Assembly: GCA_963741945.1 (NCBI GenBank)
Contig: CAVUKA010000005.1
Location: 544,001 to 608,000 of the forward strand
Direction: 5' to 3'
Length of the DNA stretch: 64,000 nt
Origin: an uncultured Gemmatimonadales bacterium
Lineage (GTDB): Bacteria; Gemmatimonadota; Gemmatimonadetes; Longimicrobiales; RSA9
Shown: in pieces, positions 1-64,000 of the stretch
Numbering within the stretch: the stretch's first letter is position 1
Layout of the letters: the number at the start of each line of letters is the position of its first letter
Translations under genes and position numbers: made by a program
Notes under the pieces: generated by a model
Told to the model about the DNA's origin: nothing
Databases searched by the model: none
The model's input: the letters and a program-made list of their open reading frames with translations, nothing else

Positions 1-2
1 AC

Positions 3-326
3 GGACAGCCGTGCTACAAGGTCCGGCTGGTGTGGAAGAGCGGCCGCGAGACGTTCGACTGCTACAGCGTGGACTCCGGCCTGCTGGTGGCGACCACGGC
101 CAACCAGGAGACGCCCATGGGGAACGTCGAGGTGGTCAGCATGATGGACGGCTACAAGCGCTTCGGCGACGTCATGACCGCCACGAAGATCACGCAGCAG
201 ATGATGGGGCAGGAGCAGGTCATGACCGTCGACTCGGTGGTCTACGGGCCCATCGACGCATCCAAATTCGTTCCGCCCCAGGAGATCCAGACGCTCATCA
301 ACCAGCAGAAGAGCGCCGGCCAGTAG
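3..326 (+). CDS. hypothetical protein, C-terminal part (LolA-like/DUF620-like periplasmic protein); 5'-truncated by window
   Basis: Open frame from window edge (GQPCYKVRLVWKSGRE...) to TAG at 324-326, strong GC3 bias; family call by resemblance only. Confidence 0.6.
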   Translation, partial: GQPCYKVRLVWKSGRETFDCYSVDSGLLVATTANQETPMGNVEVVSMMDGYKRFGDVMTATKITQQMMGQEQVMTVDSVVYGPIDASKFVPPQEIQTLINQQKSAGQ

Positions 327-990
327 CCGCGCCCCGCCCCCCGGCGACGGCCACGGCCAGGCCGTCGCCGACGGGGATGATCGTGGCCGTCAGCCGCGGG
401 TCGGAAGCCAGCCGCTCGTTGAACGCGCGCAGCGCACGCGTGGCTTCCGATTCCGGGCTCTCCTCCAGGACACGCCCGCTCCAGAAGGCATTGTCCGCCA
501 CGATCAGCCCGCCGGGCCGAACCAGCCCGATCGCCATCTCCAGGTAGGCGCTGTAGCCCTCCTTGTCCGCATCGATGAACACGGCATCGAACGGCGGCTC
601 GTCCCGGAGCAGGGGGAGCCGCTCCCGTGCATCGCCGACCTGGACCTCCACGATGTCGCCCAGACCGGCCCGTGCCGCGAACGTCCGCGCCAGATCGGCG
701 CGCGCCGGGTCGATCTCCAGCGAGACCAGCCGGCCGTCCGCCGGCAGTGCGCGGGCCATCCAGATCGCGCTGTAGCCGCCCAGCGCCCCGATCTCCAGCA
801 CCCGGCGCGCACCGATGGCCACCATCAGGAACTGCAGCATGCGCCCGGCCTCGGCCGAGACGTAGATCTCCGGCAGCCCCCGTCGCGCGATCTCCGCCCG
901 CACTTCCTCCAGCACGGCATCCTCGCGGGCGAACAGCCCGCTCACGTAGTCGGAGAGGCGGGCCGCCACGTCTTCCGGTGGACCGCTCAT
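298..990 (-). CDS. O-methyltransferase (caffeoyl-CoA OMT/YrrM-like, Methyltransf_3)
   Basis: VLEIGALGGYSAIW, FDAVFIDADK and LIVADN motifs; ATG at 990 overlaps the upstream gene's stop (ATGA). Confidence 0.9.
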   Translation of the reverse strand: MSGPPEDVAARLSDYVSGLFAREDAVLEEVRAEIARRGLPEIYVSAEAGRMLQFLMVAIGARRVLEIGALGGYSAIWMARALPADGRLVSLEIDPARADLARTFAARAGLGDIVEVQVGDARERLPLLRDEPPFDAVFIDADKEGYSAYLEMAIGLVRPGGLIVADNAFWSGRVLEESPESEATRALRAFNERLASDPRLTATIIPVGDGLAVAVAGGRGAATGRRSSAG

Positions 991-2198
991 GCCGCACGCC
1001 CGAGGGCGGTGCGGATCCGCAGGAATGCTTCCTCGATGTCTTCCCGCGAAGCCGCGAACGAGAGCCGGACGTAGCGATCGTCGCCGAACGCGGAGCCCGG
1101 CACCAGCGCCACGCCGGCGTCCTCGAGCATCCGCTTGCAGAATGCGACGGAGTCGGCGCAGCCGTCGTCGTACCACTGGTCGGCGCGGATGAAGAGGTAG
1201 AAGGCGCCGTCCGGCACGAGCGCATCCGCGTCCGGCAGGTGCTTCTCGACCAGCGACGCCACGAGGTCCCGCCTCATCCGGAACTCCGCCGCCATCGCTT
1301 CCAGCTCGCGCGCCTGCTCACGGGAGGCGGTGAACGCGGCTACGGCGGCGTACTGCGACGGCGTCGCCGCGTTCGACGTCATGTGGCTCTGCAGCGCCGC
1401 GATCTTGCTCGCCATGACGGCCGGCGTGTAGGAGTATCCGATCCGCCAGCCGGTCATGGCGAACGCTTTCGACGCCCCGTTCACCACCACCACCTGCGCA
1501 CGCAGCTCCGGCGGAAGGTCCAGCAGGCCGGGCGCTCGCGGGGCCACGTAGCAGAGGCGGGAATAGATCTCGTCGCTGATCAGCCACACGTTCCTGGAGC
1601 GCGCCCATTCGGCGATGCCGATCAGCTCGTCCCGCGAATAGACCGCACCCGACGGGTTGGAGGGCGAGTTCAGGAGCAGCGCCCGAACGGCCGGGGTCCA
1701 TGCCGTTTCCAGCGTGTCCGGGCTCACTTTGTAGGCGCGTTCGCGCGGACCGGTGACCCACACGGGCTCGGCACGGGCGAGGCGCACCAGCTCGGGATAG
1801 CTGGTCCAGTACGGGACCGGCACCATGACGGCGTCGCCCGGCCCCGTGAGCACGAAGATCGCATTGAACAGCGCCTGCTTCGCCCCCGCCGAGACCACCA
1901 CACCCGCCGCCGTGGTGTCCGCGCCGTAGTCGCGGTTCAGCGCTTCGGCGATCGCCTCCCGCAGCGCCGGCAGCCCGGGCGCCGGCGTGTACCGCGTACG
2001 GCCGGCTTCGATCGCCGCGATGCCCGCTGCCGAGATGAACGAAGGCGTGGGGAAGTCCGGCTCCCCCGCGCTCAGGTTGAGGATGTCGCGCCCTTTCGCC
2101 TGGAGTTCCTTGGCGAGAGAGGAAACGGAGATCGTGGCAGACGGCTGCAACAGCCGTACGTTCTCGCTGAATTGTAGCGCTGTTTCCGTGGAGCTCAT
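987..2198 (-). CDS. PLP-dependent class I/II (aspartate-type) aminotransferase
   Basis: GEPDF, NSPSNPSG, SDEIY and SKAFAMTGWRIG (PLP lysine) motifs. Confidence 0.92.
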   Translation of the reverse strand: MSSTETALQFSENVRLLQPSATISVSSLAKELQAKGRDILNLSAGEPDFPTPSFISAAGIAAIEAGRTRYTPAPGLPALREAIAEALNRDYGADTTAAGVVVSAGAKQALFNAIFVLTGPGDAVMVPVPYWTSYPELVRLARAEPVWVTGPRERAYKVSPDTLETAWTPAVRALLLNSPSNPSGAVYSRDELIGIAEWARSRNVWLISDEIYSRLCYVAPRAPGLLDLPPELRAQVVVVNGASKAFAMTGWRIGYSYTPAVMASKIAALQSHMTSNAATPSQYAAVAAFTASREQARELEAMAAEFRMRRDLVASLVEKHLPDADALVPDGAFYLFIRADQWYDDGCADSVAFCKRMLEDAGVALVPGSAFGDDRYVRLSFAASREDIEEAFLRIRTALGRAA

Positions 2199-2297
2199 GA
2201 CCTTGACCGGTGCGAGTTCGCGTCGAGCAAGATGCCCCGCTGTGCGGCCCGCGGGCAAGGTGGCGCCCACCGCCGCGGCACCCGCTACATTGGCCGG

Positions 2298-2873
2298 ATG
2301 GAAGGCCTCGTGCTCTACCACGACTTCGTCAGCCCCTTCTGCCGGCTGGCGTTCGCTGCCGCCGTCGACGCCGCCGCCGCCGCGGGGGTGTCACTGCGCC
2401 TGCACCCGTTCGAGCTTCGCCCCCCCACCGCGCCGCTCACGCCCGACGATGCCGATGCCGTGGCGGCGGAGCTGGAGGCGGCTCGCCCGCTGGCCGCGGA
2501 GTGGGGCGTCGCCCTCTCGGCCCCTCCCGGCGTCCCCAGGACCGCGAAAGCCCACGAGGCGGTGGCGTTCGCGGCGGGGCACGGCCGTGGTGTCGAGATG
2601 GCCGCTCGGATCTACGAAGCCTGCTGGACCCGCGGCTCCGACATCGGCCGGATCGATGTCCTGGCCGGGCTCGGCGAGGGCGCCGGTGTGGACCCCCAGG
2701 CGCTCCACGTGGCCCTCGGCCTCGATGCCTGCGCCGCCGAAGTCCAGACGGCGCAACGGGAGGCGGAGCGAGCCGGCGTGACCGCAGTGCCGCTGCTTCG
2801 GCACGGCGAGCGCTGGCTCCCGGGCGTGCTTCCCGCCGCCGAGATCCTCGCCTGGCTCCGGGATGCGTCGTGA
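2298..2873 (+). CDS. DsbA/FrnE-family thioredoxin-fold protein
   Basis: N-terminal YHDFVSPFC, C-terminal AERAGVTAVP (cis-Pro loop). Confidence 0.75.
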   Translation: MEGLVLYHDFVSPFCRLAFAAAVDAAAAAGVSLRLHPFELRPPTAPLTPDDADAVAAELEAARPLAAEWGVALSAPPGVPRTAKAHEAVAFAAGHGRGVEMAARIYEACWTRGSDIGRIDVLAGLGEGAGVDPQALHVALGLDACAAEVQTAQREAERAGVTAVPLLRHGERWLPGVLPAAEILAWLRDAS

Positions 2874-2952
2874 CCCCTTGCGACACGGGACCTCAGACGT
2901 TCTCCTTCAGCGGCCTTCGCCCGGAGAAACGGAACAGGAGCACGGAATCATC

Positions 2953-3237
2953 ATGGCCGCGTATCAGAGATTGACTGCCATGAGCGGGAAGCGCGCCGTC
3001 GCGGTGGCGGCGGAGTACCTCAGGGAGCGGATCCCGCTCGAGGTGGTCTCGTCCAGTGACCACTCGGTCACCCTGGAGGGTGGCGATGGAACGGTCACCG
3101 TTTCGGCGCACCCGCACGGGATGGAAACGGCTGTGACCGCTTCCACCGACCAGCTGCGGACCTCCCGGATCGACCTGGAAGCGCAGAACTACATGAATCA
3201 GCTGCCCTACCAGCCGGAAGACCGGCAGCGGCGGTAG
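2953..3237 (+). CDS. hypothetical protein (94 aa)
   Basis: AGGAG upstream, GC3-biased codons, no recognisable motif. Confidence 0.6.
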   Translation: MAAYQRLTAMSGKRAVAVAAEYLRERIPLEVVSSSDHSVTLEGGDGTVTVSAHPHGMETAVTASTDQLRTSRIDLEAQNYMNQLPYQPEDRQRR

Positions 3238-3259
3238 AGCCCCGGTTCAGGGCCCCGGT

Positions 3260-4003
3260 TCAGCGGCTGGTCGGGATACGGAGGTCCTGGCCGGCGTAGA
3301 TCCGGTTCCCGGGCAGGTCGTTCACGGCCTTCAGCTCCTCGACGCCGATCCCGTAGTTGCGGGCGATGCTCCAGAGGCTGTCGCCCCGGCGCACACGGTA
3401 GCGCGTGTCGTCGCCCGGTGCCGACGGCGGCGGCGAATCCGACAGCGCGGCCACGTAGCGCGTGTACGACTTCGGGAACACGGCAATGTGGTAGTGTGGC
3501 GGCCAGCGCTCGCGCGTCGCCTCGATGACCCGCGCCTTCTCCAGCGACAGCAGCGTGCGCTCGATCCACTTCCGGCAGCTCAACCGGTTGGTCCGGCGCA
3601 CATCCAGCGCCATCCCCGTGGGGTGCACCGATCGCCTCGATGCGTTGTCCGGCTGGTCGTTCCGCGGCCGCGTCAGGCTCGTCACCACCAGCGGCTCCCC
3701 GCAGGCGGCCCTGTACTGCGCCGCCAGGCGCTCGATGAACACCTTCGTCTGGGGCCTCGCGTACGGATACGAGACGTTCGCCAGGGAGTAGTCCCCGTTC
3801 CCCTCCAGCTTCACGAGATACCCCTTCTCCACGAAGTCCAGGATCTGGCGTCCGCTGCGGAGGAAGGTGAAGTCGTTGGCCTGCGCTGTCCGGTACATCC
3901 GCGACACCGAGGCCGGTGACCCGCGCAAGCTCTGCGCGGCCAGGGGGGCGGCCGGGAGAACGCAAAACATCACTATGCCGAGCTGTCGGAGCATGGTCTG
4001 CAT
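3260..4003 (-). CDS. secreted DUF5715-like (M15/LAS-type Zn peptidase) protein with C-terminal LysM domain
   Basis: Signal peptide; HPTGMALD (H-x6-D) and HYH motifs; LysM YRVRRGDSLWSIARNYG...IYAGQDLRIP. Confidence 0.8.
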   Translation of the reverse strand: MQTMLRQLGIVMFCVLPAAPLAAQSLRGSPASVSRMYRTAQANDFTFLRSGRQILDFVEKGYLVKLEGNGDYSLANVSYPYARPQTKVFIERLAAQYRAACGEPLVVTSLTRPRNDQPDNASRRSVHPTGMALDVRRTNRLSCRKWIERTLLSLEKARVIEATRERWPPHYHIAVFPKSYTRYVAALSDSPPPSAPGDDTRYRVRRGDSLWSIARNYGIGVEELKAVNDLPGNRIYAGQDLRIPTSR

Positions 4004-4081
4004 CGACCGCTTGTGTTCCGTACTACGGTGGGCACCTTCCCTGCCGCCGAGGCAGGGCCAAGCTCATGTGAGACGCCGACT

Positions 4082-4111
4082 AAGCTGGTCCGGCTTCACA
4101 CCGGCTGTCAA
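4082..4111 (-). promoter_or_regulatory. possible sigma70 promoter for the LysM peptidase gene
   Basis: TTGACA (4111-4106)-N18-CAGCTT on minus strand; weak -10. Confidence 0.3.
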
Positions 4112-4584
4112 GGCCTCCGTTCGCGACTACCCGCCGCGCCCGGGTCGCGCCCGCCGCCCAGCTCCACCTCGTCACCCCGGACCAGCGCCGGGTCGAAGCG
4201 AAGGCGAGGAATGGGAATCAGGACCGGCCACGCCTCCTCCGGCGCCTCGTGGTTCTCCGCCACCAGGTGCCGGCAAACCGCCGCGTGCTCCAGGAGACCG
4301 TCCACATCGAACCCGAGGTAGCGGGGGCGCCGCGACTCGAGCAGCGGCATGGCCTTGCCCAGCTGCGCCGAGATCCCGTGGCGGTTTCCCCGCGCCACGT
4401 GCACGAACGCGCTCGCGAACAGGATCAGCGCGTGGTAAAACTCGCTCCCCGTCCGCCGCCACGCCTCCTCCAGCGCCTCGTGGCTCTCCCAGAACGCGCC
4501 CCGGTTGAACCGCCGCAGGAACTCCCCCAGTGCCGCGTCGATCTGCTCCGGTGATTCGGGGCCGGCCGCCTCTGTCTCCGTCAT
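4108..4584 (-). CDS. DUF309 domain protein
   Basis: FNRGAFWESHEALEEAW...FYHALI motif. Confidence 0.8.
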   Translation of the reverse strand: MTETEAAGPESPEQIDAALGEFLRRFNRGAFWESHEALEEAWRRTGSEFYHALILFASAFVHVARGNRHGISAQLGKAMPLLESRRPRYLGFDVDGLLEHAAVCRHLVAENHEAPEEAWPVLIPIPRLRFDPALVRGDEVELGGGRDPGAAGSRERRP

Positions 4585-4636
4585 GTCCAAGTCAATAAGG
4601 GCGACGGCCCGGCCGAGCAAGGGGATCGCCCACCGG

Positions 4637-5359
4637 TCAACCGAGCGCCCGCCCGGCTTTCCGGAGCAGGCGCCGCAACTCGTCACGCTCCGGAACCGTG
4701 AGGCCGGACACCATCTGGTCGTCCGCCGCCCGCCACGCCCGCGACGCACGCTCCATGGCCGCTCGCCCGGCCGCAGTGGCGGTGAGCCGACTGGTGCGAC
4801 CGTCGCTTCCCGACAATTCACGGGCCATCAGCCCCCGGGCCTCACACCGTCGCACCAGCCCGGAAACGGACGCGGATGCCAACCCGAGCCGTCGCCGCAA
4901 GCGACCGGGAGACGTTCCGCCCGGCCGCGCGGCATCCACCAGTGCCAGGTCGCGCCGGACTGCGTCACCCCGCTCGAGACGGCCCCGTCGCCCATGCCCG
5001 AGGCGCGCTTCCAGCCGCGATGCCGCCCTGAGCAGAAGCAGCGGTGTGCTCTCCCACGGGTCCCACTGCCGCGGCTCCACCGCCTCCACTCCGGAATCGC
5101 GGCGATCCTCGGCCCCGCTGCGCTGCCGCCTGGCGCACCCGATGTCCACGCCCCTCCGCGCCACGTCCACCAGGATCTCCCGCGCAACCGCAGCCACTTC
5201 ACGCCGGAACTCCGCCGCCGGCCCCGATTCCTCCGGCGACGCCCCCACCCACGGTCCGAGGTCGATATCCGCCTCCGTCACGCCACCGTCCTGCCCCCCC
5301 GGCTGGACGGGTTCGGGAGGGGTCGGCGTCTCGCCCGGCGACCCCGGCTGCCTCGTCAT
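4637..5359 (-). CDS. MarR-family winged-helix regulator (start uncertain, low-complexity N-terminus)
   Basis: C-terminal ASVSGLVRRCEARGLM...DGRTSRLTATAAGR resembles the MarR wHTH. Confidence 0.55.
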   Translation of the reverse strand: MTRQPGSPGETPTPPEPVQPGGQDGGVTEADIDLGPWVGASPEESGPAAEFRREVAAVAREILVDVARRGVDIGCARRQRSGAEDRRDSGVEAVEPRQWDPWESTPLLLLRAASRLEARLGHGRRGRLERGDAVRRDLALVDAARPGGTSPGRLRRRLGLASASVSGLVRRCEARGLMARELSGSDGRTSRLTATAAGRAAMERASRAWRAADDQMVSGLTVPERDELRRLLRKAGRALG

Positions 5360-5365
5360 CGAAAC

Positions 5366-5473
5366 TCTCTCCACCTGGAGAGATCCCCGGGCTGGTCGAA
5401 AATCCGCAACTCACTGTCTCCCTTGATGATGGGGCCCGGATGCGCGCGGTCGAGATCGCTCCACCTGGAGAGA
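5366..5473. repeat. two copies of palindromic CTCCACCTGGAGAGA, 90 bp apart
   Basis: TCTCTCCA-CC-TGGAGAGA at 5366-5383; 15-nt identical copy at 5459-5473. Confidence 0.75.
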
Positions 5474-5506
5474 ATTCCTGCGCGAGGGCCATCCACGCGC
5501 CGCCAG

Positions 5507-5555
5507 CGCATGGCGCGACCCCGGCCGCCGCCCGCATGGCGCGACCCCGGCCGCC
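5507..5555. repeat. 23-nt direct repeat, two copies, 26-bp period
   Basis: CGCATGGCGCGACCCCGGCCGCC at 5507-5529 and 5533-5555. Confidence 0.8.
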
Positions 5556-5624
5556 CCCTGAGTAGCGCAGCGGCCGGGGCGCCGCCATAGGCGCACGGGA
5601 CGACTTGCGTCGGGCGGCGCGGGA

Positions 5625-7499
5625 TCAGAACCCGCCGCCCCCGCCGCCACCGCCGCCGCCGCCCACGCTGCCCCCGCCGCCGGAGCCCGAGGAGCCGGGG
5701 GAGGAGGAGAGGGTGGAGCTGGCCGCGGACGAGAGCTTGCCGAGGTCGCTGGCGAACGCGGACGGGTGGAAGGCGATGAAGCCGGTCCGGGTGCCGCGGT
5801 ACCAGTTGGGAGGCTCCGTGATGAGATCGTCGAACGCGGCGGCCCAGCGGTCTTCACACTGGAAGGCCATGGCATAGGGGAGGAAGCGCTCGAACTGGTC
5901 GGGGGACGTGACCATCCGGCGGTAGCGTGGCGCCTCGACCCGCTCGAGGAACCGCTTGAAGCCGAGGGACGCCTCGCGGGCGCGGGCGCCGGATTCGGTC
6001 CGTCTGGGCATGAGCCAGCCGAAGATGCCGATGATGAGCGCGCTGGCGAGCGCGGCCGCCACGAGGAACGGCCCGCTGGCGTAGGCGGAGAGCGCGAAGC
6101 CCCCGGCGCTTGTGGCGGCGACCACGGCGGCGAGCCCCAGGTAGCGCCCGCGGACCTTGTCGGGTCGTCGCTCGTAGTACCCGCGGGCCACGAGCTGGTG
6201 GTAGATGGCGTCCTTGATGGGCGGGATCTTCTTGTAGAACTGGTTCTGGAGGTCGGAGAGCCGCACGGTGTCCAGTGCTTCCGGGGGTGCGTCGGCGGAA
6301 GCGTCCTGCACGCCGAGGTTGGCCAGCAGGCTTCGCAGGCCCACCGTCTTCGACGTGACGCCGGCCAGGACCTCGGCTGGCGTGGTGGTCTCGAAGAGCG
6401 CATCGAGGAAGCGGACCTCGTGAACGGCGAGCCCGTCCCATTCGGTGCGGGGGCGGACCAGGTGGAAGTGGTAGTCGCGGCCGAACTGGAGGAATCCCGT
6501 CTTCTCGTGCTCCTCGATGACGATGTACCCGCGCACGGCCAGGTCCACGAGGGTGGAAACGATGTCGCGCATCCCTGCATCGTTGTCGATGAGCGTGCCG
6601 GCCTCGGCGGGAGAAAGCCCTTCCACGGGCTCCCACTGCACGGTGATGGCGCGCTCCTCCGGGTCGCGGCCGCGCTCGTTCCAGGCGCCGGCCATCCACC
6701 AGAGCACCAGGAGCGGGATCAGCAGCGGCCAGAGAGCCATGGGATGGAAGCTCCAGCCGCCGTCCAGCGGCGGCAGCGCTTCCGCCGCGGCGCGGTCCAC
6801 CACCCCGGCGGGCCAGCCGACGGCCAGCGTCAGCCCCTCACCGGGGCGGAGCGGCCCCACCGGTGCCACGTCCACCGTGCCGGGCCCGGTGGCGCGGATG
6901 TCCGCGCGCCGCTGCGAGCCGGCGGTCCCCACGTACGCGGCCATCTGGCGCGGCTCGGTCTCACCCGGGAACACCACGCGGGCGCTGGCACGCTGGATCG
7001 GCACCTCCCACTCGGTACCGGTCACCTGCCAGTTGAGCTCGTCCATCGGCTGCCAGTCCTGTCCCTGCTCCGGGCGGAAGAAGCCGAGGGCGTTGCGGAC
7101 GCGGTAGGTCAGAATCACGGTGGCGGCGCGATCCCGGGCGTCGGGGACCCAGACCTTGAACTGGCGCTGGGTGCGCGAGATCCGCTCCGTCTGCGTGCGC
7201 AGCGCGTGCCCGGCGCCATCGGTGGCGGAGAGCAGACGCACGCCGAGCAGGTAATCGGCGTGGTAGTCCTTCGGCGGCTCCAGCGAGATCCTGCGCAGGA
7301 TCCCGTTCCACTCGCCCGTGAAGCGCGGGCGCAGGGTCTCCGTGATCGTGAGGTCGCCATTGCGGCCCACCACGATGTCGGCGTGCAGCTGCTCGAAGAC
7401 CAGGGACCGCTGCGCGGCCGCGACCGTGGGCAGCGCCACCACCAGGGCGAGCAGGAGCGCGGCGGCCGCTCCCCGCGCGAGCCAGCGCGGCCCCCTCAT
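5625..7499 (-). CDS. DUF2207 domain membrane protein
   Basis: Signal peptide, ELNWQVTGTEW, FERFLPYAMAF and Gly/Ser tail GGGGGGGF; coupled to lemA by TGATG overlap. Confidence 0.85.
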   Translation of the reverse strand: MRGPRWLARGAAAALLLALVVALPTVAAAQRSLVFEQLHADIVVGRNGDLTITETLRPRFTGEWNGILRRISLEPPKDYHADYLLGVRLLSATDGAGHALRTQTERISRTQRQFKVWVPDARDRAATVILTYRVRNALGFFRPEQGQDWQPMDELNWQVTGTEWEVPIQRASARVVFPGETEPRQMAAYVGTAGSQRRADIRATGPGTVDVAPVGPLRPGEGLTLAVGWPAGVVDRAAAEALPPLDGGWSFHPMALWPLLIPLLVLWWMAGAWNERGRDPEERAITVQWEPVEGLSPAEAGTLIDNDAGMRDIVSTLVDLAVRGYIVIEEHEKTGFLQFGRDYHFHLVRPRTEWDGLAVHEVRFLDALFETTTPAEVLAGVTSKTVGLRSLLANLGVQDASADAPPEALDTVRLSDLQNQFYKKIPPIKDAIYHQLVARGYYERRPDKVRGRYLGLAAVVAATSAGGFALSAYASGPFLVAAALASALIIGIFGWLMPRRTESGARAREASLGFKRFLERVEAPRYRRMVTSPDQFERFLPYAMAFQCEDRWAAAFDDLITEPPNWYRGTRTGFIAFHPSAFASDLGKLSSAASSTLSSSPGSSGSGGGGSVGGGGGGGGGGGF

Positions 7500-8083
7500 C
7501 AGAACTTCACCTCCGGAACCTCCCGCTCCTCGGGCGTCTCGATCTCGAAGAACTCACGGGATGTCACGCCGGCCAGGCCGGCCACGATGTTGGACGGGAA
7601 CTGGGCCACGCGCGTGTTCAGCTCCCGCACCGTGGCGTTGTAGTACCGCCTCGCCTGCTGCAGGTCCTCCTCGACGGTGTTCAGCGAGCGCTGCAGCTCC
7701 TGGAACGGCTCCGCCGCCCGCAGCTGCGGGTAGCTCTCGCTCAGCGCGAACAGCCGCCCCAGCGCCCCCGTCAACATGTTCTCCGCGCCGGCCCGCTCGG
7801 CCGGCGGCGCACCGCGCGCGTCCACCGCCCGGGTTCGCGCGGCGGTCACGGACTCCAGCGTTTCACGCTCGTGTCCCGCGTATCCCTTCACCGTCTCCAC
7901 CAGGTTCGGGATCAGGTCGTGCCGCCGCTTGAGCTGCACGTCGATGTCGGACCACGCGGTGTCCGTCTCGACGCGCAGCGCCATGAGGCGGTTGTAGATC
8001 AGGACGCCGATCGCCAGCGGGATCAGGATGAGCAGCAGGAATACGCCGGCGAAGATGAGCAGGGAGGTGACGACGGTGCCCAT
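7499..8083 (-). CDS. lemA: LemA family protein
   Basis: N-terminal TM, YNRL...WSDIDVQLKRRHDLIPNLVETVKGY, ARRYYN, FPSNIVA. Confidence 0.92.
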   Translation of the reverse strand: MGTVVTSLLIFAGVFLLLILIPLAIGVLIYNRLMALRVETDTAWSDIDVQLKRRHDLIPNLVETVKGYAGHERETLESVTAARTRAVDARGAPPAERAGAENMLTGALGRLFALSESYPQLRAAEPFQELQRSLNTVEEDLQQARRYYNATVRELNTRVAQFPSNIVAGLAGVTSREFFEIETPEEREVPEVKF

Positions 8084-8229
8084 GAACGCTCCTTCGGTTG
8101 GGGGACGCCTCAAGCTAGGCGGGTACGGACACGAGGCCAAGATCCTTCGAACGCGAGGGTGCGAGTTTGCCGGGCTCCGCTCCTTCTCCGTATCATCCGC
8201 TTCCACCTCCCACAACGGAGCATACCGCC

Positions 8230-11200
8230 ATGCGACGACGCCTTCGCCTCCCCTCACCGGTCCTCACGGCGCTCTTCGCCGCGGTGGCCGCCGCAGCCGT
8301 CAGCGCGCCGCTGTCGGCGCCGCTGTCGGCGCAGAGCGCCAGAGTGCGCGCGCCCGCAGCGGTGACCATCGACAGCACGTTCAACGGAATGGACGCCCGT
8401 GAGATCGGGCCGGCCGGCACCTCGGGTCGCGTGGCGGCGCTCGCCGTGTCGCCGCGCGACGAGCGGGTGATCTACGTGGGCGGGGCGACGGGCGGGGTGT
8501 GGAAGTCGCTGGATGGCGGGTACACGTGGACTTCCACGATGGACTCGGTGGCCGTGAACTCCATCGGCGCCATCGGGATCGCGCCATCGGCGCCGGACGT
8601 GGTCTACGTGGGCACGGGCGAAGCGAACGCGCGCAACAGCATGGGCGTGGGCCGGGGCGTGTGGAAGTCCACGGACGGTGGACGGACGTGGTCGTATCTG
8701 GGGCTGCCGGAGACGGAGCACACGGAGGCCATCGTCGTCCACCCGACCGACCCGCGCACGGTGTGGGTGACCGCCCTCGGCCCGGCGTGGAGCGATGGTA
8801 CGGAGCGGGGGGTGTTCAAGTCCACGGACGGCGGGAAGACGTGGAGGAAAGTGCTGTACGTGGACGAGCGGACGGGGGCGTTCGAGCTGGTCATGGACCC
8901 GTCGAACCCCGAGCACCTGCTGGCCTCCACGTGGACGTTCCGCCGGTGGCCGTGGTTCTTCGAGAGCGGCGGGAGCGGGAGCGGCCTGTGGGCGAGCTGG
9001 GATGGCGGGGAGACCTGGCGTCGCCAGACGGAGAAGGACGGGCTCCCGGCGGGCGAGCTGGGCCGGATCGGGCTGGCGTTCGCCACCAACGACCCGACGG
9101 TGGCGTACGCGCTGGTGGAAGCGGAGAACAGCGCGCTGCTGCGGAGCGATGATGGCGGAGTGAGCTGGAAGTCGGTGAACGCGGAGACGAACGTCAACGA
9201 ACGGGCGTTCTACTACAGCCGGATCTACGTGGACCCGACCAACGAGAACCGGGTGTACCGGGTCTCGGGCGACCTGTCGCGCAGCGATGACGGCGGCCGC
9301 ACGTTCGCGGTGATCGCGCCCTGGTCCAGCGTGCACGTGGACCACCACGCGTTCTGGGCGTTCGCCGACGGGAAGCGCATCGCTACCGGGAACGATGGCG
9401 GCGTGTTCATCTCGAACGATCGGGGCGGCTCCTGGCGGTTCGTGGAGAACCTGCCGCTGGCGCAGTTCTACCACATCAGCGTGGACAACCAGGTCCCGTT
9501 CCACGTCTATGGCGGTCTGCAGGACAACGGCTCCTGGACGGCGCCGAGCCAGAGCTGGGTCATGCCCTCGTTCGCCGGCTCGAACATCGTGAACGAGGAC
9601 TGGCAGACCATCGGCTTCGGCGACGGCTTTGCCGCTCTCGCCGACCCGAACGACCCGACGCTCGGCTACAGCATGAGCCAGGAAGGCTACCTCATGCGCT
9701 TCGACCTGAAGACGGGCGAGACCGCCAGCATCCGCCCGCCGGCACCCGACAGCGCGACGAAGCTGCGCTTCAACTGGAACGCCGCCATCGCCATGGACCC
9801 GTTCGACCCCGGCGTGGTCTACTTCGGCAGCCAGTTCGTGCACGTGACCCGCGACTTCGGGGAGACGTGGAGCATCATCAGCCCCGACCTGACCACGAAC
9901 AACCCGGAATACCAGAAGCAGAACGAGTCGGGCGGGCTGACCACGGACGCCACGGGGGCGGAGAACTACACCACGATCCTGACCCTCTCCCCATCGCCGG
10001 TCGAGCAGGGCGTGCTCTGGGTCGGCACCGATGACGGCAACGTCCAGCTCACCCGCGACGGCGGGAAGACGTGGACGAACGTGGTGGACCGGATCAAAGG
10101 CGTGCCCCGTGGGACGTGGGTCCCCCACGTGGAGGCATCGAAGCACGCGGCCGGCACCGCGTACGTGGTGTTCGACAACCACCGCCGCGGCGACTGGACG
10201 CCATACGTGTATCGCACCACCGACTACGGCCGGAGCTGGCAGGCGCTCTCCCCCGGCCAGATCGACGGCTTCGTCCACACCATCGAGGAGGACCCGGTCG
10301 AGCCGAACCTCCTCTTCCTCGGCACGGAGTTCGGACTCTACTTCAGCCTCGACGCCGGCCAGCACTGGGGCAAGTGGACCCACGGCGGCTTCCCCGCGGG
10401 CGTCCCGGTGCGCGCCCTCGTGGTCCACCCCCGCGACGGCGACCTGGTGGCGGGCACCCACGGCCGCGGCGCGTGGATCATCGACGACGTCCGGCCGCTC
10501 CGCGCCATGGCCCACGACGCGGCCGTGGCCGCTTCGGACCTCCACCTCTTCGACATCCCGCAGGCGTACAAGCACACCGTGGGCATCACCGGACCGTTCT
10601 ACTTCCCCGGCGACACCCGATTCCAGGGGGAGAACCGCCCGTACGGCGCGTTGATCTCCTACTACGTCTCGCCGGACGCCGCCGCCGATACCGCGGCCGC
10701 GAAGGGCGGGGCGGGTGCCGGAACCGGCGGCGAAGCGGCCGCGGAGGGTGGCGAGCCCGAGCAGGAAGGGCCGCCCTGGGAACAGGCCGGGCGGCCGTCG
10801 GGCGGCCCCGTGACCATCGAGATCCTGAAGGCGGACTCCGTCATCCGGACCTTGAAAGGCCCTGCGGAGGCGGGCGTGAACCGCGTCGCCTGGGGGCTCG
10901 AGCGCAGCGGCGTGCGCGTCCCCGGCTCCGACACCACCTCGCCGGAGCCACGCGGGCCGGAAGTGGTCCCGGGGACGTACGGCGTGCGCGTCACGTTCGG
11001 AGACCACGTGGCGAACGGCGAAGTGGACGTGGCGCCGGATCCGCGGCGCGAGAAGCCCGTGGAGGCCACGCTCGCCAGCACTGCCATCTACTACCGCGGG
11101 CAGACGCGCCTGGCCGACCTGCGCGCCACCACCCGGAAGCTCAATGAGACGAGGGAAACCCTGGCGCTGGTGCAGAAGAAGCTGAAGACCTGGCGTGGCG

Positions 11201-11529
11201 CCGACGCCGACACCCGCGACTCACTGACGGAGCGGACCCGCGACATCACGAAGAGCGTGGACCGGCTTCTCGATCGGCTGCGGCTCCCCGAGGACACGAA
11301 GGGGATCGTCGCGGACTCCACCGTCACGGCGAAGCTCAGCCAGGCGCTGGGCGAGGCCACCGGCACCCCCTACGCCCCATCGCCGCAGCGGGTGCAGCAG
11401 CTGGAGTGGGCCCTCGCCAGGGTGGACGGCGCCATGGCGGACATCGAACAGTTCTACACCGTCGAGCTGCCGCGCTACCGCGACGCGCTCCACGACGCCG
11501 GCTTCGAGCTATTGGGCGGCGCCCCCTAG
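8230..11529 (+). CDS. VPS10/BNR (Asp-box) repeat secreted protein, sortilin/glycosyl hydrolase-like
   Basis: Signal peptide, many SxDGGxTW Asp-boxes, IGPAGTSGRV and YGGLQDNGSW motifs. Confidence 0.85.
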   Translation: MRRRLRLPSPVLTALFAAVAAAAVSAPLSAPLSAQSARVRAPAAVTIDSTFNGMDAREIGPAGTSGRVAALAVSPRDERVIYVGGATGGVWKSLDGGYTWTSTMDSVAVNSIGAIGIAPSAPDVVYVGTGEANARNSMGVGRGVWKSTDGGRTWSYLGLPETEHTEAIVVHPTDPRTVWVTALGPAWSDGTERGVFKSTDGGKTWRKVLYVDERTGAFELVMDPSNPEHLLASTWTFRRWPWFFESGGSGSGLWASWDGGETWRRQTEKDGLPAGELGRIGLAFATNDPTVAYALVEAENSALLRSDDGGVSWKSVNAETNVNERAFYYSRIYVDPTNENRVYRVSGDLSRSDDGGRTFAVIAPWSSVHVDHHAFWAFADGKRIATGNDGGVFISNDRGGSWRFVENLPLAQFYHISVDNQVPFHVYGGLQDNGSWTAPSQSWVMPSFAGSNIVNEDWQTIGFGDGFAALADPNDPTLGYSMSQEGYLMRFDLKTGETASIRPPAPDSATKLRFNWNAAIAMDPFDPGVVYFGSQFVHVTRDFGETWSIISPDLTTNNPEYQKQNESGGLTTDATGAENYTTILTLSPSPVEQGVLWVGTDDGNVQLTRDGGKTWTNVVDRIKGVPRGTWVPHVEASKHAAGTAYVVFDNHRRGDWTPYVYRTTDYGRSWQALSPGQIDGFVHTIEEDPVEPNLLFLGTEFGLYFSLDAGQHWGKWTHGGFPAGVPVRALVVHPRDGDLVAGTHGRGAWIIDDVRPLRAMAHDAAVAASDLHLFDIPQAYKHTVGITGPFYFPGDTRFQGENRPYGALISYYVSPDAAADTAAAKGGAGAGTGGEAAAEGGEPEQEGPPWEQAGRPSGGPVTIEILKADSVIRTLKGPAEAGVNRVAWGLERSGVRVPGSDTTSPEPRGPEVVPGTYGVRVTFGDHVANGEVDVAPDPRREKPVEATLASTAIYYRGQTRLADLRATTRKLNETRETLALVQKKLKTWRGADADTRDSLTERTRDITKSVDRLLDRLRLPEDTKGIVADSTVTAKLSQALGEATGTPYAPSPQRVQQLEWALARVDGAMADIEQFYTVELPRYRDALHDAGFELLGGAP

Positions 11530-11564
11530 CCCCCGGGGGCTGCCCCCGGGGGGCGGGCGGGCCC

Positions 11565-11645
11565 GCGGGGGCTGCGGGGGCTGCGGGGGCTGCGGGGGCT
11601 GCGGGGGGTGCGGGGGCTGCGGGGGGTGCGGGGGGTGCGGGGGCG
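11565..11645. repeat. 9-bp G-rich tandem repeat, GCGGGGG(C/G)T x9
   Basis: Read directly in the intergenic region. Confidence 0.9.
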
Positions 11646-11647
11646 AT

Positions 11648-11745
11648 TGAACGATTCACGGCAAATATCGCCGGCGATCGTTCAGCGGGATACGGCGCCG
11701 GGGTCGAGTGAACGATCATCGGCACATAGTGCCGTTCTTCGTACA
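11648..11745. repeat. pair of 37-nt imperfect palindromes (REP-like doublet)
   Basis: TGAACGAT...ATCGTTCA at 11648-11684 and a related copy at 11709-11745; 26/37 identical by manual alignment. Confidence 0.65.
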
Positions 11746-11906
11746 GCCGCCGATTCCGCGCTGCCCACTGCGCGATCGCCGCCGGCCACCCCCGCCCGGC
11801 GGCCACCCCCGCCCGGCCGCCCAGCCACCCCACCCCCCCCGGGCCGCCCCGCCCCCCTCCCCCCCGGGGCACTGGCCCCCCGCCGGGCGGCCCGTAGCTT
11901 GTCGGC

Positions 11907-13451
11907 ATGACGAGCCGCCGCGACCCCGCCCTCCCTTCCTCCTCGGACCCGACCCCGCCCCTCGTCGGCGTCTACAAGGCGCGCTGGGAGGACTTCGTGG
12001 TCGAGGAGATCCTGGCGCGGGAGCCGGACGGCCGCGGTGACCACCTGTGGCTGGAGGTGGAGAAGCGCGGGCTGACCACTGCGCGCGCGGCCGGAGACCT
12101 GGCGCGAGCCCTCGGCGTGAAGGCGTCGTCCGTGGGATACGCCGGCATGAAGGACGCCCGGGCGGTCGCCCGGCAATGGATGAGCGTGGAGCACGTGGCG
12201 CCCGAGCGGGCGCTGGCGCTGGCGATCCCCCGCATCCGGGTGCTGCGGGCCGTCCGTCACCCGCGGAAGCTGCGCCGGGGCTGGCACGCGGGGAACCGCT
12301 TCGCCATCCGGCTCCGCGGCTCTTCGGCGCCGGCGCGGGGTTCGGAGGCGGAGCTGGCTTCGCGCGGCGGGGCCGACGCCGGGGGCGGCGGGGGCGGCGG
12401 GGGCGGCGGGGCCGCCGCGGGCGGTGGGGGCGGTGGGGGCGGTGGGGGCGGTGCGGGCGCCGCGGGCGGCGGGGCCGCCGGGGGCTCCGGGGGCTCCGGG
12501 GGCTCCGGGGGCTCCGGGGGCTCCGGGGGCTCCGGGGGCGGCGGGGGCGGTGGGCTGTCGGTGGAGACACCGGAGGCGCTGGAGTGTGCCGAGCGGCGGC
12601 TGGAGGTCCTCGTCGCCCGGGGCGTTGCGAACCGGTACGGGCCGCAGCGCTTCGGAACGCGCGGGGATACGTGGCGCGTGGGGCGGGCGCTGGCGCGGGA
12701 TCGCTGGGCCGAGGCGGCTGCGCTCATCGCCGGTCGCCCGCTCCGGCCGGCTGACCCGGACGTGGACCCGGCCGCCGGCGTCTTTCCGGATGTGGGGGAC
12801 GTCCTCCGTGCCCGGGAGCTGTTCGACGCCGGCCGGTTCGGGGATGCCGCGGCCGCCTGGCCGCGCGGCTTTGACCAGTGCGCGCGCCTGGCCCGGGCGA
12901 TGGAGCGCACGGGTGGCGACGCCGGTCGCGCCCTGGCCGTGGTCGGCAAGCGCATGCTCCGCCTCTACGCGTCCGCCTACCAGTCGTGGCTGTTCAACCG
13001 TGTGCTCGACGAGCGCCTGTCCGCGCTCGACCGGCTCCTGCCGGGCGATCTGGCGTGGAAGCACGACACGGAAGCGCTCTTCCTGGTGGAGGACGCCGCG
13101 GCCGAGCAGCCCCGGTCGGACGCGTTCGAGATCTCGCCCACCGGCCCCCTGGTGGGCCGCCGCATGCGGGCGCCGGCCGGGCAGGCGGCGGCGCTGGAAG
13201 CCCGCGTTCTCGAAGGCGCCGGGTTCGAACGCTCCGAACTCGACTCCCGCGCCATGGCGCCGTTGAGCGGCGGGCGCCGGCCCCTCCGGTTCCCCCTCGT
13301 CGAAGCGGGACTCGGGCGAGGCGACGACGGGCTCGGCCCCTTCCTCGAGATCCGCTTCGCCCTGCCGCCGGGCTGCTACGCCACCACCGTGCTGGCGGAG
13401 CTGGGCGGCGGCGGGATCGTGGAAGCGGCCGGGGCGGACGACGGGGGCTGA
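11907..13451 (+). CDS. truD: tRNA pseudouridine(13) synthase TruD with Gly-rich insertion
   Basis: EDFVVEE, YAGMKDARAVARQW (catalytic Asp), GNRFAIRLR, NRYGPQRFG, SAYQSWLFN, FALPPGCYATTVLAEL. Confidence 0.92.
   Translation: MTSRRDPALPSSSDPTPPLVGVYKARWEDFVVEEILAREPDGRGDHLWLEVEKRGLTTARAAGDLARALGVKASSVGYAGMKDARAVARQWMSVEHVAPERALALAIPRIRVLRAVRHPRKLRRGWHAGNRFAIRLRGSSAPARGSEAELASRGGADAGGGGGGGGGGAAAGGGGGGGGGGGAGAAGGGAAGGSGGSGGSGGSGGSGGSGGGGGGGLSVETPEALECAERRLEVLVARGVANRYGPQRFGTRGDTWRVGRALARDRWAEAAALIAGRPLRPADPDVDPAAGVFPDVGDVLRARELFDAGRFGDAAAAWPRGFDQCARLARAMERTGGDAGRALAVVGKRMLRLYASAYQSWLFNRVLDERLSALDRLLPGDLAWKHDTEALFLVEDAAAEQPRSDAFEISPTGPLVGRRMRAPAGQAAALEARVLEGAGFERSELDSRAMAPLSGGRRPLRFPLVEAGLGRGDDGLGPFLEIRFALPPGCYATTVLAELGGGGIVEAAGADDGG
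12480..12533. repeat. in-frame (GGGGGCTCC)x6 tandem repeat inside truD, encoding (GGS)6
   Basis: Read directly; embedded in a longer poly-Gly tract at about 12380-12555. Confidence 0.9.
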
Positions 13452-13485
13452 GGCGCGCCCCGAGGTCGGCTCGCCGCGGCGTCGC

Positions 13486-13501
13486 TGGCACCCGCGTTGC
13501 A
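13486..13501 (+). promoter_or_regulatory. sigma54 -24/-12 promoter
   Basis: TGGCAC-CCGCG-TTGCA matches TGGCAC-N5-TTGCW, about 55 nt before the lipoprotein ATG. Confidence 0.75.
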
Positions 13502-13554
13502 CCGGTGTATGCGGAACATGCACGTGGCTCGATCAGAATCCGGAGAGGACAGCA

Positions 13555-14193
13555 ATGAAACAAGCGTGGACGCGCGTCGTTCCCGCCCTCGCGCTCACGA
13601 TCGCTGCGGCGGGGTGCAGCGGCAATACGCTCGGCGCCATCGGCGACATCCTGAACACGCCCATCGGCGGCAGCGGCCAGGCGCAGTCCGGGAACGTGAC
13701 CGTGGAGATCCAGCAGGTCCAGGAGTCGCAGCAGCAGATCATCGTGAACACCCAGGACGGCCAGCAGGGGGCGGTGCTCTACGACCAGAACACGCAGGTG
13801 GTCTACCAGAACCAGCAGTACCCGGTCACGTCGCTGGAGCAGGGCGACGTCGTGAACATGCACGTCCAGCAGGTGCAGCAGGGCTATTACACGGACGTCA
13901 TCGAGGTCCAGACGCCGGTGCAGCAGCGGCAGGGCGGCACCACCACGGGGCCGGCCTCGGGCGTGCTCCAGATCGAGGGGACCATCGGCCAGGTGAACGC
14001 CAGCCAGGCCTGGTTCACCCTGAACATGACGCAGGGCGGCACGGTCACCATCACCATCCCGAGCACCGCCAGCAGCGCCGCCCGGGCACGCCTGAGCGAC
14101 TACCGCGCCGGCGACTACGTGCGGGTCGAGGTCCGGCAGACCGGCAGCGACACGGCCACCCTGGTGCAGTGGGGGTGGGAGAACTACCCGTAG
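13555..14193 (+). CDS. lipoprotein with two small beta-rich (DUF5666/OB-like) domains
   Basis: GGAGAGG RBS; lipobox AAG-C; two similar segments (LEQGDVV / YRAGDYV). Confidence 0.75.
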   Translation: MKQAWTRVVPALALTIAAAGCSGNTLGAIGDILNTPIGGSGQAQSGNVTVEIQQVQESQQQIIVNTQDGQQGAVLYDQNTQVVYQNQQYPVTSLEQGDVVNMHVQQVQQGYYTDVIEVQTPVQQRQGGTTTGPASGVLQIEGTIGQVNASQAWFTLNMTQGGTVTITIPSTASSAARARLSDYRAGDYVRVEVRQTGSDTATLVQWGWENYP

Positions 14194-14226
14194 GCGGGCA
14201 CGCGCTCACGCCCTATCTTGGCGGGC

Positions 14227-15453
14227 ATGGCCAACCGCACCGATGACCCGGCGAAGCGCGCCGCGGGACGCCCCGGGCGCACCCCCGTGAGCGCCGCGGC
14301 CGCCATTCCCCGAACGGTCGCTTCGACCGCGCGCTGGAGCGCGCTGCGCATCCGGCGGGGGCTGAAACGGGCCGGCGTCCCCCTCCCGCGGCTGCACACG
14401 TTCCGCCGCCGCTCTCCCGTCGGGTCCGCGCCCGGCACGCTCATCTCCCACCCCGACGCCAAGCCGCCGGTCATCCGGGTGATGGGCTACGGCCCCGACC
14501 AGCTGGAGGAGCTGGAGGTGGCGTCGGCCGCCGAGCTGAACGCGTTGCGGCACCGCTGGCCCGTGCTCTGGGTGGACGTGGAAGGCGTGGGGGACGCGGA
14601 CGCCATGGCGGCCATCGGCGAGGAGTTCGGGCTGCACCGCCTGGCGCTGGAAGACGTGATCAACACGCACCAGCGGCCGAAGGTGGAGGAGTACCCGGAC
14701 TACCTGTTCATGGCCGCCCGGATGGCTTCCATCCGCGACCGCGTGGACACGGAGCAGATATCACTGTTCCTCGGGTCCGGCTGGGTGCTCACGTTCCAGG
14801 AGCACGAGGGCGACCCGTTCGGCCCCGTCCGCGACCGGCTGAAGGCAGGACGGGGGCGGATCCGGACCGACGGCGCGGACTACCTGTTCTATGCGCTGAT
14901 CGACGCCATCGTCGACGGCTTCTACCCCGTTCTCGAGGAGTTCGGCGATCGCCTGGAAGACCTGGAGGAGTACGTCATTGCCGACCCCAGCGAGGGACTT
15001 GTGGGCGTCATCCACGGCGCCCGGCGCGACGCGCTCTCCCTCCGCCACGCGCTCTGGCCGATGCGCGAGGCCATGGCCCAGCTTTACCGCGATCCGCACC
15101 CCCTCATCACCGAGACCACCCACCTCTATCTGCGCGACGCCTACGACCACACCATCCAGGTCCTGGACCTGCTCGACAACTTCCGCGAGATGGGCAGCGC
15201 GCTGCTCGACGTCTACCTTTCGAGCGTCAGCCAGAAGATGAACGAGGTGATGAAGGTCCTCACCATCATCGCCACCATCTTCATTCCCCTGACGTTCATC
15301 GTGGGTGTGTACGGGATGAACTTCAAGACGGAGGTCAGCCCCTGGAACATGCCCGAGCTCGGCTGGTACTGGGGCTACCCCGCGGTGATGGCCTTCATGT
15401 TCGTCATTGCCCTCGCGCTCGTGGGCTACTTTCGCTGGAAGCGCTGGCTGTGA
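14227..15453 (+). CDS. corA: magnesium/cobalt transporter CorA
   Basis: LHRLALED...QRPKVEEY, MNEVMKVLT, GVYGMNF (GMN) and MPEL motifs. Confidence 0.93.
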   Translation: MANRTDDPAKRAAGRPGRTPVSAAAAIPRTVASTARWSALRIRRGLKRAGVPLPRLHTFRRRSPVGSAPGTLISHPDAKPPVIRVMGYGPDQLEELEVASAAELNALRHRWPVLWVDVEGVGDADAMAAIGEEFGLHRLALEDVINTHQRPKVEEYPDYLFMAARMASIRDRVDTEQISLFLGSGWVLTFQEHEGDPFGPVRDRLKAGRGRIRTDGADYLFYALIDAIVDGFYPVLEEFGDRLEDLEEYVIADPSEGLVGVIHGARRDALSLRHALWPMREAMAQLYRDPHPLITETTHLYLRDAYDHTIQVLDLLDNFREMGSALLDVYLSSVSQKMNEVMKVLTIIATIFIPLTFIVGVYGMNFKTEVSPWNMPELGWYWGYPAVMAFMFVIALALVGYFRWKRWL

Positions 15454-15917
15454 GAGCCGCGCTCGGTCTCCTCGGGTTCCTCGCCCTCACGTTCGCCGTG
15501 GCGGGGATCGGCGGGTGGTTCACCTCCATGGGCGTCGGCGACTGGTACGCGACGATCCGGAAGCCCTCGTTCAACCCGCCCTCCGCCGTCTTCGGCCCCG
15601 TCTGGACCGTCCTCTACGCCCTCATGGCCGTGGCCGCGTGGCTCGTGTGGCGCCGCGCCGGCTTCCACGGCGCTTCCGCCGCCCTCGCCCTCTTCTTCAT
15701 CCAGCTCGCCCTCAACCTGGCGTGGTCCGGGCTCTTCTTCGCCCTGCGCTCACCCGGGCTGGCGCTCCTGGACATCGCCGCGCTCTGGGTGGCGATCCTC
15801 GCCACCGTGGTGCTCTTCTTCCAGCACTCCACCTGGGCCGGCGCCCTGCTCGTCCCGTACCTGCTCTGGGTCTCCTTCGCCGCGCTCCTGAACGGGGCCA
15901 TCTGGCGCCTGAACTGA
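15450..15917 (+). CDS. tspO: TspO/MBR tryptophan-rich sensory protein
   Basis: WY..IRKPSFNPP..VFGPVWTVLY, QLALNLAWS.LFF, LLVPYLLWVSFA; GTGA overlap with corA. Confidence 0.92.
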   Translation: MRAALGLLGFLALTFAVAGIGGWFTSMGVGDWYATIRKPSFNPPSAVFGPVWTVLYALMAVAAWLVWRRAGFHGASAALALFFIQLALNLAWSGLFFALRSPGLALLDIAALWVAILATVVLFFQHSTWAGALLVPYLLWVSFAALLNGAIWRLN

Positions 15918-16072
15918 CCCCCGCCGGTTCCCGACGGCCGGGACCGAGCCACGCCAGCCGCCGGGAGGCGCCACAACGCTCACCCCGCTCCGCGCGTCCT
16001 ACTCCCAGCCTCCGAAGCCCCACCCCCGCCCGAGCCGGGCGGTGCGCACAACGTCGATCGCCGGAGAACGTC

Positions 16073-17611
16073 ATGAAGCGCATGATCCTGAGCGCCGCAG
16101 CCGCCGCCGTGCTGGCCTGCGGTGCCGTACCCCTGTCCGCGCAGGTCGCCCGGGAGCGGGTGGACCTGGATGTCGTCGCCCGGATCCGGGACGAGGGGCT
16201 GAGCCGGTCGCAGATCCCCGAGATGGCCAGCTACCTGACCGATGTCGTCGGCCCCCGCCTCACGGGCTCCCCCGGGATCCGGCGGGCGTACGACTGGACC
16301 GCGTCCACCATGCGCGGCTGGGGGCTGGAGAACGTGGCCGTGGAGCCGTGGGGCGAGTTCGGGCGCGGGTGGGAGAACCTCTCCGTATCCATGCGCGCGC
16401 TCACGCCGTACGCGCAGCCGCTGGAAGCGTGGCCGGTAGGCTGGTCCGGGAGCACGCGCGGGACGGTGAAAGGTCGCGCGGTGATCGTGGACGCGCAGTC
16501 CGCCGAGGATCTCGCGGCGTACCGCGGCAAGCTGAAGGGCGCGTTCGTCCTGCTCCAGCCGTTCCAGCCCATCGAGCCCGAATGGCAGTCGCCGGACCGG
16601 CGCGCGTCGCTGGACGAGCTCCTGGCCCCGCCGGCGCAGACCGGCGCGGCCGACGCCGATGCGGCAGCCAGCCGGGAGCGCATGCGGGCGGAGTGGCAGA
16701 AGCGGCGCGAGCTGCGCGCCGCCATGGACGAGCTGTTCATCGGTGAGAAAGTGGCCGCCATCCTCCAGCCGTCGCGCTGGACGTACGGCATGATGCTGGT
16801 CGGCGGGACCCGCGCCTACGCGAAGGATGCGCCGGTGGGCCCGCCGGAGCTGGTGCTCGCCCACGAGGACTACGGCCAGATCTGGCGCAACGTCGAGCGC
16901 GGGGAGCCCGTGGAGCTGGAGCTGAACGTCGCCAACCGGTGGTACGACGACGACCTCCAGGGCTACAACGTCCTGGCCGACATCCCGGGCACCGACCTGG
17001 CCGACCAGTACGTCATGATCGGCGGGCACATCGACTCCTGGCACCCGGGCACCGGCGCCACCGACAACGCCGCCGGCACCGTGGTCATGATGGAGGCCAT
17101 GCGCATCCTCAAGACGCTCGGGCTGCCCATGCGCCGGACCGTCCGCATCGGCCTGTGGAGCGCCGAGGAGCAGGGGCTCATCGGGTCGCGCCGGTGGGTC
17201 GAGAACCACCCGGAGCTCCACGACCGCATCTCCGCGTACCTGAACTTCGACAACGGCACCGGCCGGATCCGCGGCATCCACACCCAGAGCAACGCCGCCG
17301 TGGTCCCCGTCTTCGAGCAGCTGCTCTGGCCGTTCCGCGACCTGGGCGTCGTGGCCGTCCGCAACGACGACACCGGTGGCACCGACCACCTTTCGTTCGA
17401 CCGCGCGGGCATCCCCGGCTTCCAGTTCATCCAGGACCCCATCGAGTACTCGTTCCGCACCCACCACAGCAACATCGACACGTACGAGCGCCTGGTGATC
17501 GATGACCTCGAGCAGTCCGCCGTGGTGGTGGCCGCGCTCGTCTACCACCTGGCCAACCGCGACGAGATGCTGCCGCGGAAGCCCGCCGAGGCGACGGCGG
17601 CCGCACGGTAG
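16073..17611 (+). CDS. M28 family peptidase (secreted amino/carboxypeptidase)
   Basis: Signal peptide; GPRLTGS, GGHIDSW, GATDNAAG, AEEQGL, GTDH and THH motifs. Confidence 0.9.
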   Translation: MKRMILSAAAAAVLACGAVPLSAQVARERVDLDVVARIRDEGLSRSQIPEMASYLTDVVGPRLTGSPGIRRAYDWTASTMRGWGLENVAVEPWGEFGRGWENLSVSMRALTPYAQPLEAWPVGWSGSTRGTVKGRAVIVDAQSAEDLAAYRGKLKGAFVLLQPFQPIEPEWQSPDRRASLDELLAPPAQTGAADADAAASRERMRAEWQKRRELRAAMDELFIGEKVAAILQPSRWTYGMMLVGGTRAYAKDAPVGPPELVLAHEDYGQIWRNVERGEPVELELNVANRWYDDDLQGYNVLADIPGTDLADQYVMIGGHIDSWHPGTGATDNAAGTVVMMEAMRILKTLGLPMRRTVRIGLWSAEEQGLIGSRRWVENHPELHDRISAYLNFDNGTGRIRGIHTQSNAAVVPVFEQLLWPFRDLGVVAVRNDDTGGTDHLSFDRAGIPGFQFIQDPIEYSFRTHHSNIDTYERLVIDDLEQSAVVVAALVYHLANRDEMLPRKPAEATAAAR

Positions 17612-17684
17612 CCCGCCGTCGACGCCGCGACGGCGGCAGCCGACACCCGGGTGGCGCGGCCCGGAGCGGGCGGGCGACCCATCG

Positions 17685-17720
17685 CGAAGGGGCGTGGGAT
17701 TTACGTTCCACGCCCCTTCG
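17685..17720 (+). terminator. strong hairpin, probable terminator after the M28 gene
   Basis: CGAAGGGGCGTGG / CCACGCCCCTTCG perfect 13-bp arms; poor U-tract. Confidence 0.55.
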
Positions 17721-17785
17721 TCGTCCTCTGGATGAAGCGCCGGCCCGGTGCCGGCTCACCGGACCACCCATCGATCGAGGATCAC

Positions 17786-18400
17786 ATGACCACGCGACGC
17801 CTCCTGCCCGTTCTCGCACTCCTCGCCATTGCCGCGTGCGACGACCCGACGCCCCCGGACGCCGGACGCCTGACCGACCCCGAGCTTGCGAACCTCTCCG
17901 ACGCCATGGTCGGCGACGACTTCGCCAACACCACGGCGGCCGCCGAGATCGGCGTCGCGCCGGCCGCCACGTCCACCTTCAGCGCGAGCCCCAGGAGCGG
18001 GACCATGGACTTCACCGCCACGTGGACCTGCCCGCTCGGCGGCCAGATCAGTGTGGCGGGAACGCGGACGCGCGAATGGGACTTCGAGGCGGGCACCGGG
18101 TCCATGGACCTGTCCGTGACCAAGACGCACCTGGACTGCGCCCGGCAGCTCCCGGCCACCACGATCACGTTGAACGGCGATGTGGCGCTCCTGGCACACC
18201 ACGAATGGGAGCGGCACGCACGCCGGGGCGCCCAGACCATGTCGCTCGACGGGGAGCTCGGATGGGTCACCGCCGACGGCCGCGAGGGCACCTGCACCAT
18301 CGATGTGGACGCGGTCTACGACCCGGCCACCGCCACCCGCACCGTCTCCGGCACCTTCTGCGACCGCGAGATCAGCATCACCCGCAGCTGGAGCTGGTAG
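17786..18400 (+). CDS. hypothetical lipoprotein
   Basis: GAGG RBS; lipobox IAA-C; beta-rich with CPLGG and further Cys residues. Confidence 0.75.
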   Translation: MTTRRLLPVLALLAIAACDDPTPPDAGRLTDPELANLSDAMVGDDFANTTAAAEIGVAPAATSTFSASPRSGTMDFTATWTCPLGGQISVAGTRTREWDFEAGTGSMDLSVTKTHLDCARQLPATTITLNGDVALLAHHEWERHARRGAQTMSLDGELGWVTADGREGTCTIDVDAVYDPATATRTVSGTFCDREISITRSWSW

Positions 18401-18406
18401 CGGCCG

Positions 18407-19213
18407 TCAGCGCGGCCAGCTCGCCTCCAGGACGGCGGGGATGACCCGGTGCCCGCCGGGGTACCGGGTCACCTCCGCCGCCAACCCCCGCCCCGACAGC
18501 CACTCCATTCCCACCCGCGACCGCTCCCCCGCCCACGCATCATCGGCTCCCACCACGAACCGGATCCGGCTGCCCCGCAGCGCTGCCGCCGCGCTCTCCG
18601 GCAGATCGTGCGCCAGCCCGCCCGCCCAGAGGATCAGCTCCGCCGGACGGATCCGCCCCAGTGACACCCAGCGCGATGCCGCCGCCGCGCCCTGCGAGAA
18701 GCCCAGCACCCGGACGCTGCGCCCTTCCGGGGGGAGCAGCCCGGCCGCGTCGCCGCCACGAGCGGGATCCCGCGGCGGCTCGGAGGGGGGCGGCTCCAGC
18801 AGCGCCCCGGCCAGGCGGTCGAGGTACTCCACGGTGTCGCGGATCTCGTGCTCCCGGTCCTCGCGCGTCATCCACGTGGCACCCACCCGCGACGCCGGGC
18901 CGTGCTCGCCCTCGCCCTCGCCCTCGCCCTCGCCCGCATCGATGTAGAAACGGGACAGCGCTTCGGGCGCTACCACCGCCCGCGCACCATCCCGTACTCC
19001 CGGCAGCCGCGCGAACCGACCGATGAACCGCCCCGCCAGCTGACCGTAGCCGTGCAGGACGAACCAGACCTCGCTCGCCCGCGCAGGGTCCCCCAGCACC
19101 TGGTAGCGCGCCGTTCGCGACACCCGGATCCACCCCGCCCGCGACTCCCCCACCGGCCCGGACGGCGCGGGGGGAGAGCCGTCCCCGCGCCCGCCCATCC
19201 CGATGCCGCTCAC
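18407..19213 (-). CDS. alpha/beta hydrolase (phospholipase/carboxylesterase family)
   Basis: HGYGQ, GFSQG nucleophile elbow, GGH; start either GTG 19213 (overlapping the ferritin stop) or ATG 19198. Confidence 0.85.
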   Translation of the reverse strand: MSGIGMGGRGDGSPPAPSGPVGESRAGWIRVSRTARYQVLGDPARASEVWFVLHGYGQLAGRFIGRFARLPGVRDGARAVVAPEALSRFYIDAGEGEGEGEGEHGPASRVGATWMTREDREHEIRDTVEYLDRLAGALLEPPPSEPPRDPARGGDAAGLLPPEGRSVRVLGFSQGAAAASRWVSLGRIRPAELILWAGGLAHDLPESAAAALRGSRIRFVVGADDAWAGERSRVGMEWLSGRGLAAEVTRYPGGHRVIPAVLEASWPR

Positions 19214-19704
19214 TACTCCGCCGACCGGCTCCCGAACTTCGAGTCCAGCATCAGCAGCGCGGCCTTGTTCTCCCCGGCCATCGCCAACTGGTCCACTGCC
19301 CTGCCCGTGCTGTCCTCCTCCTCCACCTGCTCCGTGATGAACCACTGGAGCATCACCTGCGTGGGGTAGTCGCTCGCCTTCTGCGCCGCCTCGTAGATCT
19401 TCCCGATCAGACCCGTCACCTTCCGCTCGTGCTCCAGCGCCGCCTTGAACGCCTCGTGCGGCGTGCCGAAATCGTGCGGCGGCTCGTCGATCTGCTTCAG
19501 CGACACGGCCTCGCCACGCTCCACCAGATAGTCGAACAGCCGCATCGCGTGCCCCGTCTCCTCCTTCGCCTGCGCCCGCATCCAGCTCGCGAACCCGTCG
19601 TAGTTGTGCGCCTCGAAGTGCGCCGCCATCGAGAGATAGAGGTAGCCGGCGTAGAACTCGTGGGCCACCTGGTCGTTGATCAGCTCCTTCACCTTGCTGT
19701 CCAT
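19213..19704 (-). CDS. ftn: non-heme ferritin
   Basis: INDQVAHE...YLSMA, EETGHA, EHERKVT, LQWFITEQVEEE ferroxidase residues. Confidence 0.93.
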   Translation of the reverse strand: MDSKVKELINDQVAHEFYAGYLYLSMAAHFEAHNYDGFASWMRAQAKEETGHAMRLFDYLVERGEAVSLKQIDEPPHDFGTPHEAFKAALEHERKVTGLIGKIYEAAQKASDYPTQVMLQWFITEQVEEEDSTGRAVDQLAMAGENKAALLMLDSKFGSRSAE

Positions 19705-19729
19705 GCTCGCTCCGTCCTCTTTCCGTAAG

Positions 19730-19775
19730 TAAGAATCATTATTGTTAACCTACCCGCCTCGCGCCCCCGGGTCAA
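19730..19775 (-). promoter_or_regulatory. sigma70 promoter of ferritin with a Fur-family-like box at the transcription start
   Basis: TTGACC (19775-19770)-N17-TAGGTT (19752-19747); AT-rich TAAGAAT-C-ATTATTG at 19730-19744. Confidence 0.6.
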
Positions 19776-19788
19776 GCCCGCAGGTGCA

Positions 19789-19923
19789 CAGGGCCAGGCT
19801 CCACAATCCACATTCTGGCCGTATGAACGCATCCTGTTCCCCTTCCGCCAGGGGGCAACGGCGTCATAGTGGGACAGCCGCATGACGGAAGTGGCCATTT
19901 GTGGATTGTGGAGCCTGGCCCTG
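19789..19923. repeat. 135-bp element bounded by perfect 24-bp inverted repeats
   Basis: CAGGGCCAGGCTCCACAATCCACA (19789-19812) is the exact reverse complement of 19900-19923. Confidence 0.9.
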
Positions 19924-19998
19924 GCCCGCAGCATGGCGCGGGCCATGGGCGTCTGGTAACATAGGGCGCCGCGAAACCGGACAGGGGGGAACCGAGGT

Positions 19999-22383
19999 AT
20001 GTCGCACCTGCTGCTTGCGTTAGCCATAGCCATTCCGGCCGGGGGCGTTGCGCCCGGTGCGGGCGCTGAGCCGCCGTCGGCCTGGCCGGCGCTCCAGGCC
20101 CCGGCGGACAGCGCCGAGTACCGGGGGGACCGGGGTGAGCTGTCCGTCCGGGTGCCTCGCCTGCCGGAAGCCGGTATCCGCGTGGACGGTCGGCTGGACG
20201 AGGCCGCGTGGGGGGAGGCCGCGCGGCTGACCGGCTTCACGCAGTACCAGCCGGTGGAGGGGATCGCGGCGTCGCAGCCCACGGAAGTGCGGGTGCTGTA
20301 CACGTCGGAAGCCATGTACTTCGGCATCCGCGCGTACGACTCGGACCCGTCGGCCATCCGGGCCACGCTGACGGACCGGGATGGCGGCGTGGAGTCGGAT
20401 GACTGGGTCCGGATCATCCTGGACACGTTCCACGACAACACGCAGGCGTACGTCTTCTATGTCAATCCGCTGGGAATCCAGGCGGACGGGCTGTGGGTGG
20501 AGGGTGCGGAGCAGCATTTCGGCCCGCCGATCGACTTCAACCCGGACTTCCTGTGGGAATCGGCGGGCGAGGTCACGGCCGACGGCTGGGTGGCGGAGAT
20601 CCGGATCCCGTACGTGGGGCTCCGCTTCCGCGACCTGGCGGAGCAGAGCTGGGGCATCAACGTGGCGCGCTCGATCCAGCGGTCGGAGTACCAGTCGTCG
20701 TGGGCACCGCTGACGCAGGACGCGGCGAACCAGCTGGAGCTCAACGGCGCGCTGGTGGGGCTGACGGGGCTGCACCCTCGTCGCCTGGTGGAGATCAACC
20801 CGGTGGCCACGGGGAAGCGAACGGGGGAGCGCGTGGCGACGGGCGCGTTCGAGCGCGACTCCTTCTCGCCGGAGCTCGGCGTGAACGCGCGGCTGGGGCT
20901 GAGCAGCAACCTGATCCTCGACGCCACGGTGAATCCCGACTTCTCGCAGGTGGAGGCGGACGCGGACCAGGTGTCGGTGAACGAGCGGTTCGCCCTCTAC
21001 TTCCCCGAGAAGCGGCCGTTCTTCCTGGATGGCACGGAAGTCTTCAACACGCCCCAGCAGCTGGTCTACACGCGAGCGATCGTCGACCCGGTGGGCGGGG
21101 CGAAGCTCACGGGGAAGACGGGCGCGTTCAAGATGGGCTACCTGGGGGCACTGGACCGGAGCCCGGTCACGTTCGGGAGCGCGTCGCAGGACGCCCTCTT
21201 CAACCTCGTGCGGGTCCGCGGGGACCTGGGCTCGGGGTCCAGCGTGGGCGCGCTGTACACGGACCGGACGCTCCTGGGCGGCGAGGGGTTCAACCGCGTG
21301 GGCTCGCTCGACAGCCGCCTCATCCTGGCCGGGCGCTACACGCTCACGGCGCAGCTCGCGGGCGCCTGGTCGAAGGAGGAAGACGACGCCGGGACCCCGT
21401 CCACCCTGTTCGGCCCCCTCTTCTACGCCCAGCTCGCGCGCAGCGGCTGGGGGTTGTCCTGGGATGTCTCCGCCGAGGACGTGCACCCGGACTTCCGCGC
21501 CCGCAGCGGGTTCATCCGCCGCATCGGAGACGCCCGGCTGGCGGCCGAGGCCCAGTACACGTTCCACAACCAGGCGGGCGCGTTCCTGGAGGACTGGAGC
21601 CCGCAGGTCGAGGCGGAAGCCTACTTCGATCACGAGGACCTGTGGGCGGGCCGCCGCTACCAGGAGGCCAGCGTGCAGGCGGGCCTCGACATCAGCCTGC
21701 GCGGTCCGAACGGCGGCCAGGGCGAGGTGTCGTACGGCTACTTCGCGTTCGATCCGGCCGACTACGCCGGCTACGAGCGTCCGGCCGCGGGCGCCGGCTA
21801 CATCCCCATGGAAGCGCGCGCTCCCCTGTCCGGCCTCCTCCGCCTCCACGCCTTCGGCCGGTCGCAGCCCGTGTCCTGGCTCTCGCTCCACCTGGACGGC
21901 TCCTACGGCGAGGTGCCCATCTACGCGGAAGCCTCCCGCGGCGTGGAGCTGGGGCTCGAGCCGAGCGCCAACATCAGTTTCCGCAACGGGCTCTCCGCCG
22001 ACCTCTCCTTCACCTACTCCCGCATCCGCCGGGCTGGCGGCGGCGGCCGCTTCAGCGTGGCCCAGATCCCGCGCGTCAAGATCCGGTATCAGCTCACGCG
22101 TGCGCTCTTCACGCGCGCCATCCTGCAGTACAACCTGGAGGAGCGCGATGCCCTGCGCTGGTCGGACGGGCTGCCGCTCCGCGTCAATGGCGACATCAGC
22201 ACCCCCGACGACCGTGGCGAAGTCCAGTACGACCTCCTCGTGGGCTACGAGCCGTCGCCGGGCACCGTGGTCTACGCCGGCTGGACCCGTACGCGCGTGG
22301 GGCCGAACACCTACCGGTTCGGCCGGCTCGAGCCCTCGGCCGAAGGGCTGTTCCTGAAAGTCAGCTACCTCTTCCGCCTCTGA
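19999..22383 (+). CDS. CBM9-like plus DUF5916 outer-membrane protein
   Basis: Signal peptide; VDGRLDEAAW, FYVNPLGIQAD, WVAEIRIP, TVNPDFSQVEAD, FPEKRPFFLDG; beta-signal-like end FLKVSYLFRL. Confidence 0.85.
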   Translation: MSHLLLALAIAIPAGGVAPGAGAEPPSAWPALQAPADSAEYRGDRGELSVRVPRLPEAGIRVDGRLDEAAWGEAARLTGFTQYQPVEGIAASQPTEVRVLYTSEAMYFGIRAYDSDPSAIRATLTDRDGGVESDDWVRIILDTFHDNTQAYVFYVNPLGIQADGLWVEGAEQHFGPPIDFNPDFLWESAGEVTADGWVAEIRIPYVGLRFRDLAEQSWGINVARSIQRSEYQSSWAPLTQDAANQLELNGALVGLTGLHPRRLVEINPVATGKRTGERVATGAFERDSFSPELGVNARLGLSSNLILDATVNPDFSQVEADADQVSVNERFALYFPEKRPFFLDGTEVFNTPQQLVYTRAIVDPVGGAKLTGKTGAFKMGYLGALDRSPVTFGSASQDALFNLVRVRGDLGSGSSVGALYTDRTLLGGEGFNRVGSLDSRLILAGRYTLTAQLAGAWSKEEDDAGTPSTLFGPLFYAQLARSGWGLSWDVSAEDVHPDFRARSGFIRRIGDARLAAEAQYTFHNQAGAFLEDWSPQVEAEAYFDHEDLWAGRRYQEASVQAGLDISLRGPNGGQGEVSYGYFAFDPADYAGYERPAAGAGYIPMEARAPLSGLLRLHAFGRSQPVSWLSLHLDGSYGEVPIYAEASRGVELGLEPSANISFRNGLSADLSFTYSRIRRAGGGGRFSVAQIPRVKIRYQLTRALFTRAILQYNLEERDALRWSDGLPLRVNGDISTPDDRGEVQYDLLVGYEPSPGTVVYAGWTRTRVGPNTYRFGRLEPSAEGLFLKVSYLFRL

Positions 22384-22449
22384 TCCGGCGGCCCCGCCGC
22401 CGCTCCCCGGGCTCCGCGTCGCCACCGTGTTGTGGGCCGGACCGGGGAT

Positions 22450-22466
22450 CGTCCCATCCCGCTACA
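22450..22466. promoter_or_regulatory. candidate enhancer-binding-protein site (UAS) for the EPS operon
   Basis: CGTCCCATCCCGCTACA, similar to the sites at 41909, 41931, 47906, 49917 and 61928. Confidence 0.55.
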
Positions 22467-22552
22467 AAGTTGCCGGTCGCACCCTGTCGCAACGGCCCGC
22501 GCTGACCCCGTAACACGAGGTCCGCCAGAGACTTGGGGGGCGGCCCCCTCCG

Positions 22553-22568
22553 GGGCACAGGCATTGCC
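22553..22568 (+). promoter_or_regulatory. sigma54 -24/-12 promoter of the HEAT-GT2 operon
   Basis: GGGCAC-AGGCA-TTGCC (GG-N10-GC). Confidence 0.65.
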
Positions 22569-22697
22569 CTTCTGCCGGGTCAGCATTGAACTCCCATACC
22601 GCTCCGCCGATGCTGGCGGGCTCCGGTGCGTTCACAGACGCTCGCCGGGCGGCCCGGACGGCCTCGCAATGAAGCGCAGGAAGGGCTGACGGGAACG

Positions 22698-23855
22698 ATG
22701 AACCAGGCCTCGGGAACGCAGGGGAGCGCAGGGGCTCGGCCTCACGGGGGCGGCCCGGCGCTGGCGGTGCTCGCACTCCAGGGGGGCGCCCCGTTCTGGC
22801 GGAAGCTGCAGCCGGACTGGCCGATGGTCGCGATGGAAGTGACCATCGTGCTGCTCATGCTGACGCTGGTCGGGTTCCTCATTGCCGCGCTGCTGCTGCG
22901 GCGGCGGAACAACCGCAAGGCGGAGCACTGGGGGTCCCTCGAGCGAACCTGGAGCTCGCTGCTCCGCGCCGTGTGCGACGGCTCGGCGGACAGCGCGGCG
23001 ATCCGCTCGACGATCGCGCCGCGCGAAGAGCTGTTCTTCGTCGACTTCCTCTACAAGCGGGCGCTTCAGACCGACGACCCGGAGGACCGGGCCACGCTTT
23101 CACGGCTGGCGACGCCGTACCTGCCGCGCATCGCGTCGCGCACCCGCGGGGGCGACCCCGAGCGGCGGGCCCGGGCGGTGAAAACGCTGGCGGAGCTGGG
23201 CGGGAAGAGCCACGGGCACCTGCTGGTGGCGGCGCTCGATGACCCCTCGCCGCTGGTGGCCATGAGCGCGGCCCGCGGACTGGCGCAGTCGGCGGGGGCG
23301 AGCAGCGTGCGCGAGATCGTGAGCCGCATCGGCCGTTTCAGCGACTGGAACCGCCGCTTTCTGCGGGCGACGCTCACGCAGCTCGGGCCGCCGGCGATCC
23401 CGGCGCTCCGCGACATCGTGCGCGAGCGGCCGCTGGCGCCCGGCGTTCGGGCGGTATGCATGGACGCGCTGGCGGAGCTGGACGACCGCGGCGCCGCGGA
23501 GCTGGCGGAGCTGGCGCTGTGGACGGAAGAGGACGTGGACCTGCGCGCTGCGGCGCTCCGGCTGCTCCGGCGGTGCGGCGGGCCGGAGCACGCGGAAGTG
23601 GTGCGCCCGCTGTGCGCGCACGAGGACCCGGTGATCCGGGCGCAGGCGGTGGGGACGCTGGCGACGATCGGAGAGGAGAGGGACATGGCCGTGCTCGAAA
23701 GAGCGGTGCACGACCCGTCCGCGTGGGTGGCGCTGCACGCGGCGCGGGGGCTGAAGTCCCGGGGCCGTTCGGGGTTCCTGCGGCGCGCCATGGAATCGGA
23801 GGACGCGTCGGCCCCGGCCGGGCTCGCCCTCCAGGTGCTGCTGGAGGAGGGCTGA
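22698..23855 (+). CDS. membrane-anchored HEAT repeat protein
   Basis: One TM segment followed by HEAT-like repeats (ALDDPSPLVAMSAARGL, HEDPVIRAQAVGTL, HDPSAWVALHAARGL). Confidence 0.85.
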   Translation: MNQASGTQGSAGARPHGGGPALAVLALQGGAPFWRKLQPDWPMVAMEVTIVLLMLTLVGFLIAALLLRRRNNRKAEHWGSLERTWSSLLRAVCDGSADSAAIRSTIAPREELFFVDFLYKRALQTDDPEDRATLSRLATPYLPRIASRTRGGDPERRARAVKTLAELGGKSHGHLLVAALDDPSPLVAMSAARGLAQSAGASSVREIVSRIGRFSDWNRRFLRATLTQLGPPAIPALRDIVRERPLAPGVRAVCMDALAELDDRGAAELAELALWTEEDVDLRAAALRLLRRCGGPEHAEVVRPLCAHEDPVIRAQAVGTLATIGEERDMAVLERAVHDPSAWVALHAARGLKSRGRSGFLRRAMESEDASAPAGLALQVLLEEG

Positions 23856-23856
23856 C

Positions 23857-25407
23857 ATGGGCGCGCACATCCTGCTGCTGGCGCTGATCGTCCTGAACGT
23901 GGTGGTGTTCGGGTACTTCCTGATCCTTAACGGCTACTACCTGGTCACCAGCCTCACGTCCTTCCGCGCGCTGCGGCGCTACGCCCGGCGGCTCAACTCG
24001 CTGGACATCGAGGACATCATGCAGGCGGGTGGCGCGCCGCCCGTGTCGCTGATGGTGCCGGCGTACAACGAGTCGGTGGGGATCGCGGACTCCGTCCGCT
24101 CGCTCCTGGACCTGCGCTACCCGGACTACGAGATCCTGGTCATCAACGACGGCTCCACCAATGACACCCTCGACGTTCTGCGGAGCGCGTTCGACCTGCG
24201 CCCGTCCGCGCGCGTCCCGACGGCGGAGCTCGGGCACGGCAAGGTCCGCGGGCTCTATCGCAGCCGCAGCCACCCGTTCCTCTGGGTGATCGACAAGGAG
24301 AACGGTGGCAAGGCGGACGCCCTGAACGTGGCGCTCGACTACTGCCAGGCGCCGTTCTTCTGCTCGCTCGACGCGGACAGCGCGCTCGAGCGGGATGCGC
24401 TGCTCCGGCTGATCCGCCCGTTCCTGGAGAACGCGAACACCGTGGCGGCCGGCGGCATCGTCCGGGTGGCCAACGGCTCGACGTTCGAGGATGGCAGGGT
24501 GGTGGACATCCGCCTGCCCCGGAAGCTCCTGCCGCAGCTGCAGGTGGTGGAGTACCTGCGCGCTTTCCTGGCCGGGCGCATGGGGTGGTCCAGCCTCAAC
24601 GTCATGCTCATCGTCTCGGGCGCGTTCGGCATGTTCCGCCGCGCCGCCGTGGTGGACGTGGGCGGCTACGCAAGCGACACGGTGGGCGAGGACATGGAGC
24701 TGACGCTCCGGCTCCACCGCCGCTTCCGCGAGGCGGGCGAGCCGTACGAGATCGCGTTCGTCCCCGACCCGGTGGCGTGGACGGAAGTCCCCGAGCGCCT
24801 GGGCGACCTGGGCCGCCAGCGCGACCGGTGGCAGCGCGGGCTGATCCAGAGCCTGGCCAAGCACCGGAAGATGCTCTTCCGCCCCAAGTACGGACGCATC
24901 GGCATGGTGGCCTTCCCCTACTTCTGGTTCATGGAAGGCTTCGGCCCGGTGGTCGAGCTGGTGGGCTACGTCGCATTCATCACCGCCGTCCTCCTCGGCT
25001 GGGCGTCCACCACGTACGTGGCCGCCTTCCTCATCGTGGCCGTGATCTTCGGCGTCCTGCTCTCCGTGGCCGCCGTGGCGCTCGAGGAGCTCGTGTTCCG
25101 GCGCTACCAGCACCCGGCGGACTTCAGGCGCATGCTGGTCCTCTCCGTCATCGAGAGCTTCGGCTTCCGCCAGCTGCTCACGTTGTGGCGCTTCCGCGGC
25201 GTGCTCTCCGCATTCCTGGGCAGCCAGGAGTGGGGCCACAAGCAGCGGCACGGCGTCATCCATCACCGCGAGGACCGCGAGGACCGCGAAGCGGGCGATG
25301 TGGTCGGGGAGCGGGACGGGCGCGCGCAGGATGAAGCACACGAGGAGAGTGGAGGCCGCGGCGTCCGGCCGGTGGAGCCGCTCGTGGCCGTGGAGCGATC
25401 GGCATGA
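23857..25407 (+). CDS. processive GT2 glycosyltransferase (IcaA/PgaC-like synthase)
   Basis: VPAYNE, NDGS, GGKADALN, DADS, GED and QRDRW (QxxRW) motifs; TMs at both ends. Confidence 0.92.
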   Translation: MGAHILLLALIVLNVVVFGYFLILNGYYLVTSLTSFRALRRYARRLNSLDIEDIMQAGGAPPVSLMVPAYNESVGIADSVRSLLDLRYPDYEILVINDGSTNDTLDVLRSAFDLRPSARVPTAELGHGKVRGLYRSRSHPFLWVIDKENGGKADALNVALDYCQAPFFCSLDADSALERDALLRLIRPFLENANTVAAGGIVRVANGSTFEDGRVVDIRLPRKLLPQLQVVEYLRAFLAGRMGWSSLNVMLIVSGAFGMFRRAAVVDVGGYASDTVGEDMELTLRLHRRFREAGEPYEIAFVPDPVAWTEVPERLGDLGRQRDRWQRGLIQSLAKHRKMLFRPKYGRIGMVAFPYFWFMEGFGPVVELVGYVAFITAVLLGWASTTYVAAFLIVAVIFGVLLSVAAVALEELVFRRYQHPADFRRMLVLSVIESFGFRQLLTLWRFRGVLSAFLGSQEWGHKQRHGVIHHREDREDREAGDVVGERDGRAQDEAHEESGGRGVRPVEPLVAVERSA

Positions 25408-25457
25408 GAACGCGAGCGTGGATGCGCGAACGAGCGATGCGCGAAGGAGCTGCAGCC

Positions 25458-27059
25458 GTGAAGAAGCTTGTCCTGGCCGCCTGCTTCCTGGCCGTGGCGG
25501 CCCCCGCCACCGGGCAGGTCGGGGACTCGGCCAACACCGCCTGGATCCGCGGCGACGTGCAGGCCGCCGCGCGGCTGTACGAGCAGCGCCTGGCGCAGGA
25601 TTCCAGCGACATCAGCGCGCTGCACCGGCTGGCGCTGGCGAAAGCGTGGAACCGGCAGTTCGACGAGAGCCTGCCCCTGTTCGAGCGCCTGCTCCGCATG
25701 GACCCGGGCAACACGGAAGTTCGCCTCCACGAGGCCAACGCCCTGGCCTGGGCGGGGCGGCTGGACGACGCCCGCCGCCAGGCGGAAGCGGTGCTGCGGG
25801 AGCAGCCGGGTGACACGGCGGCCATCTCGGCCCTCGCCCGCTTCAGCGGGTGGGCCGGGCGCTACGAGGACTCCCGCCGCTACTACCGCCAGGTGCTGCG
25901 GCTGGACCCGGACAACGTGGAAGCGGCGAAAGGGCTCGCCCGCGTCGCGGCGTGGAGCGGACACCTGCGTGAAAGCGAGCGCCGCTGGCGCGAGGTGCTC
26001 GCCGCACAGCCCGGCGACGTGGACGCGCTGGTGGGGCTCGCGGCCACGCTCCGCTGGCAGGGGCGGACTTCCGCGGGGCTCGACGTCCTGGACCGGGCGG
26101 AGCGGCTGGCGCCCGAGAATGCCGACGTGGAAGCGCAGCGCCGCTGGCTGCTCGCCGCGGCGGGGCCGAGCCTGGCCCCCGGCTACCTGTACGAGAGCGA
26201 CTCCGACGGCAACCGGGCGGAGACGTTCCGCCTGGCCGGCTCGTGGCTGGTGGCGCGCCGCGTGGGGCTGCGCTTCACGGCCGACACCCGCGACTTCACC
26301 CAGGAGACGGGGCTCGCCCGCGAGAGCTCGGCGCGCCGCGCCGACCTGGTGCTCAGCCTGGGGCTCGGCGCCGGCTGGACCCTCTCGGGGGGCGGCGGGG
26401 TGAGGACCGGGGACGGGGCCACGCAGGAGTCCATGGGGCTCTGGCAGGCGGCCCTGTCGTCGCCCACGTACCTCCCGGTGAGCGCGTCGCTGAGCGCGAG
26501 CCGCAGCGCGTTCGACTACACGGCGCAGCTGGCGCAGAACAACGTGGCGGTGGAGGAGGCGTCGCTGGGCCTGAGCTCGGTGCTGCTGGCGCGGCGCCTG
26601 CGCCTGAGCGCGCGCGGAGGCATCGCCCGCTTCCTGGCCGCCGAGGACAACACCCGCTGGCTGGCCAATGCCCGGGTCTCGTTCCATCCCGTCCCCGTCT
26701 TCTCGGTGGGCGTGAACGGCCGCGGCTTCGGCTTCGAGAAGGACCTGGCGGAAGGCTACTGGGACCCGACGTTCTACGGCCTCGTCGAAGTGCCGCTCGG
26801 GCTTTCGCTGGAAACGGACCACTTCTTCGGCGGCGCCGAAGTGGCGCCCGGCTACCAGACCGTGGACCACCCGGTCATCCAGGTGGACCACGGCGCGCTC
26901 CGGGCCGATGCCCGCATCGGATTCCGCTTCGCTCCCGGCCGGCAGATCGCCATCTCGGGCACCGTGGCCAACTCCGGCGTCCAGAGAGTCTCCCCCGTCC
27001 CGGACGCGCAGTACGAGTACCGGGCCGTGAACGTCATGCTCAGCTGGTCGCTCCGCTGA
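25458..27059 (+). CDS. TPR plus outer-membrane beta-barrel protein (PgaA/YaiO-like export pore)
   Basis: GAAGGAG RBS before GTG 25458; signal peptide; TPR repeats then amphipathic beta-strands ending VMLSWSLR. Confidence 0.75.
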   Translation: MKKLVLAACFLAVAAPATGQVGDSANTAWIRGDVQAAARLYEQRLAQDSSDISALHRLALAKAWNRQFDESLPLFERLLRMDPGNTEVRLHEANALAWAGRLDDARRQAEAVLREQPGDTAAISALARFSGWAGRYEDSRRYYRQVLRLDPDNVEAAKGLARVAAWSGHLRESERRWREVLAAQPGDVDALVGLAATLRWQGRTSAGLDVLDRAERLAPENADVEAQRRWLLAAAGPSLAPGYLYESDSDGNRAETFRLAGSWLVARRVGLRFTADTRDFTQETGLARESSARRADLVLSLGLGAGWTLSGGGGVRTGDGATQESMGLWQAALSSPTYLPVSASLSASRSAFDYTAQLAQNNVAVEEASLGLSSVLLARRLRLSARGGIARFLAAEDNTRWLANARVSFHPVPVFSVGVNGRGFGFEKDLAEGYWDPTFYGLVEVPLGLSLETDHFFGGAEVAPGYQTVDHPVIQVDHGALRADARIGFRFAPGRQIAISGTVANSGVQRVSPVPDAQYEYRAVNVMLSWSLR

Positions 27060-27081
27060 GGACGTGAGGGAAAGGGCGACG

Positions 27082-29764
27082 ATGATGACCGGCAGGATCC
27101 ACCTCCGCGTGGCCCGGCGCACCGTCTGGCTGACGGCCACGGTCCTCGTCCTCGGCTCCATGATGCTGGTGAACGCCGGTGCGGGCGCCCAGTACGTCTG
27201 CCCGCGCGCCGCCGACCCGGAAGTCCAGGCTGGCTGGGCCGCGTACCGGCAGGGCGACATGGCCGCCGCGCGCGACCACTTCGACGAAGCCGTGGGCCGC
27301 TGCCCCCGTCACGTGGGCGGACGGACCGGGCTGGCCTACGTCGAGCTACGGAGCGGCAACACCGTCGCCGCCAGCCGCCTGTTCGACGCCGTCCTGTCCG
27401 GGCACCCGAACGCCGTCGACGCGCTGGTGGGGCGGGGCATCGTGGCCTGGCGCCAGGACGAGCTCGCGCTGGTGGGCGACCGTGTTCCAGCGCGTGCGAC
27501 GACTCGATCCGGGCAACGCCGAAGCCGACCGCTACCTCGGGCTCCTGCAGGCCCGCGAGCCCGCCCCCCGTCCCGCCCCGCCCCGCCCGCCGCTGACGCG
27601 GCCGGACACCCTCGAGCTGCCGGCCCGCGCCTTCGGCGACCACCTCGAAGTGCGCACCGACACCGGCTGGGCCCGTCTCTACATCAAGGCCATCGACCTC
27701 GGCGCGGCGCTCCCCGGCCACTTCGCCACCCAGTTCCCGGACTCCGCCACCTACGCCCGCTGGCTGGACGGGATGGCGGCCACGGGAGCCAACGCCGTGC
27801 GCGTGTACACGCGCCACCCGCCCGCGTTCTACGAAGCGCTCGCCGACCACGACGCGCGCCACCCCGACCACCCGCTCTGGCTCATGCAGGGGGTGTGGGC
27901 GGACCTGCCGCCGGACGGCACCCGCTACGCCGATCCGGCCTGGCAGGGCGAGTTCCTCGCCGACGTCGGCCGCGCCATCGACATCATCCACGGCCGCGCC
28001 GACATCGCGCCGAAGCCCGGCATGGCCTCCGGCCACTACGCCGCCGACGTGTCGCGCTGGACGCTGGCCATCATCCTGGGGCGCGAGTGGGAGGCCACGT
28101 CGGTGATCGGCTTCGACCGGCTGCGCCCCGACTTCACCGCCTGGGCCGGCACCTACGCCACCGCCACCGGCGCGTCGCCCATGGAAGCGTGGCTCACCAT
28201 GGTCGTGGACTCCACCGTGGCCATCGAGACGCGCAGGTACAACACGCAGCGGCCGGTCTCCTACACCAACTGGCCCACCACCGACCCGCTGCGCCACCCG
28301 ACGGAAGCAACCAGCCTCGAGGAAGCCGCCATCCTCCGCGGCCTGGGTGACGGCATCGACCTCGGACAGGTGATGCTGGAAGGCGAGGACGCGGTCACCA
28401 TCGACCCGGGGCACACGCGCGCCACCGGCCGCTTCCCGGCCGGGTTCTTCGCCACCTACCACGTCTACCCGTACTACCCGGACTTCATGACCCGCGAGCC
28501 GGCGTACCTGCACGCCGTCTCGCCCTGGGGCCCCTCCAACTACTTCGGCTACCTCACCGCCCTGAAGCGCTACCACCGCGACATCCCCGTCTTCATCGGC
28601 GAGTACGGGCTGCCCCCGAGCATCGGCGTGTCCCACGTCGCCCCCTTCGGCTGGCACCACGGCGGCCTCACCGAGGCGCGGGCCGCCGCGGGCACCGCAC
28701 GCCTCACCCGCGAGATCGCCGCCGCGGGCATGGCCGGGGGCGGCGTGTTCGAGTGGATCGACGAGTGGTTCAAGAAGACGTGGGTGACCCAGCAGTTCGA
28801 GTCGCCGCCGGAACGGGACCGCATGTGGTACAACCGCCTCGACTCCGAGGAGCACTTCGGCCTCAACGCCGTGGAGCCGGAGCCCCGCATCCGCGGCGAG
28901 ACCCTCGCCGAGCGGGTGAACGGCGGCTGGCTCATGGTGCGGCCGGCATACGACGATTCCACCCGGGGCACCCTCCGCCTCCTGGCCGACGAGGCCTACC
29001 TCCGCGTGCTCTACGTCGCGCCGCGGCGCGTCGACGAGGTCCTGCTCGGCTTCGACGTCATCGACCCCCGCCGCGGCGACAGCCGCTGGCCCGGCAAGGT
29101 GGGCCCCCGCCTGCCCGTGGGCCTCGAGGTCGTCCTGCGCGCCCGCGGCGACACCGCCCGCATCCTGAAGGACACCCACTCGCAGCCGATCCGGATCCGC
29201 GAGCTGCCCGCCGCGCCCATCGATTCCGGACCCGACATCGCGTCGCCGCCGCCAGGGTTCTTCCGCGGCCGATTCGTCACGGTCGGCAGGCTGCGCATCC
29301 ACTCCCGCCTCAACGACGACGGCGTCTACGAACCGCCTCGCCTGGTCTTCTCGCGACGCATGTTCGCCCGCGACTCCACCGAGTTCGCCGCCCTCGGCTA
29401 CGACGCCGGCCTGCTGCCGAACGGCCCCGGGCCCGACGGCCTGTGGCAGACCAATGGCACCGCCTGGGAGTTCCGCATCCCCTGGCAGCTCCTGGACGTG
29501 GGCGACCCCAGCCAGCTCCTCGTGCTCCAGGACACGCTCCAGCGCTGGCGCGGCGGCCCCCTGGAGACCGTGCCCGTGGACGCCATCCGCGTCCTGGCCG
29601 CCGCCCGCACCCGCTCCGGCGACTGGCTCCAGCTCCCGGCCTCCAACCGCCTCGAGGACGTCGCCTCCTTCTCCTGGGCCACCTGGGAAGAGCCGAAGTG
29701 GCAGGCCAGGCCCCGGCCGGTCCTCGATTCCCTGCGCGAGGCGTGGAGCGGGATACCGGAATGA
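27082..29764 (+). CDS. secreted TPR plus GH-A-clan-like TIM-barrel protein; +1 frameshift at about 27475
   Basis: Signal peptide and TPR in one frame, continuing as ATVFQRVRRLDPGNAEA in the next frame after an extra G; GANAVRVYT, LGREWE and FIGEYG motifs. Confidence 0.75.
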
Positions 29765-29962
29765 CGGAGCCGTTGCGGGAACGCTGCGCACCGTAGACGG
29801 GGTTCGATGAGCGGAGGTTCATCTCCGGCTGGGGTGGCATCTCCACCTCCCGAACACCAATCTTTAGTGGGCACCGTTTGGGCCGCGGTTCGCGCAGCGT
29901 CGAGTATTCCCAACGTCCACTTTAGCGAAAGACATTGCAAAATCCTACTCAATGACACCCGG

Positions 29963-30931
29963 TTATCGGACCGCATTTACGGCCAGAGACTGGTCAGATA
30001 TCGCTCGGGGATGATGGCTGGAAACGAAGACCGCGATGGGCACCAGCGCCAGCGGGAGATAGGGGATCAAAACGTACGGCGATGCGAATACTCCCGCCAC
30101 GAGGACGCAGGCCACTTGCAGCCGTGGCGAACGATGCCGCAGCATGACACCCACCACTACGGGAGCCAGCACTCCCAGGAACACCGGGATCCATGGAAGG
30201 CCGAGCCAATCGCCAATAGGGGTGGTGGGCGAAAGGTTGAGACCCGCCCACCCTTGCGCCACGTGCGGCAACACCTCGGTGAGCCAATGAAGCGACGCGC
30301 GAACGAACCCGCCCGGTGAAAGTGCCGCCATTCCCACGAGGACCGACCCGGCCAAGGCGGCTGCGGCGCCAGCAAACGCGCGGCGGTCCCGAGCTGCGGC
30401 AAAGGCGAGGGGAAAAACAGCATACGGCTTGACCACGGCGACGAGGGCAAGGAGTGCGCCGCGTCGTGCGCCGGAAAGAGCCACACCCCATCCCGCCAGC
30501 GCCCAAAGCACCGGGTCTACATTGGCGAAACCCAGGCCCACGGCTGCACCGGGGAACGCCCCCGCGATGAATACCCAGGCGGCCCATCCTGATGGCGTGG
30601 CCCGCCCATGGGCGATCCTGGCCAGTGCCGCGGCAAAGGCCCAGAACGAGGCGAACAGCAGCACGGACCAGCACCGGCTGAAAGTCACGAAGGACATCCG
30701 CGGAGCCAGGGACAGCGCAGGGGCGAGCACCGGGGGATAGAGGTACCAGAAGTCCCCGTGTTCGACGACCTTGCCCTTCGACATGGGCGGATACAGCGGC
30801 TCGCCGTCCTGGATCCTCCGTTGCGCCAGCCAGTTGCTGGGGACGTCCCGATCGCTCCAGGACGGATTCATCATTTCCCGCGGCAGCATGACAACGGCGG
30901 TTGCCGCGGTGAATGCCCACGCTACCATCAT
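29963..30931 (-). CDS. GT87/DUF2029-like GT-C glycosyltransferase
   Basis: GEPLY, YLYPP, ANVD and VKPY motifs, many TMs; alternative TTG start at 30967. Confidence 0.75.
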   Translation of the reverse strand: MMVAWAFTAATAVVMLPREMMNPSWSDRDVPSNWLAQRRIQDGEPLYPPMSKGKVVEHGDFWYLYPPVLAPALSLAPRMSFVTFSRCWSVLLFASFWAFAAALARIAHGRATPSGWAAWVFIAGAFPGAAVGLGFANVDPVLWALAGWGVALSGARRGALLALVAVVKPYAVFPLAFAAARDRRAFAGAAAALAGSVLVGMAALSPGGFVRASLHWLTEVLPHVAQGWAGLNLSPTTPIGDWLGLPWIPVFLGVLAPVVVGVMLRHRSPRLQVACVLVAGVFASPYVLIPYLPLALVPIAVFVSSHHPRAISDQSLAVNAVR

Positions 30932-31035
30932 GGCCCGGCGGGCGAGCCATTCCGTGTTCAGCTTCAACTTGACTCCAGTGACCAAACGAGAAGGCTCCCG
31001 CTCGCGGATCGCGGGTGCGGACGCTCCATGGCGGA

Positions 31036-32583
31036 TCAGGTGCCGGCGCGGACCAGCAGCACAGCCACCGAATCCTCGTGGGCCACCCGCCACTGTGGTG
31101 TTTCCTTGAGGGCTTCCACCAGCGGCGCATCCGGCCGGACCAGCACCAGGGAAAAGCCGTAGTGATCCATCAATTCTTTCCAGCCCCGTTCCGCGCTGAC
31201 GATCGTGCCGTACTCCTTCACCAGATCGTCGCCGAAGAAGTCTGCCATGCTGTCGACGAACAGGCGCTGCCCCGGCCAGGCATACAGCACGTACCCACCC
31301 CAGCTGTACTGGCTGAACAGGCGTCCGCCCAGACGCGCCTCCCTGGCATATCGCACGGCCGCGGCCGGAAAGACATCCGGTGAGGGCTGGTCGGGTACGA
31401 TCGTGATCCGCTGCGTCCTTCCGTCCGTCAGCAGCAGCGCCACCAGGAGCGTCCCGACGCCGAGTCCCAGCCGCCAGCCCCGCGTGTCGGAGCGTGCGAA
31501 CTCCTCGCGCATCCGCCCCACCAGGCCGGCGTGCAGCTGCCGCACCAAGGGCGTGAGCGCGCGCGCCATCACGGGGAGCGCGAAGAGGGCGAACATCGCC
31601 GTGTTGCGACGGGCGGAGAGCGCCCCCATGAACGCCGCGGCGGTGACCAGGAGCGGCCGCCACCCGGGCCACTCCTTCTGCGCCGCCAGGCCGAGCACCA
31701 GGAGGCCGCAAACGGCCATGAACGGCAGTCCCTCGGGGGAGAAGGCGATGAGCGCCTGGAACTCGTTCACCTGCGCCACGGTCTGGCTCCCCATCCACGT
31801 CATGGCGTGCACGTGCAGCGCCCAGCCGAACGGGTTGAGGAGCGACGCCGCGAGCGCGACGACGAAAGGGGCGGCAGACGTGCGCAGCGCCGACAGCCGG
31901 GGACGTCCGGCCCTGATCTCGTCGATCCATTCCCCCGCTCCCCATGCTCCGACCATCACGGCCCCGTAAAGGAATCCGGGATGCAGGTTGGCCCAGAACG
32001 CGAACAGGAGCGAAGTCCAAAGCAGCCGGCGGCGCGACAGCAGGGCGTGAGGCAGGGCGGCGAGCGCGAGATAGGAGAACAGGTGGGGCCGCGCGATCCA
32101 GTGCGACTGGTTCAGCACGACCGCCGCGGCGCCCGTGACCAGCGCCAGCCAGGGGTCGCCGCCATCCCGCCGCACGTATGCAACCACCAGCGCCACGGCC
32201 CCGCCGATGAGCAGCGCGGCCAGCGCCACCACGCCGGCGAATCCAGCCGCCGCATGGGCCCCGGCGTATGCCACCTGGCTGAGCCATTCATAGGCGAGGA
32301 ACGGCTCTCCGGCCCGGGAGAAGGAGAACGGGTCCGCGAACCTCGGCCCATGCCCGAGGATGTAGCGGCCGATGAGGATGTGCCGGAGGAGGTCGCCGTC
32401 ACCATTGACCAGCCGCCCGTGGGCCAGGAATGCCGCTGAAGCCGAGGTCAGGGCGAACGCCATACCTACCACGGATGCCTGCTGGGGCTCACGGGCCGGC
32501 ACAGCGGCACCGGCCGGCGGTTGCGAAACGGGTGAAGCCTCCTGGCCCGCCCGGGCGGTTTCCGTCGCGCCGGGGCCGCTCAC
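31036..32583 (-). CDS. multi-TM protein, probable GT-C-fold glycosyltransferase (paralog of 34164-35687)
   Basis: DGDLLRHILIG, AYEWL, RPHLFS, WANLHPGF, LNPFG, YSWGGYVLY, FVDS; GTGA overlap with the upstream GT2. Confidence 0.75.
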   Translation of the reverse strand: MSGPGATETARAGQEASPVSQPPAGAAVPAREPQQASVVGMAFALTSASAAFLAHGRLVNGDGDLLRHILIGRYILGHGPRFADPFSFSRAGEPFLAYEWLSQVAYAGAHAAAGFAGVVALAALLIGGAVALVVAYVRRDGGDPWLALVTGAAAVVLNQSHWIARPHLFSYLALAALPHALLSRRRLLWTSLLFAFWANLHPGFLYGAVMVGAWGAGEWIDEIRAGRPRLSALRTSAAPFVVALAASLLNPFGWALHVHAMTWMGSQTVAQVNEFQALIAFSPEGLPFMAVCGLLVLGLAAQKEWPGWRPLLVTAAAFMGALSARRNTAMFALFALPVMARALTPLVRQLHAGLVGRMREEFARSDTRGWRLGLGVGTLLVALLLTDGRTQRITIVPDQPSPDVFPAAAVRYAREARLGGRLFSQYSWGGYVLYAWPGQRLFVDSMADFFGDDLVKEYGTIVSAERGWKELMDHYGFSLVLVRPDAPLVEALKETPQWRVAHEDSVAVLLVRAGT

Positions 32584-33404
32584 GGCTCCCTTCCCGCCGT
32601 CATCGGCTCCGTTCCTTTCGATGCGGGCCGGCCGGTTGGCCCGGCCACCAGGCGGCGCCCGGGCCGCTGCACCCACAGGCGAAGAAGAAAAAGGAAAGCG
32701 CGGGCGCCCGCCAGCATGGAGACCTTCGACTCGCCCACGTCGCGCCAGGCGGGAAGCGGCACCTCTACGATCCTGTCGATCCCGCTGTCCCCCCACCCCT
32801 CCTGGAGGCGGCGCAGCAGCTCGATGTCGAACGCCCAGCGCGATTTGAACGGCCGCTGGAGTGCGTGCTCCAGGGCCGATGACTTCCGCAGGAGCTTGGC
32901 ACCGCACTGTGTGTCGTATACGGGCACGCCGAGCGCCAGCGACGCCAGTGTGCCATAGGCACGCCCGGCCAGGTGGCGCAGGCCGGACCGCTGGATCTCG
33001 CGGCCCAGCATTCGAACGCGCGCGCCCATGACCACGTCCACCCCACGGCGCTCATCCAGGAGTTGATCGAACGCTTCGATCATGTCCAGCGGCGTGGCGA
33101 GATCAGCGTCCCAGTAGCCCACGCGCGACGCGCCCGCGTCGAGCGCCGTCCTGAGGCCGGCCCGAACCGCCTCTGCCTTCCCCACGTTCTGCTCCAGCGC
33201 CAGCACGCGGCAGCCGCCGGCACGGAGGCGCCCGATCCCGACGGCAAGGGCGTCCAGCGACCGGCGCGTGCCATCGGTGCTTCCGTCGTCCACGAAGATG
33301 AACGTGGGCGCGCGGGAGCCAGCGGCCGCCGCCAGGAATGCGGACGCATCCAGGCGAAGCGCCTCGTTGTAGCACGGCACGACCACCCAAGCATCACTCG
33401 CCAT
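32580..33404 (-). CDS. GT2 polyprenyl-phosphate glycosyltransferase (dolichyl-P beta-glucosyltransferase-like)
   Basis: VPCYNE, DDGSTD, GKAEAVR, DADLATP, DTQCGAKL, RWAFDIELL. Confidence 0.9.
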   Translation of the reverse strand: MASDAWVVVPCYNEALRLDASAFLAAAAGSRAPTFIFVDDGSTDGTRRSLDALAVGIGRLRAGGCRVLALEQNVGKAEAVRAGLRTALDAGASRVGYWDADLATPLDMIEAFDQLLDERRGVDVVMGARVRMLGREIQRSGLRHLAGRAYGTLASLALGVPVYDTQCGAKLLRKSSALEHALQRPFKSRWAFDIELLRRLQEGWGDSGIDRIVEVPLPAWRDVGESKVSMLAGARAFLFLLRLWVQRPGRRLVAGPTGRPASKGTEPMTAGREP

Positions 33405-34167
33405 CGGCCTGGCTCCGCCTCAGAATCGCCAACAGACTCAGCCCATGCCCCGGGAGATCGCGGCGTCCCCGCTTCAGCGCATCCACGAGCCCTGGAACCT
33501 CGCCCGTGAACACCCGTTCCAGGGCGCGGTTCACCGGCGCCCATGGCAGCCCCATATCGCTTCCTTCGCGCCCCGTGCCGCTCCCCCGCCACGCCCCGAG
33601 ACGCCGGACCATCCGCGCCAGCGGGTACAGCCGGCGATTGAATGGCGCCAGCAGGCGGACTTCTGCCGGGACGCCCGACCAGGCGTCCCAGAGCATCTCG
33701 CGGGTGTATCGCCGGTAGTGTCCGTACACCTCGTCGTGGGGGCTCCAGAGCCAGGGCCCGAACGGCACGGTCATCAGCAGGTGCGCCTCCGGGCGCATGC
33801 TGCCGATCAACCGCTCCAGGAAAGCGTGGTCATGCTCGACGTGCTCCAGGACATCGCAGAGGAGGACCAGGTCGGCCCGGCCGATCATTTCCCTGCCGGC
33901 CTCCGGAGCGGCGCCTGTTTCGAAGCTGACGCCCGGATGGGCCCGTCGCGCCAGCTGGATTGCCGTGGGCGAGCTGTCGATCCCGTGGCGGTCGTGCCTC
34001 TCGGGGAACGCACCGATATCCGCGCCCGTGCCGCACCCGACATCCACCACCACACCCCGTTCGGGCAACAGCCGCGTCCCGAGTTCCAGGATGGCCCTGC
34101 GCCGCCCCCGGAACCACCAGTGGCGCGCCTCGAGCGCGTGGTGCGTGCTGAACAGCTGTTCCTTCAT
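33394..34167 (-). CDS. class I SAM-dependent methyltransferase
   Basis: HWWFRGRR, VDVGCGTG, DVLEHV, WSPHDE...HYRRY. Confidence 0.88.
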   Translation of the reverse strand: MKEQLFSTHHALEARHWWFRGRRRAILELGTRLLPERGVVVDVGCGTGADIGAFPERHDRHGIDSSPTAIQLARRAHPGVSFETGAAPEAGREMIGRADLVLLCDVLEHVEHDHAFLERLIGSMRPEAHLLMTVPFGPWLWSPHDEVYGHYRRYTREMLWDAWSGVPAEVRLLAPFNRRLYPLARMVRRLGAWRGSGTGREGSDMGLPWAPVNRALERVFTGEVPGLVDALKRGRRDLPGHGLSLLAILRRSQADGE

Positions 34168-35687
34168 CCGCCCTCCCCGTTCTTCGCCAGCAGGACCGCC
34201 ACGCCGTCCTCGTGCACAACGCGCCAGCCGTCGGCCCCGCGGAGCGCCTCCACGATGGGCGTTCCCGGCGGGAAAAGCACGACGGAGATCCGGTTCCGGG
34301 CCAGCAGATTGCGCCAGCCGGGCCGGGCGTCCCTCAGCACGACGTAGTCGCCGATGAGCTCCGGGCCGAAGAAGTCGGCCATGCTGTCCACGAACACGCG
34401 CTGCCCCGGCCACGCGTAGAGGACGTAGCCGCCCCATGTGTACTCGCTGATCAGGCGACCGTCCAGTTGTTGACTCATGGCCACCCGGACCGCCGCCTCG
34501 GGAAACACGTGGGGCGAGAACCGGTCCGGCAGCAGCCCGGGTCCCCCGACCCGGCCCACCACGAGAAGCAGTGCCAGACCGGCCGCGGCCATCGAACCAT
34601 GGCGCGATCCTGGTCGATCCGATCGGGCGAACTCCGCGCGCATCCGGCCCAGCAGCCAGTGCGGGAGCGCCGCCATGGCGGGCGCCAGCGCGCGGGCCGC
34701 GAGGGGGAGCGCGAACAACGGAAGCAGCGTCGTGTACCGGCGTCCCATGAACGATACGGCCACCGCAATGGTGAACGGGAGCACCGCCGGCCACGGCCTG
34801 GCAGGCCGGGCGAGGGCGAGTCCGGCGGCGGCCGTTCCGGCAACAGCAAGGAACACCAGTCCGTTGATAGACAACAGGGGGAGCGGCAGGAACTCCGAGA
34901 CCCCCATGGCCGAGCCGCCTCCGCCGAGCGCAAGCGCGTGGACGTGGAGCGCCGCGCCGAAGGGGTTCAGCAGCGTGGCGGCGGAAGCGACCAGCACGGG
35001 CACGCCCCACCGCACGACGGCGCGCCCGGTCCCATCCCCGGAGCGGACGTCCTCCACGGCCATGCCCGACGACCATGCGCCGAGCATCACCAGTCCATAG
35101 AGAAACCCCGGGTGGAGGTTGGCCCACAGCGCGAACAACACCCCGAGCCACAGCGTCCGACGCGGGGACTCGATTGCGTACAGCAGCGCCGCGAGACCAA
35201 GGAAGCTGAACAGGTGGGGGCGCGCCAGCCAGTGCGGGTACGTCAGCACCACGGCAGCCGTCCCGACCATGAACGCGAGCCACGGGTCCCCCGCAGCCCG
35301 GACCCAGCGCACCACCAGCGCGAAGGATGTGGCCAGGAGCAGCGACGAGAGGACGACCACGCCAGCGAGCCCCAGCCAGCCATGGACGGCCGCAAGCAAC
35401 GCCTGACTCAGCCATTCGTACGCCAGAAACGGGTCTCCCCCTCGCGTGAATGAAAACGGATCCGCGAAGCGCGGCCCGTGCGCCAGGATATACCGGCCGG
35501 TCACGAGGTGACGGGCCAGGTCACCGTCCCCATTCACCAGCATTCCGCCGAAGCCCAGCGGGATCACGAGCGCCCAGAGAGCGAACGTGAGATCGACCAC
35601 CGACGCGCGGCCGCGCTCGCCATGGGCCGCGCCCAGCTCGGCACCGCCACGCGTGGACACGGCGGCCTCCACCGGTCCGTGCATCAC
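34164..35687 (-). CDS. multi-TM protein, probable GT-C-fold glycosyltransferase (paralog of 31036-32583)
   Basis: DGDLARHLVTG, AYEWL, RPHLFS, WANLHPGF, YTWGGYVLY; ATGA overlaps at both ends. Confidence 0.75.
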   Translation of the reverse strand: MMHGPVEAAVSTRGGAELGAAHGERGRASVVDLTFALWALVIPLGFGGMLVNGDGDLARHLVTGRYILAHGPRFADPFSFTRGGDPFLAYEWLSQALLAAVHGWLGLAGVVVLSSLLLATSFALVVRWVRAAGDPWLAFMVGTAAVVLTYPHWLARPHLFSFLGLAALLYAIESPRRTLWLGVLFALWANLHPGFLYGLVMLGAWSSGMAVEDVRSGDGTGRAVVRWGVPVLVASAATLLNPFGAALHVHALALGGGGSAMGVSEFLPLPLLSINGLVFLAVAGTAAAGLALARPARPWPAVLPFTIAVAVSFMGRRYTTLLPLFALPLAARALAPAMAALPHWLLGRMRAEFARSDRPGSRHGSMAAAGLALLLVVGRVGGPGLLPDRFSPHVFPEAAVRVAMSQQLDGRLISEYTWGGYVLYAWPGQRVFVDSMADFFGPELIGDYVVLRDARPGWRNLLARNRISVVLFPPGTPIVEALRGADGWRVVHEDGVAVLLAKNGEGG

Positions 35688-36829
35688 GGTCCTGCAGAGG
35701 CGCTTGCAGTGGCACCGACCGCAGCCTCAGCCGCGGCCGCGCTCCCCCCGCCCGTCGCCCGTCCCTTCTTCCGCCCGACCAGCACGGCCGCGAACACCAG
35801 CCCGATGGCCAGATATCCGTTCCAGCAGAGCGGCGAGAACAGCAGCGACGCCAGCAATACCGCGGTCAGGTGCAGCCGGGTGTCCCACCGCCGCGTGAGC
35901 CACCAGGCGCCGAATGGCGCCGCCACGGAGGCGGCAGTCAACCACACCCTCCACCCCGGCGACAGCGGCCCTGACTCGTAGTGCGAGACGCCCGTCCAGC
36001 GGGCCACCCGCAGCACCAGGAACGATAGCGACCAGTTCGTGGACAGGAACGCGCCCTGGCCGAGCGCCGGCGGGATCGCGGTGAACCACTGCTGCGACAC
36101 GCGGAAAAGCCGCGCCGGACCCAGTGCGGCGACACTCACCAGCACCACGCCCACCGCGGCCCAGACGGCTCCTCGCACCACCCGCCACCGCTCCCGCCAC
36201 ACCGCCGCGATCACCGCCCATACGGCGTACGGTTTCACCGCCGTCGTGAGGACCAGCCCCGCCCCGCGGAACCGCGGATACGCGATGGCCCCGGCGAAGA
36301 ACACCCACAGAAGGGGATCGATGTTGAACAGCAGGAAGAACAGCAGGGCTCCCGGCATCAGCACAACCAGGCCATGCCAAAAGAAGAATCCTCCGACGCT
36401 CCACCGCCCCCGTGCAATCCGCGCCAGGAGCGCCGCGAACGCCCAGAAGGAGAACGCCACCACGAGGAACCACGCTCGCTGGAAGGTGACCAGCTCCGTG
36501 CGGGGCAGCAGTGCCACCACGGACGCCAGGGGAGGCAGGTACGGGCTGTTGTCCATCGGGTATCCGGTCGAGCCGGACCCCCCCATCACATCCGGTCCGA
36601 ACCCCGGCATCCGCCGGTACAGCTCCTCCGCTCCTGCACGTACCCGCTCCGACTGGTACCATACCTGTGGCGAGTCCACATTGTCCGGACCGGGGTGGCG
36701 GATGCTGTCCGCCAGCCACCACGCTTGAAAGGGGATGATCAGGGCGCCGACCAACAGAAAAGGAAGGCGCACATAAAATGAAGGCGTTCTGGACCTGCTT
36801 CCGTTGACGGTGCCTGCACGGATGATCAT
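35684..36829 (-). CDS. GT87/DUF2029-like GT-C glycosyltransferase
   Basis: SPYLPP, FNID, VKPY, NWSL and SPLCW motifs; paralog of 29963-30931. Confidence 0.75.
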   Translation of the reverse strand: MIIRAGTVNGSRSRTPSFYVRLPFLLVGALIIPFQAWWLADSIRHPGPDNVDSPQVWYQSERVRAGAEELYRRMPGFGPDVMGGSGSTGYPMDNSPYLPPLASVVALLPRTELVTFQRAWFLVVAFSFWAFAALLARIARGRWSVGGFFFWHGLVVLMPGALLFFLLFNIDPLLWVFFAGAIAYPRFRGAGLVLTTAVKPYAVWAVIAAVWRERWRVVRGAVWAAVGVVLVSVAALGPARLFRVSQQWFTAIPPALGQGAFLSTNWSLSFLVLRVARWTGVSHYESGPLSPGWRVWLTAASVAAPFGAWWLTRRWDTRLHLTAVLLASLLFSPLCWNGYLAIGLVFAAVLVGRKKGRATGGGSAAAAEAAVGATASASAGP

Positions 36830-36835
36830 TGCCGG

Positions 36836-37930
36836 TCAGGAGGTCTTCCGTGGGGCGCCGCTGATCGACCGGGAACGCCAGCCGCCACCAAGGTCAAGTC
36901 GGGGCCGACCCGTACCGGGGATGGCGTCCGGCCGCCCCCACCCGGTTCGCTCCCGCGTAGCTCGGCCGGCAAGTGCCCACCCGAGGAGCCCGACCAGGAT
37001 GCCCGCCAGGGCGTCCGCAGCATAGTGCTCACCAAGAAAGACCACGGCCACGCTCATCAAGGCGACATAGCCCATTCCTAGCCACTTCAGAGAACGGTGC
37101 AGATTGGTCAGGGCAAATGCCGTCACCGTTGCGAGCACGAGGTGGACGGAAGGCATTGCCGCCACGTCATTCGAGGAAGCGCGATAACCTGCCTCCATGA
37201 TCTGGGGCACGCTCGGGTACATGACGTCCCAAAGTATCCGGCGCACGGGCGCTATTGCGCCGGCGTTCGCGGCCATCCACGGCGGCACGGTTGGGAACGC
37301 GGTGTGCCACACCAGGGCGATCCCGAAACCCGACAACAGGGCCAAAACCACGCGGGTCGCCGACCTGTTCAGAGCAAGTGACGCGGCAAGCACAAGAGGG
37401 AAGGCAAAATGAAACGAAAGATACGTGATGCTCATCAGCACGTCCAACAACCTGGCCTGGAAGTGCTCCTGAAGCAGCACCGTCGGGACTGTCCCGAGCC
37501 CCAGCACCCGATCCACGAAGATCGGATACTGCGTGCGCCACGGCGCCACCGCGTCCGCCAGCCCGCGCAGTGAAGCGAAGGCCGCATATCCGAGAGCCCA
37601 CAGCCCGAACAGCTTCACGCGGATCGAACGCGTCCACAGGAGCCATAGGCCCAAGGGGACGAGCAGAATGGCGTTCCCCGGACTCAGCACGAAGAACAGG
37701 GGGCTGATGCCGATGACGAGAAGGACGAAGAGCCCGATGGCGGCCCCGAGCGCGCCGAGGACGCTTCGCAGGGCCGCCAGCAATCCCGCCCCGGTCACAC
37801 TACGCCCGCGGCCACCGGGGACGAATCGGGCGACCACGCTCCCCCGGGAAGGAGGCTCTGAACCGGGCCTTTCAGATCGGTATCGGCCGCCGGCAGCGTT
37901 CTCAAGCGGAGTTGTTGGGTGCAAAGCCAT
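36836..37930 (-). CDS. PAP2-superfamily membrane protein (Aur1/inositol phosphorylceramide synthase-like); start uncertain
   Basis: FPTVPPW, AAMPSVH and GEHYAADALAG motifs. Confidence 0.8.
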   Translation of the reverse strand: MALHPTTPLENAAGGRYRSERPGSEPPSRGSVVARFVPGGRGRSVTGAGLLAALRSVLGALGAAIGLFVLLVIGISPLFFVLSPGNAILLVPLGLWLLWTRSIRVKLFGLWALGYAAFASLRGLADAVAPWRTQYPIFVDRVLGLGTVPTVLLQEHFQARLLDVLMSITYLSFHFAFPLVLAASLALNRSATRVVLALLSGFGIALVWHTAFPTVPPWMAANAGAIAPVRRILWDVMYPSVPQIMEAGYRASSNDVAAMPSVHLVLATVTAFALTNLHRSLKWLGMGYVALMSVAVVFLGEHYAADALAGILVGLLGWALAGRATRERTGWGRPDAIPGTGRPRLDLGGGWRSRSISGAPRKTS

Positions 37931-38059
37931 GCCGGCCGCGTTTGCTGCCCCCCTCCGTTGCCTGGCGCCAGGCGCGCACGGATCCTCTCGATTTGCTGAC
38001 ATAAGATCACTGATGGCCGGCGTCCCACCGCGAATACTCGGGCACAATTCGAAGCCGAG

Positions 38060-38230
38060 TCACAACAGAGAAGCGGAAACCAGGTCACGGTGGAGCCCCG
38101 CCGCGCTCTCCAACAAGCTTACATTGACAGGCCCCGGGAACCAGCCAAACCACGCGCACCCGAAGCCGTACAGGAAGGCCAGTATGGCCAGAGACCCGGC
38201 AAACGCATATCTCTCAGGGCGGCTCTTCAT
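38060..38230 (-). CDS. 56-aa single-TM ORF or gene fragment
   Basis: Manually translated MKSRPERYAFAGSLAILAFLYGFGCAWFGWFPG...; ATGA overlap with the upstream gene's stop. Confidence 0.35.
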   Translation of the reverse strand: MKSRPERYAFAGSLAILAFLYGFGCAWFGWFPGPVNVSLLESAAGLHRDLVSASLL

Positions 38231-39822
38231 CTACTCTGTCCTGCGCGTCCTGTTATATCCGGGGGCGGATCTGGCGTACGGACGCGTGTGGCCTGCTGGC
38301 ACAGTTGCCATACGGTTATTTTCGGCTGACGCTGACCTGCGTCCGTAACACGCACCGGTTCATCACACGCTCGCCCGGGCGCTAGAGATCTACGTAGCCA
38401 GAATGACCTCCCGGCACGTTCCGCACAGAAGATGTACTCGGCTTCGAGAGCGCGCTTGAAGCGGTTGGCGAAGTCACGACGCTGCAGCCTCAGCGCCACT
38501 GAGTCGACGATCACGACGAGAGCCGGCCGCCCAGTCTGGAGCCGTGAAACTACTGTATCCTGAACGGACGGCACGGACACAAGCTGCATCACGTACAATT
38601 GCTCGGGGACGGCGGGTGCCCGCTCGGCAACGAAGTAATCCTCGGGTTCAGAGGCGGCGATGTAGATCGACTCGGATGGCAGCGTGAGTTGCTGGATCTT
38701 GCTGGCGACCGTGTCGAGCGCTGCGGCCCTGCCTTCGTGCCACCAGTAGTCCTGCCACTGGCGATCGCCGCGCCACCACTTTGCTTCCAGCGGGAGCAGG
38801 CCGCAGGCGAGCACGACGACAATGGCTACCCCAGGGCGAATGCGCCTGAGATCCGCCAGGGCCATGATGCCGAAGGCGCCCAGGATTGCCAGGGGCGGCA
38901 CGAATGTGATGAAGTAATGAGGGTACCACTTCGAACCAATGAGGCCCCCAGCCAAGGAGGACAGGATCCACAGTGACGCAAACCACCGGATTTCGGCGGA
39001 AGACGTGCGTTCGTCCGCAGGAAGGGTCGCGCGGGGGAGAACGCCGAGAGCCAGCGGAAGCAGTAACGCGGGAGCAGCCCGGAGGGCTCCGTAGATGAAA
39101 CGCCCTATTTGCAGTGTGGGGGGGGCGGTCATGCCCGAGTCGACCAGAAGGCGCTGACTTACCAGCGAGTACCAGTAGCCCTGCCAGTCCGCCGCGGCCC
39201 CCGCGAGCATGGAAAAGGCTGGCCACACAGCAAACGTCCACAAAGAGGTCAGCGCTTCTCGCGCTTCGCGCCGCCTCGCGGCCCATGCGAAGAGGAGGAC
39301 GAACTGGCCGGCCCCCACGGGCTTGATGAATGCCGCCAGGCCTATCCAGAAACCGGCTCGCTTCCACTGGCCGGCCCAGATGGCGGCCGCCGAGAGCACG
39401 AGCGGCAGGTTGACCCATGTTTCGGCGTTCGCCGAGAAGCCTTCCACGCTCGCCGTGGTGGAAAGCACGGCGAACAACGCGGCTGCGAGCCAACCCCCGG
39501 CGCACCCCAGTACCGGCCGGGTGGTCCAACCGAGAAGGACTGATGTGGCCGCTACCCACAGCGCTGCACCCACCCGGAACCCCGTAACGGAATCGCCGAA
39601 CAGGCGCATGGCAGCCGTGAAGAGCCAGAAAATGCCTTGCGGGCGATCGAACGGAAAGGTGGAATAGAGCCCGCCGTGCCGGACGACCAACGCGTAAGCC
39701 GCAGCGTCCGGGGAGGGAGGGGCGTCAAGAAACAACATCCGCAGCGCAACGGCGAGAGCGAACACGCCACCCGCCAACCAGAAGTCCCCGGCGCTCCAAC
39801 GCCGTTCCCGGAGCACCGTCAC
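38227..39822 (-). CDS. ArnT/PMT-like (GT-C) glycosyltransferase
   Basis: PDAAAY, FDRPQG, ANAE, IKP and YPHYF motifs, many TMs; GTGA overlap with the GtrA stop. Confidence 0.75.
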   Translation of the reverse strand: MTVLRERRWSAGDFWLAGGVFALAVALRMLFLDAPPSPDAAAYALVVRHGGLYSTFPFDRPQGIFWLFTAAMRLFGDSVTGFRVGAALWVAATSVLLGWTTRPVLGCAGGWLAAALFAVLSTTASVEGFSANAETWVNLPLVLSAAAIWAGQWKRAGFWIGLAAFIKPVGAGQFVLLFAWAARRREAREALTSLWTFAVWPAFSMLAGAAADWQGYWYSLVSQRLLVDSGMTAPPTLQIGRFIYGALRAAPALLLPLALGVLPRATLPADERTSSAEIRWFASLWILSSLAGGLIGSKWYPHYFITFVPPLAILGAFGIMALADLRRIRPGVAIVVVLACGLLPLEAKWWRGDRQWQDYWWHEGRAAALDTVASKIQQLTLPSESIYIAASEPEDYFVAERAPAVPEQLYVMQLVSVPSVQDTVVSRLQTGRPALVVIVDSVALRLQRRDFANRFKRALEAEYIFCAERAGRSFWLRRSLAPGRACDEPVRVTDAGQRQPKITVWQLCQQATRVRTPDPPPDITGRAGQSR

Positions 39823-40277
39823 CCTTCCCCTGCAACAAGCGGCCGTGCCCACGTGAAGGCGTTGTTAAGAACAAAGTTGAGGACCAGCATGGCTGCGATC
39901 GCAGTGGCATTGGCCAACATCAGCCAACCCATGCCCCACCACGCGGTGAGTGTCGTGACAGTTGCGACAGTTCCGGTGAGCGTGAGCAAGGATATGGACT
40001 GAAACCGAAGGAGCCGCTGAGCCCAGCCGTTCCGGGTAGTGCGCCCTCTGAACGTGAACGTATCGTTGCCGACGAAATTGAACAGGATCGCAGTCTCCGT
40101 GGCGGTGGCGGAACTCAGAATGACCGGCCATCCGACAGCGTGCACGCAGACCCAGAGAACGGCCATGTTGACAGTTGTCCCAGTCCCGCCCACCAGAGCA
40201 TAGCGAACGAAAGTCCGAAGATCCTCAAAGCTGTGAGGGAGCCGGTATTTGGTCGGGGTATTACACGCGACAGTCAT
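39819..40277 (-). CDS. GtrA family protein (polyprenyl-P-sugar flippase)
   Basis: FVRYALVGG.GT.VN, NF.GNDTFTF and LNFVLNNAFTW; four TMs. Confidence 0.88.
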   Translation of the reverse strand: MTVACNTPTKYRLPHSFEDLRTFVRYALVGGTGTTVNMAVLWVCVHAVGWPVILSSATATETAILFNFVGNDTFTFRGRTTRNGWAQRLLRFQSISLLTLTGTVATVTTLTAWWGMGWLMLANATAIAAMLVLNFVLNNAFTWARPLVAGEG

Positions 40278-41764
40278 GACGCTGGAGCAGCAAGGTCAAC
40301 CGGGTGAATATTCTCCTGTTCGCGCCAGCCATCACAAGCCGGTTCCCCCAGCCGCATCTCCTCGTGGTATTCCATGTCGCTGTTCACTGCCCAAACGTCA
40401 TGGTGCGCGCCGAAGATGTTTTCGACCGCGAGCATGGCCGTGAGCATGGAGTGGTCCTGGTTGTTGTACTTGTGCATCCCGTTTCGGCCGGCCACCTGCA
40501 GGTTCGCTACCTCGTCGAGGAAAGCGCGCACCTCTCCGAGGTGGTGTTGATACGCCCCATCATAGACGGGGTACGCTTTCGTCATACGAACGACGTGCCC
40601 GCGGACGACCGTGGCGTCCCCCGACAGCCCGAGCTGCCGCAGCTCGCGCGTGGCCTGCTCGATCAAAGCGCCGTCATCGCTGCTCCAGAGACCATCGCCC
40701 TCGAAGCAGAAGTACTCCATTCCGAGGCAGGTGCGCCCCGCCTCCGGGACCATGGCGCGGCTCCAGTTGTTGAAGTTCTGGATCCGGCCCACCTGGACAT
40801 CGGGGGAGTGCACGTACACCCAGTTGTCCGGGAACAGCGGCTCGTCATCCAGAATCAGGGCAACCACCAGGAAGTCGCGGTAGCGGAGGCTCCGGCCCGA
40901 CTCCCGCGCGGTCGCCGGCGCGCTGTCGCCGAACGCGCGCACCAGCGCCCGCAATGGCATGGTGGAGATCACGTGGTCCGCCTCGAGCGTGACCCCACCG
41001 TCCGGGCCCTGGGCCTCCACGCCGGTCACGCTCCCGTTCTTGCGCAGGAAACCCACGGCACGGTGACCCATGAGGATCCGCCCGCCGAACTCCTCGACGC
41101 GCGCCGCCGCCTTCTCCCACATCTGGCCGGGCCCGAGGCGCGGGTACTGGAACTCCTCGATCAGGCTCTTGATGTCGTCGGAGCGGCGCTGGATCGGGAG
41201 CGCCCGCAGGATGGCCTTCCCGAGCGACAGGTTCTGGATCCGCTGCGCGGCCCACTCCGCCCGGATCTCCGTGCACGGCATCCCCCAGACCTTCTCGGTG
41301 TACGTCTTGAAGAACGTCCGGTACAGCGCGCGTCCGAAACGGTTCGTCACCCACTGCTGGAAAGTGTCCTCATCCTTTGACGGGAAGAGCCTGGCCCATG
41401 CATAGCTCAGGACCATGCCGGCGGCGCGGAAGAGTCCCAGACCCCGGAGCGCGTTGCCGGCCTTGAGCGGGTAATCGAAGAAGCGGCCCCGATAGTAGAT
41501 TCGCGACAGTCGGGGTACGGAGATCATCTCCTCGCCCAGCCACTCGTGCCAGAGCGCCTGCACTTCCGGGATCTTCGTGAAGAAGCGATGCCCGCCGATG
41601 TCAAAGCGATAGCCGTCGCGCACGACGGTACGCGAGATGCCGCCCACCTGGTCGTCCGCCTCCAGCACCGTCACGGCCACCCCACGCTTCGCCAGCATGT
41701 AGGCGGCCGTGAGTCCGGCGGGGCCGGCGCCGATGATGACGACTTGCTGGCTGCGTGGATCCAT
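40274..41764 (-). CDS. FAD-dependent oxidoreductase, UDP-galactopyranose mutase/protoporphyrinogen oxidase-like
   Basis: GAGPAG, GGISRT, FDIGGHRF, AYPVY, GRNGMHKYNNQDHS. Confidence 0.85.
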   Translation of the reverse strand: MDPRSQQVVIIGAGPAGLTAAYMLAKRGVAVTVLEADDQVGGISRTVVRDGYRFDIGGHRFFTKIPEVQALWHEWLGEEMISVPRLSRIYYRGRFFDYPLKAGNALRGLGLFRAAGMVLSYAWARLFPSKDEDTFQQWVTNRFGRALYRTFFKTYTEKVWGMPCTEIRAEWAAQRIQNLSLGKAILRALPIQRRSDDIKSLIEEFQYPRLGPGQMWEKAAARVEEFGGRILMGHRAVGFLRKNGSVTGVEAQGPDGGVTLEADHVISTMPLRALVRAFGDSAPATARESGRSLRYRDFLVVALILDDEPLFPDNWVYVHSPDVQVGRIQNFNNWSRAMVPEAGRTCLGMEYFCFEGDGLWSSDDGALIEQATRELRQLGLSGDATVVRGHVVRMTKAYPVYDGAYQHHLGEVRAFLDEVANLQVAGRNGMHKYNNQDHSMLTAMLAVENIFGAHHDVWAVNSDMEYHEEMRLGEPACDGWREQENIHPVDLAAPAS

Positions 41765-41805
41765 GGCGGTTCAGCTCAATGTTGCGGTCCGGGGGCCGGA
41801 AAGAG

Positions 41806-41821
41806 AGCAGTGGCCATGCCG
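41806..41821 (-). promoter_or_regulatory. sigma54 -24/-12 promoter of the glycosylation cassette
   Basis: Minus strand CGGCAT-GGCCA-CTGCT (GG-N10-GC), about 40 nt before ATG 41764. Confidence 0.6.
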
Positions 41822-41908
41822 AGCGTCGACGCGTCGGGCTGACCCCCCGATGCCGCTGCAAATTCAGGGAAAACCCACAGTTGGCGCGGGCTTGCCGGCG
41901 TCACCCGG

Positions 41909-41947
41909 TGTTCCACCGCGGAACCGAGGCAGTGCCGACCCGGAACA
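41909..41947. promoter_or_regulatory. tandem candidate UAS sites, 22 bp apart
   Basis: TGTTCCACCGCGGAACC (41909-41925) and AGTGCCGACCCGGAACA (41931-41947). Confidence 0.6.
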
Positions 41948-42120
41948 GCGGCGCCATGCCCGCTTCGGGGTCCTGAGCCTCGCCTTCGAACTTCCGGGCG
42001 CAGACCCGAGCCGCCGAAGAGCCGGGGATCGAGAAGCTTGCGCGTGCAGGCGAGAAAGGGAACGATTACTTTGTGTTTCGAAACTTCATACGCGCCACAG
42101 CGAAATTGCCGGAGCCCAGC

Positions 42121-43812
42121 ATGGTGCTGCCCCTGATCATCGCGGTCGTGTTGATTGCGGCCCTCGTGGCGGCCCTCGTCCTTTTCCTCGGCGGGGGCGA
42201 CCGCCGGCGCGGGCGGCTCCGTCTCGTCCGCCGGATCCGCTCGCTTCGCCGGCGGCGCCTGTGGTCGCTGCTCCGGCGTCTGGGCCGGGGGCTGGGCATG
42301 GCGTCGCAGCGGCCGGGGCGGCGTTCGGTGGCCACGCAGCTGCGGCGGGTGGCGCAGCGGCTGGAGGGCGCGCACCGGGCGGGGCGGGATTTCGAGAGCG
42401 CGCAGCGCGAGCTCGCGCAGGGGGTGGAGCGGGTGCGGCGGGTGGTGGAGGCGCGGTCGCTGCGCTCCGAGAGCGCCCGCCGTCCGGGCACCCCGTCCGG
42501 GGTGACCACGGCCGGGCTGGTCCTGGGGCTGCTCATCGGCATGGCGGCGCTGGCGCTGGCCGCGGGGAACGCGTGGCTCCTGGTCCGGTGGGTGACCCCG
42601 GTGGTGGGGCGGGTGGCATGGTTCCCGTTCACGGTTCCCGCGGGTCCGGTTCCCGGCGCGGGGCTCGCCGCGCTGCCGCTCTTCCTCGGGCTCGGCTACT
42701 ACGCGCTCCTTTCGATGCGCCAGATCGGCGGCCGCGTCCTGCTGGTCCTGGCGGCGCTCGTGATCCTGGGGCTCGGCGTCCTGGAGGGTGGCGCGGCGGT
42801 GGCCGCGCTGAACGCGCACGGCCTGGTGGCGTTCGACTGGTGGGGCGCCATGGCGGTGGCGGCGCTGCTGGGCGTGGCGGCGGGGCTGGTCCCGCCGGTG
42901 ACGGCGGTGACGGCGCACGCGGCGGTGGACCGGCTCCATGGCTGGTACCTGGGGCGGGAGCGGCGGGCGTCGGCGCGGGTGGCCACGGCGCAGTACCGGG
43001 CCGCGAACGACCTTCCGGGCGTGCTGGAGCGGATGGAGCGTTCGCTGGGGGTGGTGCAGGCGGAGCTTTCCGCGCTGGCCATGGCGGGGGCCGGGCGGCT
43101 GCTGCTGCACCCGGGCGAGGAGGCATCGGTGGAGCGGGCGGTGCGGGTGCTCCGCCGGCTGGCGGCGGAAGTGGAGGAGGACTACGACGCCCCCGGCGAG
43201 CCCCGCGCCGGGGCGGAGACGCCGGCGTACCTGCTGCGGGACCTGGCGGCGCTGGGCGCGTGGGGGCTGGCCACGAGCGCCGCGCTGCTCCTTTCCCTGA
43301 CGGCCGTCGCCACGGGGATCCCGGCCGGCGTCCCCACCTCCCTGATCGCGCTGCTCATCACCCTGGTCGGCCTGCTCGGGATGGGTGGGCTCATCATGCG
43401 CTGGGTGGTCTCCCGCACGCTGGGCGCGGAAGAGCCCGTGGTACGGGCGGCCACCGTGCTGGTCTGGGCTTTTGCCGCCGCGTGCGCCGGCGCCGCGCTG
43501 GGTCCGCTGACCGCCACGGGGCCGTACTTCCGCGGCAGCGCGCTCACTGCGGGCGCGACGCTCACGCTCTTCATCCTGGTGGCCGGGACCGCGTCCATCC
43601 GGCTCCCGGAGTCCGTGACGGCCGCGGCCACGGTGGTGTACCTGATCGTGGCCGGCGTACTCTGGCTGCTGCTGCGGCTTTTCGACCTGGCGCTGGCCGC
43701 CCTGGACGCGGTCCTGGTCGGTTTCCGGCGACGCCCGTCCCGCCGCCGCGCGCGGCCGGAGCGCCCCCGCACGCCCGTGAGCGCCCTTGGCTCCGGGCAC
43801 GGGCCGAGCTAG
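42121..43812 (+). CDS. hypothetical multi-pass membrane protein
   Basis: Long GC3-biased ORF; two TM clusters separated by helical segments; no recognised family. Confidence 0.65.
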   Translation: MVLPLIIAVVLIAALVAALVLFLGGGDRRRGRLRLVRRIRSLRRRRLWSLLRRLGRGLGMASQRPGRRSVATQLRRVAQRLEGAHRAGRDFESAQRELAQGVERVRRVVEARSLRSESARRPGTPSGVTTAGLVLGLLIGMAALALAAGNAWLLVRWVTPVVGRVAWFPFTVPAGPVPGAGLAALPLFLGLGYYALLSMRQIGGRVLLVLAALVILGLGVLEGGAAVAALNAHGLVAFDWWGAMAVAALLGVAAGLVPPVTAVTAHAAVDRLHGWYLGRERRASARVATAQYRAANDLPGVLERMERSLGVVQAELSALAMAGAGRLLLHPGEEASVERAVRVLRRLAAEVEEDYDAPGEPRAGAETPAYLLRDLAALGAWGLATSAALLLSLTAVATGIPAGVPTSLIALLITLVGLLGMGGLIMRWVVSRTLGAEEPVVRAATVLVWAFAAACAGAALGPLTATGPYFRGSALTAGATLTLFILVAGTASIRLPESVTAAATVVYLIVAGVLWLLLRLFDLALAALDAVLVGFRRRPSRRRARPERPRTPVSALGSGHGPS

Positions 43813-43822
43813 CTTCTCGCGC

Positions 43823-44164
43823 ATGAGCACACCCGAGAAGGAGCGGCTGGAGCCCGGCCTCGATTTCACCCGGATCCTGGAAGTGGTGCGCTCGCCGCAG
43901 GCGAGGCCGCTGCTGCGGGAGGCCGCGTGGGCGGCCGGGATCTGTGTGGCGCTGATCGTGGTATCGGCGGTGCTCCTGCCCCGGATCGCCTACACCGTCT
44001 ACCTGACCGTGGGCGTCTTCTTCGCCGCGACGCTCACGGGCGTGTTCGTCTCGCTGGTCGAGAACGAGACGGGCGACCGTCTGCTTCGCTCTCCCCTGCT
44101 CCGCCGCTGGCTCGCCGGCTTCGCCCTGGTCGTTTCCTTCCTCGCCGCCATCATCCTGGTTTGA
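43823..44164 (+). CDS. small hypothetical membrane protein
   Basis: 113 aa, about three TMs; stop overlaps the TTG start of the next gene. Confidence 0.65.
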   Translation: MSTPEKERLEPGLDFTRILEVVRSPQARPLLREAAWAAGICVALIVVSAVLLPRIAYTVYLTVGVFFAATLTGVFVSLVENETGDRLLRSPLLRRWLAGFALVVSFLAAIILV

Positions 44165-45129
44165 CCGCACCCCGCACCGACAGTCCCGCCCTCCTGCTCG
44201 AGGACGTCTCCAAGCACTTCTCCGGACACACGGCCGTGGACGGGCTCAGCCTGGCCATCCGCACCGGCTCCATCCACGGCCTCCTGGGCCCGAACGGCGC
44301 CGGCAAGTCCACCACGCTGCGGATGATCATGAACATCCTGCTGCGCGACGGCGGCCGGATCGAGGTGCTGGGGCGTGACCCCGAGCGGGACCGTGACGTT
44401 CTGCGGCAGGTGGGCTACCTGCCGGAGGAGCGGGGTCTGTACCGGCGGATGAGAGTGCTGGACGTCATCGTCTTCTTCGCCCGTCTGAAGGGGCTGAGCC
44501 GCGGCGAGGCGGCGGCGCGGGGGCGTGAATGGCTGGAGCGGCTCGGGCTCGACGAGTGGGCGGAGGAGCGCGTGGAGGCGCTGTCGAAGGGGATGCAGCA
44601 GAAAGTGCAGTTCATCACCACCGTGCTGCACGAGCCGCCGCTGCTGATCCTGGACGAGCCGCAGTCCGGACTCGACCCGGTCAACCAGGAAGTGCTGGCC
44701 GACACCATCCGCTCCGCCCGAGACGCCGGACGGACGGTGGTGCTGAGCACGCACAACATGGCGCAGGCGGAGGAGCTGTGTGAGGAGGTCACGCTCATCG
44801 CCGGCGGCCGCAAGGTGCTGGAGGGCACCGTGCCCGAGCTCCGGCGTCAGCACCGCACCCCCCGCTTCCGCCTCGCGCTGGAGGACGGCGCCGGGGAGGG
44901 CATGGTGGCGGGGCTGGAGCCGGTGGCCACGGCCGAAGCCCGGGGTCGCACGTGGGAAGTGGAGCTCCGGCCGGGGCGCACCGGACGGGACCTCCTGGAA
45001 GCGGTGGTGGCCGCGCGCCTCCCCCTCGAGCGCTTCGAGCACGTCGAGCCGTCGCTCCACGAGATCTTCCTGGCCACCGTGGGCGGGGACGCGCCCCGGG
45101 CCGCGAGGCGGGAGGCGGTGCATGGCTGA
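44161..45129 (+). CDS. ABC transporter ATP-binding protein (ABC-2/NatA-like)
   Basis: GPNGAGKST, GYLPEERGLY, LSKGMQQK, LILDEP and STH motifs. Confidence 0.93.
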   Translation: MTAPRTDSPALLLEDVSKHFSGHTAVDGLSLAIRTGSIHGLLGPNGAGKSTTLRMIMNILLRDGGRIEVLGRDPERDRDVLRQVGYLPEERGLYRRMRVLDVIVFFARLKGLSRGEAAARGREWLERLGLDEWAEERVEALSKGMQQKVQFITTVLHEPPLLILDEPQSGLDPVNQEVLADTIRSARDAGRTVVLSTHNMAQAEELCEEVTLIAGGRKVLEGTVPELRRQHRTPRFRLALEDGAGEGMVAGLEPVATAEARGRTWEVELRPGRTGRDLLEAVVAARLPLERFEHVEPSLHEIFLATVGGDAPRAARREAVHG

Positions 45130-46435
45130 GCTGCTGATCATCATCGAGCGGGAGTTCCGCGAGCGGGTCCAGACGCGCAGCTTCGTGGTGGGCACGCTCG
45201 CGTTCCCGGTCTTCCTCATCGCCATCCTCCTCCTGCCCACGCTGGGCGGGAGCTCGAGCGGGGAGCGGCGGCTCGTGGTGGTCGATGGCGCGCCCGCCGG
45301 CGTGGCCGACGTTTTCGTCCAGGCCATGCAGTCGCCGCGCGCCGAGGCCGCCGGAGCCGCGGCCGGGGCGCCGGCCGGGGCGGGCGAGGCGGAGGCGCCG
45401 CCCGGCTACGACATCCAGCGCGTCCCGCTCGCCAGCGCCGACTTCGACCGGCTCAACCGGCGGATCACCGGCAAGGAGCTGGACGCCTACGTGGTGCTCG
45501 GCCCCGCCACCGTGGACAGCGGCCGGGTGGAGCTGCGGGCGAGAAACATCACGAACCGGCTCCTGCTGCGCGACGTGCGTGCCGCCGCCACCGCCGCGGT
45601 CCAGACGCGGCGGCTCGGCTCGGCCGGGCTCGACCCGTCGGTGGTGGGCCAGCTCATGCACCCGGTCACGGTGCGCACCGCGCGCATCACGGAAGCGGGG
45701 GAATCGGCGGGCAACGCCGAGAGCACGTTCTTCGTGGCCTACATCCTGGCGTTCATGGCCTACTTCGTCATCGCCATGTACGGGCACGCGGTCATGCGCA
45801 GCGTGATCCAGGAGAAGACCACGCGCATCTCGGAGATCCTGGTCTCGACGGTGCGCGCGGGTCGGCTCATGGGCGGGAAGATCGCGGGCGTGAGCGCCGC
45901 CGCCCTCCTCCAGCTGGCGGTCTGGGCGGCGATCATCATGCTCGTGACCAGCCAGTCCGACCTCCTGCGCGAACAGTTCGGCGTATCCGCATCCACCATG
46001 GACGCCGTGCGGCTCCCGGGCGGCATCGTGGCGGCGCTGCTCGCTTTCTTCGTGCTCGGGTTCCTGGTCTACGCGTCGCTGTTCGCCGGCCTCGGCGCGT
46101 CCATGAGCACGGAGCAGGAAGCGCAGCCCTACCAGATGATGCTCATGCTCCCGCTCTTCCTCCCCCTCCTCTTCCTCGGCGCCATCACCAACGAGCCGGA
46201 CGGCGCCATCGCCACCTTCCTCGGGCTCTTCCCCCTCACCGCCCCCGTGGCCATGCCCATGCGCCTCGCCGCCGCGCCCGCGAACTGGTCGCAGGTGGGC
46301 GTCGCCCTCGCCATCATGGTCCTCACCGCCGCCCTCATCGCCTGGGTCGCCGGCAAGATCTATCGCGCCGGGATCCTGGCCACCGGGAAGAAAGCCACGC
46401 TCCACGAGCTCGTGCGCTGGATCCGGGCCGCCTGA
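45122..46435 (+). CDS. ABC-2 type permease (NatB/YhaP-like)
   Basis: IIEREFRERV, VIQEKTTRISEILVS, LMGGKIAG, AGKIYRAGIL. Confidence 0.9.
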   Translation: MAELLIIIEREFRERVQTRSFVVGTLAFPVFLIAILLLPTLGGSSSGERRLVVVDGAPAGVADVFVQAMQSPRAEAAGAAAGAPAGAGEAEAPPGYDIQRVPLASADFDRLNRRITGKELDAYVVLGPATVDSGRVELRARNITNRLLLRDVRAAATAAVQTRRLGSAGLDPSVVGQLMHPVTVRTARITEAGESAGNAESTFFVAYILAFMAYFVIAMYGHAVMRSVIQEKTTRISEILVSTVRAGRLMGGKIAGVSAAALLQLAVWAAIIMLVTSQSDLLREQFGVSASTMDAVRLPGGIVAALLAFFVLGFLVYASLFAGLGASMSTEQEAQPYQMMLMLPLFLPLLFLGAITNEPDGAIATFLGLFPLTAPVAMPMRLAAAPANWSQVGVALAIMVLTAALIAWVAGKIYRAGILATGKKATLHELVRWIRAA

Positions 46436-46523
46436 GCGCTCGCTGAACGGCCGTATTCCCCCCTCACGACGGTACGGTTCGTGCGCCTCATCGCGCACGA
46501 ACGAACGTCGGAGGGAGGGTAGC

Positions 46524-47603
46524 TTGGTCGTTTCGATCCTGGTCACCATTGGCGTGCTGGCGCTGCTCATCCTGGTCCACGAGCTGGGCCATTTCGCGGC
46601 CGCCCGCTGGCTGGACATCCGCGTGCCCCGCTTCTCCATCGGCCTCGGCCCGAAGCTTTTCGGATTCCGCCGCGGCGAGACCGAGTTCCGCCTTTCCGCG
46701 CTTCCGCTGGGCGGCTACGTGAAGATCGCGGGGCTCGAGGAGATGAGCGCGCTGGAGGGCGGCGACGAGGAACAGGCCGGGGCCGACCCGGAGCGGACGT
46801 TCGAAGCGAAATCCGCCGCCGGTCGCGCCCTCGTCCTCTCCGCCGGCGTGGCCATGAACGCGCTCCTCGCGGTCGTCCTGTTCGCCGCCGTGGCAGCCAT
46901 CTGGGGCGCTCCCGTCCCGCCGCCTCCCGTGGTGGGCCACGTGATCGAGAAGTGGGTGCCGGCCAGCGCGGCCGCGCTCCTGGACATCGAACCGGGGGCC
47001 CGCGTGACGCGGGTGGGAACGCGCAGCGTCTCGGACATGGACGACGTGGCCCGCGCGATCATGGCGGCGCGCGCCGGGCCGCTCACCCTCCGCTTCGCCG
47101 ACCGGCCGCCCATCACCATCCGCATTCCACGGAACGCGGCGGAGCGGCGCTTCCTCCCGCTGGCGCTGGAGCCGCCATCGAACGCCCCCGCGCGCGTGCG
47201 CAAGGGTCCCGCCGCCGCCCTGGGCTGGGGCGTCTCGCAGAGCTGGGACATCGTCACCCTCGTGGGCGACTTCGTCAGTGGGCTCTTCGATGGCCGGCAC
47301 TCCGCCCGGGAGCTGGGCGGCCCCATCCTCATCGGGCAGCTCAGCGGCGCCACGGCACGGGCCGGGCTCCCCGTCTTCCTCATGTTCGTCGCCATGCTCT
47401 CCATCAACCTGGCGATCATCAACCTCCTCCCCATCCCCGCGCTGGACGGCGGGCACCTGCTGTTCCTGCTCGTGGAAGTGGTCCGGGGTCGCCCCGCGCC
47501 GCGAAAGGTCCGGGTGGCGCTGGGCAGGGCTGGCGTGGCCATCGTCGCCATGCTGATGGTCTGGGCCGTCACCAGCGACGTGCTGCGCGTGCTCGGGCTG
47601 TGA
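46524..47603 (+). CDS. M50 site-2 metalloprotease, RseP-like with PDZ-like region
   Basis: HELGH, FSIGLGP, PLGGYVKI and NLLPIPALDGG motifs. Confidence 0.9.
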   Translation: MVVSILVTIGVLALLILVHELGHFAAARWLDIRVPRFSIGLGPKLFGFRRGETEFRLSALPLGGYVKIAGLEEMSALEGGDEEQAGADPERTFEAKSAAGRALVLSAGVAMNALLAVVLFAAVAAIWGAPVPPPPVVGHVIEKWVPASAAALLDIEPGARVTRVGTRSVSDMDDVARAIMAARAGPLTLRFADRPPITIRIPRNAAERRFLPLALEPPSNAPARVRKGPAAALGWGVSQSWDIVTLVGDFVSGLFDGRHSARELGGPILIGQLSGATARAGLPVFLMFVAMLSINLAIINLLPIPALDGGHLLFLLVEVVRGRPAPRKVRVALGRAGVAIVAMLMVWAVTSDVLRVLGL

Positions 47604-47616
47604 GACGGCGAGACGC

Positions 47617-47799
47617 TCAGTAGCGGCGGCGGTTCGGGACGAACGCGAAGAGGAGCAGGATGGCGGCCACCGCCAGCAGCACGAGAACCGTCAGGTCGCC
47701 GCTCCGCGCCCAGTCGGCGATGTGACCGCCCACGCCCGCGAAGAAGACCACGACCGCGTGGACGCCCGTGCGTGCGACGGCCATGAACCGCTCGAGCAT
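47617..47799 (-). CDS. small membrane protein (60 aa)
   Basis: GGAG upstream; C-terminal TM followed by NRRRY; GC3 bias. Confidence 0.5.
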   Translation of the reverse strand: MLERFMAVARTGVHAVVVFFAGVGGHIADWARSGDLTVLVLLAVAAILLLFAFVPNRRRY

Positions 47800-47905
47800 C
47801 CTGTGACTCCGTGCCGGTGAACGGGGGAAGCGCCTGCCCTTTACTCCGTAACAGCGAACGCGCGCGCAGTCAATGATCCACGGCCTCGCGCCTCCCCCGC
47901 AAAAG

Positions 47906-47922
47906 TGTTCCATCCCGGCACA
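47906..47922. promoter_or_regulatory. candidate UAS site
   Basis: TGTTCCATCCCGGCACA, 102 bp before the sigma54 element at 48008. Confidence 0.6.
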
Positions 47923-48007
47923 AACTAGCCGCTTCCCTCCCCTGACACGGACGTCGACACCCTCGTAACTCCTTGGCGCCGCGGTAGTTGATGAGGGTGT
48001 GACCATG

Positions 48008-48023
48008 GGGCACATCGATTGCC
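48008..48023 (+). promoter_or_regulatory. sigma54 -24/-12 promoter
   Basis: GGGCAC-ATCGA-TTGCC, same form as the element at 22553. Confidence 0.65.
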
Positions 48024-48088
48024 CCCTCTCGGGCCCGGCCGCAGGAGCGTGGGCGGCCGCCACCGACCCCGGACAACCGAGAAGCTCG

Positions 48089-49642
48089 ATGATGACGCAG
48101 GGTGCAGCGCTGATGGAGCAGATGGACCCGCCGCGGCCGGGGCGCATGGTCTCGACGGGGATCGGCGCGCTGGACACTCGCCTGGGGACGCTGGTGCCCG
48201 GGCGCCACTACGCGGTCACGGGCGAGCCCGGCTCGGGGAAGACCACGGTGGCGCTGCACTTCATCGCCGCGGGCCTGGAGGCGGGCGAGCAGTGCGCCAT
48301 CGTGACCCAGGAATCGGCCGGGGACCTGCTGGCGCACGCGGACCACATCGGGTGCGAGCTCCGCTCTGCGCTGCGCGACGGGCGGCTGGTGCTGGTGCGG
48401 ATCCGGCCGGACTTCCCGCGCCGGTACGGCCGGCTCCGGAAGCCGGCGGCGGTGCGGGAAGAGCTCGGGGAGCTGCTGGCGGAGCGGGGCATGCTCCCGG
48501 ACCGGCTGGTCATCGACTCGGCGGCCCCGTTCCTCGATGGCTCCCGGGGCTCCGGCGAGCTGGTGGACGTTCTGGGTGACTTCCTGGACGATGCCCGCGG
48601 CACCACGTACCTGACGGTCCCGGGCGAGCCCGGCGGTGGGCGGGGTCGGTTCCACGACCGCGTGATCACTTCCGCGGCCGGCGTGTTCCACGTGAGCCGC
48701 TCGGGCGGGGAGCGCCGGGAGCTGTCGATCCGGAAGCTGCGCCAGAAAGCCCACCGCGCGGACCCGTTCCTGTTCGACATCCGGCCGGGCGTGGGCATCG
48801 TGGACGGGATCCGCAGCTGGGAGCCCGAAGCGCAGCCCGACGAAGCGCGGCAGCGGGTGCTGGTGCTGGATGAGCACGGCGTCATCCCCGGCCACTTCCT
48901 GGCGGCCCTCGGGGAGAGCTTCACCCTCGATCGGTTCGGCAGCCTGGAAACGGGGTTCAGCGACATCGTGGGCGGCGGCTACGGCGCGCTCGTCCTCGGG
49001 CTGGACCCGTACCACCCCAACCTCACGCTGGACCTGGCATACTCCCTCAGGAACTCCGGAAACGGCGCGCCGATCCTGTTCATCGCGCCGCGGGAAGGGC
49101 TGCGAGACAGCACGCGCGTGCGCGCGCTCAGGGCCGGCGCGGACGACTTCCTCACCGACGAGGCATCGCCAGTGGAAGTCCTCGAGCGCGTGGACGCCGC
49201 CACGGGGCGCGGGCCGCGGCGCGGATCGCCGGCCATCTCGCAGTCGCCGGTGCAGCCCGTGGACGCACGGGGGCGGCCGCGGCTCATGACGCCCGGGGAG
49301 CTCTCGAACGCCATCGAACGCGTCACTTCGGATCCGAGCCCGCCAATGTTCGCGCTGCTGGCGATCCGGCCGCGGGGCGGCCCCGGCGAGGCGTGGACGA
49401 TCCTGCAGGACCGCGTTCGCCTGAAGGACGGTGACCTGGTCGCGCTGCTCGACGACCGGAGCATCGCCGTCGTCCTGGCCCACGTGGACGCCGACACGGC
49501 GCTGGACCTCGCGGTGCGCCTGCGCGCAGGGAATCCGGGCGAGTACGAGCTGCTCACCTTCCCGGCCGACCGGGACGCCATTCACCACCGCTTCGGCGGG
49601 GAGCCGTCCCCCCGACCGCTCGCGATTCACGGGAGCCATTGA
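48089..49642 (+). CDS. KaiC/RAD55-like ATPase fused to degenerate REC and degenerate GGDEF-like domains
   Basis: STGIGALD, GEPGSGKT, RLVIDS, IRKLR; then RVLVLDE...ALRAGADDFL; then RVRLKDGDLVALLDDRSIAVVL. Confidence 0.8.
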   Translation: MMTQGAALMEQMDPPRPGRMVSTGIGALDTRLGTLVPGRHYAVTGEPGSGKTTVALHFIAAGLEAGEQCAIVTQESAGDLLAHADHIGCELRSALRDGRLVLVRIRPDFPRRYGRLRKPAAVREELGELLAERGMLPDRLVIDSAAPFLDGSRGSGELVDVLGDFLDDARGTTYLTVPGEPGGGRGRFHDRVITSAAGVFHVSRSGGERRELSIRKLRQKAHRADPFLFDIRPGVGIVDGIRSWEPEAQPDEARQRVLVLDEHGVIPGHFLAALGESFTLDRFGSLETGFSDIVGGGYGALVLGLDPYHPNLTLDLAYSLRNSGNGAPILFIAPREGLRDSTRVRALRAGADDFLTDEASPVEVLERVDAATGRGPRRGSPAISQSPVQPVDARGRPRLMTPGELSNAIERVTSDPSPPMFALLAIRPRGGPGEAWTILQDRVRLKDGDLVALLDDRSIAVVLAHVDADTALDLAVRLRAGNPGEYELLTFPADRDAIHHRFGGEPSPRPLAIHGSH

Positions 49643-49643
49643 C

Positions 49644-49964
49644 ATGACACCGGACCAGATCCTCGCGCTCGCCATCCTCGTCACCGTGCTCGCCATCGTC
49701 GCCATGATCGTGCTGGCGGCCGCCGGATACCTGGTCTTCCGGCTCCGGGCCGGCGCCGCCGATCGGGGCGCCGACAGCGATGCCGCAGAGGCCACACCGG
49801 GCAGGCCGTACTTCTTCGAGCGCATCGGGCTGCCGGAAGCGGATGGCCTGGCCGATTCCGTGCCCGGAGGCCGCGGGCGCACGGTAACGCCACCACGGGG
49901 AAAGGGATGGCCGGGTTGTCCCGTGATGGAACAAGACCCTTGTAACCCCGGGGACACCCGCTAG
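49644..49964 (+). CDS. small single-TM hypothetical protein
   Basis: Starts 1 nt after the previous stop; N-terminal TM; C-terminus overlaps the next promoter region. Confidence 0.55.
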   Translation: MTPDQILALAILVTVLAIVAMIVLAAAGYLVFRLRAGAADRGADSDAAEATPGRPYFFERIGLPEADGLADSVPGGRGRTVTPPRGKGWPGCPVMEQDPCNPGDTR

Positions 49965-49967
49965 ATT
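49917..49967 (+). promoter_or_regulatory. UAS-type site adjacent to a sigma70-like promoter of the kinase/regulator genes
   Basis: TGTCCCGTGATGGAACA (49917-49933), then TTGTAA (49940-49945)-N16-TAGATT (49962-49967). Confidence 0.5.
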
Positions 49968-50045
49968 GGCACCCTGACCGGCGCGCCAGTCCGGCGCGCG
50001 GACCTCCCGCGGACCACAGCCCTTCGCAACCGGAACGAGACGCGC

Positions 50046-51781
50046 GTGTCGCTGCGAGCGAAAATCCTGCTCCTCTTCTTCGGCTTCGCCCTGCTGCCGG
50101 TGCTGCTGCTCGGCGCGGGCGACTACCTGCAGTCGGTGGACGCGCTGCGCGCGGTCATCGAGGCGCGCGGCGAAGCGCTGGCCACGCAGGCCGCCGGGGA
50201 GCTGGAGCGGGAGTACGCGGACGCCACGTCCAGCCTCCGCTCCGTGGCGGAGCGCGTGGCGCTCCAGCAGGCCCGCGGATCCGCGATCGCGCTCGACGGG
50301 CCGCCGCCCGCCCCGTTCTCCTCCATCATCCTCGAGCTGCCCGGCCGCAAGGCGCGCGTCCTCTTCGAGGGCGGCGGTTCGGTGGGCATCGACAGCGGCT
50401 GTCCGGCGGAGCCGCGGGAGCTGCGGATCGCGGTGGCGCTGCCGGGCGCCGCGGCCGGCGCCCGGCTGGAGGGTGTTGTCGCCATGTCCAGGCTCCTCGG
50501 CGGGGCGCCCTCGCTGGCCGCGCACGTGGGGCAGCTGGGATTCAGCCGCCTGGTCGAGCGCAGCTCGGGACGGCCGCTGTACACGTCCGACTGCGCGCGG
50601 GTGGAGGGGCTGCCGTGGCCGCCGTTCGTGCCGGGCGCCCTCGATCCGCTGGTGGAGCGGCGCACGGTGGCGTACCATCGGCCGGGCGAGGGGACGTGGC
50701 GCGCTTCCGCCGCGGTGGCGCCCGGTCCCGGCTGGCTCGTCACCGTGCATTCCAGCGACGAGGAGTTCGTCGGCCCCTTCCGCCAGAGCCGCATGTTCTA
50801 CATCGGGCTCGCGCTCCTGGTCCTGTCCGCCGCCGCGCTCTTCTTTTCCGTCCTGGCCCAGAACTCGTTCCGCTCCCTCGGCGCCCTGGCGGCCGCGGCC
50901 GATGCCGTCCGCCTCGGCAACCTGAACCCGTGGCTCCCGCCCCCGGGGGACGACGAGGTCGGCCGGCTCACGCTGGCCTTCCGCAAGATGATGGACCGGC
51001 TCGATGACTCGATCCGGCAGAGCGAGCTGAACCAGAAGATGGCGGCCGTGGGGGAGCTGGCCTCGTACCTGTCGCACGAGATCCGCAACCCGCTCAGCTC
51101 GATCCGCCTCTCGCTCCAGAGCCTCCGCCGCTCCCTCGACCGCGGCCGCCTCCCCGAAGACGCGCCCCGCATCCTCGAGATCGCGCTCAGCGAGGTGAAC
51201 CGCCTCGATGGCGTGGTGCGCACGGTCCTCGAGATGGGGCGCCCGGCCGGCCGCGGACGCGCGGGCGCCTGCTCGGTCCACGACAATCTTGGCGAAGCGC
51301 TCCAGGTGCTGGGGCCCAAGATGACCGCCCGCGGCGTCGACGTTCAGCTCGCCCGCGGCGCCGAGCCCGACCGCGTCTTCTGCGATCCCGAGTCGCTCCG
51401 GGGCGTCTGGATCAACCTGCTGGTGAACGCGCTGGACGCGCTCCAGGACCGGCCGGAGCCGCGCGTCCGCATCAGCACGTGGACCGATTCCGGGAACGGA
51501 GAGGTCGTGGTCCGGATGGCCGACAACGGCCCCGGCGTTCCCCCAGGCCTCGCCCGCTCCATCTTCGAGCCGTTCTTCACCACCAAGCCGCGCGGCAACG
51601 GCATCGGCCTCTCCATGGCCGTTCGCGTCCTGCAGCGCTTCGGCGGCGGCATCGCCTGCGAGCCCGTCGCCGCCGGCACGGGCGCGGCGTTCGTCATCCG
51701 CCTCCAGCTCGCCGCCTCCGATGCCCCGGCCGCCGAGGGCGCCACGACCGAAGAAACCCCTGTACTCGCGGGAGCCCGTTG

Positions 51782-51782
<1 letters not shown>
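50046..51782 (+). CDS. membrane sensor histidine kinase (HAMP-HisKA-HATPase)
   Basis: Two TMs, DEVGRL (HAMP), SHEIRNPL, NLLVNALDA, DNGPG, FEPFFTTK, GIGL. Confidence 0.93.
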
Positions 51783-53157
<1,375 letters not shown>

Positions 53158-53161
<4 letters not shown>

Positions 53162-54954
53162 CACCCCGCTCTCCCGAACGCGCGCTGCTGCGCCGGCCAC
53201 CTGCGTGGCCATGGATGGTCACGACCGCCGGGATACTGATGACTGCCGCGGCGGCTCGCGGGCGCCGCTGGCCCGACCTCCTTCGGGGGCAGCTCTCCGA
53301 CCCCGACGGGTACATGCGCCTCGTCCGAGTGCGTGAGCTTGTCCGGTCTCCGCTGAGCTGGTATCACGCCGAGATCTGGCGGAGCAACGTGCCGTTCGGC
53401 GAAGCCATGCACTGGACGCGCCCCCTGGACGCGCTGCTCGCTCTCGTGGCGCTTCCCCTCGAGCCGGTGATCGGCGCCAGCGCCGTTCTGGTTGCGGGTC
53501 TGGTGGTGCCGCCGCTCCTGCTTCTGGCTAGCTGCGTGGCGGCTGCATGGATGGTACGGCCGCTCGTCCGCGACCTCCATCCCGCCATGACCGCGCTCTT
53601 CGTCCTCGGTCAGCCGCTGGTCGTGAGCTATGGCCTCCCCGGGCGCGCCGACCATCACCTCCTCATCCTTCTCCTGGCCGCGCTGGTGCTCGGCGCCGCG
53701 GTCCGCATCGCCGAGGGGCGGAACGCCATCGAGGCGGCGCGGTTCGGCGGGATCGCGGCCGCCCTGGGAATCTGGGTGAGCACCGAGGCGCTGTTCGCCT
53801 ACGGAATCGCCACCGTGCTGCTCGGACTGCCGTGGCTGACGGAATCGCGGGAGAGCCACTGGGCTCGCGTCAACGCCAGATTCCATGGATGGGCCGCGCT
53901 GGGGCTGGCGGCCGCCATCCTCCTGGAGCGTCCCTACACTCAGTGGCTGACCCTCAGTCTCGATCGGATCAGCGCGGTCCATCTCATCCTTGCCATGGGC
54001 CTTGTCCTCTTCTGGGCATTCGCCTCCGGCGTTCGGGCCCGGGGCGTTCGGCGCCGCGCGGCCCTCGCCGCAATGGGAGCGGCCATGCTCCTCACGACCC
54101 TCAGCGCCATGGCACCCGGTTTCGCGGCCGGCCCCTTCGCCCGCGTCGATCCGGGACTCCGCACACTATGGCTGAGCCACGTCCAGGAGTTCCTGCCGGT
54201 GCCGTGGAGTCCCGGGAGGGCGCTGGCCTATTTCGGCGCACCGCTCACGGCAATGGTCGGGTTGCCGCTGCTACTCCGGCCGGGCAGCGGGGGCAGGCGT
54301 GGAGTGGCCGTGCTGGCGTTCCCGCTCCTGCTCGCCTCCGTGATGGGCGTTGCACAGGTGCGATGGCTGCTGTACGCGCAGCTGATCGCGGCGGCCCTGC
54401 TGGCGGTGTACGTGTCCCGGGTCCGCGAACGGCTATCCGAAAGCCTTCCGCACCGCCTCCTGAAGGCGCTGGTGGTTGTCATAGCGGCCACCGCCTGGCT
54501 TGTGGGCGGGGGGGTGATCGACGCCTTCATCCACCCGGCTCCGCGCGTAGCCGACAGCGTTCCCGCATGCGGCGAGCGGGATGTGATCTCCGCCCTCCAG
54601 GGTGCTGGATTCAGCGGGCCACAGGTGGTGGCCGCCCACGTAGACTTCGGGCCCGCGATCCTGTTCCGAACCCGTGATGCCGTGGTCGCCGCCCCGTACC
54701 ACCGCAATTCGGGCACCCTCGCCGTCTACCAGGCGCTCAACGCGGTGGATCCGGAGCGCGCCAGAACCATCCTCCGGGCACGCCGGGTCGACCTCGTGGT
54801 CGTGTGCCCGGGCCACGACGAACCGTTCTTCCAAAAGCGGGTCCAGGGCGCGGAGACGCTTTTCGGGCATCTCGCCGCCGGGGATCCGCCTCCATGGCTG
54901 GCACCTCTCCCCCGTGGTTCCGGGGGTGCGGTCCTTTACCAGGTCCGGGAATGA
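53158..54954 (+). CDS. STT3/AglB-like GT-C glycosyltransferase
   Basis: DPDGYMR, HWTRPLD, GRADHH, VQE and HVDFG...APYH; about 13 TMs; TTG start overlaps the regulator's stop. Confidence 0.75.
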
Positions 54955-56935
54955 CGTCCAGCCGAACGCGCGCGGGGTTGACCTGGGCGTCCGCGGGCGC
55001 GGTCATGGTGCTGTGGGTGGTGGCGGCATCATACCAGCGATGGTCCCAGCTCTCGGCCGGATGGCTCCCCGGAACGGACGCGTACATGCGCCTCTTGCGC
55101 GTCCAGCGTCTGCTCGGGGGCGCCGGCTGGTTCGATGGGTCGATTCCGCGCAGCAACGTTCCCTACGGCGAGATGCTGCACTGGACCCGTCCCCTGGACG
55201 TGCTCATCGTCGCGGTCGCAATGGTCGTCAAGCCCTTCTCCCACGATCCACTGCTCACCACCGCTCTCGTCCTCCCGCCCGCGCTGATGATCGCGGCGGC
55301 CGTTGCGGCCGCCTGGATGGTCAGGCCCCTGTTGCAGGAGCTGTCGGCTCCGCTCGCGGCGATCTTATTCGTGGGCCAGCCCGTGGTCTTCGCCTACGGA
55401 TTCCCCGGTCGTGCCGATCACCATCACCTCATCCTGCTGGCTGCTCTCATTCTTTTCGGCGCCATGGTACGGCTGCTCATCCGCCCCAGCTACGACATGG
55501 CTGTCGTCGCCGGGCTGGCAGCCGGATTCGGAATGTGGGTCAGCGTCGAAGCGCTGCTCGCGTACGCCATCGTGACGGTGGTACTCGGACTTGCCTGGCT
55601 GAGGGGCGACACGCGGGCGTGGGCGCGGTCAACCTGCGCTTTCACGCCGCCGCCGCGCTGGTCGTGGCGGTCTCGATCATCGTGGAGCGGCCTCCGGCCC
55701 AATGGCTGGATGTCTTCCTGGACCGCGTCAGCGTGGTTCATCTCCTCGTCTGCCTCGGCCTCGTGGCCTTCTGGGCGCTCGTGGCCCCGCGGGTCGCGGA
55801 CGCTGGCGCGAGATCGAGGATGGCTGCGGCGGCGCTGTCCGGGGGTGCCATAGCCGCCCTCATTGCCGCTGTCGCACCGGCCTTCTTCCTCGGGCCGTAC
55901 GCGAGCCTCGATCCGGCCCTGGTGGCTGTCTGGCTCCCCGGCATCAGCGAAGTCCACCCGGAAACGCTGACGCCGCGCCGGATCCTGCTGCACCTGGGCG
56001 CACCCGCCGTGGCTCTCGCCGCAACCGCCGCGGCAGCGCTGCGGACGGCGAGCCACCGGCCCGCGCGAGCGGCGCTCCTGGTCCCCCTTTCGGTCACCCT
56101 GGTCCTCGGGATCTTTCAGTTCCGCTGGCTCCTGTATGCCGAAGCACTCGGGGCCGCGTTGCTGGCCGTCGCCATCTCCGACGCCTCCGTCACCCTGCGC
56201 GGCTCCCCTCTCCAGCCCTGGGTCCGTAGCACGCTGGCGGTGGCGGGCACGTTCGGATGGGTGGTGGTCGGAAGCCTGCCGTGGCCAACGGCCAACTCCG
56301 CACCCGAGTTCGCATCCACATCCGGCTGCTCCGATCAGCAGGCCGTCGCCGCGCTCGATGGCCTCGGCCCGAGCACCATCGCCACGTACGTCGATCTCGG
56401 GCCGGTGATCCTCTATCATACATCGCACGCGGTGCTGGCCGCCCCCTACCTCCACAATTCCGGCAACCGGGTGGTCATCGGGACACTGGACGCTCCGCTC
56501 GCCGAGGCCGACCCGGCCGAGCTCCGGGAGCGCGGCGTGAATTTGGTGCTGGTGTGCCCGGCCGGAAGGGACGCATACCTCGTGGCGGAGCGCGACGGGC
56601 GGGAGACCCTGTACGGCGCCCTCGTCCGGGGCCGCCATCCCGCCTGGCTCACACCCGTAGGAGATCCGGTTGAAAGTGCACCGGTTCGCCTCTACCGTCT
56701 GACGGGGAGCGCCGTCCCTGTTGCGCACCGCGGCTCTCGCGTGTCTCGCGCCGGAACAGAGTGGCCCGACGCCGCATCCGCCGCGAGGGCGAACAGTGGC
56801 GTATCCACGCGAATTCCGGCCGGTCGACGGCGTGCCAGAGGCGAGGAACGGCCCATGCCCTTTCGACGGGCATTTCGAGTCCACCCGGGCAACCCATGGC
56901 TGATCGCATCGTGGAAATCGGACACCCTCTCGTAA
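54951..56935 (+). CDS. STT3/AglB-like GT-C glycosyltransferase paralog; -1 frameshift at about 55628
   Basis: GTDAYMR, HWTRPLD, GRADHH, ISE, YVDLG; adding one G restores WARVNLRFH (paralog WARVNARFH); 3' end uncertain. Confidence 0.7.
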
Positions 56936-57669
56936 GCGTCATCCTCCCGGCGCGCGACGAAGCGGGCACCATCGCCGAGGTGGTGCGCCGGGTCGCGGCT
57001 TCCGTGGAGCGACGGGGCTGGAGCTACGAGATCGTGCTCGGAGACTCCGCGTCGTCGGATGACACCGTCGCCCGTGCCCTGGAAGCCGACCCCCGCCTGC
57101 GGGTCGTGCGCGCCGAACGCCCCGGAAAGGGATTCGCCCTCACACGGGCGTTCCTGCACGCACGCGGCCAGATCCTTGCCTTCATGGACAGCGACCTCGA
57201 CCTCGCCCCGGAAGACCTTCCCGCCCTCATCGACGCCGTTCTCGCCGGCGCCGCCTGCGCCGCCGGCGCCAAGACCGGCGCCGCCCTGGCGTCACGACCA
57301 TTCTTCCGTCGCATCGCGAGCAGGGCTGTGAACGTGGCCGCCCGCTTGGCGCTGCGCAGCGGCATCAGCGATCATCAGACCGGAATGAAGGCGTTCGATG
57401 GGGCGGCGCTCCGGGCCGTCCTCCCCGAAGTCATGGAAGCCGGGTGGCTCTGGGACACCGAAGTCCTATGGCGCCTCGGCCAGAGGGGTTCGGCCGTGGT
57501 CCAGGTTCCCGTGGGCCTCTCGGGAGCGCGGGACGGCGCCTTCCGGAGCTGGCCGGACAGGATCACAGGGCTCGCGCAGGTCTTGTCGCTGTACGCACGC
57601 CTCTCCCGCGAGCCGGCACGGAACCCCGCGCATGCCGATGCGGTAGCGTCGGGCCGATCCCGCAGGTAG
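56896..57669 (+). CDS. GT2 polyprenyl-phosphate glycosyltransferase
   Basis: SVILPARDE, PGKG, FMDSDL, DHQTGMK, WLWDTEVL. Confidence 0.88.
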   Translation: MADRIVEIGHPLVSVILPARDEAGTIAEVVRRVAASVERRGWSYEIVLGDSASSDDTVARALEADPRLRVVRAERPGKGFALTRAFLHARGQILAFMDSDLDLAPEDLPALIDAVLAGAACAAGAKTGAALASRPFFRRIASRAVNVAARLALRSGISDHQTGMKAFDGAALRAVLPEVMEAGWLWDTEVLWRLGQRGSAVVQVPVGLSGARDGAFRSWPDRITGLAQVLSLYARLSREPARNPAHADAVASGRSRR

Positions 57670-57671
57670 GA

Positions 57672-59852
57672 ATGCCGCCCCGGGCGGACCGTTCGGACTC
57701 GCGTCCCGCAGGTGCCGTCCCGTCTTCGCGCCCGGCACACGGGTCGTTGATCGGCATTTCCCTCCTCTTCGCCCTCGTTGCGGTGGCGTACGGCACCGGA
57801 GTCCGGCCACTTCTGCACCCCGGACCTCCAGTGTTCGGCGATCTCGGCGGCCATATGGTGCCGATCCGTGAGGGAGTGGAAGCGCTCCGCCAGGGTCACC
57901 TCCGGGGATGGTCCTACAGCTGGTTCGGCGGATTCCCCCGATTCTACTTCTATTTCCCGCTGCCCTCCATCCTCGTGGCGGCGCTGTCGATGGTGCTGGG
58001 GCTCGGCCGGGCCGCGATGCTGGGCGTGCTCGTCGGGCCGCTGCTCCTGCCGCTCGCGGCCGCATCCCTGGTTACCGCATCGGGCGGCACACGGCGAGGC
58101 GCGATCCTGGTCGCAGCGGGATCGGCGGTCTTCCTCCTCTCCCGCTCGCTCGGGCTGGACGGGGGAACGCTCGAATCGGCCATCGTCGGTGAGTTCTCGT
58201 ACGGCATCGCCATGCCTCTCGCGCTCTTCTACCTGGCGTCGCTCCCCGAGCTGCTGCGCGGACGCCGCCTCACCCGGTTCGCGCTCTCGGCCGTGCTGCT
58301 CGCGCTCACGGCCCTTTCGCACGTCCTCGTGACCGCCGTCGCCATCGTGGCTTCCCTAGCCCTGCTCCGGCGCCGGCGGGACCTGATGACCGCGGCCGCC
58401 ACCTGGGTCTTCGCCTTCCTCCTCACCGCCTGGTGGAGCGTGCCTTTCCTGTGGTTCGCCGGCGAGATGGGGGATCTGGCCTGGAAACCGTTGTCGCCCG
58501 CGCAGCTTTCTGCCGCGTTGATCGAAGGAATCCCCCTCGGGGTCCTGGGCGTTCTCGCGTTCACGTGGCGAAGCCCGGCCCTTGGTGAACGGTTCTACCG
58601 CCTCGCAGCCGTGTTCGCGGTCCTGGCCCTCGTCCCTCTCCTGGTCCCTCACACCCCCTTCTACTCCGGGCGGCTCCTCCCCTTCGGGATGTGGGCAGCG
58701 TCCGCGCTCGCCGCTGTCGCCGCATGGCAGTGTCTCCAGGCTCTCGCGGCTCGCCGCCACCTCGTCCGCACGGGGATCGGGCTCCTGGCATTGGCGGCCG
58801 CCCTCGTCGTTGCGGTCCTCCGTCCCCCCCCACGCGGGCTCGCCGAAGCCAACTTCGGCGGCATGCGGGCGGCCGTCGACTACCGCGACTGGCTGTCCCT
58901 GCAACAGCGTGTCCAGCGGCTCCCCGCGGGAGCGGTTGCGGAGGCTTCGCTCTTCGAGCGCGACGCGGCGCGCCCGCGCTTCATCTCCGATGGCGGGCTT
59001 CTGCAACTGGAGCGGCTCACCGGCCACCGGACGGTCGGGGGGACGTGGCGGGAATCCAGCCCCAGAGGTTCATACGAGTTTCGCGCGCGCGGACACCTCC
59101 GCGCGGACACCTCCTCCATGACCACCGGGTTCCCGGCGCGCAGTCCGGATCGCGGCCTCGGGGTCCGGCAGGCCCGCCTGCTCGGGGCCCGCTTCCTGTT
59201 CGTCTCCGGATCCACCACCGCGCTCGATACCATCTCCTGGCCCAGTACCCGAGAGATCGCCCGGGACTCCACCTGGCGGTTGTTCGAGATCGCCGATGCG
59301 GCCATCGCGCGCACGCTCCGCCGCTTCACGCCCACCCCTGCAGACTCGTTCGCCCTGGCAGCCGCCCGCTGGTTCGAGGACGGGGGTCGGAGTGCTCTCC
59401 CCGTCCGGATCGACGCCGCCGAAGCGCCGACCACGGGGGGGCTGCCGGAGCCCGCGCGAATCGACGAGTCCGCCATCACCATGAGCCCGGAGGAAATCCT
59501 GATCCCGGGTGCGGTGCCCGGCCAGCCCCTGCTGGTTCGGCTGTCCTTCTTCCCGAACTGGAAGCTCGCAACGCCGGGACGCGGGCCCTACCGCGCCGCA
59601 CCCAACGACATGCTGATCATCCCCCGCTCCGAGACCATCCGCCTGGTCTGGCGCCCCGGCTGGCCCGAACGCGCCGGCCTTGCCGCGAGTGTCGGGTCTG
59701 CTCTCGTCCTGCTCCTCCTCCTCGGCACGGCCCTGGCCCGCCGTCGCCGCCGCCCACCCTCGCCGTCCTCCTCCCCGCTCCGCCCCCATGGAACGCTCGC
59801 CGCGGGCTCCCCCCGTCACGCGGTCGAAGACCCTGAGGAACTGTGCCTGTGA
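57672..59852 (+). CDS. PTPS-related/YfhO-like GT-C membrane protein
   Basis: GDLGGH, GWSYSWFGGFPRFYFYFPLP, GEFSY, ALSH, WWSVPF and SFFPNW motifs. Confidence 0.75.
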   Translation: MPPRADRSDSRPAGAVPSSRPAHGSLIGISLLFALVAVAYGTGVRPLLHPGPPVFGDLGGHMVPIREGVEALRQGHLRGWSYSWFGGFPRFYFYFPLPSILVAALSMVLGLGRAAMLGVLVGPLLLPLAAASLVTASGGTRRGAILVAAGSAVFLLSRSLGLDGGTLESAIVGEFSYGIAMPLALFYLASLPELLRGRRLTRFALSAVLLALTALSHVLVTAVAIVASLALLRRRRDLMTAAATWVFAFLLTAWWSVPFLWFAGEMGDLAWKPLSPAQLSAALIEGIPLGVLGVLAFTWRSPALGERFYRLAAVFAVLALVPLLVPHTPFYSGRLLPFGMWAASALAAVAAWQCLQALAARRHLVRTGIGLLALAAALVVAVLRPPPRGLAEANFGGMRAAVDYRDWLSLQQRVQRLPAGAVAEASLFERDAARPRFISDGGLLQLERLTGHRTVGGTWRESSPRGSYEFRARGHLRADTSSMTTGFPARSPDRGLGVRQARLLGARFLFVSGSTTALDTISWPSTREIARDSTWRLFEIADAAIARTLRRFTPTPADSFALAAARWFEDGGRSALPVRIDAAEAPTTGGLPEPARIDESAITMSPEEILIPGAVPGQPLLVRLSFFPNWKLATPGRGPYRAAPNDMLIIPRSETIRLVWRPGWPERAGLAASVGSALVLLLLLGTALARRRRRPPSPSSSPLRPHGTLAAGSPRHAVEDPEELCL

Positions 59853-61919
59853 GCCGGAACACCGCGTGGATCGCCGCTGCGCTCGCTCCGCTGCCGCGGC
59901 GATCCTCTACGGTATCGGCACGCTCCCCCTCCTCCACCCTGAGACTCCCGTCCTCGGCGACCTCGGCGGGCACATGGCCCCGATCCGGGAGTCCATCGAG
60001 TCGCTGCGCCGCGGCGGGCTGCGGGGCTGGTCCTACTCCTGGTTCGGTGGATACCCGCGATTCTACTTCTATTTCCCGCTTCCCACCCTTGCCATCGCCG
60101 GGCTGGCCAGCGTCCTGCCACTCGCCGTAGCGGTGATGCTGGTGGTGCTGGCCGGGCCGTTCCTCACGCCCCTGGCCGCGGGGGCGCTGGTCGTGGCCAC
60201 GGGGGGCACGAGCACCGGCGCGGTGGTCGTGGCCACGGGATCGGCGTTCTTCCTCCTGTCGCATGCTCTCGGCCTGGCGGGCGGAACGCTGGAGGCGGCG
60301 GTCGTGGGCGAATTCTCCTACGGGCTCGCTTTCCCGCTCGGGCTTCTGTACCTCGCCTCGCTGCCGCCACTGTTCCGGCGCCGGACCGCGTCGGCGTTCG
60401 CGCTTTCGTCTCTCCTCCTGGCCGGGACGGCGCTGTCCCATGTCCTCGTTACGGGCGTCGTCGTCCTGGCCTCGACGGTGCTTGCCCGGAAGCGCGACGG
60501 GTGGTGGCTGATCGGGAGCTGGGTCGCTGCGTTCTGCGTTTCCGCGTGGTGGACGCTCCCGTTCCTCTGGTATCGCGGCGAGATGAGCTCGCTCCACTGG
60601 GGTCCGCTACCCGCACCACAGGTCGATGCGCTTCTGTACGAGGGAGTGCCGGCGGCGGTGCTGGCGGTATTGGCGTTCGCCTGGCGCGGCCCGCACGTGG
60701 GGCGGGGGTTCTATCGCGTAGCAGGCGTGTTCATCGCGGCTTCGATGATCCCCCTGGTGGTTCCCGATTCCCCGATCTACCGGGCCCGCCTCATGCCCTT
60801 CGCTTTCCTGGCGATCAGCGCGCTGGCCGTACTGGCGGTCTTGCAGTCGGTCGAGGCCATGGCTGCGCGACGGCATCGAGGCCGCGCCGCCGTGGGCGTC
60901 CTCGGGCTGGGCGCCCTTCTGGGCCTGGTTGCCCTGAGAGACACGCCGCGCCGTGCGGCAGAAGTGATATTCGGCGGTACGGCCTCCGCCGCGGACACCA
61001 CATCGTGGCGGGCGCTTCTGGAGGAGCTGGACCGCCTGCCGCCCGGGGCCGTGCTGACGGCGGCGCGTTTCGAGCCGGACGGTGGCGGCGAGCGCACGGC
61101 GCGCCTCCTCGGCGATGGCGGATTCCGGCACCTCGCCGGATGGACGGGTCGGCGTATCATCGGCGGGCTGTGGCAGGAATCCGGCCGCAGCAGCCCGTAC
61201 GTCACCCGTGCGCGCGCCAACCTCGCGGGGGGTGGAACCACGCTGGCTGCCGCCGGCGACGAAGGAGTCCCGGATGCGGCGCTGGGGGTCCGTCAGGCGC
61301 GCCTCCTCGGGGCGCGGTTCATCGTGCTGGCCGGCGACCCGCGATTCCTCGCCCGCGCTATTCTCCCGGGCACACTGGAGTTGGCCCGCGACTCGATCTG
61401 GCGCCTGTACGAGATCCACGATGCGGCCGTCGCGCTCGGTCCGGGCCTCCTGCGACCGGTCCCCAGTGACTCTCTCCCCCTCGCCGCAGCCGCCTGGTTC
61501 CGGTCCGGCGGCCGTGAACCGCTCCCCGTGTCCGCTCCCGGCAGCACGGTGCCGGCGGCCGCGAGCGGAGCTCCCGTCCGGGTTCCGGAATCGGCCGTGC
61601 GCCTCCTGCCGGGAGAGATCAGGGTGACGGGGCGCACCCCGGTGTCCCGATGGTGCTCCGGCTGTCGTACTTCCCGAACTGGCGCCTGGCGTCGCCGGGT
61701 GTCGGCCCGTTCCGGGCCGCGCCAAGCCATATCCTCGTGGTCCCCGCCTCCCGTGAGGTCCGCCTGGTCTGGCGCCCCGGCACGGCCGAGACGATCGGCA
61801 CGCTCACGAGCATGATCGCCGCGGCGCTGCTCCTGGCGGCTCTCTCGATCCAGATGATGCGCCGATCCGGTCCGGACTCCACCCCCTTCCCGATCGTTCC
61901 CAGGCGTGTCGCATCGTGA
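59849..61919 (+). CDS. PTPS-related/YfhO-like GT-C paralog; -1 frameshifts at about 59886 and 61631
   Basis: GTGA-coupled start VSRNTAWIAAAL, core in the next frame (GDLGGH, GEFSY), tail MVLRLSYFPNW in the third frame, all collinear with the paralog. Confidence 0.7.
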
Positions 61920-61944
61920 CGGGCGCGTGTCCCGATGCGCGACA
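61907..61944. promoter_or_regulatory. candidate UAS site(s) upstream of flp
   Basis: TGTCCCGATGCGCGACA (61928-61944) plus a weaker site beginning TGTCGCA 21 bp upstream (61907). Confidence 0.55.
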
Positions 61945-62017
61945 AACCAGCCGTTCCCGCGATCGACCGGACACACGAAAGTCCAGCAATGGCGCGGAAA
62001 ACCTGCGATGGCACGCG

Positions 62018-62033
62018 CGGCACGGCTCCTGTA
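62018..62033 (+). promoter_or_regulatory. possible variant sigma54 promoter of flp
   Basis: CGGCAC-GGCTC-CTGTA: good -24 element, -12 reads GT instead of GC. Confidence 0.35.
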
Positions 62034-62176
62034 ACCAGTACCGTGCGAAGGCGGGTCGAGCGACCTGCCGGAACGGGGAGATTCCCCTATCGGGCGCCGG
62101 TTCGGGCGCCCGCCCCGATCGCCGCCCGACACTCGGGCAGTTACTCACCCGGTCCCGGTAGGGACGAGGAGGAACG

Positions 62177-62368
62177 ATGAAGGACCTGTGGAACAAGTTC
62201 CTGGCGGACGAGTCCGGCCAGGGCCTCGTGGAGTACGTGCTCATCATCGCGCTCGTGGCCATCGGTCTCGTGCTGGTGCTGACCGTCTTCCGCAACGCCA
62301 TCGGCAAGATCTTCGACACGGTCTCCGAGACGCTGAACACCGCGCCGAACAACGCCTACGGCACCTGA
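62177..62368 (+). CDS. flp: Flp family (Tad) pilin
   Basis: GAGGAGG RBS; DESG|QGLVEY cleavage site and Flp motif, hydrophobic helix, 63 aa. Confidence 0.95.
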   Translation: MKDLWNKFLADESGQGLVEYVLIIALVAIGLVLVLTVFRNAIGKIFDTVSETLNTAPNNAYGT

Positions 62369-62396
62369 TCGGCGCTGGCGGCTGGCGCAAACGTGG

Positions 62397-62424
62397 GCGG
62401 GTGGGGCGCTGGTGCCCCACCCGC
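62397..62424 (+). terminator. hairpin after flp (terminator or mRNA-stabilising stem)
   Basis: GCGGGTGGGGC / GCCCCACCCGC 11-bp perfect stem, no U-tract. Confidence 0.5.
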
Positions 62425-62461
62425 ACGCGCGCCGGAGGGAACCCCACGCGAACCGAAGCGA

Positions 62462-62995
62462 ATGTTCTCGACACTCCTAGCGATACCCGTTACTGTTGTC
62501 CTGATGCTCGGCGCCCTCACGGACGTCCGGGCTCGACGGGTGCCCAACGCCCTCGTCCTCGCGGGTCTCCCCCTCGCCCTGCTGGCCAGTGCCGGCGCCG
62601 GTGGGGTGGCGAGCATCCCGGGGGCGCTGCTGGGCGGGGTCATCGCGTTCGCGCTGGGCTTCGCCGCTTTCGGCATCGGCGCCATCGGCGGCGGGGATGC
62701 CAAGTTCCTGGTGGTCGGAGCGCTGGCCGTGGGCTGGAGCGGGCTGGTCCCGTACCTCCTGGCCTTCGGAGCGCTGGGTGGCGTGGTTGCGATTGCGGAG
62801 ATCGTTCGCAGGCGCGCGGGGATCGAGGCCACGGTCATGACGCTCGACCTCGCGAAGCACGCCGCCACGCTGGGCGGCAGCGGTCATCGCGCCCGGCTGG
62901 GCGATGAAGGGCGACTGACGGTTCCGTACGCCGTGGCCGTGGCGGGAGCCGCGGCTCTTACTCTCTTCACCCCCTACGCGCAATGGCTCCATTGA
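62462..62995 (+). CDS. cpaA: A24 prepilin peptidase (CpaA/TadV)
   Basis: TDVRARRVPN, IGGGDAK and VPYAVA motifs. Confidence 0.9.
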   Translation: MFSTLLAIPVTVVLMLGALTDVRARRVPNALVLAGLPLALLASAGAGGVASIPGALLGGVIAFALGFAAFGIGAIGGGDAKFLVVGALAVGWSGLVPYLLAFGALGGVVAIAEIVRRRAGIEATVMTLDLAKHAATLGGSGHRARLGDEGRLTVPYAVAVAGAAALTLFTPYAQWLH

Positions 62996-63462
62996 TCAGG
63001 TCGCTGAAGCGGCGGGCTGCGCCGCAGCTGAAGGGGAGACGTCCCGGTCAGGCGGTGGTGGAGTTCGCGCTGATCGCGCCGATCCTGCTGCTCATCGTCA
63101 TGGGGATGATCGACTTCGCCCGCGCCTGGAGCGCGGCCCACGTCATCGCCGACGCGGCGAGGGAAGGGGCCCGCTGGTCCGCCGTGGCCAACAACTCCAC
63201 GCCGGACTCGGTCCTGCTACACGTGGGCCAGGCGCTTCAGAACGGGCGGCTGGACGCCAGCGGCCTGAGCCTCGGCTGCGGCACGCCGCCGTGCCTGGAC
63301 GTGGACGACAGCGGCGGCGGCGGCGGCGGGGCCACGGGGCAGCCGAGCACGGTGTATCTCGAGTACCCCTACCGGTTCAACCTGGTGGGGCCATTCCTCC
63401 GCTGGACCACGGGCCAGGGCACGATCACGCTGAAGAGCCGCATCGTGATGCGGAACGAATAG
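62983..63462 (+). CDS. tadE: TadE/TadG family pseudopilin
   Basis: GQAVVEFALIAP...AAREGAR motif. Confidence 0.9.
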   Translation: MAPLIRSLKRRAAPQLKGRRPGQAVVEFALIAPILLLIVMGMIDFARAWSAAHVIADAAREGARWSAVANNSTPDSVLLHVGQALQNGRLDASGLSLGCGTPPCLDVDDSGGGGGGATGQPSTVYLEYPYRFNLVGPFLRWTTGQGTITLKSRIVMRNE

Positions 63463-63475
63463 GAGAAGGACCCTC

Positions 63476-64000
63476 ATGAAGCAACGACGCGTCATCGTCA
63501 TCCTCCTGCTCGCGCTGGCTGCGGCCGCGGTGGCCGGGTTCTCGACGCTCCGTTACCTGTCCACCCGCCCCGCCACGTCGGTGGCGGTGCGCCCGGACCG
63601 CACCGCCCAGGTGGTGGTGGCCGCGCGGCCGCTGCCGGTGGGCGCGCTTCTCACACGGGAAGACCTGAACGTGATCGAGTGGCCGGCCAGCACGGTGCCG
63701 GACAACTACGTAGCGGTTCCGGCCGATGCGGTGGGCCGGGGGCTCATGAGCCCCGTCCACATGAACGAGCCGATCCTGGCCAGCGACCTGGCCGAGAAGG
63801 GGAGCGGCGCGGGGCTGCCGATCACGATCCCGGAGGGGAAGCGTGCGCTCAGCATCCGCGTCAACGAAGTGGTTTCGGTGGCCGGGTTCGTGATCCCGTA
63901 CACGCGGGTGGACGTGCTGCTGAGCCTGGATCAGGGCGGGGAGCCGCGCACGCAGATCATCCTCCAGGACATGACCGTCCTCGCCGCCGGGCAGGTGTCC
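63476..64000 (+). CDS. cpaB: Flp pilus assembly protein CpaB/RcpC; 3'-truncated by window
   Basis: Manually translated: VVVAARPLPVG (SAF domain), IPEGKRALSIRVNEVVSVAGFVIPYTRVDVLL. Confidence 0.92.
   Translation, partial: MKQRRVIVILLLALAAAAVAGFSTLRYLSTRPATSVAVRPDRTAQVVVAARPLPVGALLTREDLNVIEWPASTVPDNYVAVPADAVGRGLMSPVHMNEPILASDLAEKGSGAGLPITIPEGKRALSIRVNEVVSVAGFVIPYTRVDVLLSLDQGGEPRTQIILQDMTVLAAGQVS

Follow-up and report, generated by a model that had tools for sequence, protein, structure and literature searches.

Five promoter regions in the analysed stretch of DNA (64,000 nt; the window hereafter) are marked by copies of one 17-bp inverted repeat and are probably used by a single local two-component activator together with σ54. 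A regulon of this type, in which the regulator encoded at 51782 acts through 17-bp enhancer sites, had been proposed by an earlier sequence-only reading, and we consider it likely. It would probably activate genes for pili, polysaccharide and sugar transfer in concert. The circuit itself is an ordinary kind of bacterial control.

All six 17-mers on which the proposal was built were recovered at their coordinates, each in non-coding DNA before a gene start (Table 1). They fit the pattern T-G-T-Y-C-C-N5-G-S-N-A-C-A, a 6-5-6 inverted repeat in which G2, T3, C5 and C16 are invariant; at some promoters, sites stand in tandem, 21–23 bp apart. Relative to the strict consensus TGTYCC-N5-GGRACA, the site at 49917 has no mismatch, those at 41909, 47906 and 61928 have one each, 41931 has two and 22450 has three, which leaves the last weak on sequence alone. 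The host genome (4.09 Mb) has a G+C content of 70%. It contains 21 places with at most one mismatch to the strict consensus, just six of them intergenic and four of these six in the window; with 351 places at two mismatches and 3436 at three, loose matches are common. A genome scan with a site matrix, put forward in the sequence-only reading as a check, singled out two sites: leave-one-out ranks among 4,088,511 positions were 4th for 49917 and 5th for 47906, but about 80th for each of 22450, 41909 and 41931 and 252nd for 61928, so that these four are not significant individually. When a 17-site matrix was used, which itself includes the six window sites, these six made up the top five intergenic matches and the seventh.

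Table 1. Features of the proposed regulon, in window coordinates
Feature	Position	Strand	Description
Site 1	22450..22466		CGTCCCATCCCGCTACA, upstream of EPS operon
σ54 promoter, EPS operon	22553..22568	+	GGGCACAGGCATTGCC, 9/11 consensus, GG-N10-GC
σ54 promoter, glycosyltransferase operon	41806..41821	-	CGGCATGGCCACTGCT, 8/11 consensus
Site 2	41909..41925		TGTTCCACCGCGGAACC, ahead of minus-strand operon
Site 3	41931..41947		AGTGCCGACCCGGAACA, tandem pair with site 2, 22 bp after it
Site 4	47906..47922		TGTTCCATCCCGGCACA, within 35-bp conserved island, ahead of KaiC-like gene
σ54 promoter, KaiC-like ATPase gene (48089–49642)	48008..48023	+	GGGCACATCGATTGCC, 9/11 consensus
Site 5	49917..49933		TGTCCCGTGATGGAACA, sole perfect consensus match; probable autoregulatory operator
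σ70-like promoter, kinase-activator operon	49943..49967	+	TTGTAA-N16-TAGATT, 8/12 consensus positions
Sensor histidine kinase	50046..51782	+	HAMP, HisKA, HATPase_c
NtrC-family σ54 activator, proposed binder	51782..53161	+	REC, AAA+ with GAFTGA, HTH_8
Site 6	61928..61944		TGTCCCGATGCGCGACA, upstream of flp
Variant σ54 promoter, flp-cpaA-tadE-cpaB	62018..62033	+	CGGCACGGCTCCTGTA, −12 is TGT, not TGC
flp 5′ leader, conserved, structured	62049..62176	+	five predicted hairpins, the last touching the ribosome-binding site
Flp pilin, CpaA prepilin peptidase, TadE, CpaB	62177..64000	+	gene families; Tad locus continues beyond the window

Comparison across genomes is the decisive evidence for the motif's reality. 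We scanned the syntenic 80 kb (79,984 positions) of a same-genus genome (G001) with a matrix made exclusively from the six window sites. The orthologous positions took ranks 1, 2, 3, 4, 5 and 15, the five best matches being five orthologous sites; the motif is thus conserved in a relative, as the proposal demanded. Among them, the counterpart of site 1 (TGTGCCACTCCGCTACA, at the aligned place) ranks 4th and the orthologues of site 2 (TGTCCTATCGCACACCA), site 3 (TGTCCTGACTCGCAACA) and site 6 rank 15th, 5th and 3rd, respectively. The surrounding spacers are 47–70% identical between the two genomes, and raw identity of the six 17-mers to their counterparts (10–15 of 17 positions) is no higher than that of many other spacer windows, since 12–52% of non-coding 17-nt windows in those spacers equal it.

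Copies of the motif also precede the KaiC-like, kinase and flp genes of two further genera (G021 and G070). Orthologues of site 4 are present in G001, G021 and G070; sites corresponding to site 5 precede the kinase gene in the same three genomes (TGTTCCGTAACGGAACA in G021, a tandem pair in G070); and equivalents of site 6 lie before flp in G070, G021 and one metagenome contig. On the 20-kb G070 contig, the top matches to the window matrix fall before the KaiC-like gene (183), the kinase gene (6060 and 6078) and flp (9601), the third-ranked match (1617) lying inside the KaiC-like coding sequence. Places with the exact pattern number 16 in G001, G070, G021 and G069 combined; within 1.5 kb of nine of them, no window gene has a homologue, and one more adjoins a KaiC-like paralogue only.

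Of four −24/−12-like elements claimed downstream of sites, those at 22553, 41821 and 48008 are canonical σ54 promoters by the presence of GG and GC doublets 10 nt apart in a TGGCAC-N5-TTGCW-like context, whereas the one at 62018 is a variant with GT for GC. The first serves an EPS operon (~22699–29764) encoding a HEAT protein, a GT2 synthase, a TPR protein and an unknown protein, the second a minus-strand operon running from 41764 down to ~31036 (amine oxidase, GtrA, GT-C-like, PAP2, GT87, methyltransferase, GT2). G001 keeps GG-N10-GC at all three canonical promoters, with GGCACgtgggTTGCC at the EPS operon and GGCACgacggGTGC at the minus-strand operon, and the promoter of the KaiC-like gene is conserved in G001, G021 and G070.

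Distances between sites of the shared motif and the σ54 promoters (three canonical, one variant) are fixed, and the start-to-start offsets of 103 bp from 22450 and 102 bp from 47906 given in the earlier reading hold. From site centre to the −24 GG, we counted 96 bp at the EPS operon (97 bp in G001), 97 bp for site 2 (98 bp) and 119 bp for site 3 (120 bp) at the minus-strand operon, and 95, 95, 97 and 98 bp at the KaiC-like gene of this genome, G001, G021 and G070, respectively. At flp, the distance is 83, 83, 86 and 86 bp in four genomes and 83 bp in the metagenome contig. A σ54 match of at least 8/11 at 93–99 bp is found for 0.88% of random intergenic positions, as opposed to three of the six sites (binomial 1.3e-5).

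Assignment of the flp promoter to the canonical σ54 class was rejected, its −12 doublet being GT here and GA in G021 and G070. The G001 element reads CGGCACGCCTCCTGTA, those of G021 and G070 GGGCACG-N4-GTGA, and G013 and G046 have the canonical form TGGCA(C/T)G-N4-TCGC. The 16-mer at 62018 is identical letter for letter in the metagenome contig, and GGCACG plus TG are conserved in five genomes. The promoter probably works like a σ54 promoter though non-canonical. Downstream, the flp leader is ~95% identical to that of G001, compared with ~76% for coding DNA; 37 pairs are predicted within it, three of them with two-sided compensation among five sequences, and a search of Rfam matched no family to it.

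The protein encoded at 51782 has the NtrC-family architecture of REC, σ54-interaction AAA+ and Fis-type helix-turn-helix (HTH) domains, with matches to PF00072 (4e-30), PF00158 (2.3e-66), PF25601 and PF02954 (9.2e-07). Its GAFTGA loop, described previously as intact, is so in the translation, which also contains a Walker A motif (GDTGTGKE), a Walker B motif (IFLDEIG) and the phospho-acceptor D55 in LSDLRMPG. Orthologues are 90% (G001), 74% (G021 and G069) and 71% (G070) identical, and the genome encodes one rpoN (single PF04552 match, C8:116520–116996, E 1.7e-64). Inverted repeats at distances suiting an enhancer-binding protein (~80–150 bp upstream) are present, with binding as a prediction.

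Synteny ties this protein to the sites. They precede its own operon in this genome, G001, G021 and G070, hence in three genera. Site 49917 adjoins a σ70-like promoter and therefore probably plays a role in autoregulation; a search for a conserved −24/−12 element after it found none. The σ70-like element is conserved but falls below the threshold of our promoter scan and was not called by it; a −35-like hexamer (TTGTAA, TTGTGA, TTGCAT or TTGTAG) is kept there in four genomes. In G070 and G021, flp follows the activator gene by 0.3–0.4 kb with site and promoter in the spacer, the pilin-adjacent arrangement of PilR and DVU2114 (see below). The two genes lie within ~3 kb of each other in G013 and G046, and are separated by 8.6 kb of membrane glycosyltransferase-like genes in this genome and G001.

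Recognition helix and motif point the same way. The helix GGHKS..ISRGRLDR of the activators of this genome, G001, G021 and G070 goes with TGTYCC-type flp sites (G069 shares the helix; no flp was found there), and in G013 and G046 the helix GGNKT..ISRPRL goes with sites of the form GTACC-N5-(G/A)TTAC, of the same 5-5-5 geometry and 84 bp from the GG. Judged from these sequences, motif and helix appear to change together, although the co-variation amounts to about one evolutionary event, as only two or three lineages are involved. From synteny and this correlation, the REC-AAA+-HTH activator at 51782 is most likely the protein that binds the sites.

The sites might instead be real enhancers bound by another σ54 activator or a different HTH protein, with the local pair merely one target. 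The genome encodes 17 activators with full PF00158 matches (51782 and 16 others), among which a 56%-identical paralogue at C3:68655–70025 with a similar HTH (ISRPRLDRLIRKY) is the named candidate. In G013, moreover, the KaiC-like gene stands divergently beside a second, 40%-identical activator and has a different upstream site, GTTAC-N8-GTAAC, present once in that genome; at least once in the history of the family, the gene has thus passed to a different regulator. However, no strong site lies near another activator, all being within ~30 kb of the gene for the local one, the sites flank the local operon in three genera, flp abuts the activator gene, and the TGTYCC motif goes with the HTH signature SRGRL. 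We therefore regard a different binder as unlikely.

Alternatively, the regulon could be limited to a core of the KaiC-like gene, the kinase-activator operon and flp, with 22450, 41909 and 41931 as chance look-alikes beside promoters of other activators. In line with this, the three sites rank only ~80 of 4.09 million, ~35 intergenic positions equal them, and site 1 has its three consensus mismatches. In addition, a search of five genomes (G070, G021, G069, G013 and G046) found no orthologue of the first gene of the EPS operon; support for the EPS branch thus comes from this genome and G001 only, and deep conservation is lacking because the operon is without an orthologue in the other motif-bearing genera. 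Yet the motif is retained at the aligned places in G001 (ranks 4, 5 and 15) within spacers that are just 47–49% identical, and in either genome a site stands 96–98 bp from each of the two promoters, matching the spacing at the KaiC-like gene, a distance coupling with a chance of ~1e-5; a core-only regulon is accordingly quite improbable. That no protein binds the palindromes, which would instead reflect chance similarity or short RNA/DNA hairpins left by repeats, is very improbable: loose matches are frequent at 70% G+C, but this explanation is already contradicted by the G001 ranks, the 1.3e-5 coupling and the constant spacing to promoters, as well as by orthologous retention in four genomes and one metagenome contig, the intergenic location of good matches and the 6-nt arms around a variable 5-nt centre, which make poor hairpins.

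The kinase-activator regulon is narrower than the single programme for a whole 40-kb island envisaged by the sequence-only reading. No recognisable σ54 promoter was found for the operon at 42121–47603 (unknown proteins, an ABC transporter and an M50 protease), and the genes at 53215–61815 lack both a site and a promoter of their own. Outside the window, none of the matches from the 17-site scan of this genome is suitably spaced from a good σ54 promoter. The regulon does not extend beyond the activator's island.

In the proposed mechanism, the kinase (50046) and the response regulator (51782) would form a two-component switch, the phosphorylated regulator binding the sites as dimers through its C-terminal Fis-type HTH. 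From about −120 (site centre 95–97 bp before the −24 GG), it would loop to the σ54 holoenzyme and, using ATP, open the promoters of the EPS-synthase operon, the minus-strand membrane glycosyltransferase operon and the KaiC-like signalling ATPase; from about −107, it may do likewise at the flp/Tad promoter with its non-canonical −12. Beside the −35 of the σ70-like promoter, the fifth site could control the regulator's own operon with either sign. Transcription is predicted to start ~12 nt past the −12 elements, near 22580, 41796, 48033 and 62044; a search of RNA runs returned none containing this DNA. The ancestral core may have comprised kinase, activator and flp plus the KaiC-like gene, to which this genus seems to have added the EPS and glycosyltransferase operons later. 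More speculatively, and rather improbably in our view, an ancestral pilin regulator (kinase-activator-flp) could have grown into a surface-remodelling regulon as a rigid cassette of site, 96 bp and σ54 promoter came to stand before newly acquired EPS and glycosyltransferase operons. In that case, the pilin gene would be subject to a second level of regulation, so far undescribed: a σ54 promoter with a defective −12 and, after it, a 130-nt leader RNA with five hairpins, conceivably a novel riboswitch or thermosensor that gates the ribosome-binding site.

Several known systems share parts of this layout. NtrC binds a 17-bp 6-5-6 inverted repeat, TGCACC-N5-GGTGCA, at glnAp2 and glnL; its sites stand in tandem about two helical turns apart, roughly 100–140 bp upstream, with an extra site at the σ70 promoter of its own operon, where NtrC represses. 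The present system resembles NtrB-NtrC in domain architecture, 17-bp 6-5-6 repeat, tandem upstream sites and a site at the promoter (here σ70-like) of its own operon, a likeness of architecture and site layout; it differs in its half-site, TGTYCC, and in its cell-surface rather than nitrogen targets. The upstream activator sequence of NifA, a GAF-domain activator, is TGT-N10-ACA, ~100 bp upstream of a −24/−12 promoter. TGT...ACA ends and distance are similar here, but the analogy drawn by the sequence-only reading fails and membership of the NifA type was rejected: all 17 collected sites have N11 spacing, and the regulator carries a REC rather than a GAF domain. PilS-PilR, which controls pilA in Pseudomonas, Geobacter and Myxococcus, likewise pairs a kinase and an NtrC-family activator beside a pilin gene having a σ54 promoter and upstream sites, the two systems being likened without sequence comparison. 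PilR's pilins, however, are type IVa, as opposed to Flp/Tad (type IVc) here, the motif is different, and the flp promoter has TGT or TGA at −12.

The closest known case, by its published description, appears to be DVU2114 of Desulfovibrio vulgaris Hildenborough, a σ54 response regulator for which DAP-chip identified Flp-type pilin and Tad genes as targets (Rajeev et al. 2011, PMC3333781). Both are two-component σ54 activators beside an Flp-type pilin and cpa-tad locus that target the pilin promoter, as measured there and as predicted here, and in both cases conservation of the motif is limited to a few relatives; the phylum is a different one, and the systems are likened by description, not by comparison with the DVU2114 motif. 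Beyond what is described for DVU2114, copies of the motif here are also found before two further operons (EPS synthase and membrane glycosyltransferases), a KaiC-like ATPase gene and the operon of the regulator itself. On a broader scale, σ54 has been described as a controller of the bacterial exterior (Francke et al. 2011, PMC3162934), a theme to which the predicted σ54 control of EPS, glycosylation and surface-appendage genes conforms. In the main text of that survey, flp, tad and pilin do not occur, and Gemmatimonas is mentioned for tree placement only.

For this uncultured lineage, the analysis yields a testable regulatory map of one sensor kinase, one activator, a 17-bp operator and five promoter regions. 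In it, Tad pili would belong to a single adhesion or biofilm programme together with a synthase-dependent polysaccharide, membrane glycosyltransferases and a KaiC-like signalling ATPase, which fits the established picture of σ54 as controller of the cell exterior. It adds one more lineage to the few with documented or predicted σ54 control of Flp/Tad pilins and provides, at flp, a naturally conserved variant of a predicted σ54 promoter without the −12 C. It may also present a small case of regulon growth through promoter-cassette recruitment.

The six 17-bp inverted repeats first picked out by the sequence-only reading (6-5-6, TGTYCC type) were confirmed at their given coordinates in the window sequence, which covers positions 544001–608000 of contig C5. 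In the host genome (G000; a draft of 4.09 Mb in eight contigs, 70% G+C), the strict consensus TGTYCC-N5-GGRACA was matched exactly at two places and with a single mismatch at 19; of the 21, six were intergenic, and four of those are window sites. Site 41931 deviates from the strict consensus at two positions and site 22450, by our own count, at three, and as looser matches numbered 351 (two mismatches) and 3436 (three) genome-wide, sequence alone does not support these weaker sites. When each site was scored with a leave-one-out matrix over 4,088,511 positions, 49917 and 47906 ranked fourth and fifth, outscored by training sites only, and the remaining four ranked from ~80th to 252nd. A matrix of 17 sites from four genomes returned the six window sites as the best five and the seventh intergenic matches in G000, a ranking that is partly circular because the same six sites are among the 17. 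None of its out-of-window matches in G000 had a credible σ54 promoter at 70–125 bp. The motif also occurs with one mismatch (TGTCTCGCGCCGGAACA; TGTCTCGCGGCAGAACA in the same-genus genome G001) in coding DNA at 56742–56758, just before a GT2 gene, with no σ54 promoter found within 125 bp.

Features of the window, with the six sites aligned between the host genome (G000) and the same-genus genome (G001)
Feature	Position	Strand	Basis or G000/G001 alignment
DUF5916 protein	19999–22383		Pfam
Site 1 (proposed target: EPS-synthase operon)	22450		TGTGCCACTCCGCTACA
HEAT-repeat protein, GT2 synthase, TPR protein, 861-aa unknown (EPS operon)	22626–29764	+	Pfam
Amine oxidase, GtrA, PMT/GT87-like, PAP2, GT87, unknown, methyltransferase, GT2, unknown	41764 down to ~31036	–	Pfam
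Site 2 (proposed target: glycosyltransferase operon)	41909		TGTCCTATCGCACACC
Site 3 (proposed target: as site 2)	41931		TGTCCTGACTCGCAACA
Two unknowns, ABC transporter, M50 protease	42121–47603	+	Pfam
Small gene	47617–47799	–	Gene map
Site 4 (proposed target: KaiC-like gene)	47906		TGTCCCATCCCGGAACA
KaiC-like ATPase	48089–49642		Pfam
Site 5 (proposed target: kinase-activator operon)	49917		TGTTCCGTCGTGGTACA
Histidine kinase	50046–51782		Pfam
Activator, REC-AAA+-HTH_8	51782–53161		Pfam
Six membrane/glycosyltransferase-like genes, STT3/PMT-like and GT2 matches	53215–61815		Pfam
Site 6 (proposed target: flp)	61928		TGTCCCGATGCGGTACA
flp, cpaA, tadE, cpaB	from 62177		Pfam

G001 is syntenic across the entire window, with coding DNA ~74–84% and non-coding spacers 47–70% identical, and in pairwise alignments all six sites fall in retained motif. 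Conservation of the motif in a relative, which the sequence-only reading had made a test of its proposal, was borne out: trained on the six window sites only, a matrix placed the orthologous sites 1–6 at ranks 4, 15, 5, 1, 2 and 3 of 79,984 in an 80-kb stretch of G001, i.e. at ranks 1–5 and 15. Plain identity of the 17-mers (10–15 of 17) was not exceptional, given a variable five-base centre and an flp spacer that is highly conserved throughout, and raw-identity footprinting between the two genomes did not single out the sites. Two more TGTGCC-type tandem copies lie ~22–23 and 45 bp upstream of site 1 in G001, and both genomes share an identical 16-bp block 21 bp before site 6; these arrangements are consistent with multi-dimer sites, which activators of the NtrC kind usually need. 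A GTAAC pentamer recurring between sites and promoters was dropped as a candidate element, since G001 does not conserve it at 22510 and retains it only in part at 47965. Two further blocks identical in G001 (TTACTCCGTAACAGC and GTCAATGAT, 47843–47877), between the small minus-strand gene and site 4, may represent that gene's promoter or another operator.

The host encodes one copy of rpoN and 17 full-length σ54 activators, plus four weak AAA+ matches. σ54-like elements are enriched between genes: those matching at least 10 of 11 consensus positions numbered 28 in intergenic DNA (13% of the genome) vs. 13 in coding DNA, and those at 9/11 numbered 143 and 342, respectively. The promoter elements near sites 1 and 4 (22553 and 48008) match at 9/11 positions and the minus-strand one at 41821 at 8/11; all three keep GG-N10-GC in G001. 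Measured from the centre of each site to the leading G of GG, the distance is 96 bp for site 1 (97 in G001), 97 bp for site 2 (98 in G001) and 95 bp for site 4 in both genomes, with site 3 forming a tandem pair 22 bp past site 2. A match of at least 8/11 at 93–99 bp was found at 0.88% of random intergenic positions vs. three of the six sites (binomial 1.3e-5). Duplication of a promoter module between sites 1 and 4 was considered and rejected as too weak (43% ungapped identity vs. 29 ± 4% for random spacer pairs; 39% outside site and promoter). No promoter was found for the operon starting at 42121, and a σ70 scan of 41700–50100 called nothing.

The pairing of sites with σ54 promoters held in canonical form for 22553, 41821 and 48008, in variant form before flp, and not for site 5. 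At 62018, CGGCACGGCTCCTGTA stands 83 bp downstream of the centre of site 6 and contains GG, with GT instead of GC at –12. The same 16-mer recurs in a metagenome contig, its G001 counterpart is CGGCACGCCTCCTGTA, and the flp promoter of two other family genomes (G021 and G070) reads GGGCACG-N4-GTGA; across these relatives and the metagenome contig, site centre and GG are 83–86 bp apart. In G013 and G046, flp is preceded by a canonical TGGCA(C/T)G-N4-TCGC, with a GTACC-N5-(G/A)TTAC element 84 bp upstream of it. Because the element is kept in relatives and flp has a canonical counterpart in G013 and G046, we read 62018 as a probable working σ54 promoter with a non-canonical –12 rather than as a canonical member. 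After site 5 there is no conserved –24/–12 element, a TGGCAC at 49967 having lost a base in G001. A TTGTAA-type hexamer occurs 6–8 bp past site 5 in G000, G001 and G021 and farther downstream in G070, followed after 16 nt by TAGATT in G000 and G001; this σ70-like element matches only 8/12 consensus positions, below the scan tool's call. An operator next to the –35 of a regulator's own operon is the classic NtrC autoregulatory layout.

The gene map was drawn from Pfam domains and our own codon-based gene calls. Six genes, among them two paralogue pairs, separate the activator gene from flp only in G000 and G001. Within the minus-strand glycosyltransferase cluster (36000–42000), G+C is 64–67% vs. 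~71%, third-position bias is weaker, and alignment to G001 is rearranged at only ~68–76% identity, which suggests later acquisition of the cluster and subsequent placement under the island enhancer. The KaiC-like ATPase showed only a hint of a receiver domain (E 0.29). It has a 35%-identical paralogue downstream of the Tad locus, 10 kb beyond the window end (contig C5, 618072–619493), with a counterpart in G001; neither motif nor σ54 promoter was found in the inspected upstream regions of KaiC-like paralogues.

Orthologues of the KaiC-like ATPase were found in 13 of 73 family genomes (E ≤1e-70). Among 17 inspected upstream regions, 12 carry a σ54-like element: four with a TGTYCC-type site 95–98 bp before GG (G000, G001, G021 and G070 contig C133), six with a GTTAC-N8/9-GTAAC palindrome 94–96 bp ahead of the promoter and a TTGT –12 (G013, G046, G047, G011, G058, G059), and two with neither site type. 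The other five, namely four distant paralogues and a second G070 copy, have neither element nor site. The exact palindrome occurs once each in G013, G046 and G047. We withdrew the idea that it is a diverged TGTYCC operator, since the KaiC-like gene of G013 has a second activator gene (40% identical) as its divergent neighbour; the palindrome is attributed to that protein rather than to the activator's orthologue, so in these genomes the KaiC-like gene would be under a different enhancer/activator pair at the same spacing.

Orthologues of the window's activator are 90% (G001), 74% (G021, G069), 71% (G070) and ~60% (G013, G046, G047) identical. flp directly follows the activator gene in G070 and G021 and lies within ~3 kb of it in G013 and G046. 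A 20-kb contig of G070 carries, in this order, the KaiC-like gene, TPR, GT2 synthase, kinase, activator, flp, cpaA, tadE and cpaB; its top window-matrix matches precede KaiC-like (183), kinase (6060 and 6078, in tandem) and flp (9601), the third-ranked match (1617) being inside coding DNA. A perfect TGTTCCGTAACGGAACA lies ~220 bp upstream of the G021 kinase gene. Exact TGTYCC-N5-GGNACA occurred at 16 places across G001, G070, G021 and G069, with four strand matches in total for the reversed control pattern; six of the 16 are island sites, one is near a KaiC-like paralogue, and for the other nine no window-gene homologue lies within 1.5 kb. As the HEAT protein of the EPS operon had no match in G070, G021, G069, G013 or G046, the EPS branch of the regulon rests on the two same-genus genomes. 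A search of genome contigs for loci related to the KaiC-like protein gave 263 pattern matches, none confirmed. A metagenome pattern scan gave four loci, two of which are one true relative in two records and two of which were rejected as false matches in coding DNA. Among sequencing runs, one DNA run was listed as containing the window's DNA (share 0.46), and no RNA run was listed. The genomes G016, G017, G020 and G026, flagged as unpublished, underlie none of the claims made here.

Several considerations point to the activator encoded at 51782, which carries Asp55, Walker A and B, GAFTGA and a Fis-type HTH, as the candidate binder of the sites. Three genera have sites at the operon that encodes it, flp abuts its gene, the six window sites take the first five and the seventh places of the (partly circular) G000 intergenic ranking, and its recognition helix varies together with the type of flp site. 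All four genomes with flp sites of the TGTYCC type have the helix GGHKS..ISRGRLDR, as does G069, where flp was not found; in G013 and G046 the helix is GGNKT..ISRPRL and the flp site is GTACC-N5-(G/A)TTAC; as this amounts to about one evolutionary change, the co-variation is only suggestive of a link. The main rival reading is that another of the 16 further activators binds the sites, above all the 56%-identical paralogue (contig C3, 68655–70025).

The 5′ leader of flp (62049–62176) is ~95% identical between G000 and G001, far above coding DNA, and counterparts are present in G021, G070 and one metagenome contig. Its predicted fold comprises five hairpins, in the last of which CACC would pair with GGAG in the ribosome-binding site. 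Three of the 37 predicted pairs showed two-sided compensation, counted over five sequences, too few to test the pairing. No Rfam family matched the leader or, at gathering score, any part of the window (61800–62400 gave sub-threshold noise only), and a covariance model found no true members in the 73 family genomes beyond its four input sequences; eight weak matches (E 2e-6 to 8e-3) were treated as false since none adjoins flp or any island gene. The leader is a candidate for a new cis-regulatory or stabilising RNA.

In the mechanism we propose for the activator at 51782, the kinase would sense a signal and phosphorylate the activator's receiver domain, and the activator would assemble on single or tandem sites at ~–120 (~–107 at flp) and, through DNA looping, contact the σ54 holoenzyme and open the promoter. 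Transcription would be expected to begin near 22580 (5′ untranslated region of ~120 nt), 41796 on the minus strand (~32 nt), 48033 (~56 nt) and 62044 (~134 nt) and, for the kinase-activator operon, at a σ70-type start near 49974. Targets would comprise the EPS-synthase operon, the nine-gene membrane glycosyltransferase operon, the KaiC-like signalling ATPase, the Tad pilus and the regulator's own operon, with which the genes at 53215–61815 may be co-transcribed. The suggestion that one regulator drives the whole 40-kb island proved too broad, as the 42121–47603 operon, for which no promoter was found, and the genes at 29807–30319 fall outside.

NifA, previously offered as the analogue, fits poorly: it recognizes TGT-N10-ACA and has a GAF domain, whereas all 17 collected sites have N11 and the regulator here has a REC domain. 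The likeness is to NtrC, with a 17-bp 6-5-6 repeat, tandem sites and a site at the regulator's own promoter. For type IVa pilins the counterpart is PilS–PilR, acting on pilA. Among experimentally studied systems, DVU2114 of Desulfovibrio vulgaris comes closest, a σ54 response regulator that in DAP-chip targeted Flp-type pilin genes next to a cpa/tad cluster (PMC3333781). Control of the cell exterior by σ54 was already argued by Francke et al. 2011 (PMC3162934). On this comparison, the candidate regulon of the window is a well-supported case of an already known type of system. For Pectobacterium, VasH is reported not to control flp/tad. Literature searches found nothing joining flp, tad, σ54 and an enhancer-binding protein, only Pseudomonas reviews for Flp pilin with RpoN, and nothing on this subject for Gemmatimonadetes with σ54. 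What the window modestly adds to the known type is a broad local regulon, a –12 variant that is conserved and a structured leader.

Follow-up and report, generated by a model that had tools for sequence, protein, structure and literature searches.

STT3-like GT-C candidates linked to Tad pilus genes: a putative periplasmic glycosylation system in a Gemmatimonadota bacterium

Genes for membrane glycosyltransferases of the GT-C type lie near the genes for a Tad (Flp) pilus in an uncultured Gemmatimonadales bacterium, which raises the question of whether these enzymes act on the pilus. We analyzed the surrounding stretch of 64,000 nucleotides (contig CAVUKA010000005.1, positions 544,001–608,000), hereafter the window, calling genes from third-position GC, translations and a start-codon listing. 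An initial annotation had proposed nine GT-C-type enzymes flanking the Tad locus, and profile searches and translations agree with nine candidates, namely four paralogue pairs and the protein H, which belong to five families and are split over two operons. Both cassettes described earlier are present, and they form separate, divergent operons ~11 kb apart, with a gap that encodes an ABC transporter, an M50 protease, a KaiC-like ATPase, a histidine kinase and a sigma-54 activator. The plus-strand operon lies, as originally described, directly upstream of flp–cpaA–tadE–cpaB, at a distance of 257 bp; its genes and those on either side are:

50046–53161, plus strand, genes of the gap preceding J: histidine kinase and sigma-54 activator (Pfam)
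53215–54954, plus strand, J, STT3/AglB-like GT-C with HVDFG in the WWDYG position (model, Foldseek, profile)
54951–56935, plus strand, K, STT3-like paralogue of J (39–49% identity), frameshifted
56896–57669, plus strand, GT2b, polyprenyl-phosphate glycosyltransferase-type GT2 (Pfam, 72.9 bits)
57672–59852, plus strand, L, membrane protein with a GT-C fold, a distant relation to PF10131 and a beta-rich domain at its C terminus
59866–61919, plus strand, M, paralogue of L (52–56% identity)
62177–62368, plus strand, flp, Flp prepilin (Pfam Flp1_like 34.5 bits, Flp_Fap 31.3 bits)
62393–62995, plus strand, cpaA (Pfam)
62983–63462, plus strand, tadE (Pfam)
63476 onward, past the window end, plus strand, cpaB (Pfam)

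Past the window, the tad operon continues with cpaC, a tadG-like gene, cpaE, cpaF, tadB, tadC and a DUF192 gene. As assembled, K is split by a one-base frameshift near 55622 and M carries a frameshift near 61630–61640. The K orthologue in G001, the genome of a second species of the genus, runs in one frame. The K frameshift is contradicted by a contig from run X1, where an additional base after 55622 restores the frame. GT2b is the polyprenyl-phosphate GT2 that had been recognized in this operon, and its top PDB sequence matches are dolichol-P-mannose synthase (DPMS; 5mlz, E 4.4e-16) and ArnC (about 1e-11).

The minus-strand operon lies 20–32 kb upstream of flp. It contains every component previously listed for it (two GT87-like, two unnamed and one ArnT-like protein, GtrA, a GT2, a methyltransferase and a PAP2 protein) and additionally the FAD-dependent oxidoreductase I. 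In operon order:

40274–41764, minus strand, I, FAD-dependent oxidoreductase that opens the operon (NCBIfam PRK07208.1-4, 703 bits)
39819–40277, minus strand, GtrA-like small membrane protein, candidate flippase or partner (Pfam GtrA_DPMS_TM, 84.2 bits)
38227–39822, minus strand, H, PMT_2/ArnT-like GT-C candidate (PMT_2 19.6 bits and GT87 18.6 bits, both below cut-off)
36836–38047, minus strand, G, PAP2_3 phosphatase-like membrane protein (Pfam PAP2_3, 83 bits; start uncertain)
35684–36829, minus strand, F, GT87-family GT-C (Pfam GT87 30.8 bits, cut-off 25; 34% identity to A)
34164–35684, minus strand, E, B/E family (family alignment; remote homology)
33394–34167, minus strand, D, SAM-dependent methyltransferase (Pfam Methyltransf_23, E 1e-12)
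32580–33404, minus strand, C, GT2 glycosyltransferase (Pfam Glycos_transf_2, 56.5 bits)
31036–32463, minus strand, B, unnamed multi-TM B/E family (54% identity to E; matches profile A3)
29963–30985, minus strand, A, GT87-family GT-C (Pfam GT87 48.6 bits, cut-off 25; start uncertain, 30985 TTG or 30931 ATG)

A PDB sequence search with C returned nothing at E≤1e-3, and Wzy_C had no match in any protein scanned. A TPR protein was seen in the stretch 22698–29764, just upstream of 29963.

How firmly these proteins can be placed in the GT-C fold differs among the families. The label 'STT3-like' given to J was apt: its AlphaFold2 model (pLDDT 93.7) resembles yeast and human STT3 and Archaeoglobus fulgidus AglB in overall fold, membrane part and C-terminal domain alike (Foldseek, TM 0.65–0.72). 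The C-terminal domain has profile matches to the archaeal AglB-S structures 3vgp (E 2e-4) and 3vu0 (E 6e-4), and domains of this type are the only PDB sequence matches of J significant at E≤0.001. TIGR04154 scores 30 bits, and both it and Pfam STT3 fall under cut-off. The conserved acidic D31 of loop 1, together with D146, E325 and R383, aligns to the corresponding STT3 positions. For L, the model (AlphaFold2, pLDDT 82) matches AftD, STT3, PglB, DPY19 and ArnT in Foldseek; the earlier description of L and M as PTPS-related holds at the level of distant homologues, PF10131 being found in 4 of 18, but L itself has no direct Pfam match. Among 41 relatives, L is present in G000 and G001 only. A and F are assigned through Pfam GT87. 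Evidence for the fold is weaker for H, which combines its sub-threshold profile scores with language-model neighbours (closest Atlas clusters PMT_2/ArnT, score 0.99), and for B and E, where it consists of remote homology. Neither B nor E matches anything in Pfam or NCBIfam, none of the 41 members of their family has a Pfam match and a PDB sequence search with the family gave no match. When the C-terminal part of B/E is compared with J, hhalign gives a probability of 85–88% against a deep J alignment and 3% against a shallow one, so this homology depends on alignment depth. E has D53-x-D55 right after TM1 and, as conserved residues, E264, R316 and W417-G-G-Y. B and E are probably STT3-like GT-C enzymes.

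To ask which of these genes keep company with tad genes elsewhere, we compared gene neighborhoods across genomes. For the J family, at least one tad gene was found in 27 of 79 loci and at least two in 26, with flanks of up to 10 kb and many of the loci without tad being short; 40 of the loci reach at least 18 kb, and tad genes occur in 18 of these. By record titles, the tad-linked J loci span seven phylum-level groups (Gemmatimonadota, Alphaproteobacteria, 'delta' proteobacteria, Acidimicrobiia, Syntrophomonas, Pirellulales and Verrucomicrobiota), with gene orders as varied as J–GT2–flp–cpaA–cpaB, flp–J–J–cpaB and tadC–J. The neighbors of J homologues are enriched in accessory families of the window's minus-strand operon (GT2 13, FAD oxidase 7, PAP2_3 6 and methyltransferase 5 among 124 ORFs), and I homologues adjoin J homologues in 12 of the 79 loci. 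In metagenomes, the B/E family has tad genes in 44 of 80 loci, and in 25 of 30 when only loci of 12 kb or more are counted; its commonest order places E immediately before flp (E–flp–cpaB–cpaC–cpaE–cpaF–tadB–tadC).

Within the phylum, 151 genomes were surveyed with RcpC as the Tad marker: 21 carry both B/E and RcpC, 5 B/E only, 6 RcpC only and 119 neither, although related genomes are not independent samples and such linkage counts overstate the evidence. The two genes share a contig in 18 of the 21 genomes and lie 2–3 kb apart in 10. In phylum relatives, E is divergent from flp with a methyltransferase or GT2 alongside, and homologues of D adjoin E next to flp. The 28–33 kb that separate B and E from cpaB in the window genome are the largest distance seen. 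As a control, PMT_2 is present in 131 of the 151 genomes; in RcpC-positive genomes, a hand count found 0 of 34 within 20 kb of RcpC among the 150 matches listed of 589. No such linkage was found for L/M (0 of 79 and 0 of 80 loci) or for GT87 and H (0–1 of 79 and 0 of 80). The comparison therefore supports a role with Tad for just four of the nine enzymes, J/K and B/E. The proposal of a pilus-linked glycosylation system thus stands in part, through the GT-C fold and tad linkage of those families to which they apply, and lacks the linkage of L/M, GT87 and H. Two families without a curated family model match keep their place beside pilus genes across many bacterial phyla, and from this conserved position we infer that Tad pili are probably sugar-coated by these enzymes.

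We propose, with a probability of roughly 0.5, that the locus encodes a periplasmic glycosylation system for the Tad pilus, drawing on lipid-linked sugars. Cytoplasmic GT2 enzymes (the DPMS/ArnC-like GT2b, with C as a second) would charge polyprenyl phosphate with a sugar, so that the donor is probably monophosphate-linked; modification of this sugar or its carrier may fall to the FAD oxidoreductase, the methyltransferase and the PAP2 protein, and GtrA would help the donor reach the periplasmic face. There, J/K and B/E would place the sugar on a Tad substrate, the likeliest being the exposed tail at the Flp C terminus or a minor pilin. The remaining GT-C candidates (A, F, H, L and M) would lengthen or vary the glycan. 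The combination of a polyprenyl-phosphate GT2, a GtrA-family protein and GT-C enzymes recalls three-component glycosylation (GtrA/GtrB/GT-C; ArnC/ArnEF/ArnT), but here the parts are distributed over two operons, the GT-C enzymes number nine from five families rather than one, and FAD oxidoreductase, PAP2 and methyltransferase genes are added. The known three-component systems act on O-antigen, lipid A or teichoic acids and are not known to modify pili.

The candidate acceptor residues would be the Ser/Thr of the Flp tail, DTVSETLNTAPNNAYGT, in a pilin that a prepilin motif predicts to be cleaved after ...DESG. The tails look similar in Tad genomes of the phylum with and without B/E, which counts against the proposal. 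Unlike the STT3, AglB and PglB systems (CAZy GT66), which use WWDYG, J has HVDFG and E has TWGGY; the J and B/E proteins are about 500–600 aa and have no partner subunits, and their putative donor also sets them apart. The window's Flp contains no N-X-S/T sequon, and neither do most Flp genes adjoining J or E homologues. As the WW pair is missing from J and B/E and the sequon from Flp, the linkage chemistry is expected to differ from classical N-glycosylation. In TfpW of Pseudomonas aeruginosa, another GT-C enzyme, and in TfpO/PilO, a membrane glycosyltransferase gene likewise stands beside a pilin gene, although that system serves type IVa pili and belongs to other enzyme families; the putative system of the window would act on a pilus of the Tad/Flp type, whose pilin of about 50 residues lacks a globular domain. 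A preprint describes the pilus-surface glycan of P. aeruginosa as protecting against pilus-specific phages (bioRxiv 10.1101/150227). Archaeal pili are thought to be ancestors of Tad pili, in the account of one paper (PMC10710030), and another describes archaeal pilins as glycosylated by AglB (PMC5131992); the significant PDB matches of J are AglB-S domains, but the AglB system differs in having both the sequon and WWDYG. Flp1 of Aggregatibacter actinomycetemcomitans is described as glycosylated in a passage that leaves the enzyme unnamed (PMC6182317). Counting against our proposal, a passage on the Caulobacter crescentus Tad pilus reports glycan density as absent (PMC10710030). Our literature search found no paper describing a Flp/Tad-linked GT-C enzyme of this kind.

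The enzymes could be tied to the pilus and still modify something other than pilin, such as an adhesive polysaccharide made together with it, a lipoglycan or envelope glycan, or another periplasm-exposed Tad part (secretin, CpaB or pseudopilins). We regard this as a tentative but serious competitor: nine GT-C candidates with PAP2, FAD oxidoreductase and GtrA proteins resemble a polymer-building pathway more than a one-step protein modification, Flp offers no sequon and TadG-like proteins directly adjoin J homologues (4 of 124 neighboring ORFs). The preference of E for the position immediately before flp speaks for pilin instead, much as pilin-modifying genes of P. aeruginosa adjoin pilA, and in the loci compared neither E nor J has polysaccharide export genes nearby, as far as the window's own proteins can detect them.

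Less likely, J/K and B/E act as general oligosaccharyltransferases on many proteins of the periplasm or surface and were brought near tad by shared horizontal transfer. The full STT3 fold modeled for J includes the catalytic residues, tad genes are missing from the available flank in 52 of 79 J loci, and the family's patchy distribution (2 of 151 phylum genomes, yet many phyla) suggests horizontal transfer. Against this reading stand the tight co-occurrence of B/E and Tad in the phylum, linkage kept while gene orders differ by lineage and the absence of the sequon-binding WW. Least probable is adjacency without shared function, in which LPS or another envelope glycan would be the target of the minus-strand cassette and its place near tad in this genome an accident. 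The cassette's separate, divergent operon, far from flp in the window genome, would fit, as would its variation between two species of the genus: in G001, tblastn at 1e-5 finds A and D absent, one B/E copy only and H, G and GtrA undetected. Yet an E–methyltransferase–GT2 core adjoins flp in most phylum relatives examined, E lies within tad operons in metagenome loci and PMT_2 shows no comparable linkage among the matches listed. Accidental adjacency is disfavored for B/E and J but may still apply to A, F, G, H and I.

The histidine kinase and sigma-54 activator upstream of J may be a regulator pair. No sigma-54 promoter was matched before J or before flp, and homologues of the pair adjoin flp or STT3-like genes in loci L039, L013, L044, L131, L160, L172 and L173.

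The window has a G+C content of about 70%, and gene calling therefore relied on frame plots and the GC content of third codon positions, together with translations and a listing of start codons. The region under study comprises two divergent operons, and the contents of the minus-strand operon are as follows.

Genes of the minus operon, in order of transcription
Minus operon, 41764 down to 29963, minus strand: I, GtrA, H, G, F, E, D, C, B, A
I, first gene, minus strand: FAD oxidoreductase (NCBIfam PRK07208.1-4, 703 bits)
GtrA, minus strand: GtrA-family protein (Pfam, 84.2 bits)
H, minus strand: PMT_2 at 19.6 bits and GT87 at 18.6 bits, both below cut-off
G, minus strand: PAP2_3 (83 bits)
F, minus strand: GT87 (Pfam PF09594, 30.8 bits against a cut-off of 25)
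E, minus strand: no family match
D, minus strand: methyltransferase
C, minus strand: GT2
B, minus strand: no family match
A, last gene, minus strand: GT87 (Pfam PF09594, 48.6 bits against a cut-off of 25)

The FAD oxidoreductase gene at the head of this operon was missed in the first reading. On the plus strand, about 11 kb of unrelated-looking genes (encoding a 579-aa membrane protein, an ABC transporter, an M50 protease, a KaiC-like ATPase, a histidine kinase and a sigma-54 activator) precede J, K, GT2b, L and M, which are followed after a 257-bp gap by flp, cpaA, tadE and cpaB. The tad operon is complete past the window end, where it continues with cpaC, a tadG-like gene, cpaE, cpaF, tadB, tadC and a DUF192 gene. 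Pfam matches at the locus cover the Flp pilin, prepilin peptidase, CpaB/RcpC, secretin, CpaE, the CpaF ATPase, TadB and TadC, and RcpC has one match only in the whole genome. Four pairs of multi-membrane-helix genes are paralogous, with identities of 39-49% for J/K, 52-56% for L/M, 34% for A/F and 54% for B/E. The initial annotation had counted nine GT-C candidates (A, F, B, E, H, J, K, L and M), two GT2 enzymes, a GtrA, a methyltransferase and a PAP2 protein, and this count is borne out by the gene calls and by the family and paralogue evidence.

As assembled, K and M are each interrupted by a frameshift of a single base, near 55622 and near 61630-61640, respectively, the latter within a stretch of C runs. 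The K orthologue in G001, a genome of another species of the same genus, is one uninterrupted frame. The G001 assembly has M, tadE, the kinase gene and the FAD oxidoreductase gene broken at other positions, and these frameshifts elsewhere in the same region suggest that the assemblies (8 contigs for the window's genome, G000, and 6 for G001) are prone to indels. In an independent public DNA run (X1), in which 0.21 of the sampled words were present, a contig of depth 3 has one extra base after 55622 that restores the K frame, and the break in K is read here as either a mistake of assembly or a difference between strains.

The 579-aa protein (42073-43812, plus strand) has about ten membrane helices and an Arg-rich coiled middle; it and the adjoining 125-aa membrane protein (43787-44164, plus strand) are without a Pfam or NCBIfam match, and both are conserved in G001 (74% and 86%), where they open the ABC-transporter operon. 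Two genes for KaiC-like ATPases bracket the region: the first (47999-49642 of the window) precedes the histidine kinase and activator genes, and the second (L089:12078-13586, L089 being the compared locus from G000) lies some 4 kb past tadC. The DUF192 gene lies directly after tadC in G000 (L089:9575-10021) and likewise 3' of tadC in loci L020, L024, L044, L111, L172, L175, L176, L178, L181, L184, L186 and L187; it seems to be a conserved additional gene of many Gemmatimonadota-like tad operons.

Members of the J family are about 600 aa long, and some have been named 'Stt3' by JGI. The AlphaFold2 model of J (pLDDT 93.7) shows a membrane fold of the GT-C type and an STT3-type C-terminal domain, and its 16 best Foldseek matches are all eukaryotic STT3 or archaeal AglB (TMq 0.63-0.72). 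The family profile also matches the C-terminal domains of the short AglB of A. fulgidus (AglB-S; 3vgp, E 2e-4; 3vu0, E 6e-4). Four residues, D31, D146, E325 and R383, are invariant across 30 family members. D146 and E325 align to the catalytic 'YDNE' and 'vsEhqP' stretches of yeast STT3, and the alignment places acidic residues of J in loop 1 and loop 5 along with a conserved Arg. The WWDYG motif of AglB-S, in turn, aligns to 'vDlGP' in the J family (HVDFG in J itself), with the D and G alone kept. Taken together, the fold matches and the invariant aligned residues indicate that J has the architecture of STT3 without its sequon-reading motif and that it probably shares STT3 chemistry; K, given its identity to J, would be expected to adopt the same GT-C/STT3-type fold. 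Curated models do not capture either protein: J has no Pfam match even at E<=10 and scores 30 bits against TIGR04154 (cut-off 450), and K scores 23.7 bits against Pfam STT3, below the cut-off of 24.5.

B and E belong to a family without a name. None of 41 members has a Pfam match, no NCBIfam match was found, and a search of the family profile against PDB sequences returned chance matches only (antibody chains and a designed repeat protein). The family is very large, with 33,715 cluster representatives at E<=1e-3, 23,783 at 1e-10 and 8,387 at 1e-30 among 1.84 billion. Aligned with hhalign to a deep J alignment, the last third to half of B/E reached probabilities of 87.8% and 85.4%, with R316 paired to R383 of J and TWGGY to HVDFG; against a shallow alignment of 8 J sequences, the probability was 3.1%, and against the L family it was 0.2%, indicating no relation to the latter. 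A D53-x-D55 motif in E directly follows the first membrane helix, and E264 and R316 are further conserved residues of E. Among named Atlas clusters, GT-C families come nearest to B/E, at no more than 0.92. Given the position of the D53-x-D55 motif and the C-terminal alignment to J, which depends on alignment depth, B/E are putative, and probably STT3-like, GT-C enzymes.

The model of L (pLDDT 82) has the GT-C fold, with Foldseek matches that are all GT-C enzymes (AftD, STT3, PglB, DPY19 and ArnT). L and M have no direct Pfam match at E<=10, PF10131 (PTPS_related) is carried by 4 of 18 L homologues, and the L-family profile gave chance matches only against the PDB. Among 41 relatives, L/M were found in two, this genome and its congener, in which the order J-K-GT2b-L-M-flp is preserved. 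A and F reach the gathering score of Pfam GT87 (PF09594). H scores 19.6 bits against Pfam PF13231 (PMT_2), below the gathering score of 26.1, and the PMT_2/ArnT clusters that neighbour it in the Atlas (0.99) serve only as a lead. The best PDB sequence matches of GT2b are dolichol-phosphate mannose synthase (E 4.4e-16) and ArnC. A polyprenyl-phosphate GT2, a GtrA-family protein and GT-C enzymes, the parts of three-component GtrA/GtrB/GT-C glycosylation, are thus all encoded, but in contrast to that system they are split over two operons about 17 kb apart.

We compared the surroundings of J homologues by scanning one genome per species with an alignment of eight J sequences, which yielded 207 relatives, and by searching 79 retained loci by tblastn (E<=1e-4, coverage >=0.4) with the proteins of the window and the downstream Tad proteins. 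Of the 79 loci, 27 have one or more tad genes within a flank of <=10 kb and 26 have two or more; among loci of at least 18 kb, 18 of 40 have a tad gene. The taxa of the tad-linked loci, as recorded, are Gemmatimonadota, Alphaproteobacteria, 'delta' proteobacteria, Acidimicrobiia, Syntrophomonas, Pirellulales and Verrucomicrobiota, and gene order varies by lineage (J-GT2-flp-cpaA-cpaB-cpaC, flp-J(-J)-cpaB, J-cpaB, tadC-J, or flp and J divergent). The immediate neighbours of J homologues (124 ORFs) include GT2 (13), FAD/amine-oxidase (7), PAP2_3 (6), methyltransferase (5) and TadG-like (4) genes, and the families enriched there are the same accessory families found in the minus operon of the window. 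Tandem pairs of J genes occur in loci L020, L039, L042, L068 and L081. In Syntrophomonas MAGs, a PRK07208-type FAD oxidoreductase gene directly adjoins the J homologue (L047:11747-13147 and L083:11805-13199); its product is 53% identical to that of G000, a value unusually high for such distant phyla, which suggests joint transfer.

For B/E, 570 metagenome relatives were found and 80 loci kept, of which 44 carry tad genes (25 of 30 among loci of at least 12 kb), usually in the order E, flp, cpaB, cpaC, cpaE, cpaF, tadB, tadC on one strand. Four tandem B/E genes lie beside a sigma-54 activator gene in two metagenome loci (L131:5453-11455 and L160:8740-14790), and tandem pairs occur in L180 and L188; repeated duplication of the J and B/E enzymes seems to be common. 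In an even draw of 151 genomes from the phylum, G000 included, J is present in 2, B/E in 26 and RcpC/CpaB in 27, with 21 genomes having both B/E and Tad, 5 B/E only, 6 Tad only and 119 neither. These denominators include two genomes flagged as unpublished (G097 and G026), whose only contribution is two matches to PMT_2; B/E, J and RcpC have none in either. In 18 of the 21 genomes with both, B/E and RcpC are on one contig, separated by 2-3 kb in 10, by 8-16 kb in 7 and by 28-33 kb in G000. From genome and locus sizes, we estimate the chance that a random gene lies no more than 10 kb from a tad locus at roughly 1-2%. PMT_2, our control family, occurs in 131 of the 151 genomes; among the best 150 of its 589 matches, 34 are in RcpC-positive genomes and none of these 34 is within 20 kb of RcpC by hand count. 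Because related genomes are not independent, all these counts are descriptive and carry no statistical test.

Across the phylum regions, E is divergent from flp-cpaA-tadE-cpaB-cpaC-tadG-cpaE-cpaF-tadB-tadC, with a methyltransferase gene beside E in six and a GT2 gene in three; the usual neighbour of flp in the phylum is thus an E-methyltransferase-GT2 core. In G000, this core is displaced from flp by about 26 kb of inserted genes, including J-K-GT2b-L-M. Adjacency to the pilin gene, of the TfpW/TfpO type, is seen as E-flp in metagenome loci and phylum genomes and as J-GT2-flp and flp-J-cpaB elsewhere, and GT2, methyltransferase, FAD oxidoreductase and PAP2 genes recur with the J and B/E families. 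The idea that the locus as a whole glycosylates the Tad pilus is partly supported: J, K, B and E come from families with conserved linkage to tad in multiple phyla, whereas L/M, H and both GT87 enzymes have been added locally and have no comparative support.

Tad/Flp pili are widespread organelles of adhesion and colonisation. No neighbour is closer or more constant than flp; the tail of its product contains many Ser, Thr and Asn residues and, within the phylum, a conserved L-N-x-A-P-like stretch. We assign a probability of about 0.5 to a function in the glycosylation of a Tad pilus component, probably Flp, in which STT3-like enzymes that do not read a sequon would draw on polyprenyl-phosphate-linked donors. 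A classical N-glycosylation reading was dropped because N-X-S/T sequons are present in a minority only of the Flp encoded next to J or E homologues; the Flp of the window has none. The main rival to Flp modification is that something other than the pilin receives the glycan. Where Tad-positive genomes lack B/E, their Flp tails are much like those from genomes with B/E, and for the C. crescentus Tad filament PMC10710030 describes no density attributable to glycosylation. PMC6182317, citing Inoue et al. 2000, has Flp1 of A. actinomycetemcomitans as glycosylated. A complex prediction of E with Flp scored 0.02, which counts neither for nor against binding. Searches of the literature on Flp, Tad or Flp1 glycosylation and on STT3, WWDYG and pilins, with subscription journals mostly outside their range, turned up no paper that names an enzyme or describes a GT-C or OST gene within tad loci.

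The last residue of Flp was also considered. It is Ser in 37 of 54 Flp encoded next to E and Asn in 18 of 47 next to J, and we set this pattern aside as evidence, the sequences being close relatives of one another; in phylum genomes that have Tad but lack B/E, Flp also ends in GGS. In two Acidimicrobiia loci (L034:4151-6390 and L068:5749-6919), four flp genes form an array close to a J homologue; every product ends in Asn, and the L068 array has N-X-S sequons, unlike most other Flp compared.

Flp modification can be extended to a broader and, taken as a whole, rather unlikely proposal, in which J and B/E would be the missing Flp-pilin glycosyltransferases and would form a very large bacterial branch, unmatched by any curated model, within the STT3/AglB superfamily. 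This branch would have lost sequon reading, as the missing WW may indicate, and would accompany Tad operons from phylum to phylum, possibly ever since Tad was acquired from archaea, where AglB glycosylates pilins; in G000, the system would have expanded into a nine-enzyme island that diversifies the glycan, plausibly under phage pressure. Published sources state that Tad pili are thought to be of archaeal origin (PMC10710030), that AglB glycosylates archaeal pilins (PMC5131992) and that pilin glycosylation shields P. aeruginosa from pilus phages (bioRxiv 10.1101/150227). Two families, then, keep their place beside flp/cpaB in many lineages, J with an STT3 fold in its model and the very large B/E family with no curated Pfam or NCBIfam match, and their genes are concrete candidates for pilin modification. 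Sequon-free modification of pilins, if true, would extend the known range of the STT3 superfamily and would bear on pilus-phage interactions, on adhesion and on the proposed archaeal ancestry of Tad pili.

Scans for regulatory signals were made in the same region. A sigma-70 and terminator scan of 52000-64000 gave 0 promoter-like and 2 terminator-like sites, fewer than in shuffles, and does not inform the operon limits. With the sigma-54 pattern TGGCAC-N5-TTGC at up to 2 mismatches, no site was found before J or flp, and the whole window has 36 matches against 59 expected from shuffles and therefore no enrichment. An exact sigma-54 -24/-12 consensus is present at 13486-13500 (plus strand), 55 bp before an ORF starting at 13555, and one-mismatch matches lie at 22553-22567 (plus strand), ahead of a gene at 22626, and at 48008-48022 (plus strand), at the start of the KaiC-like ORF.
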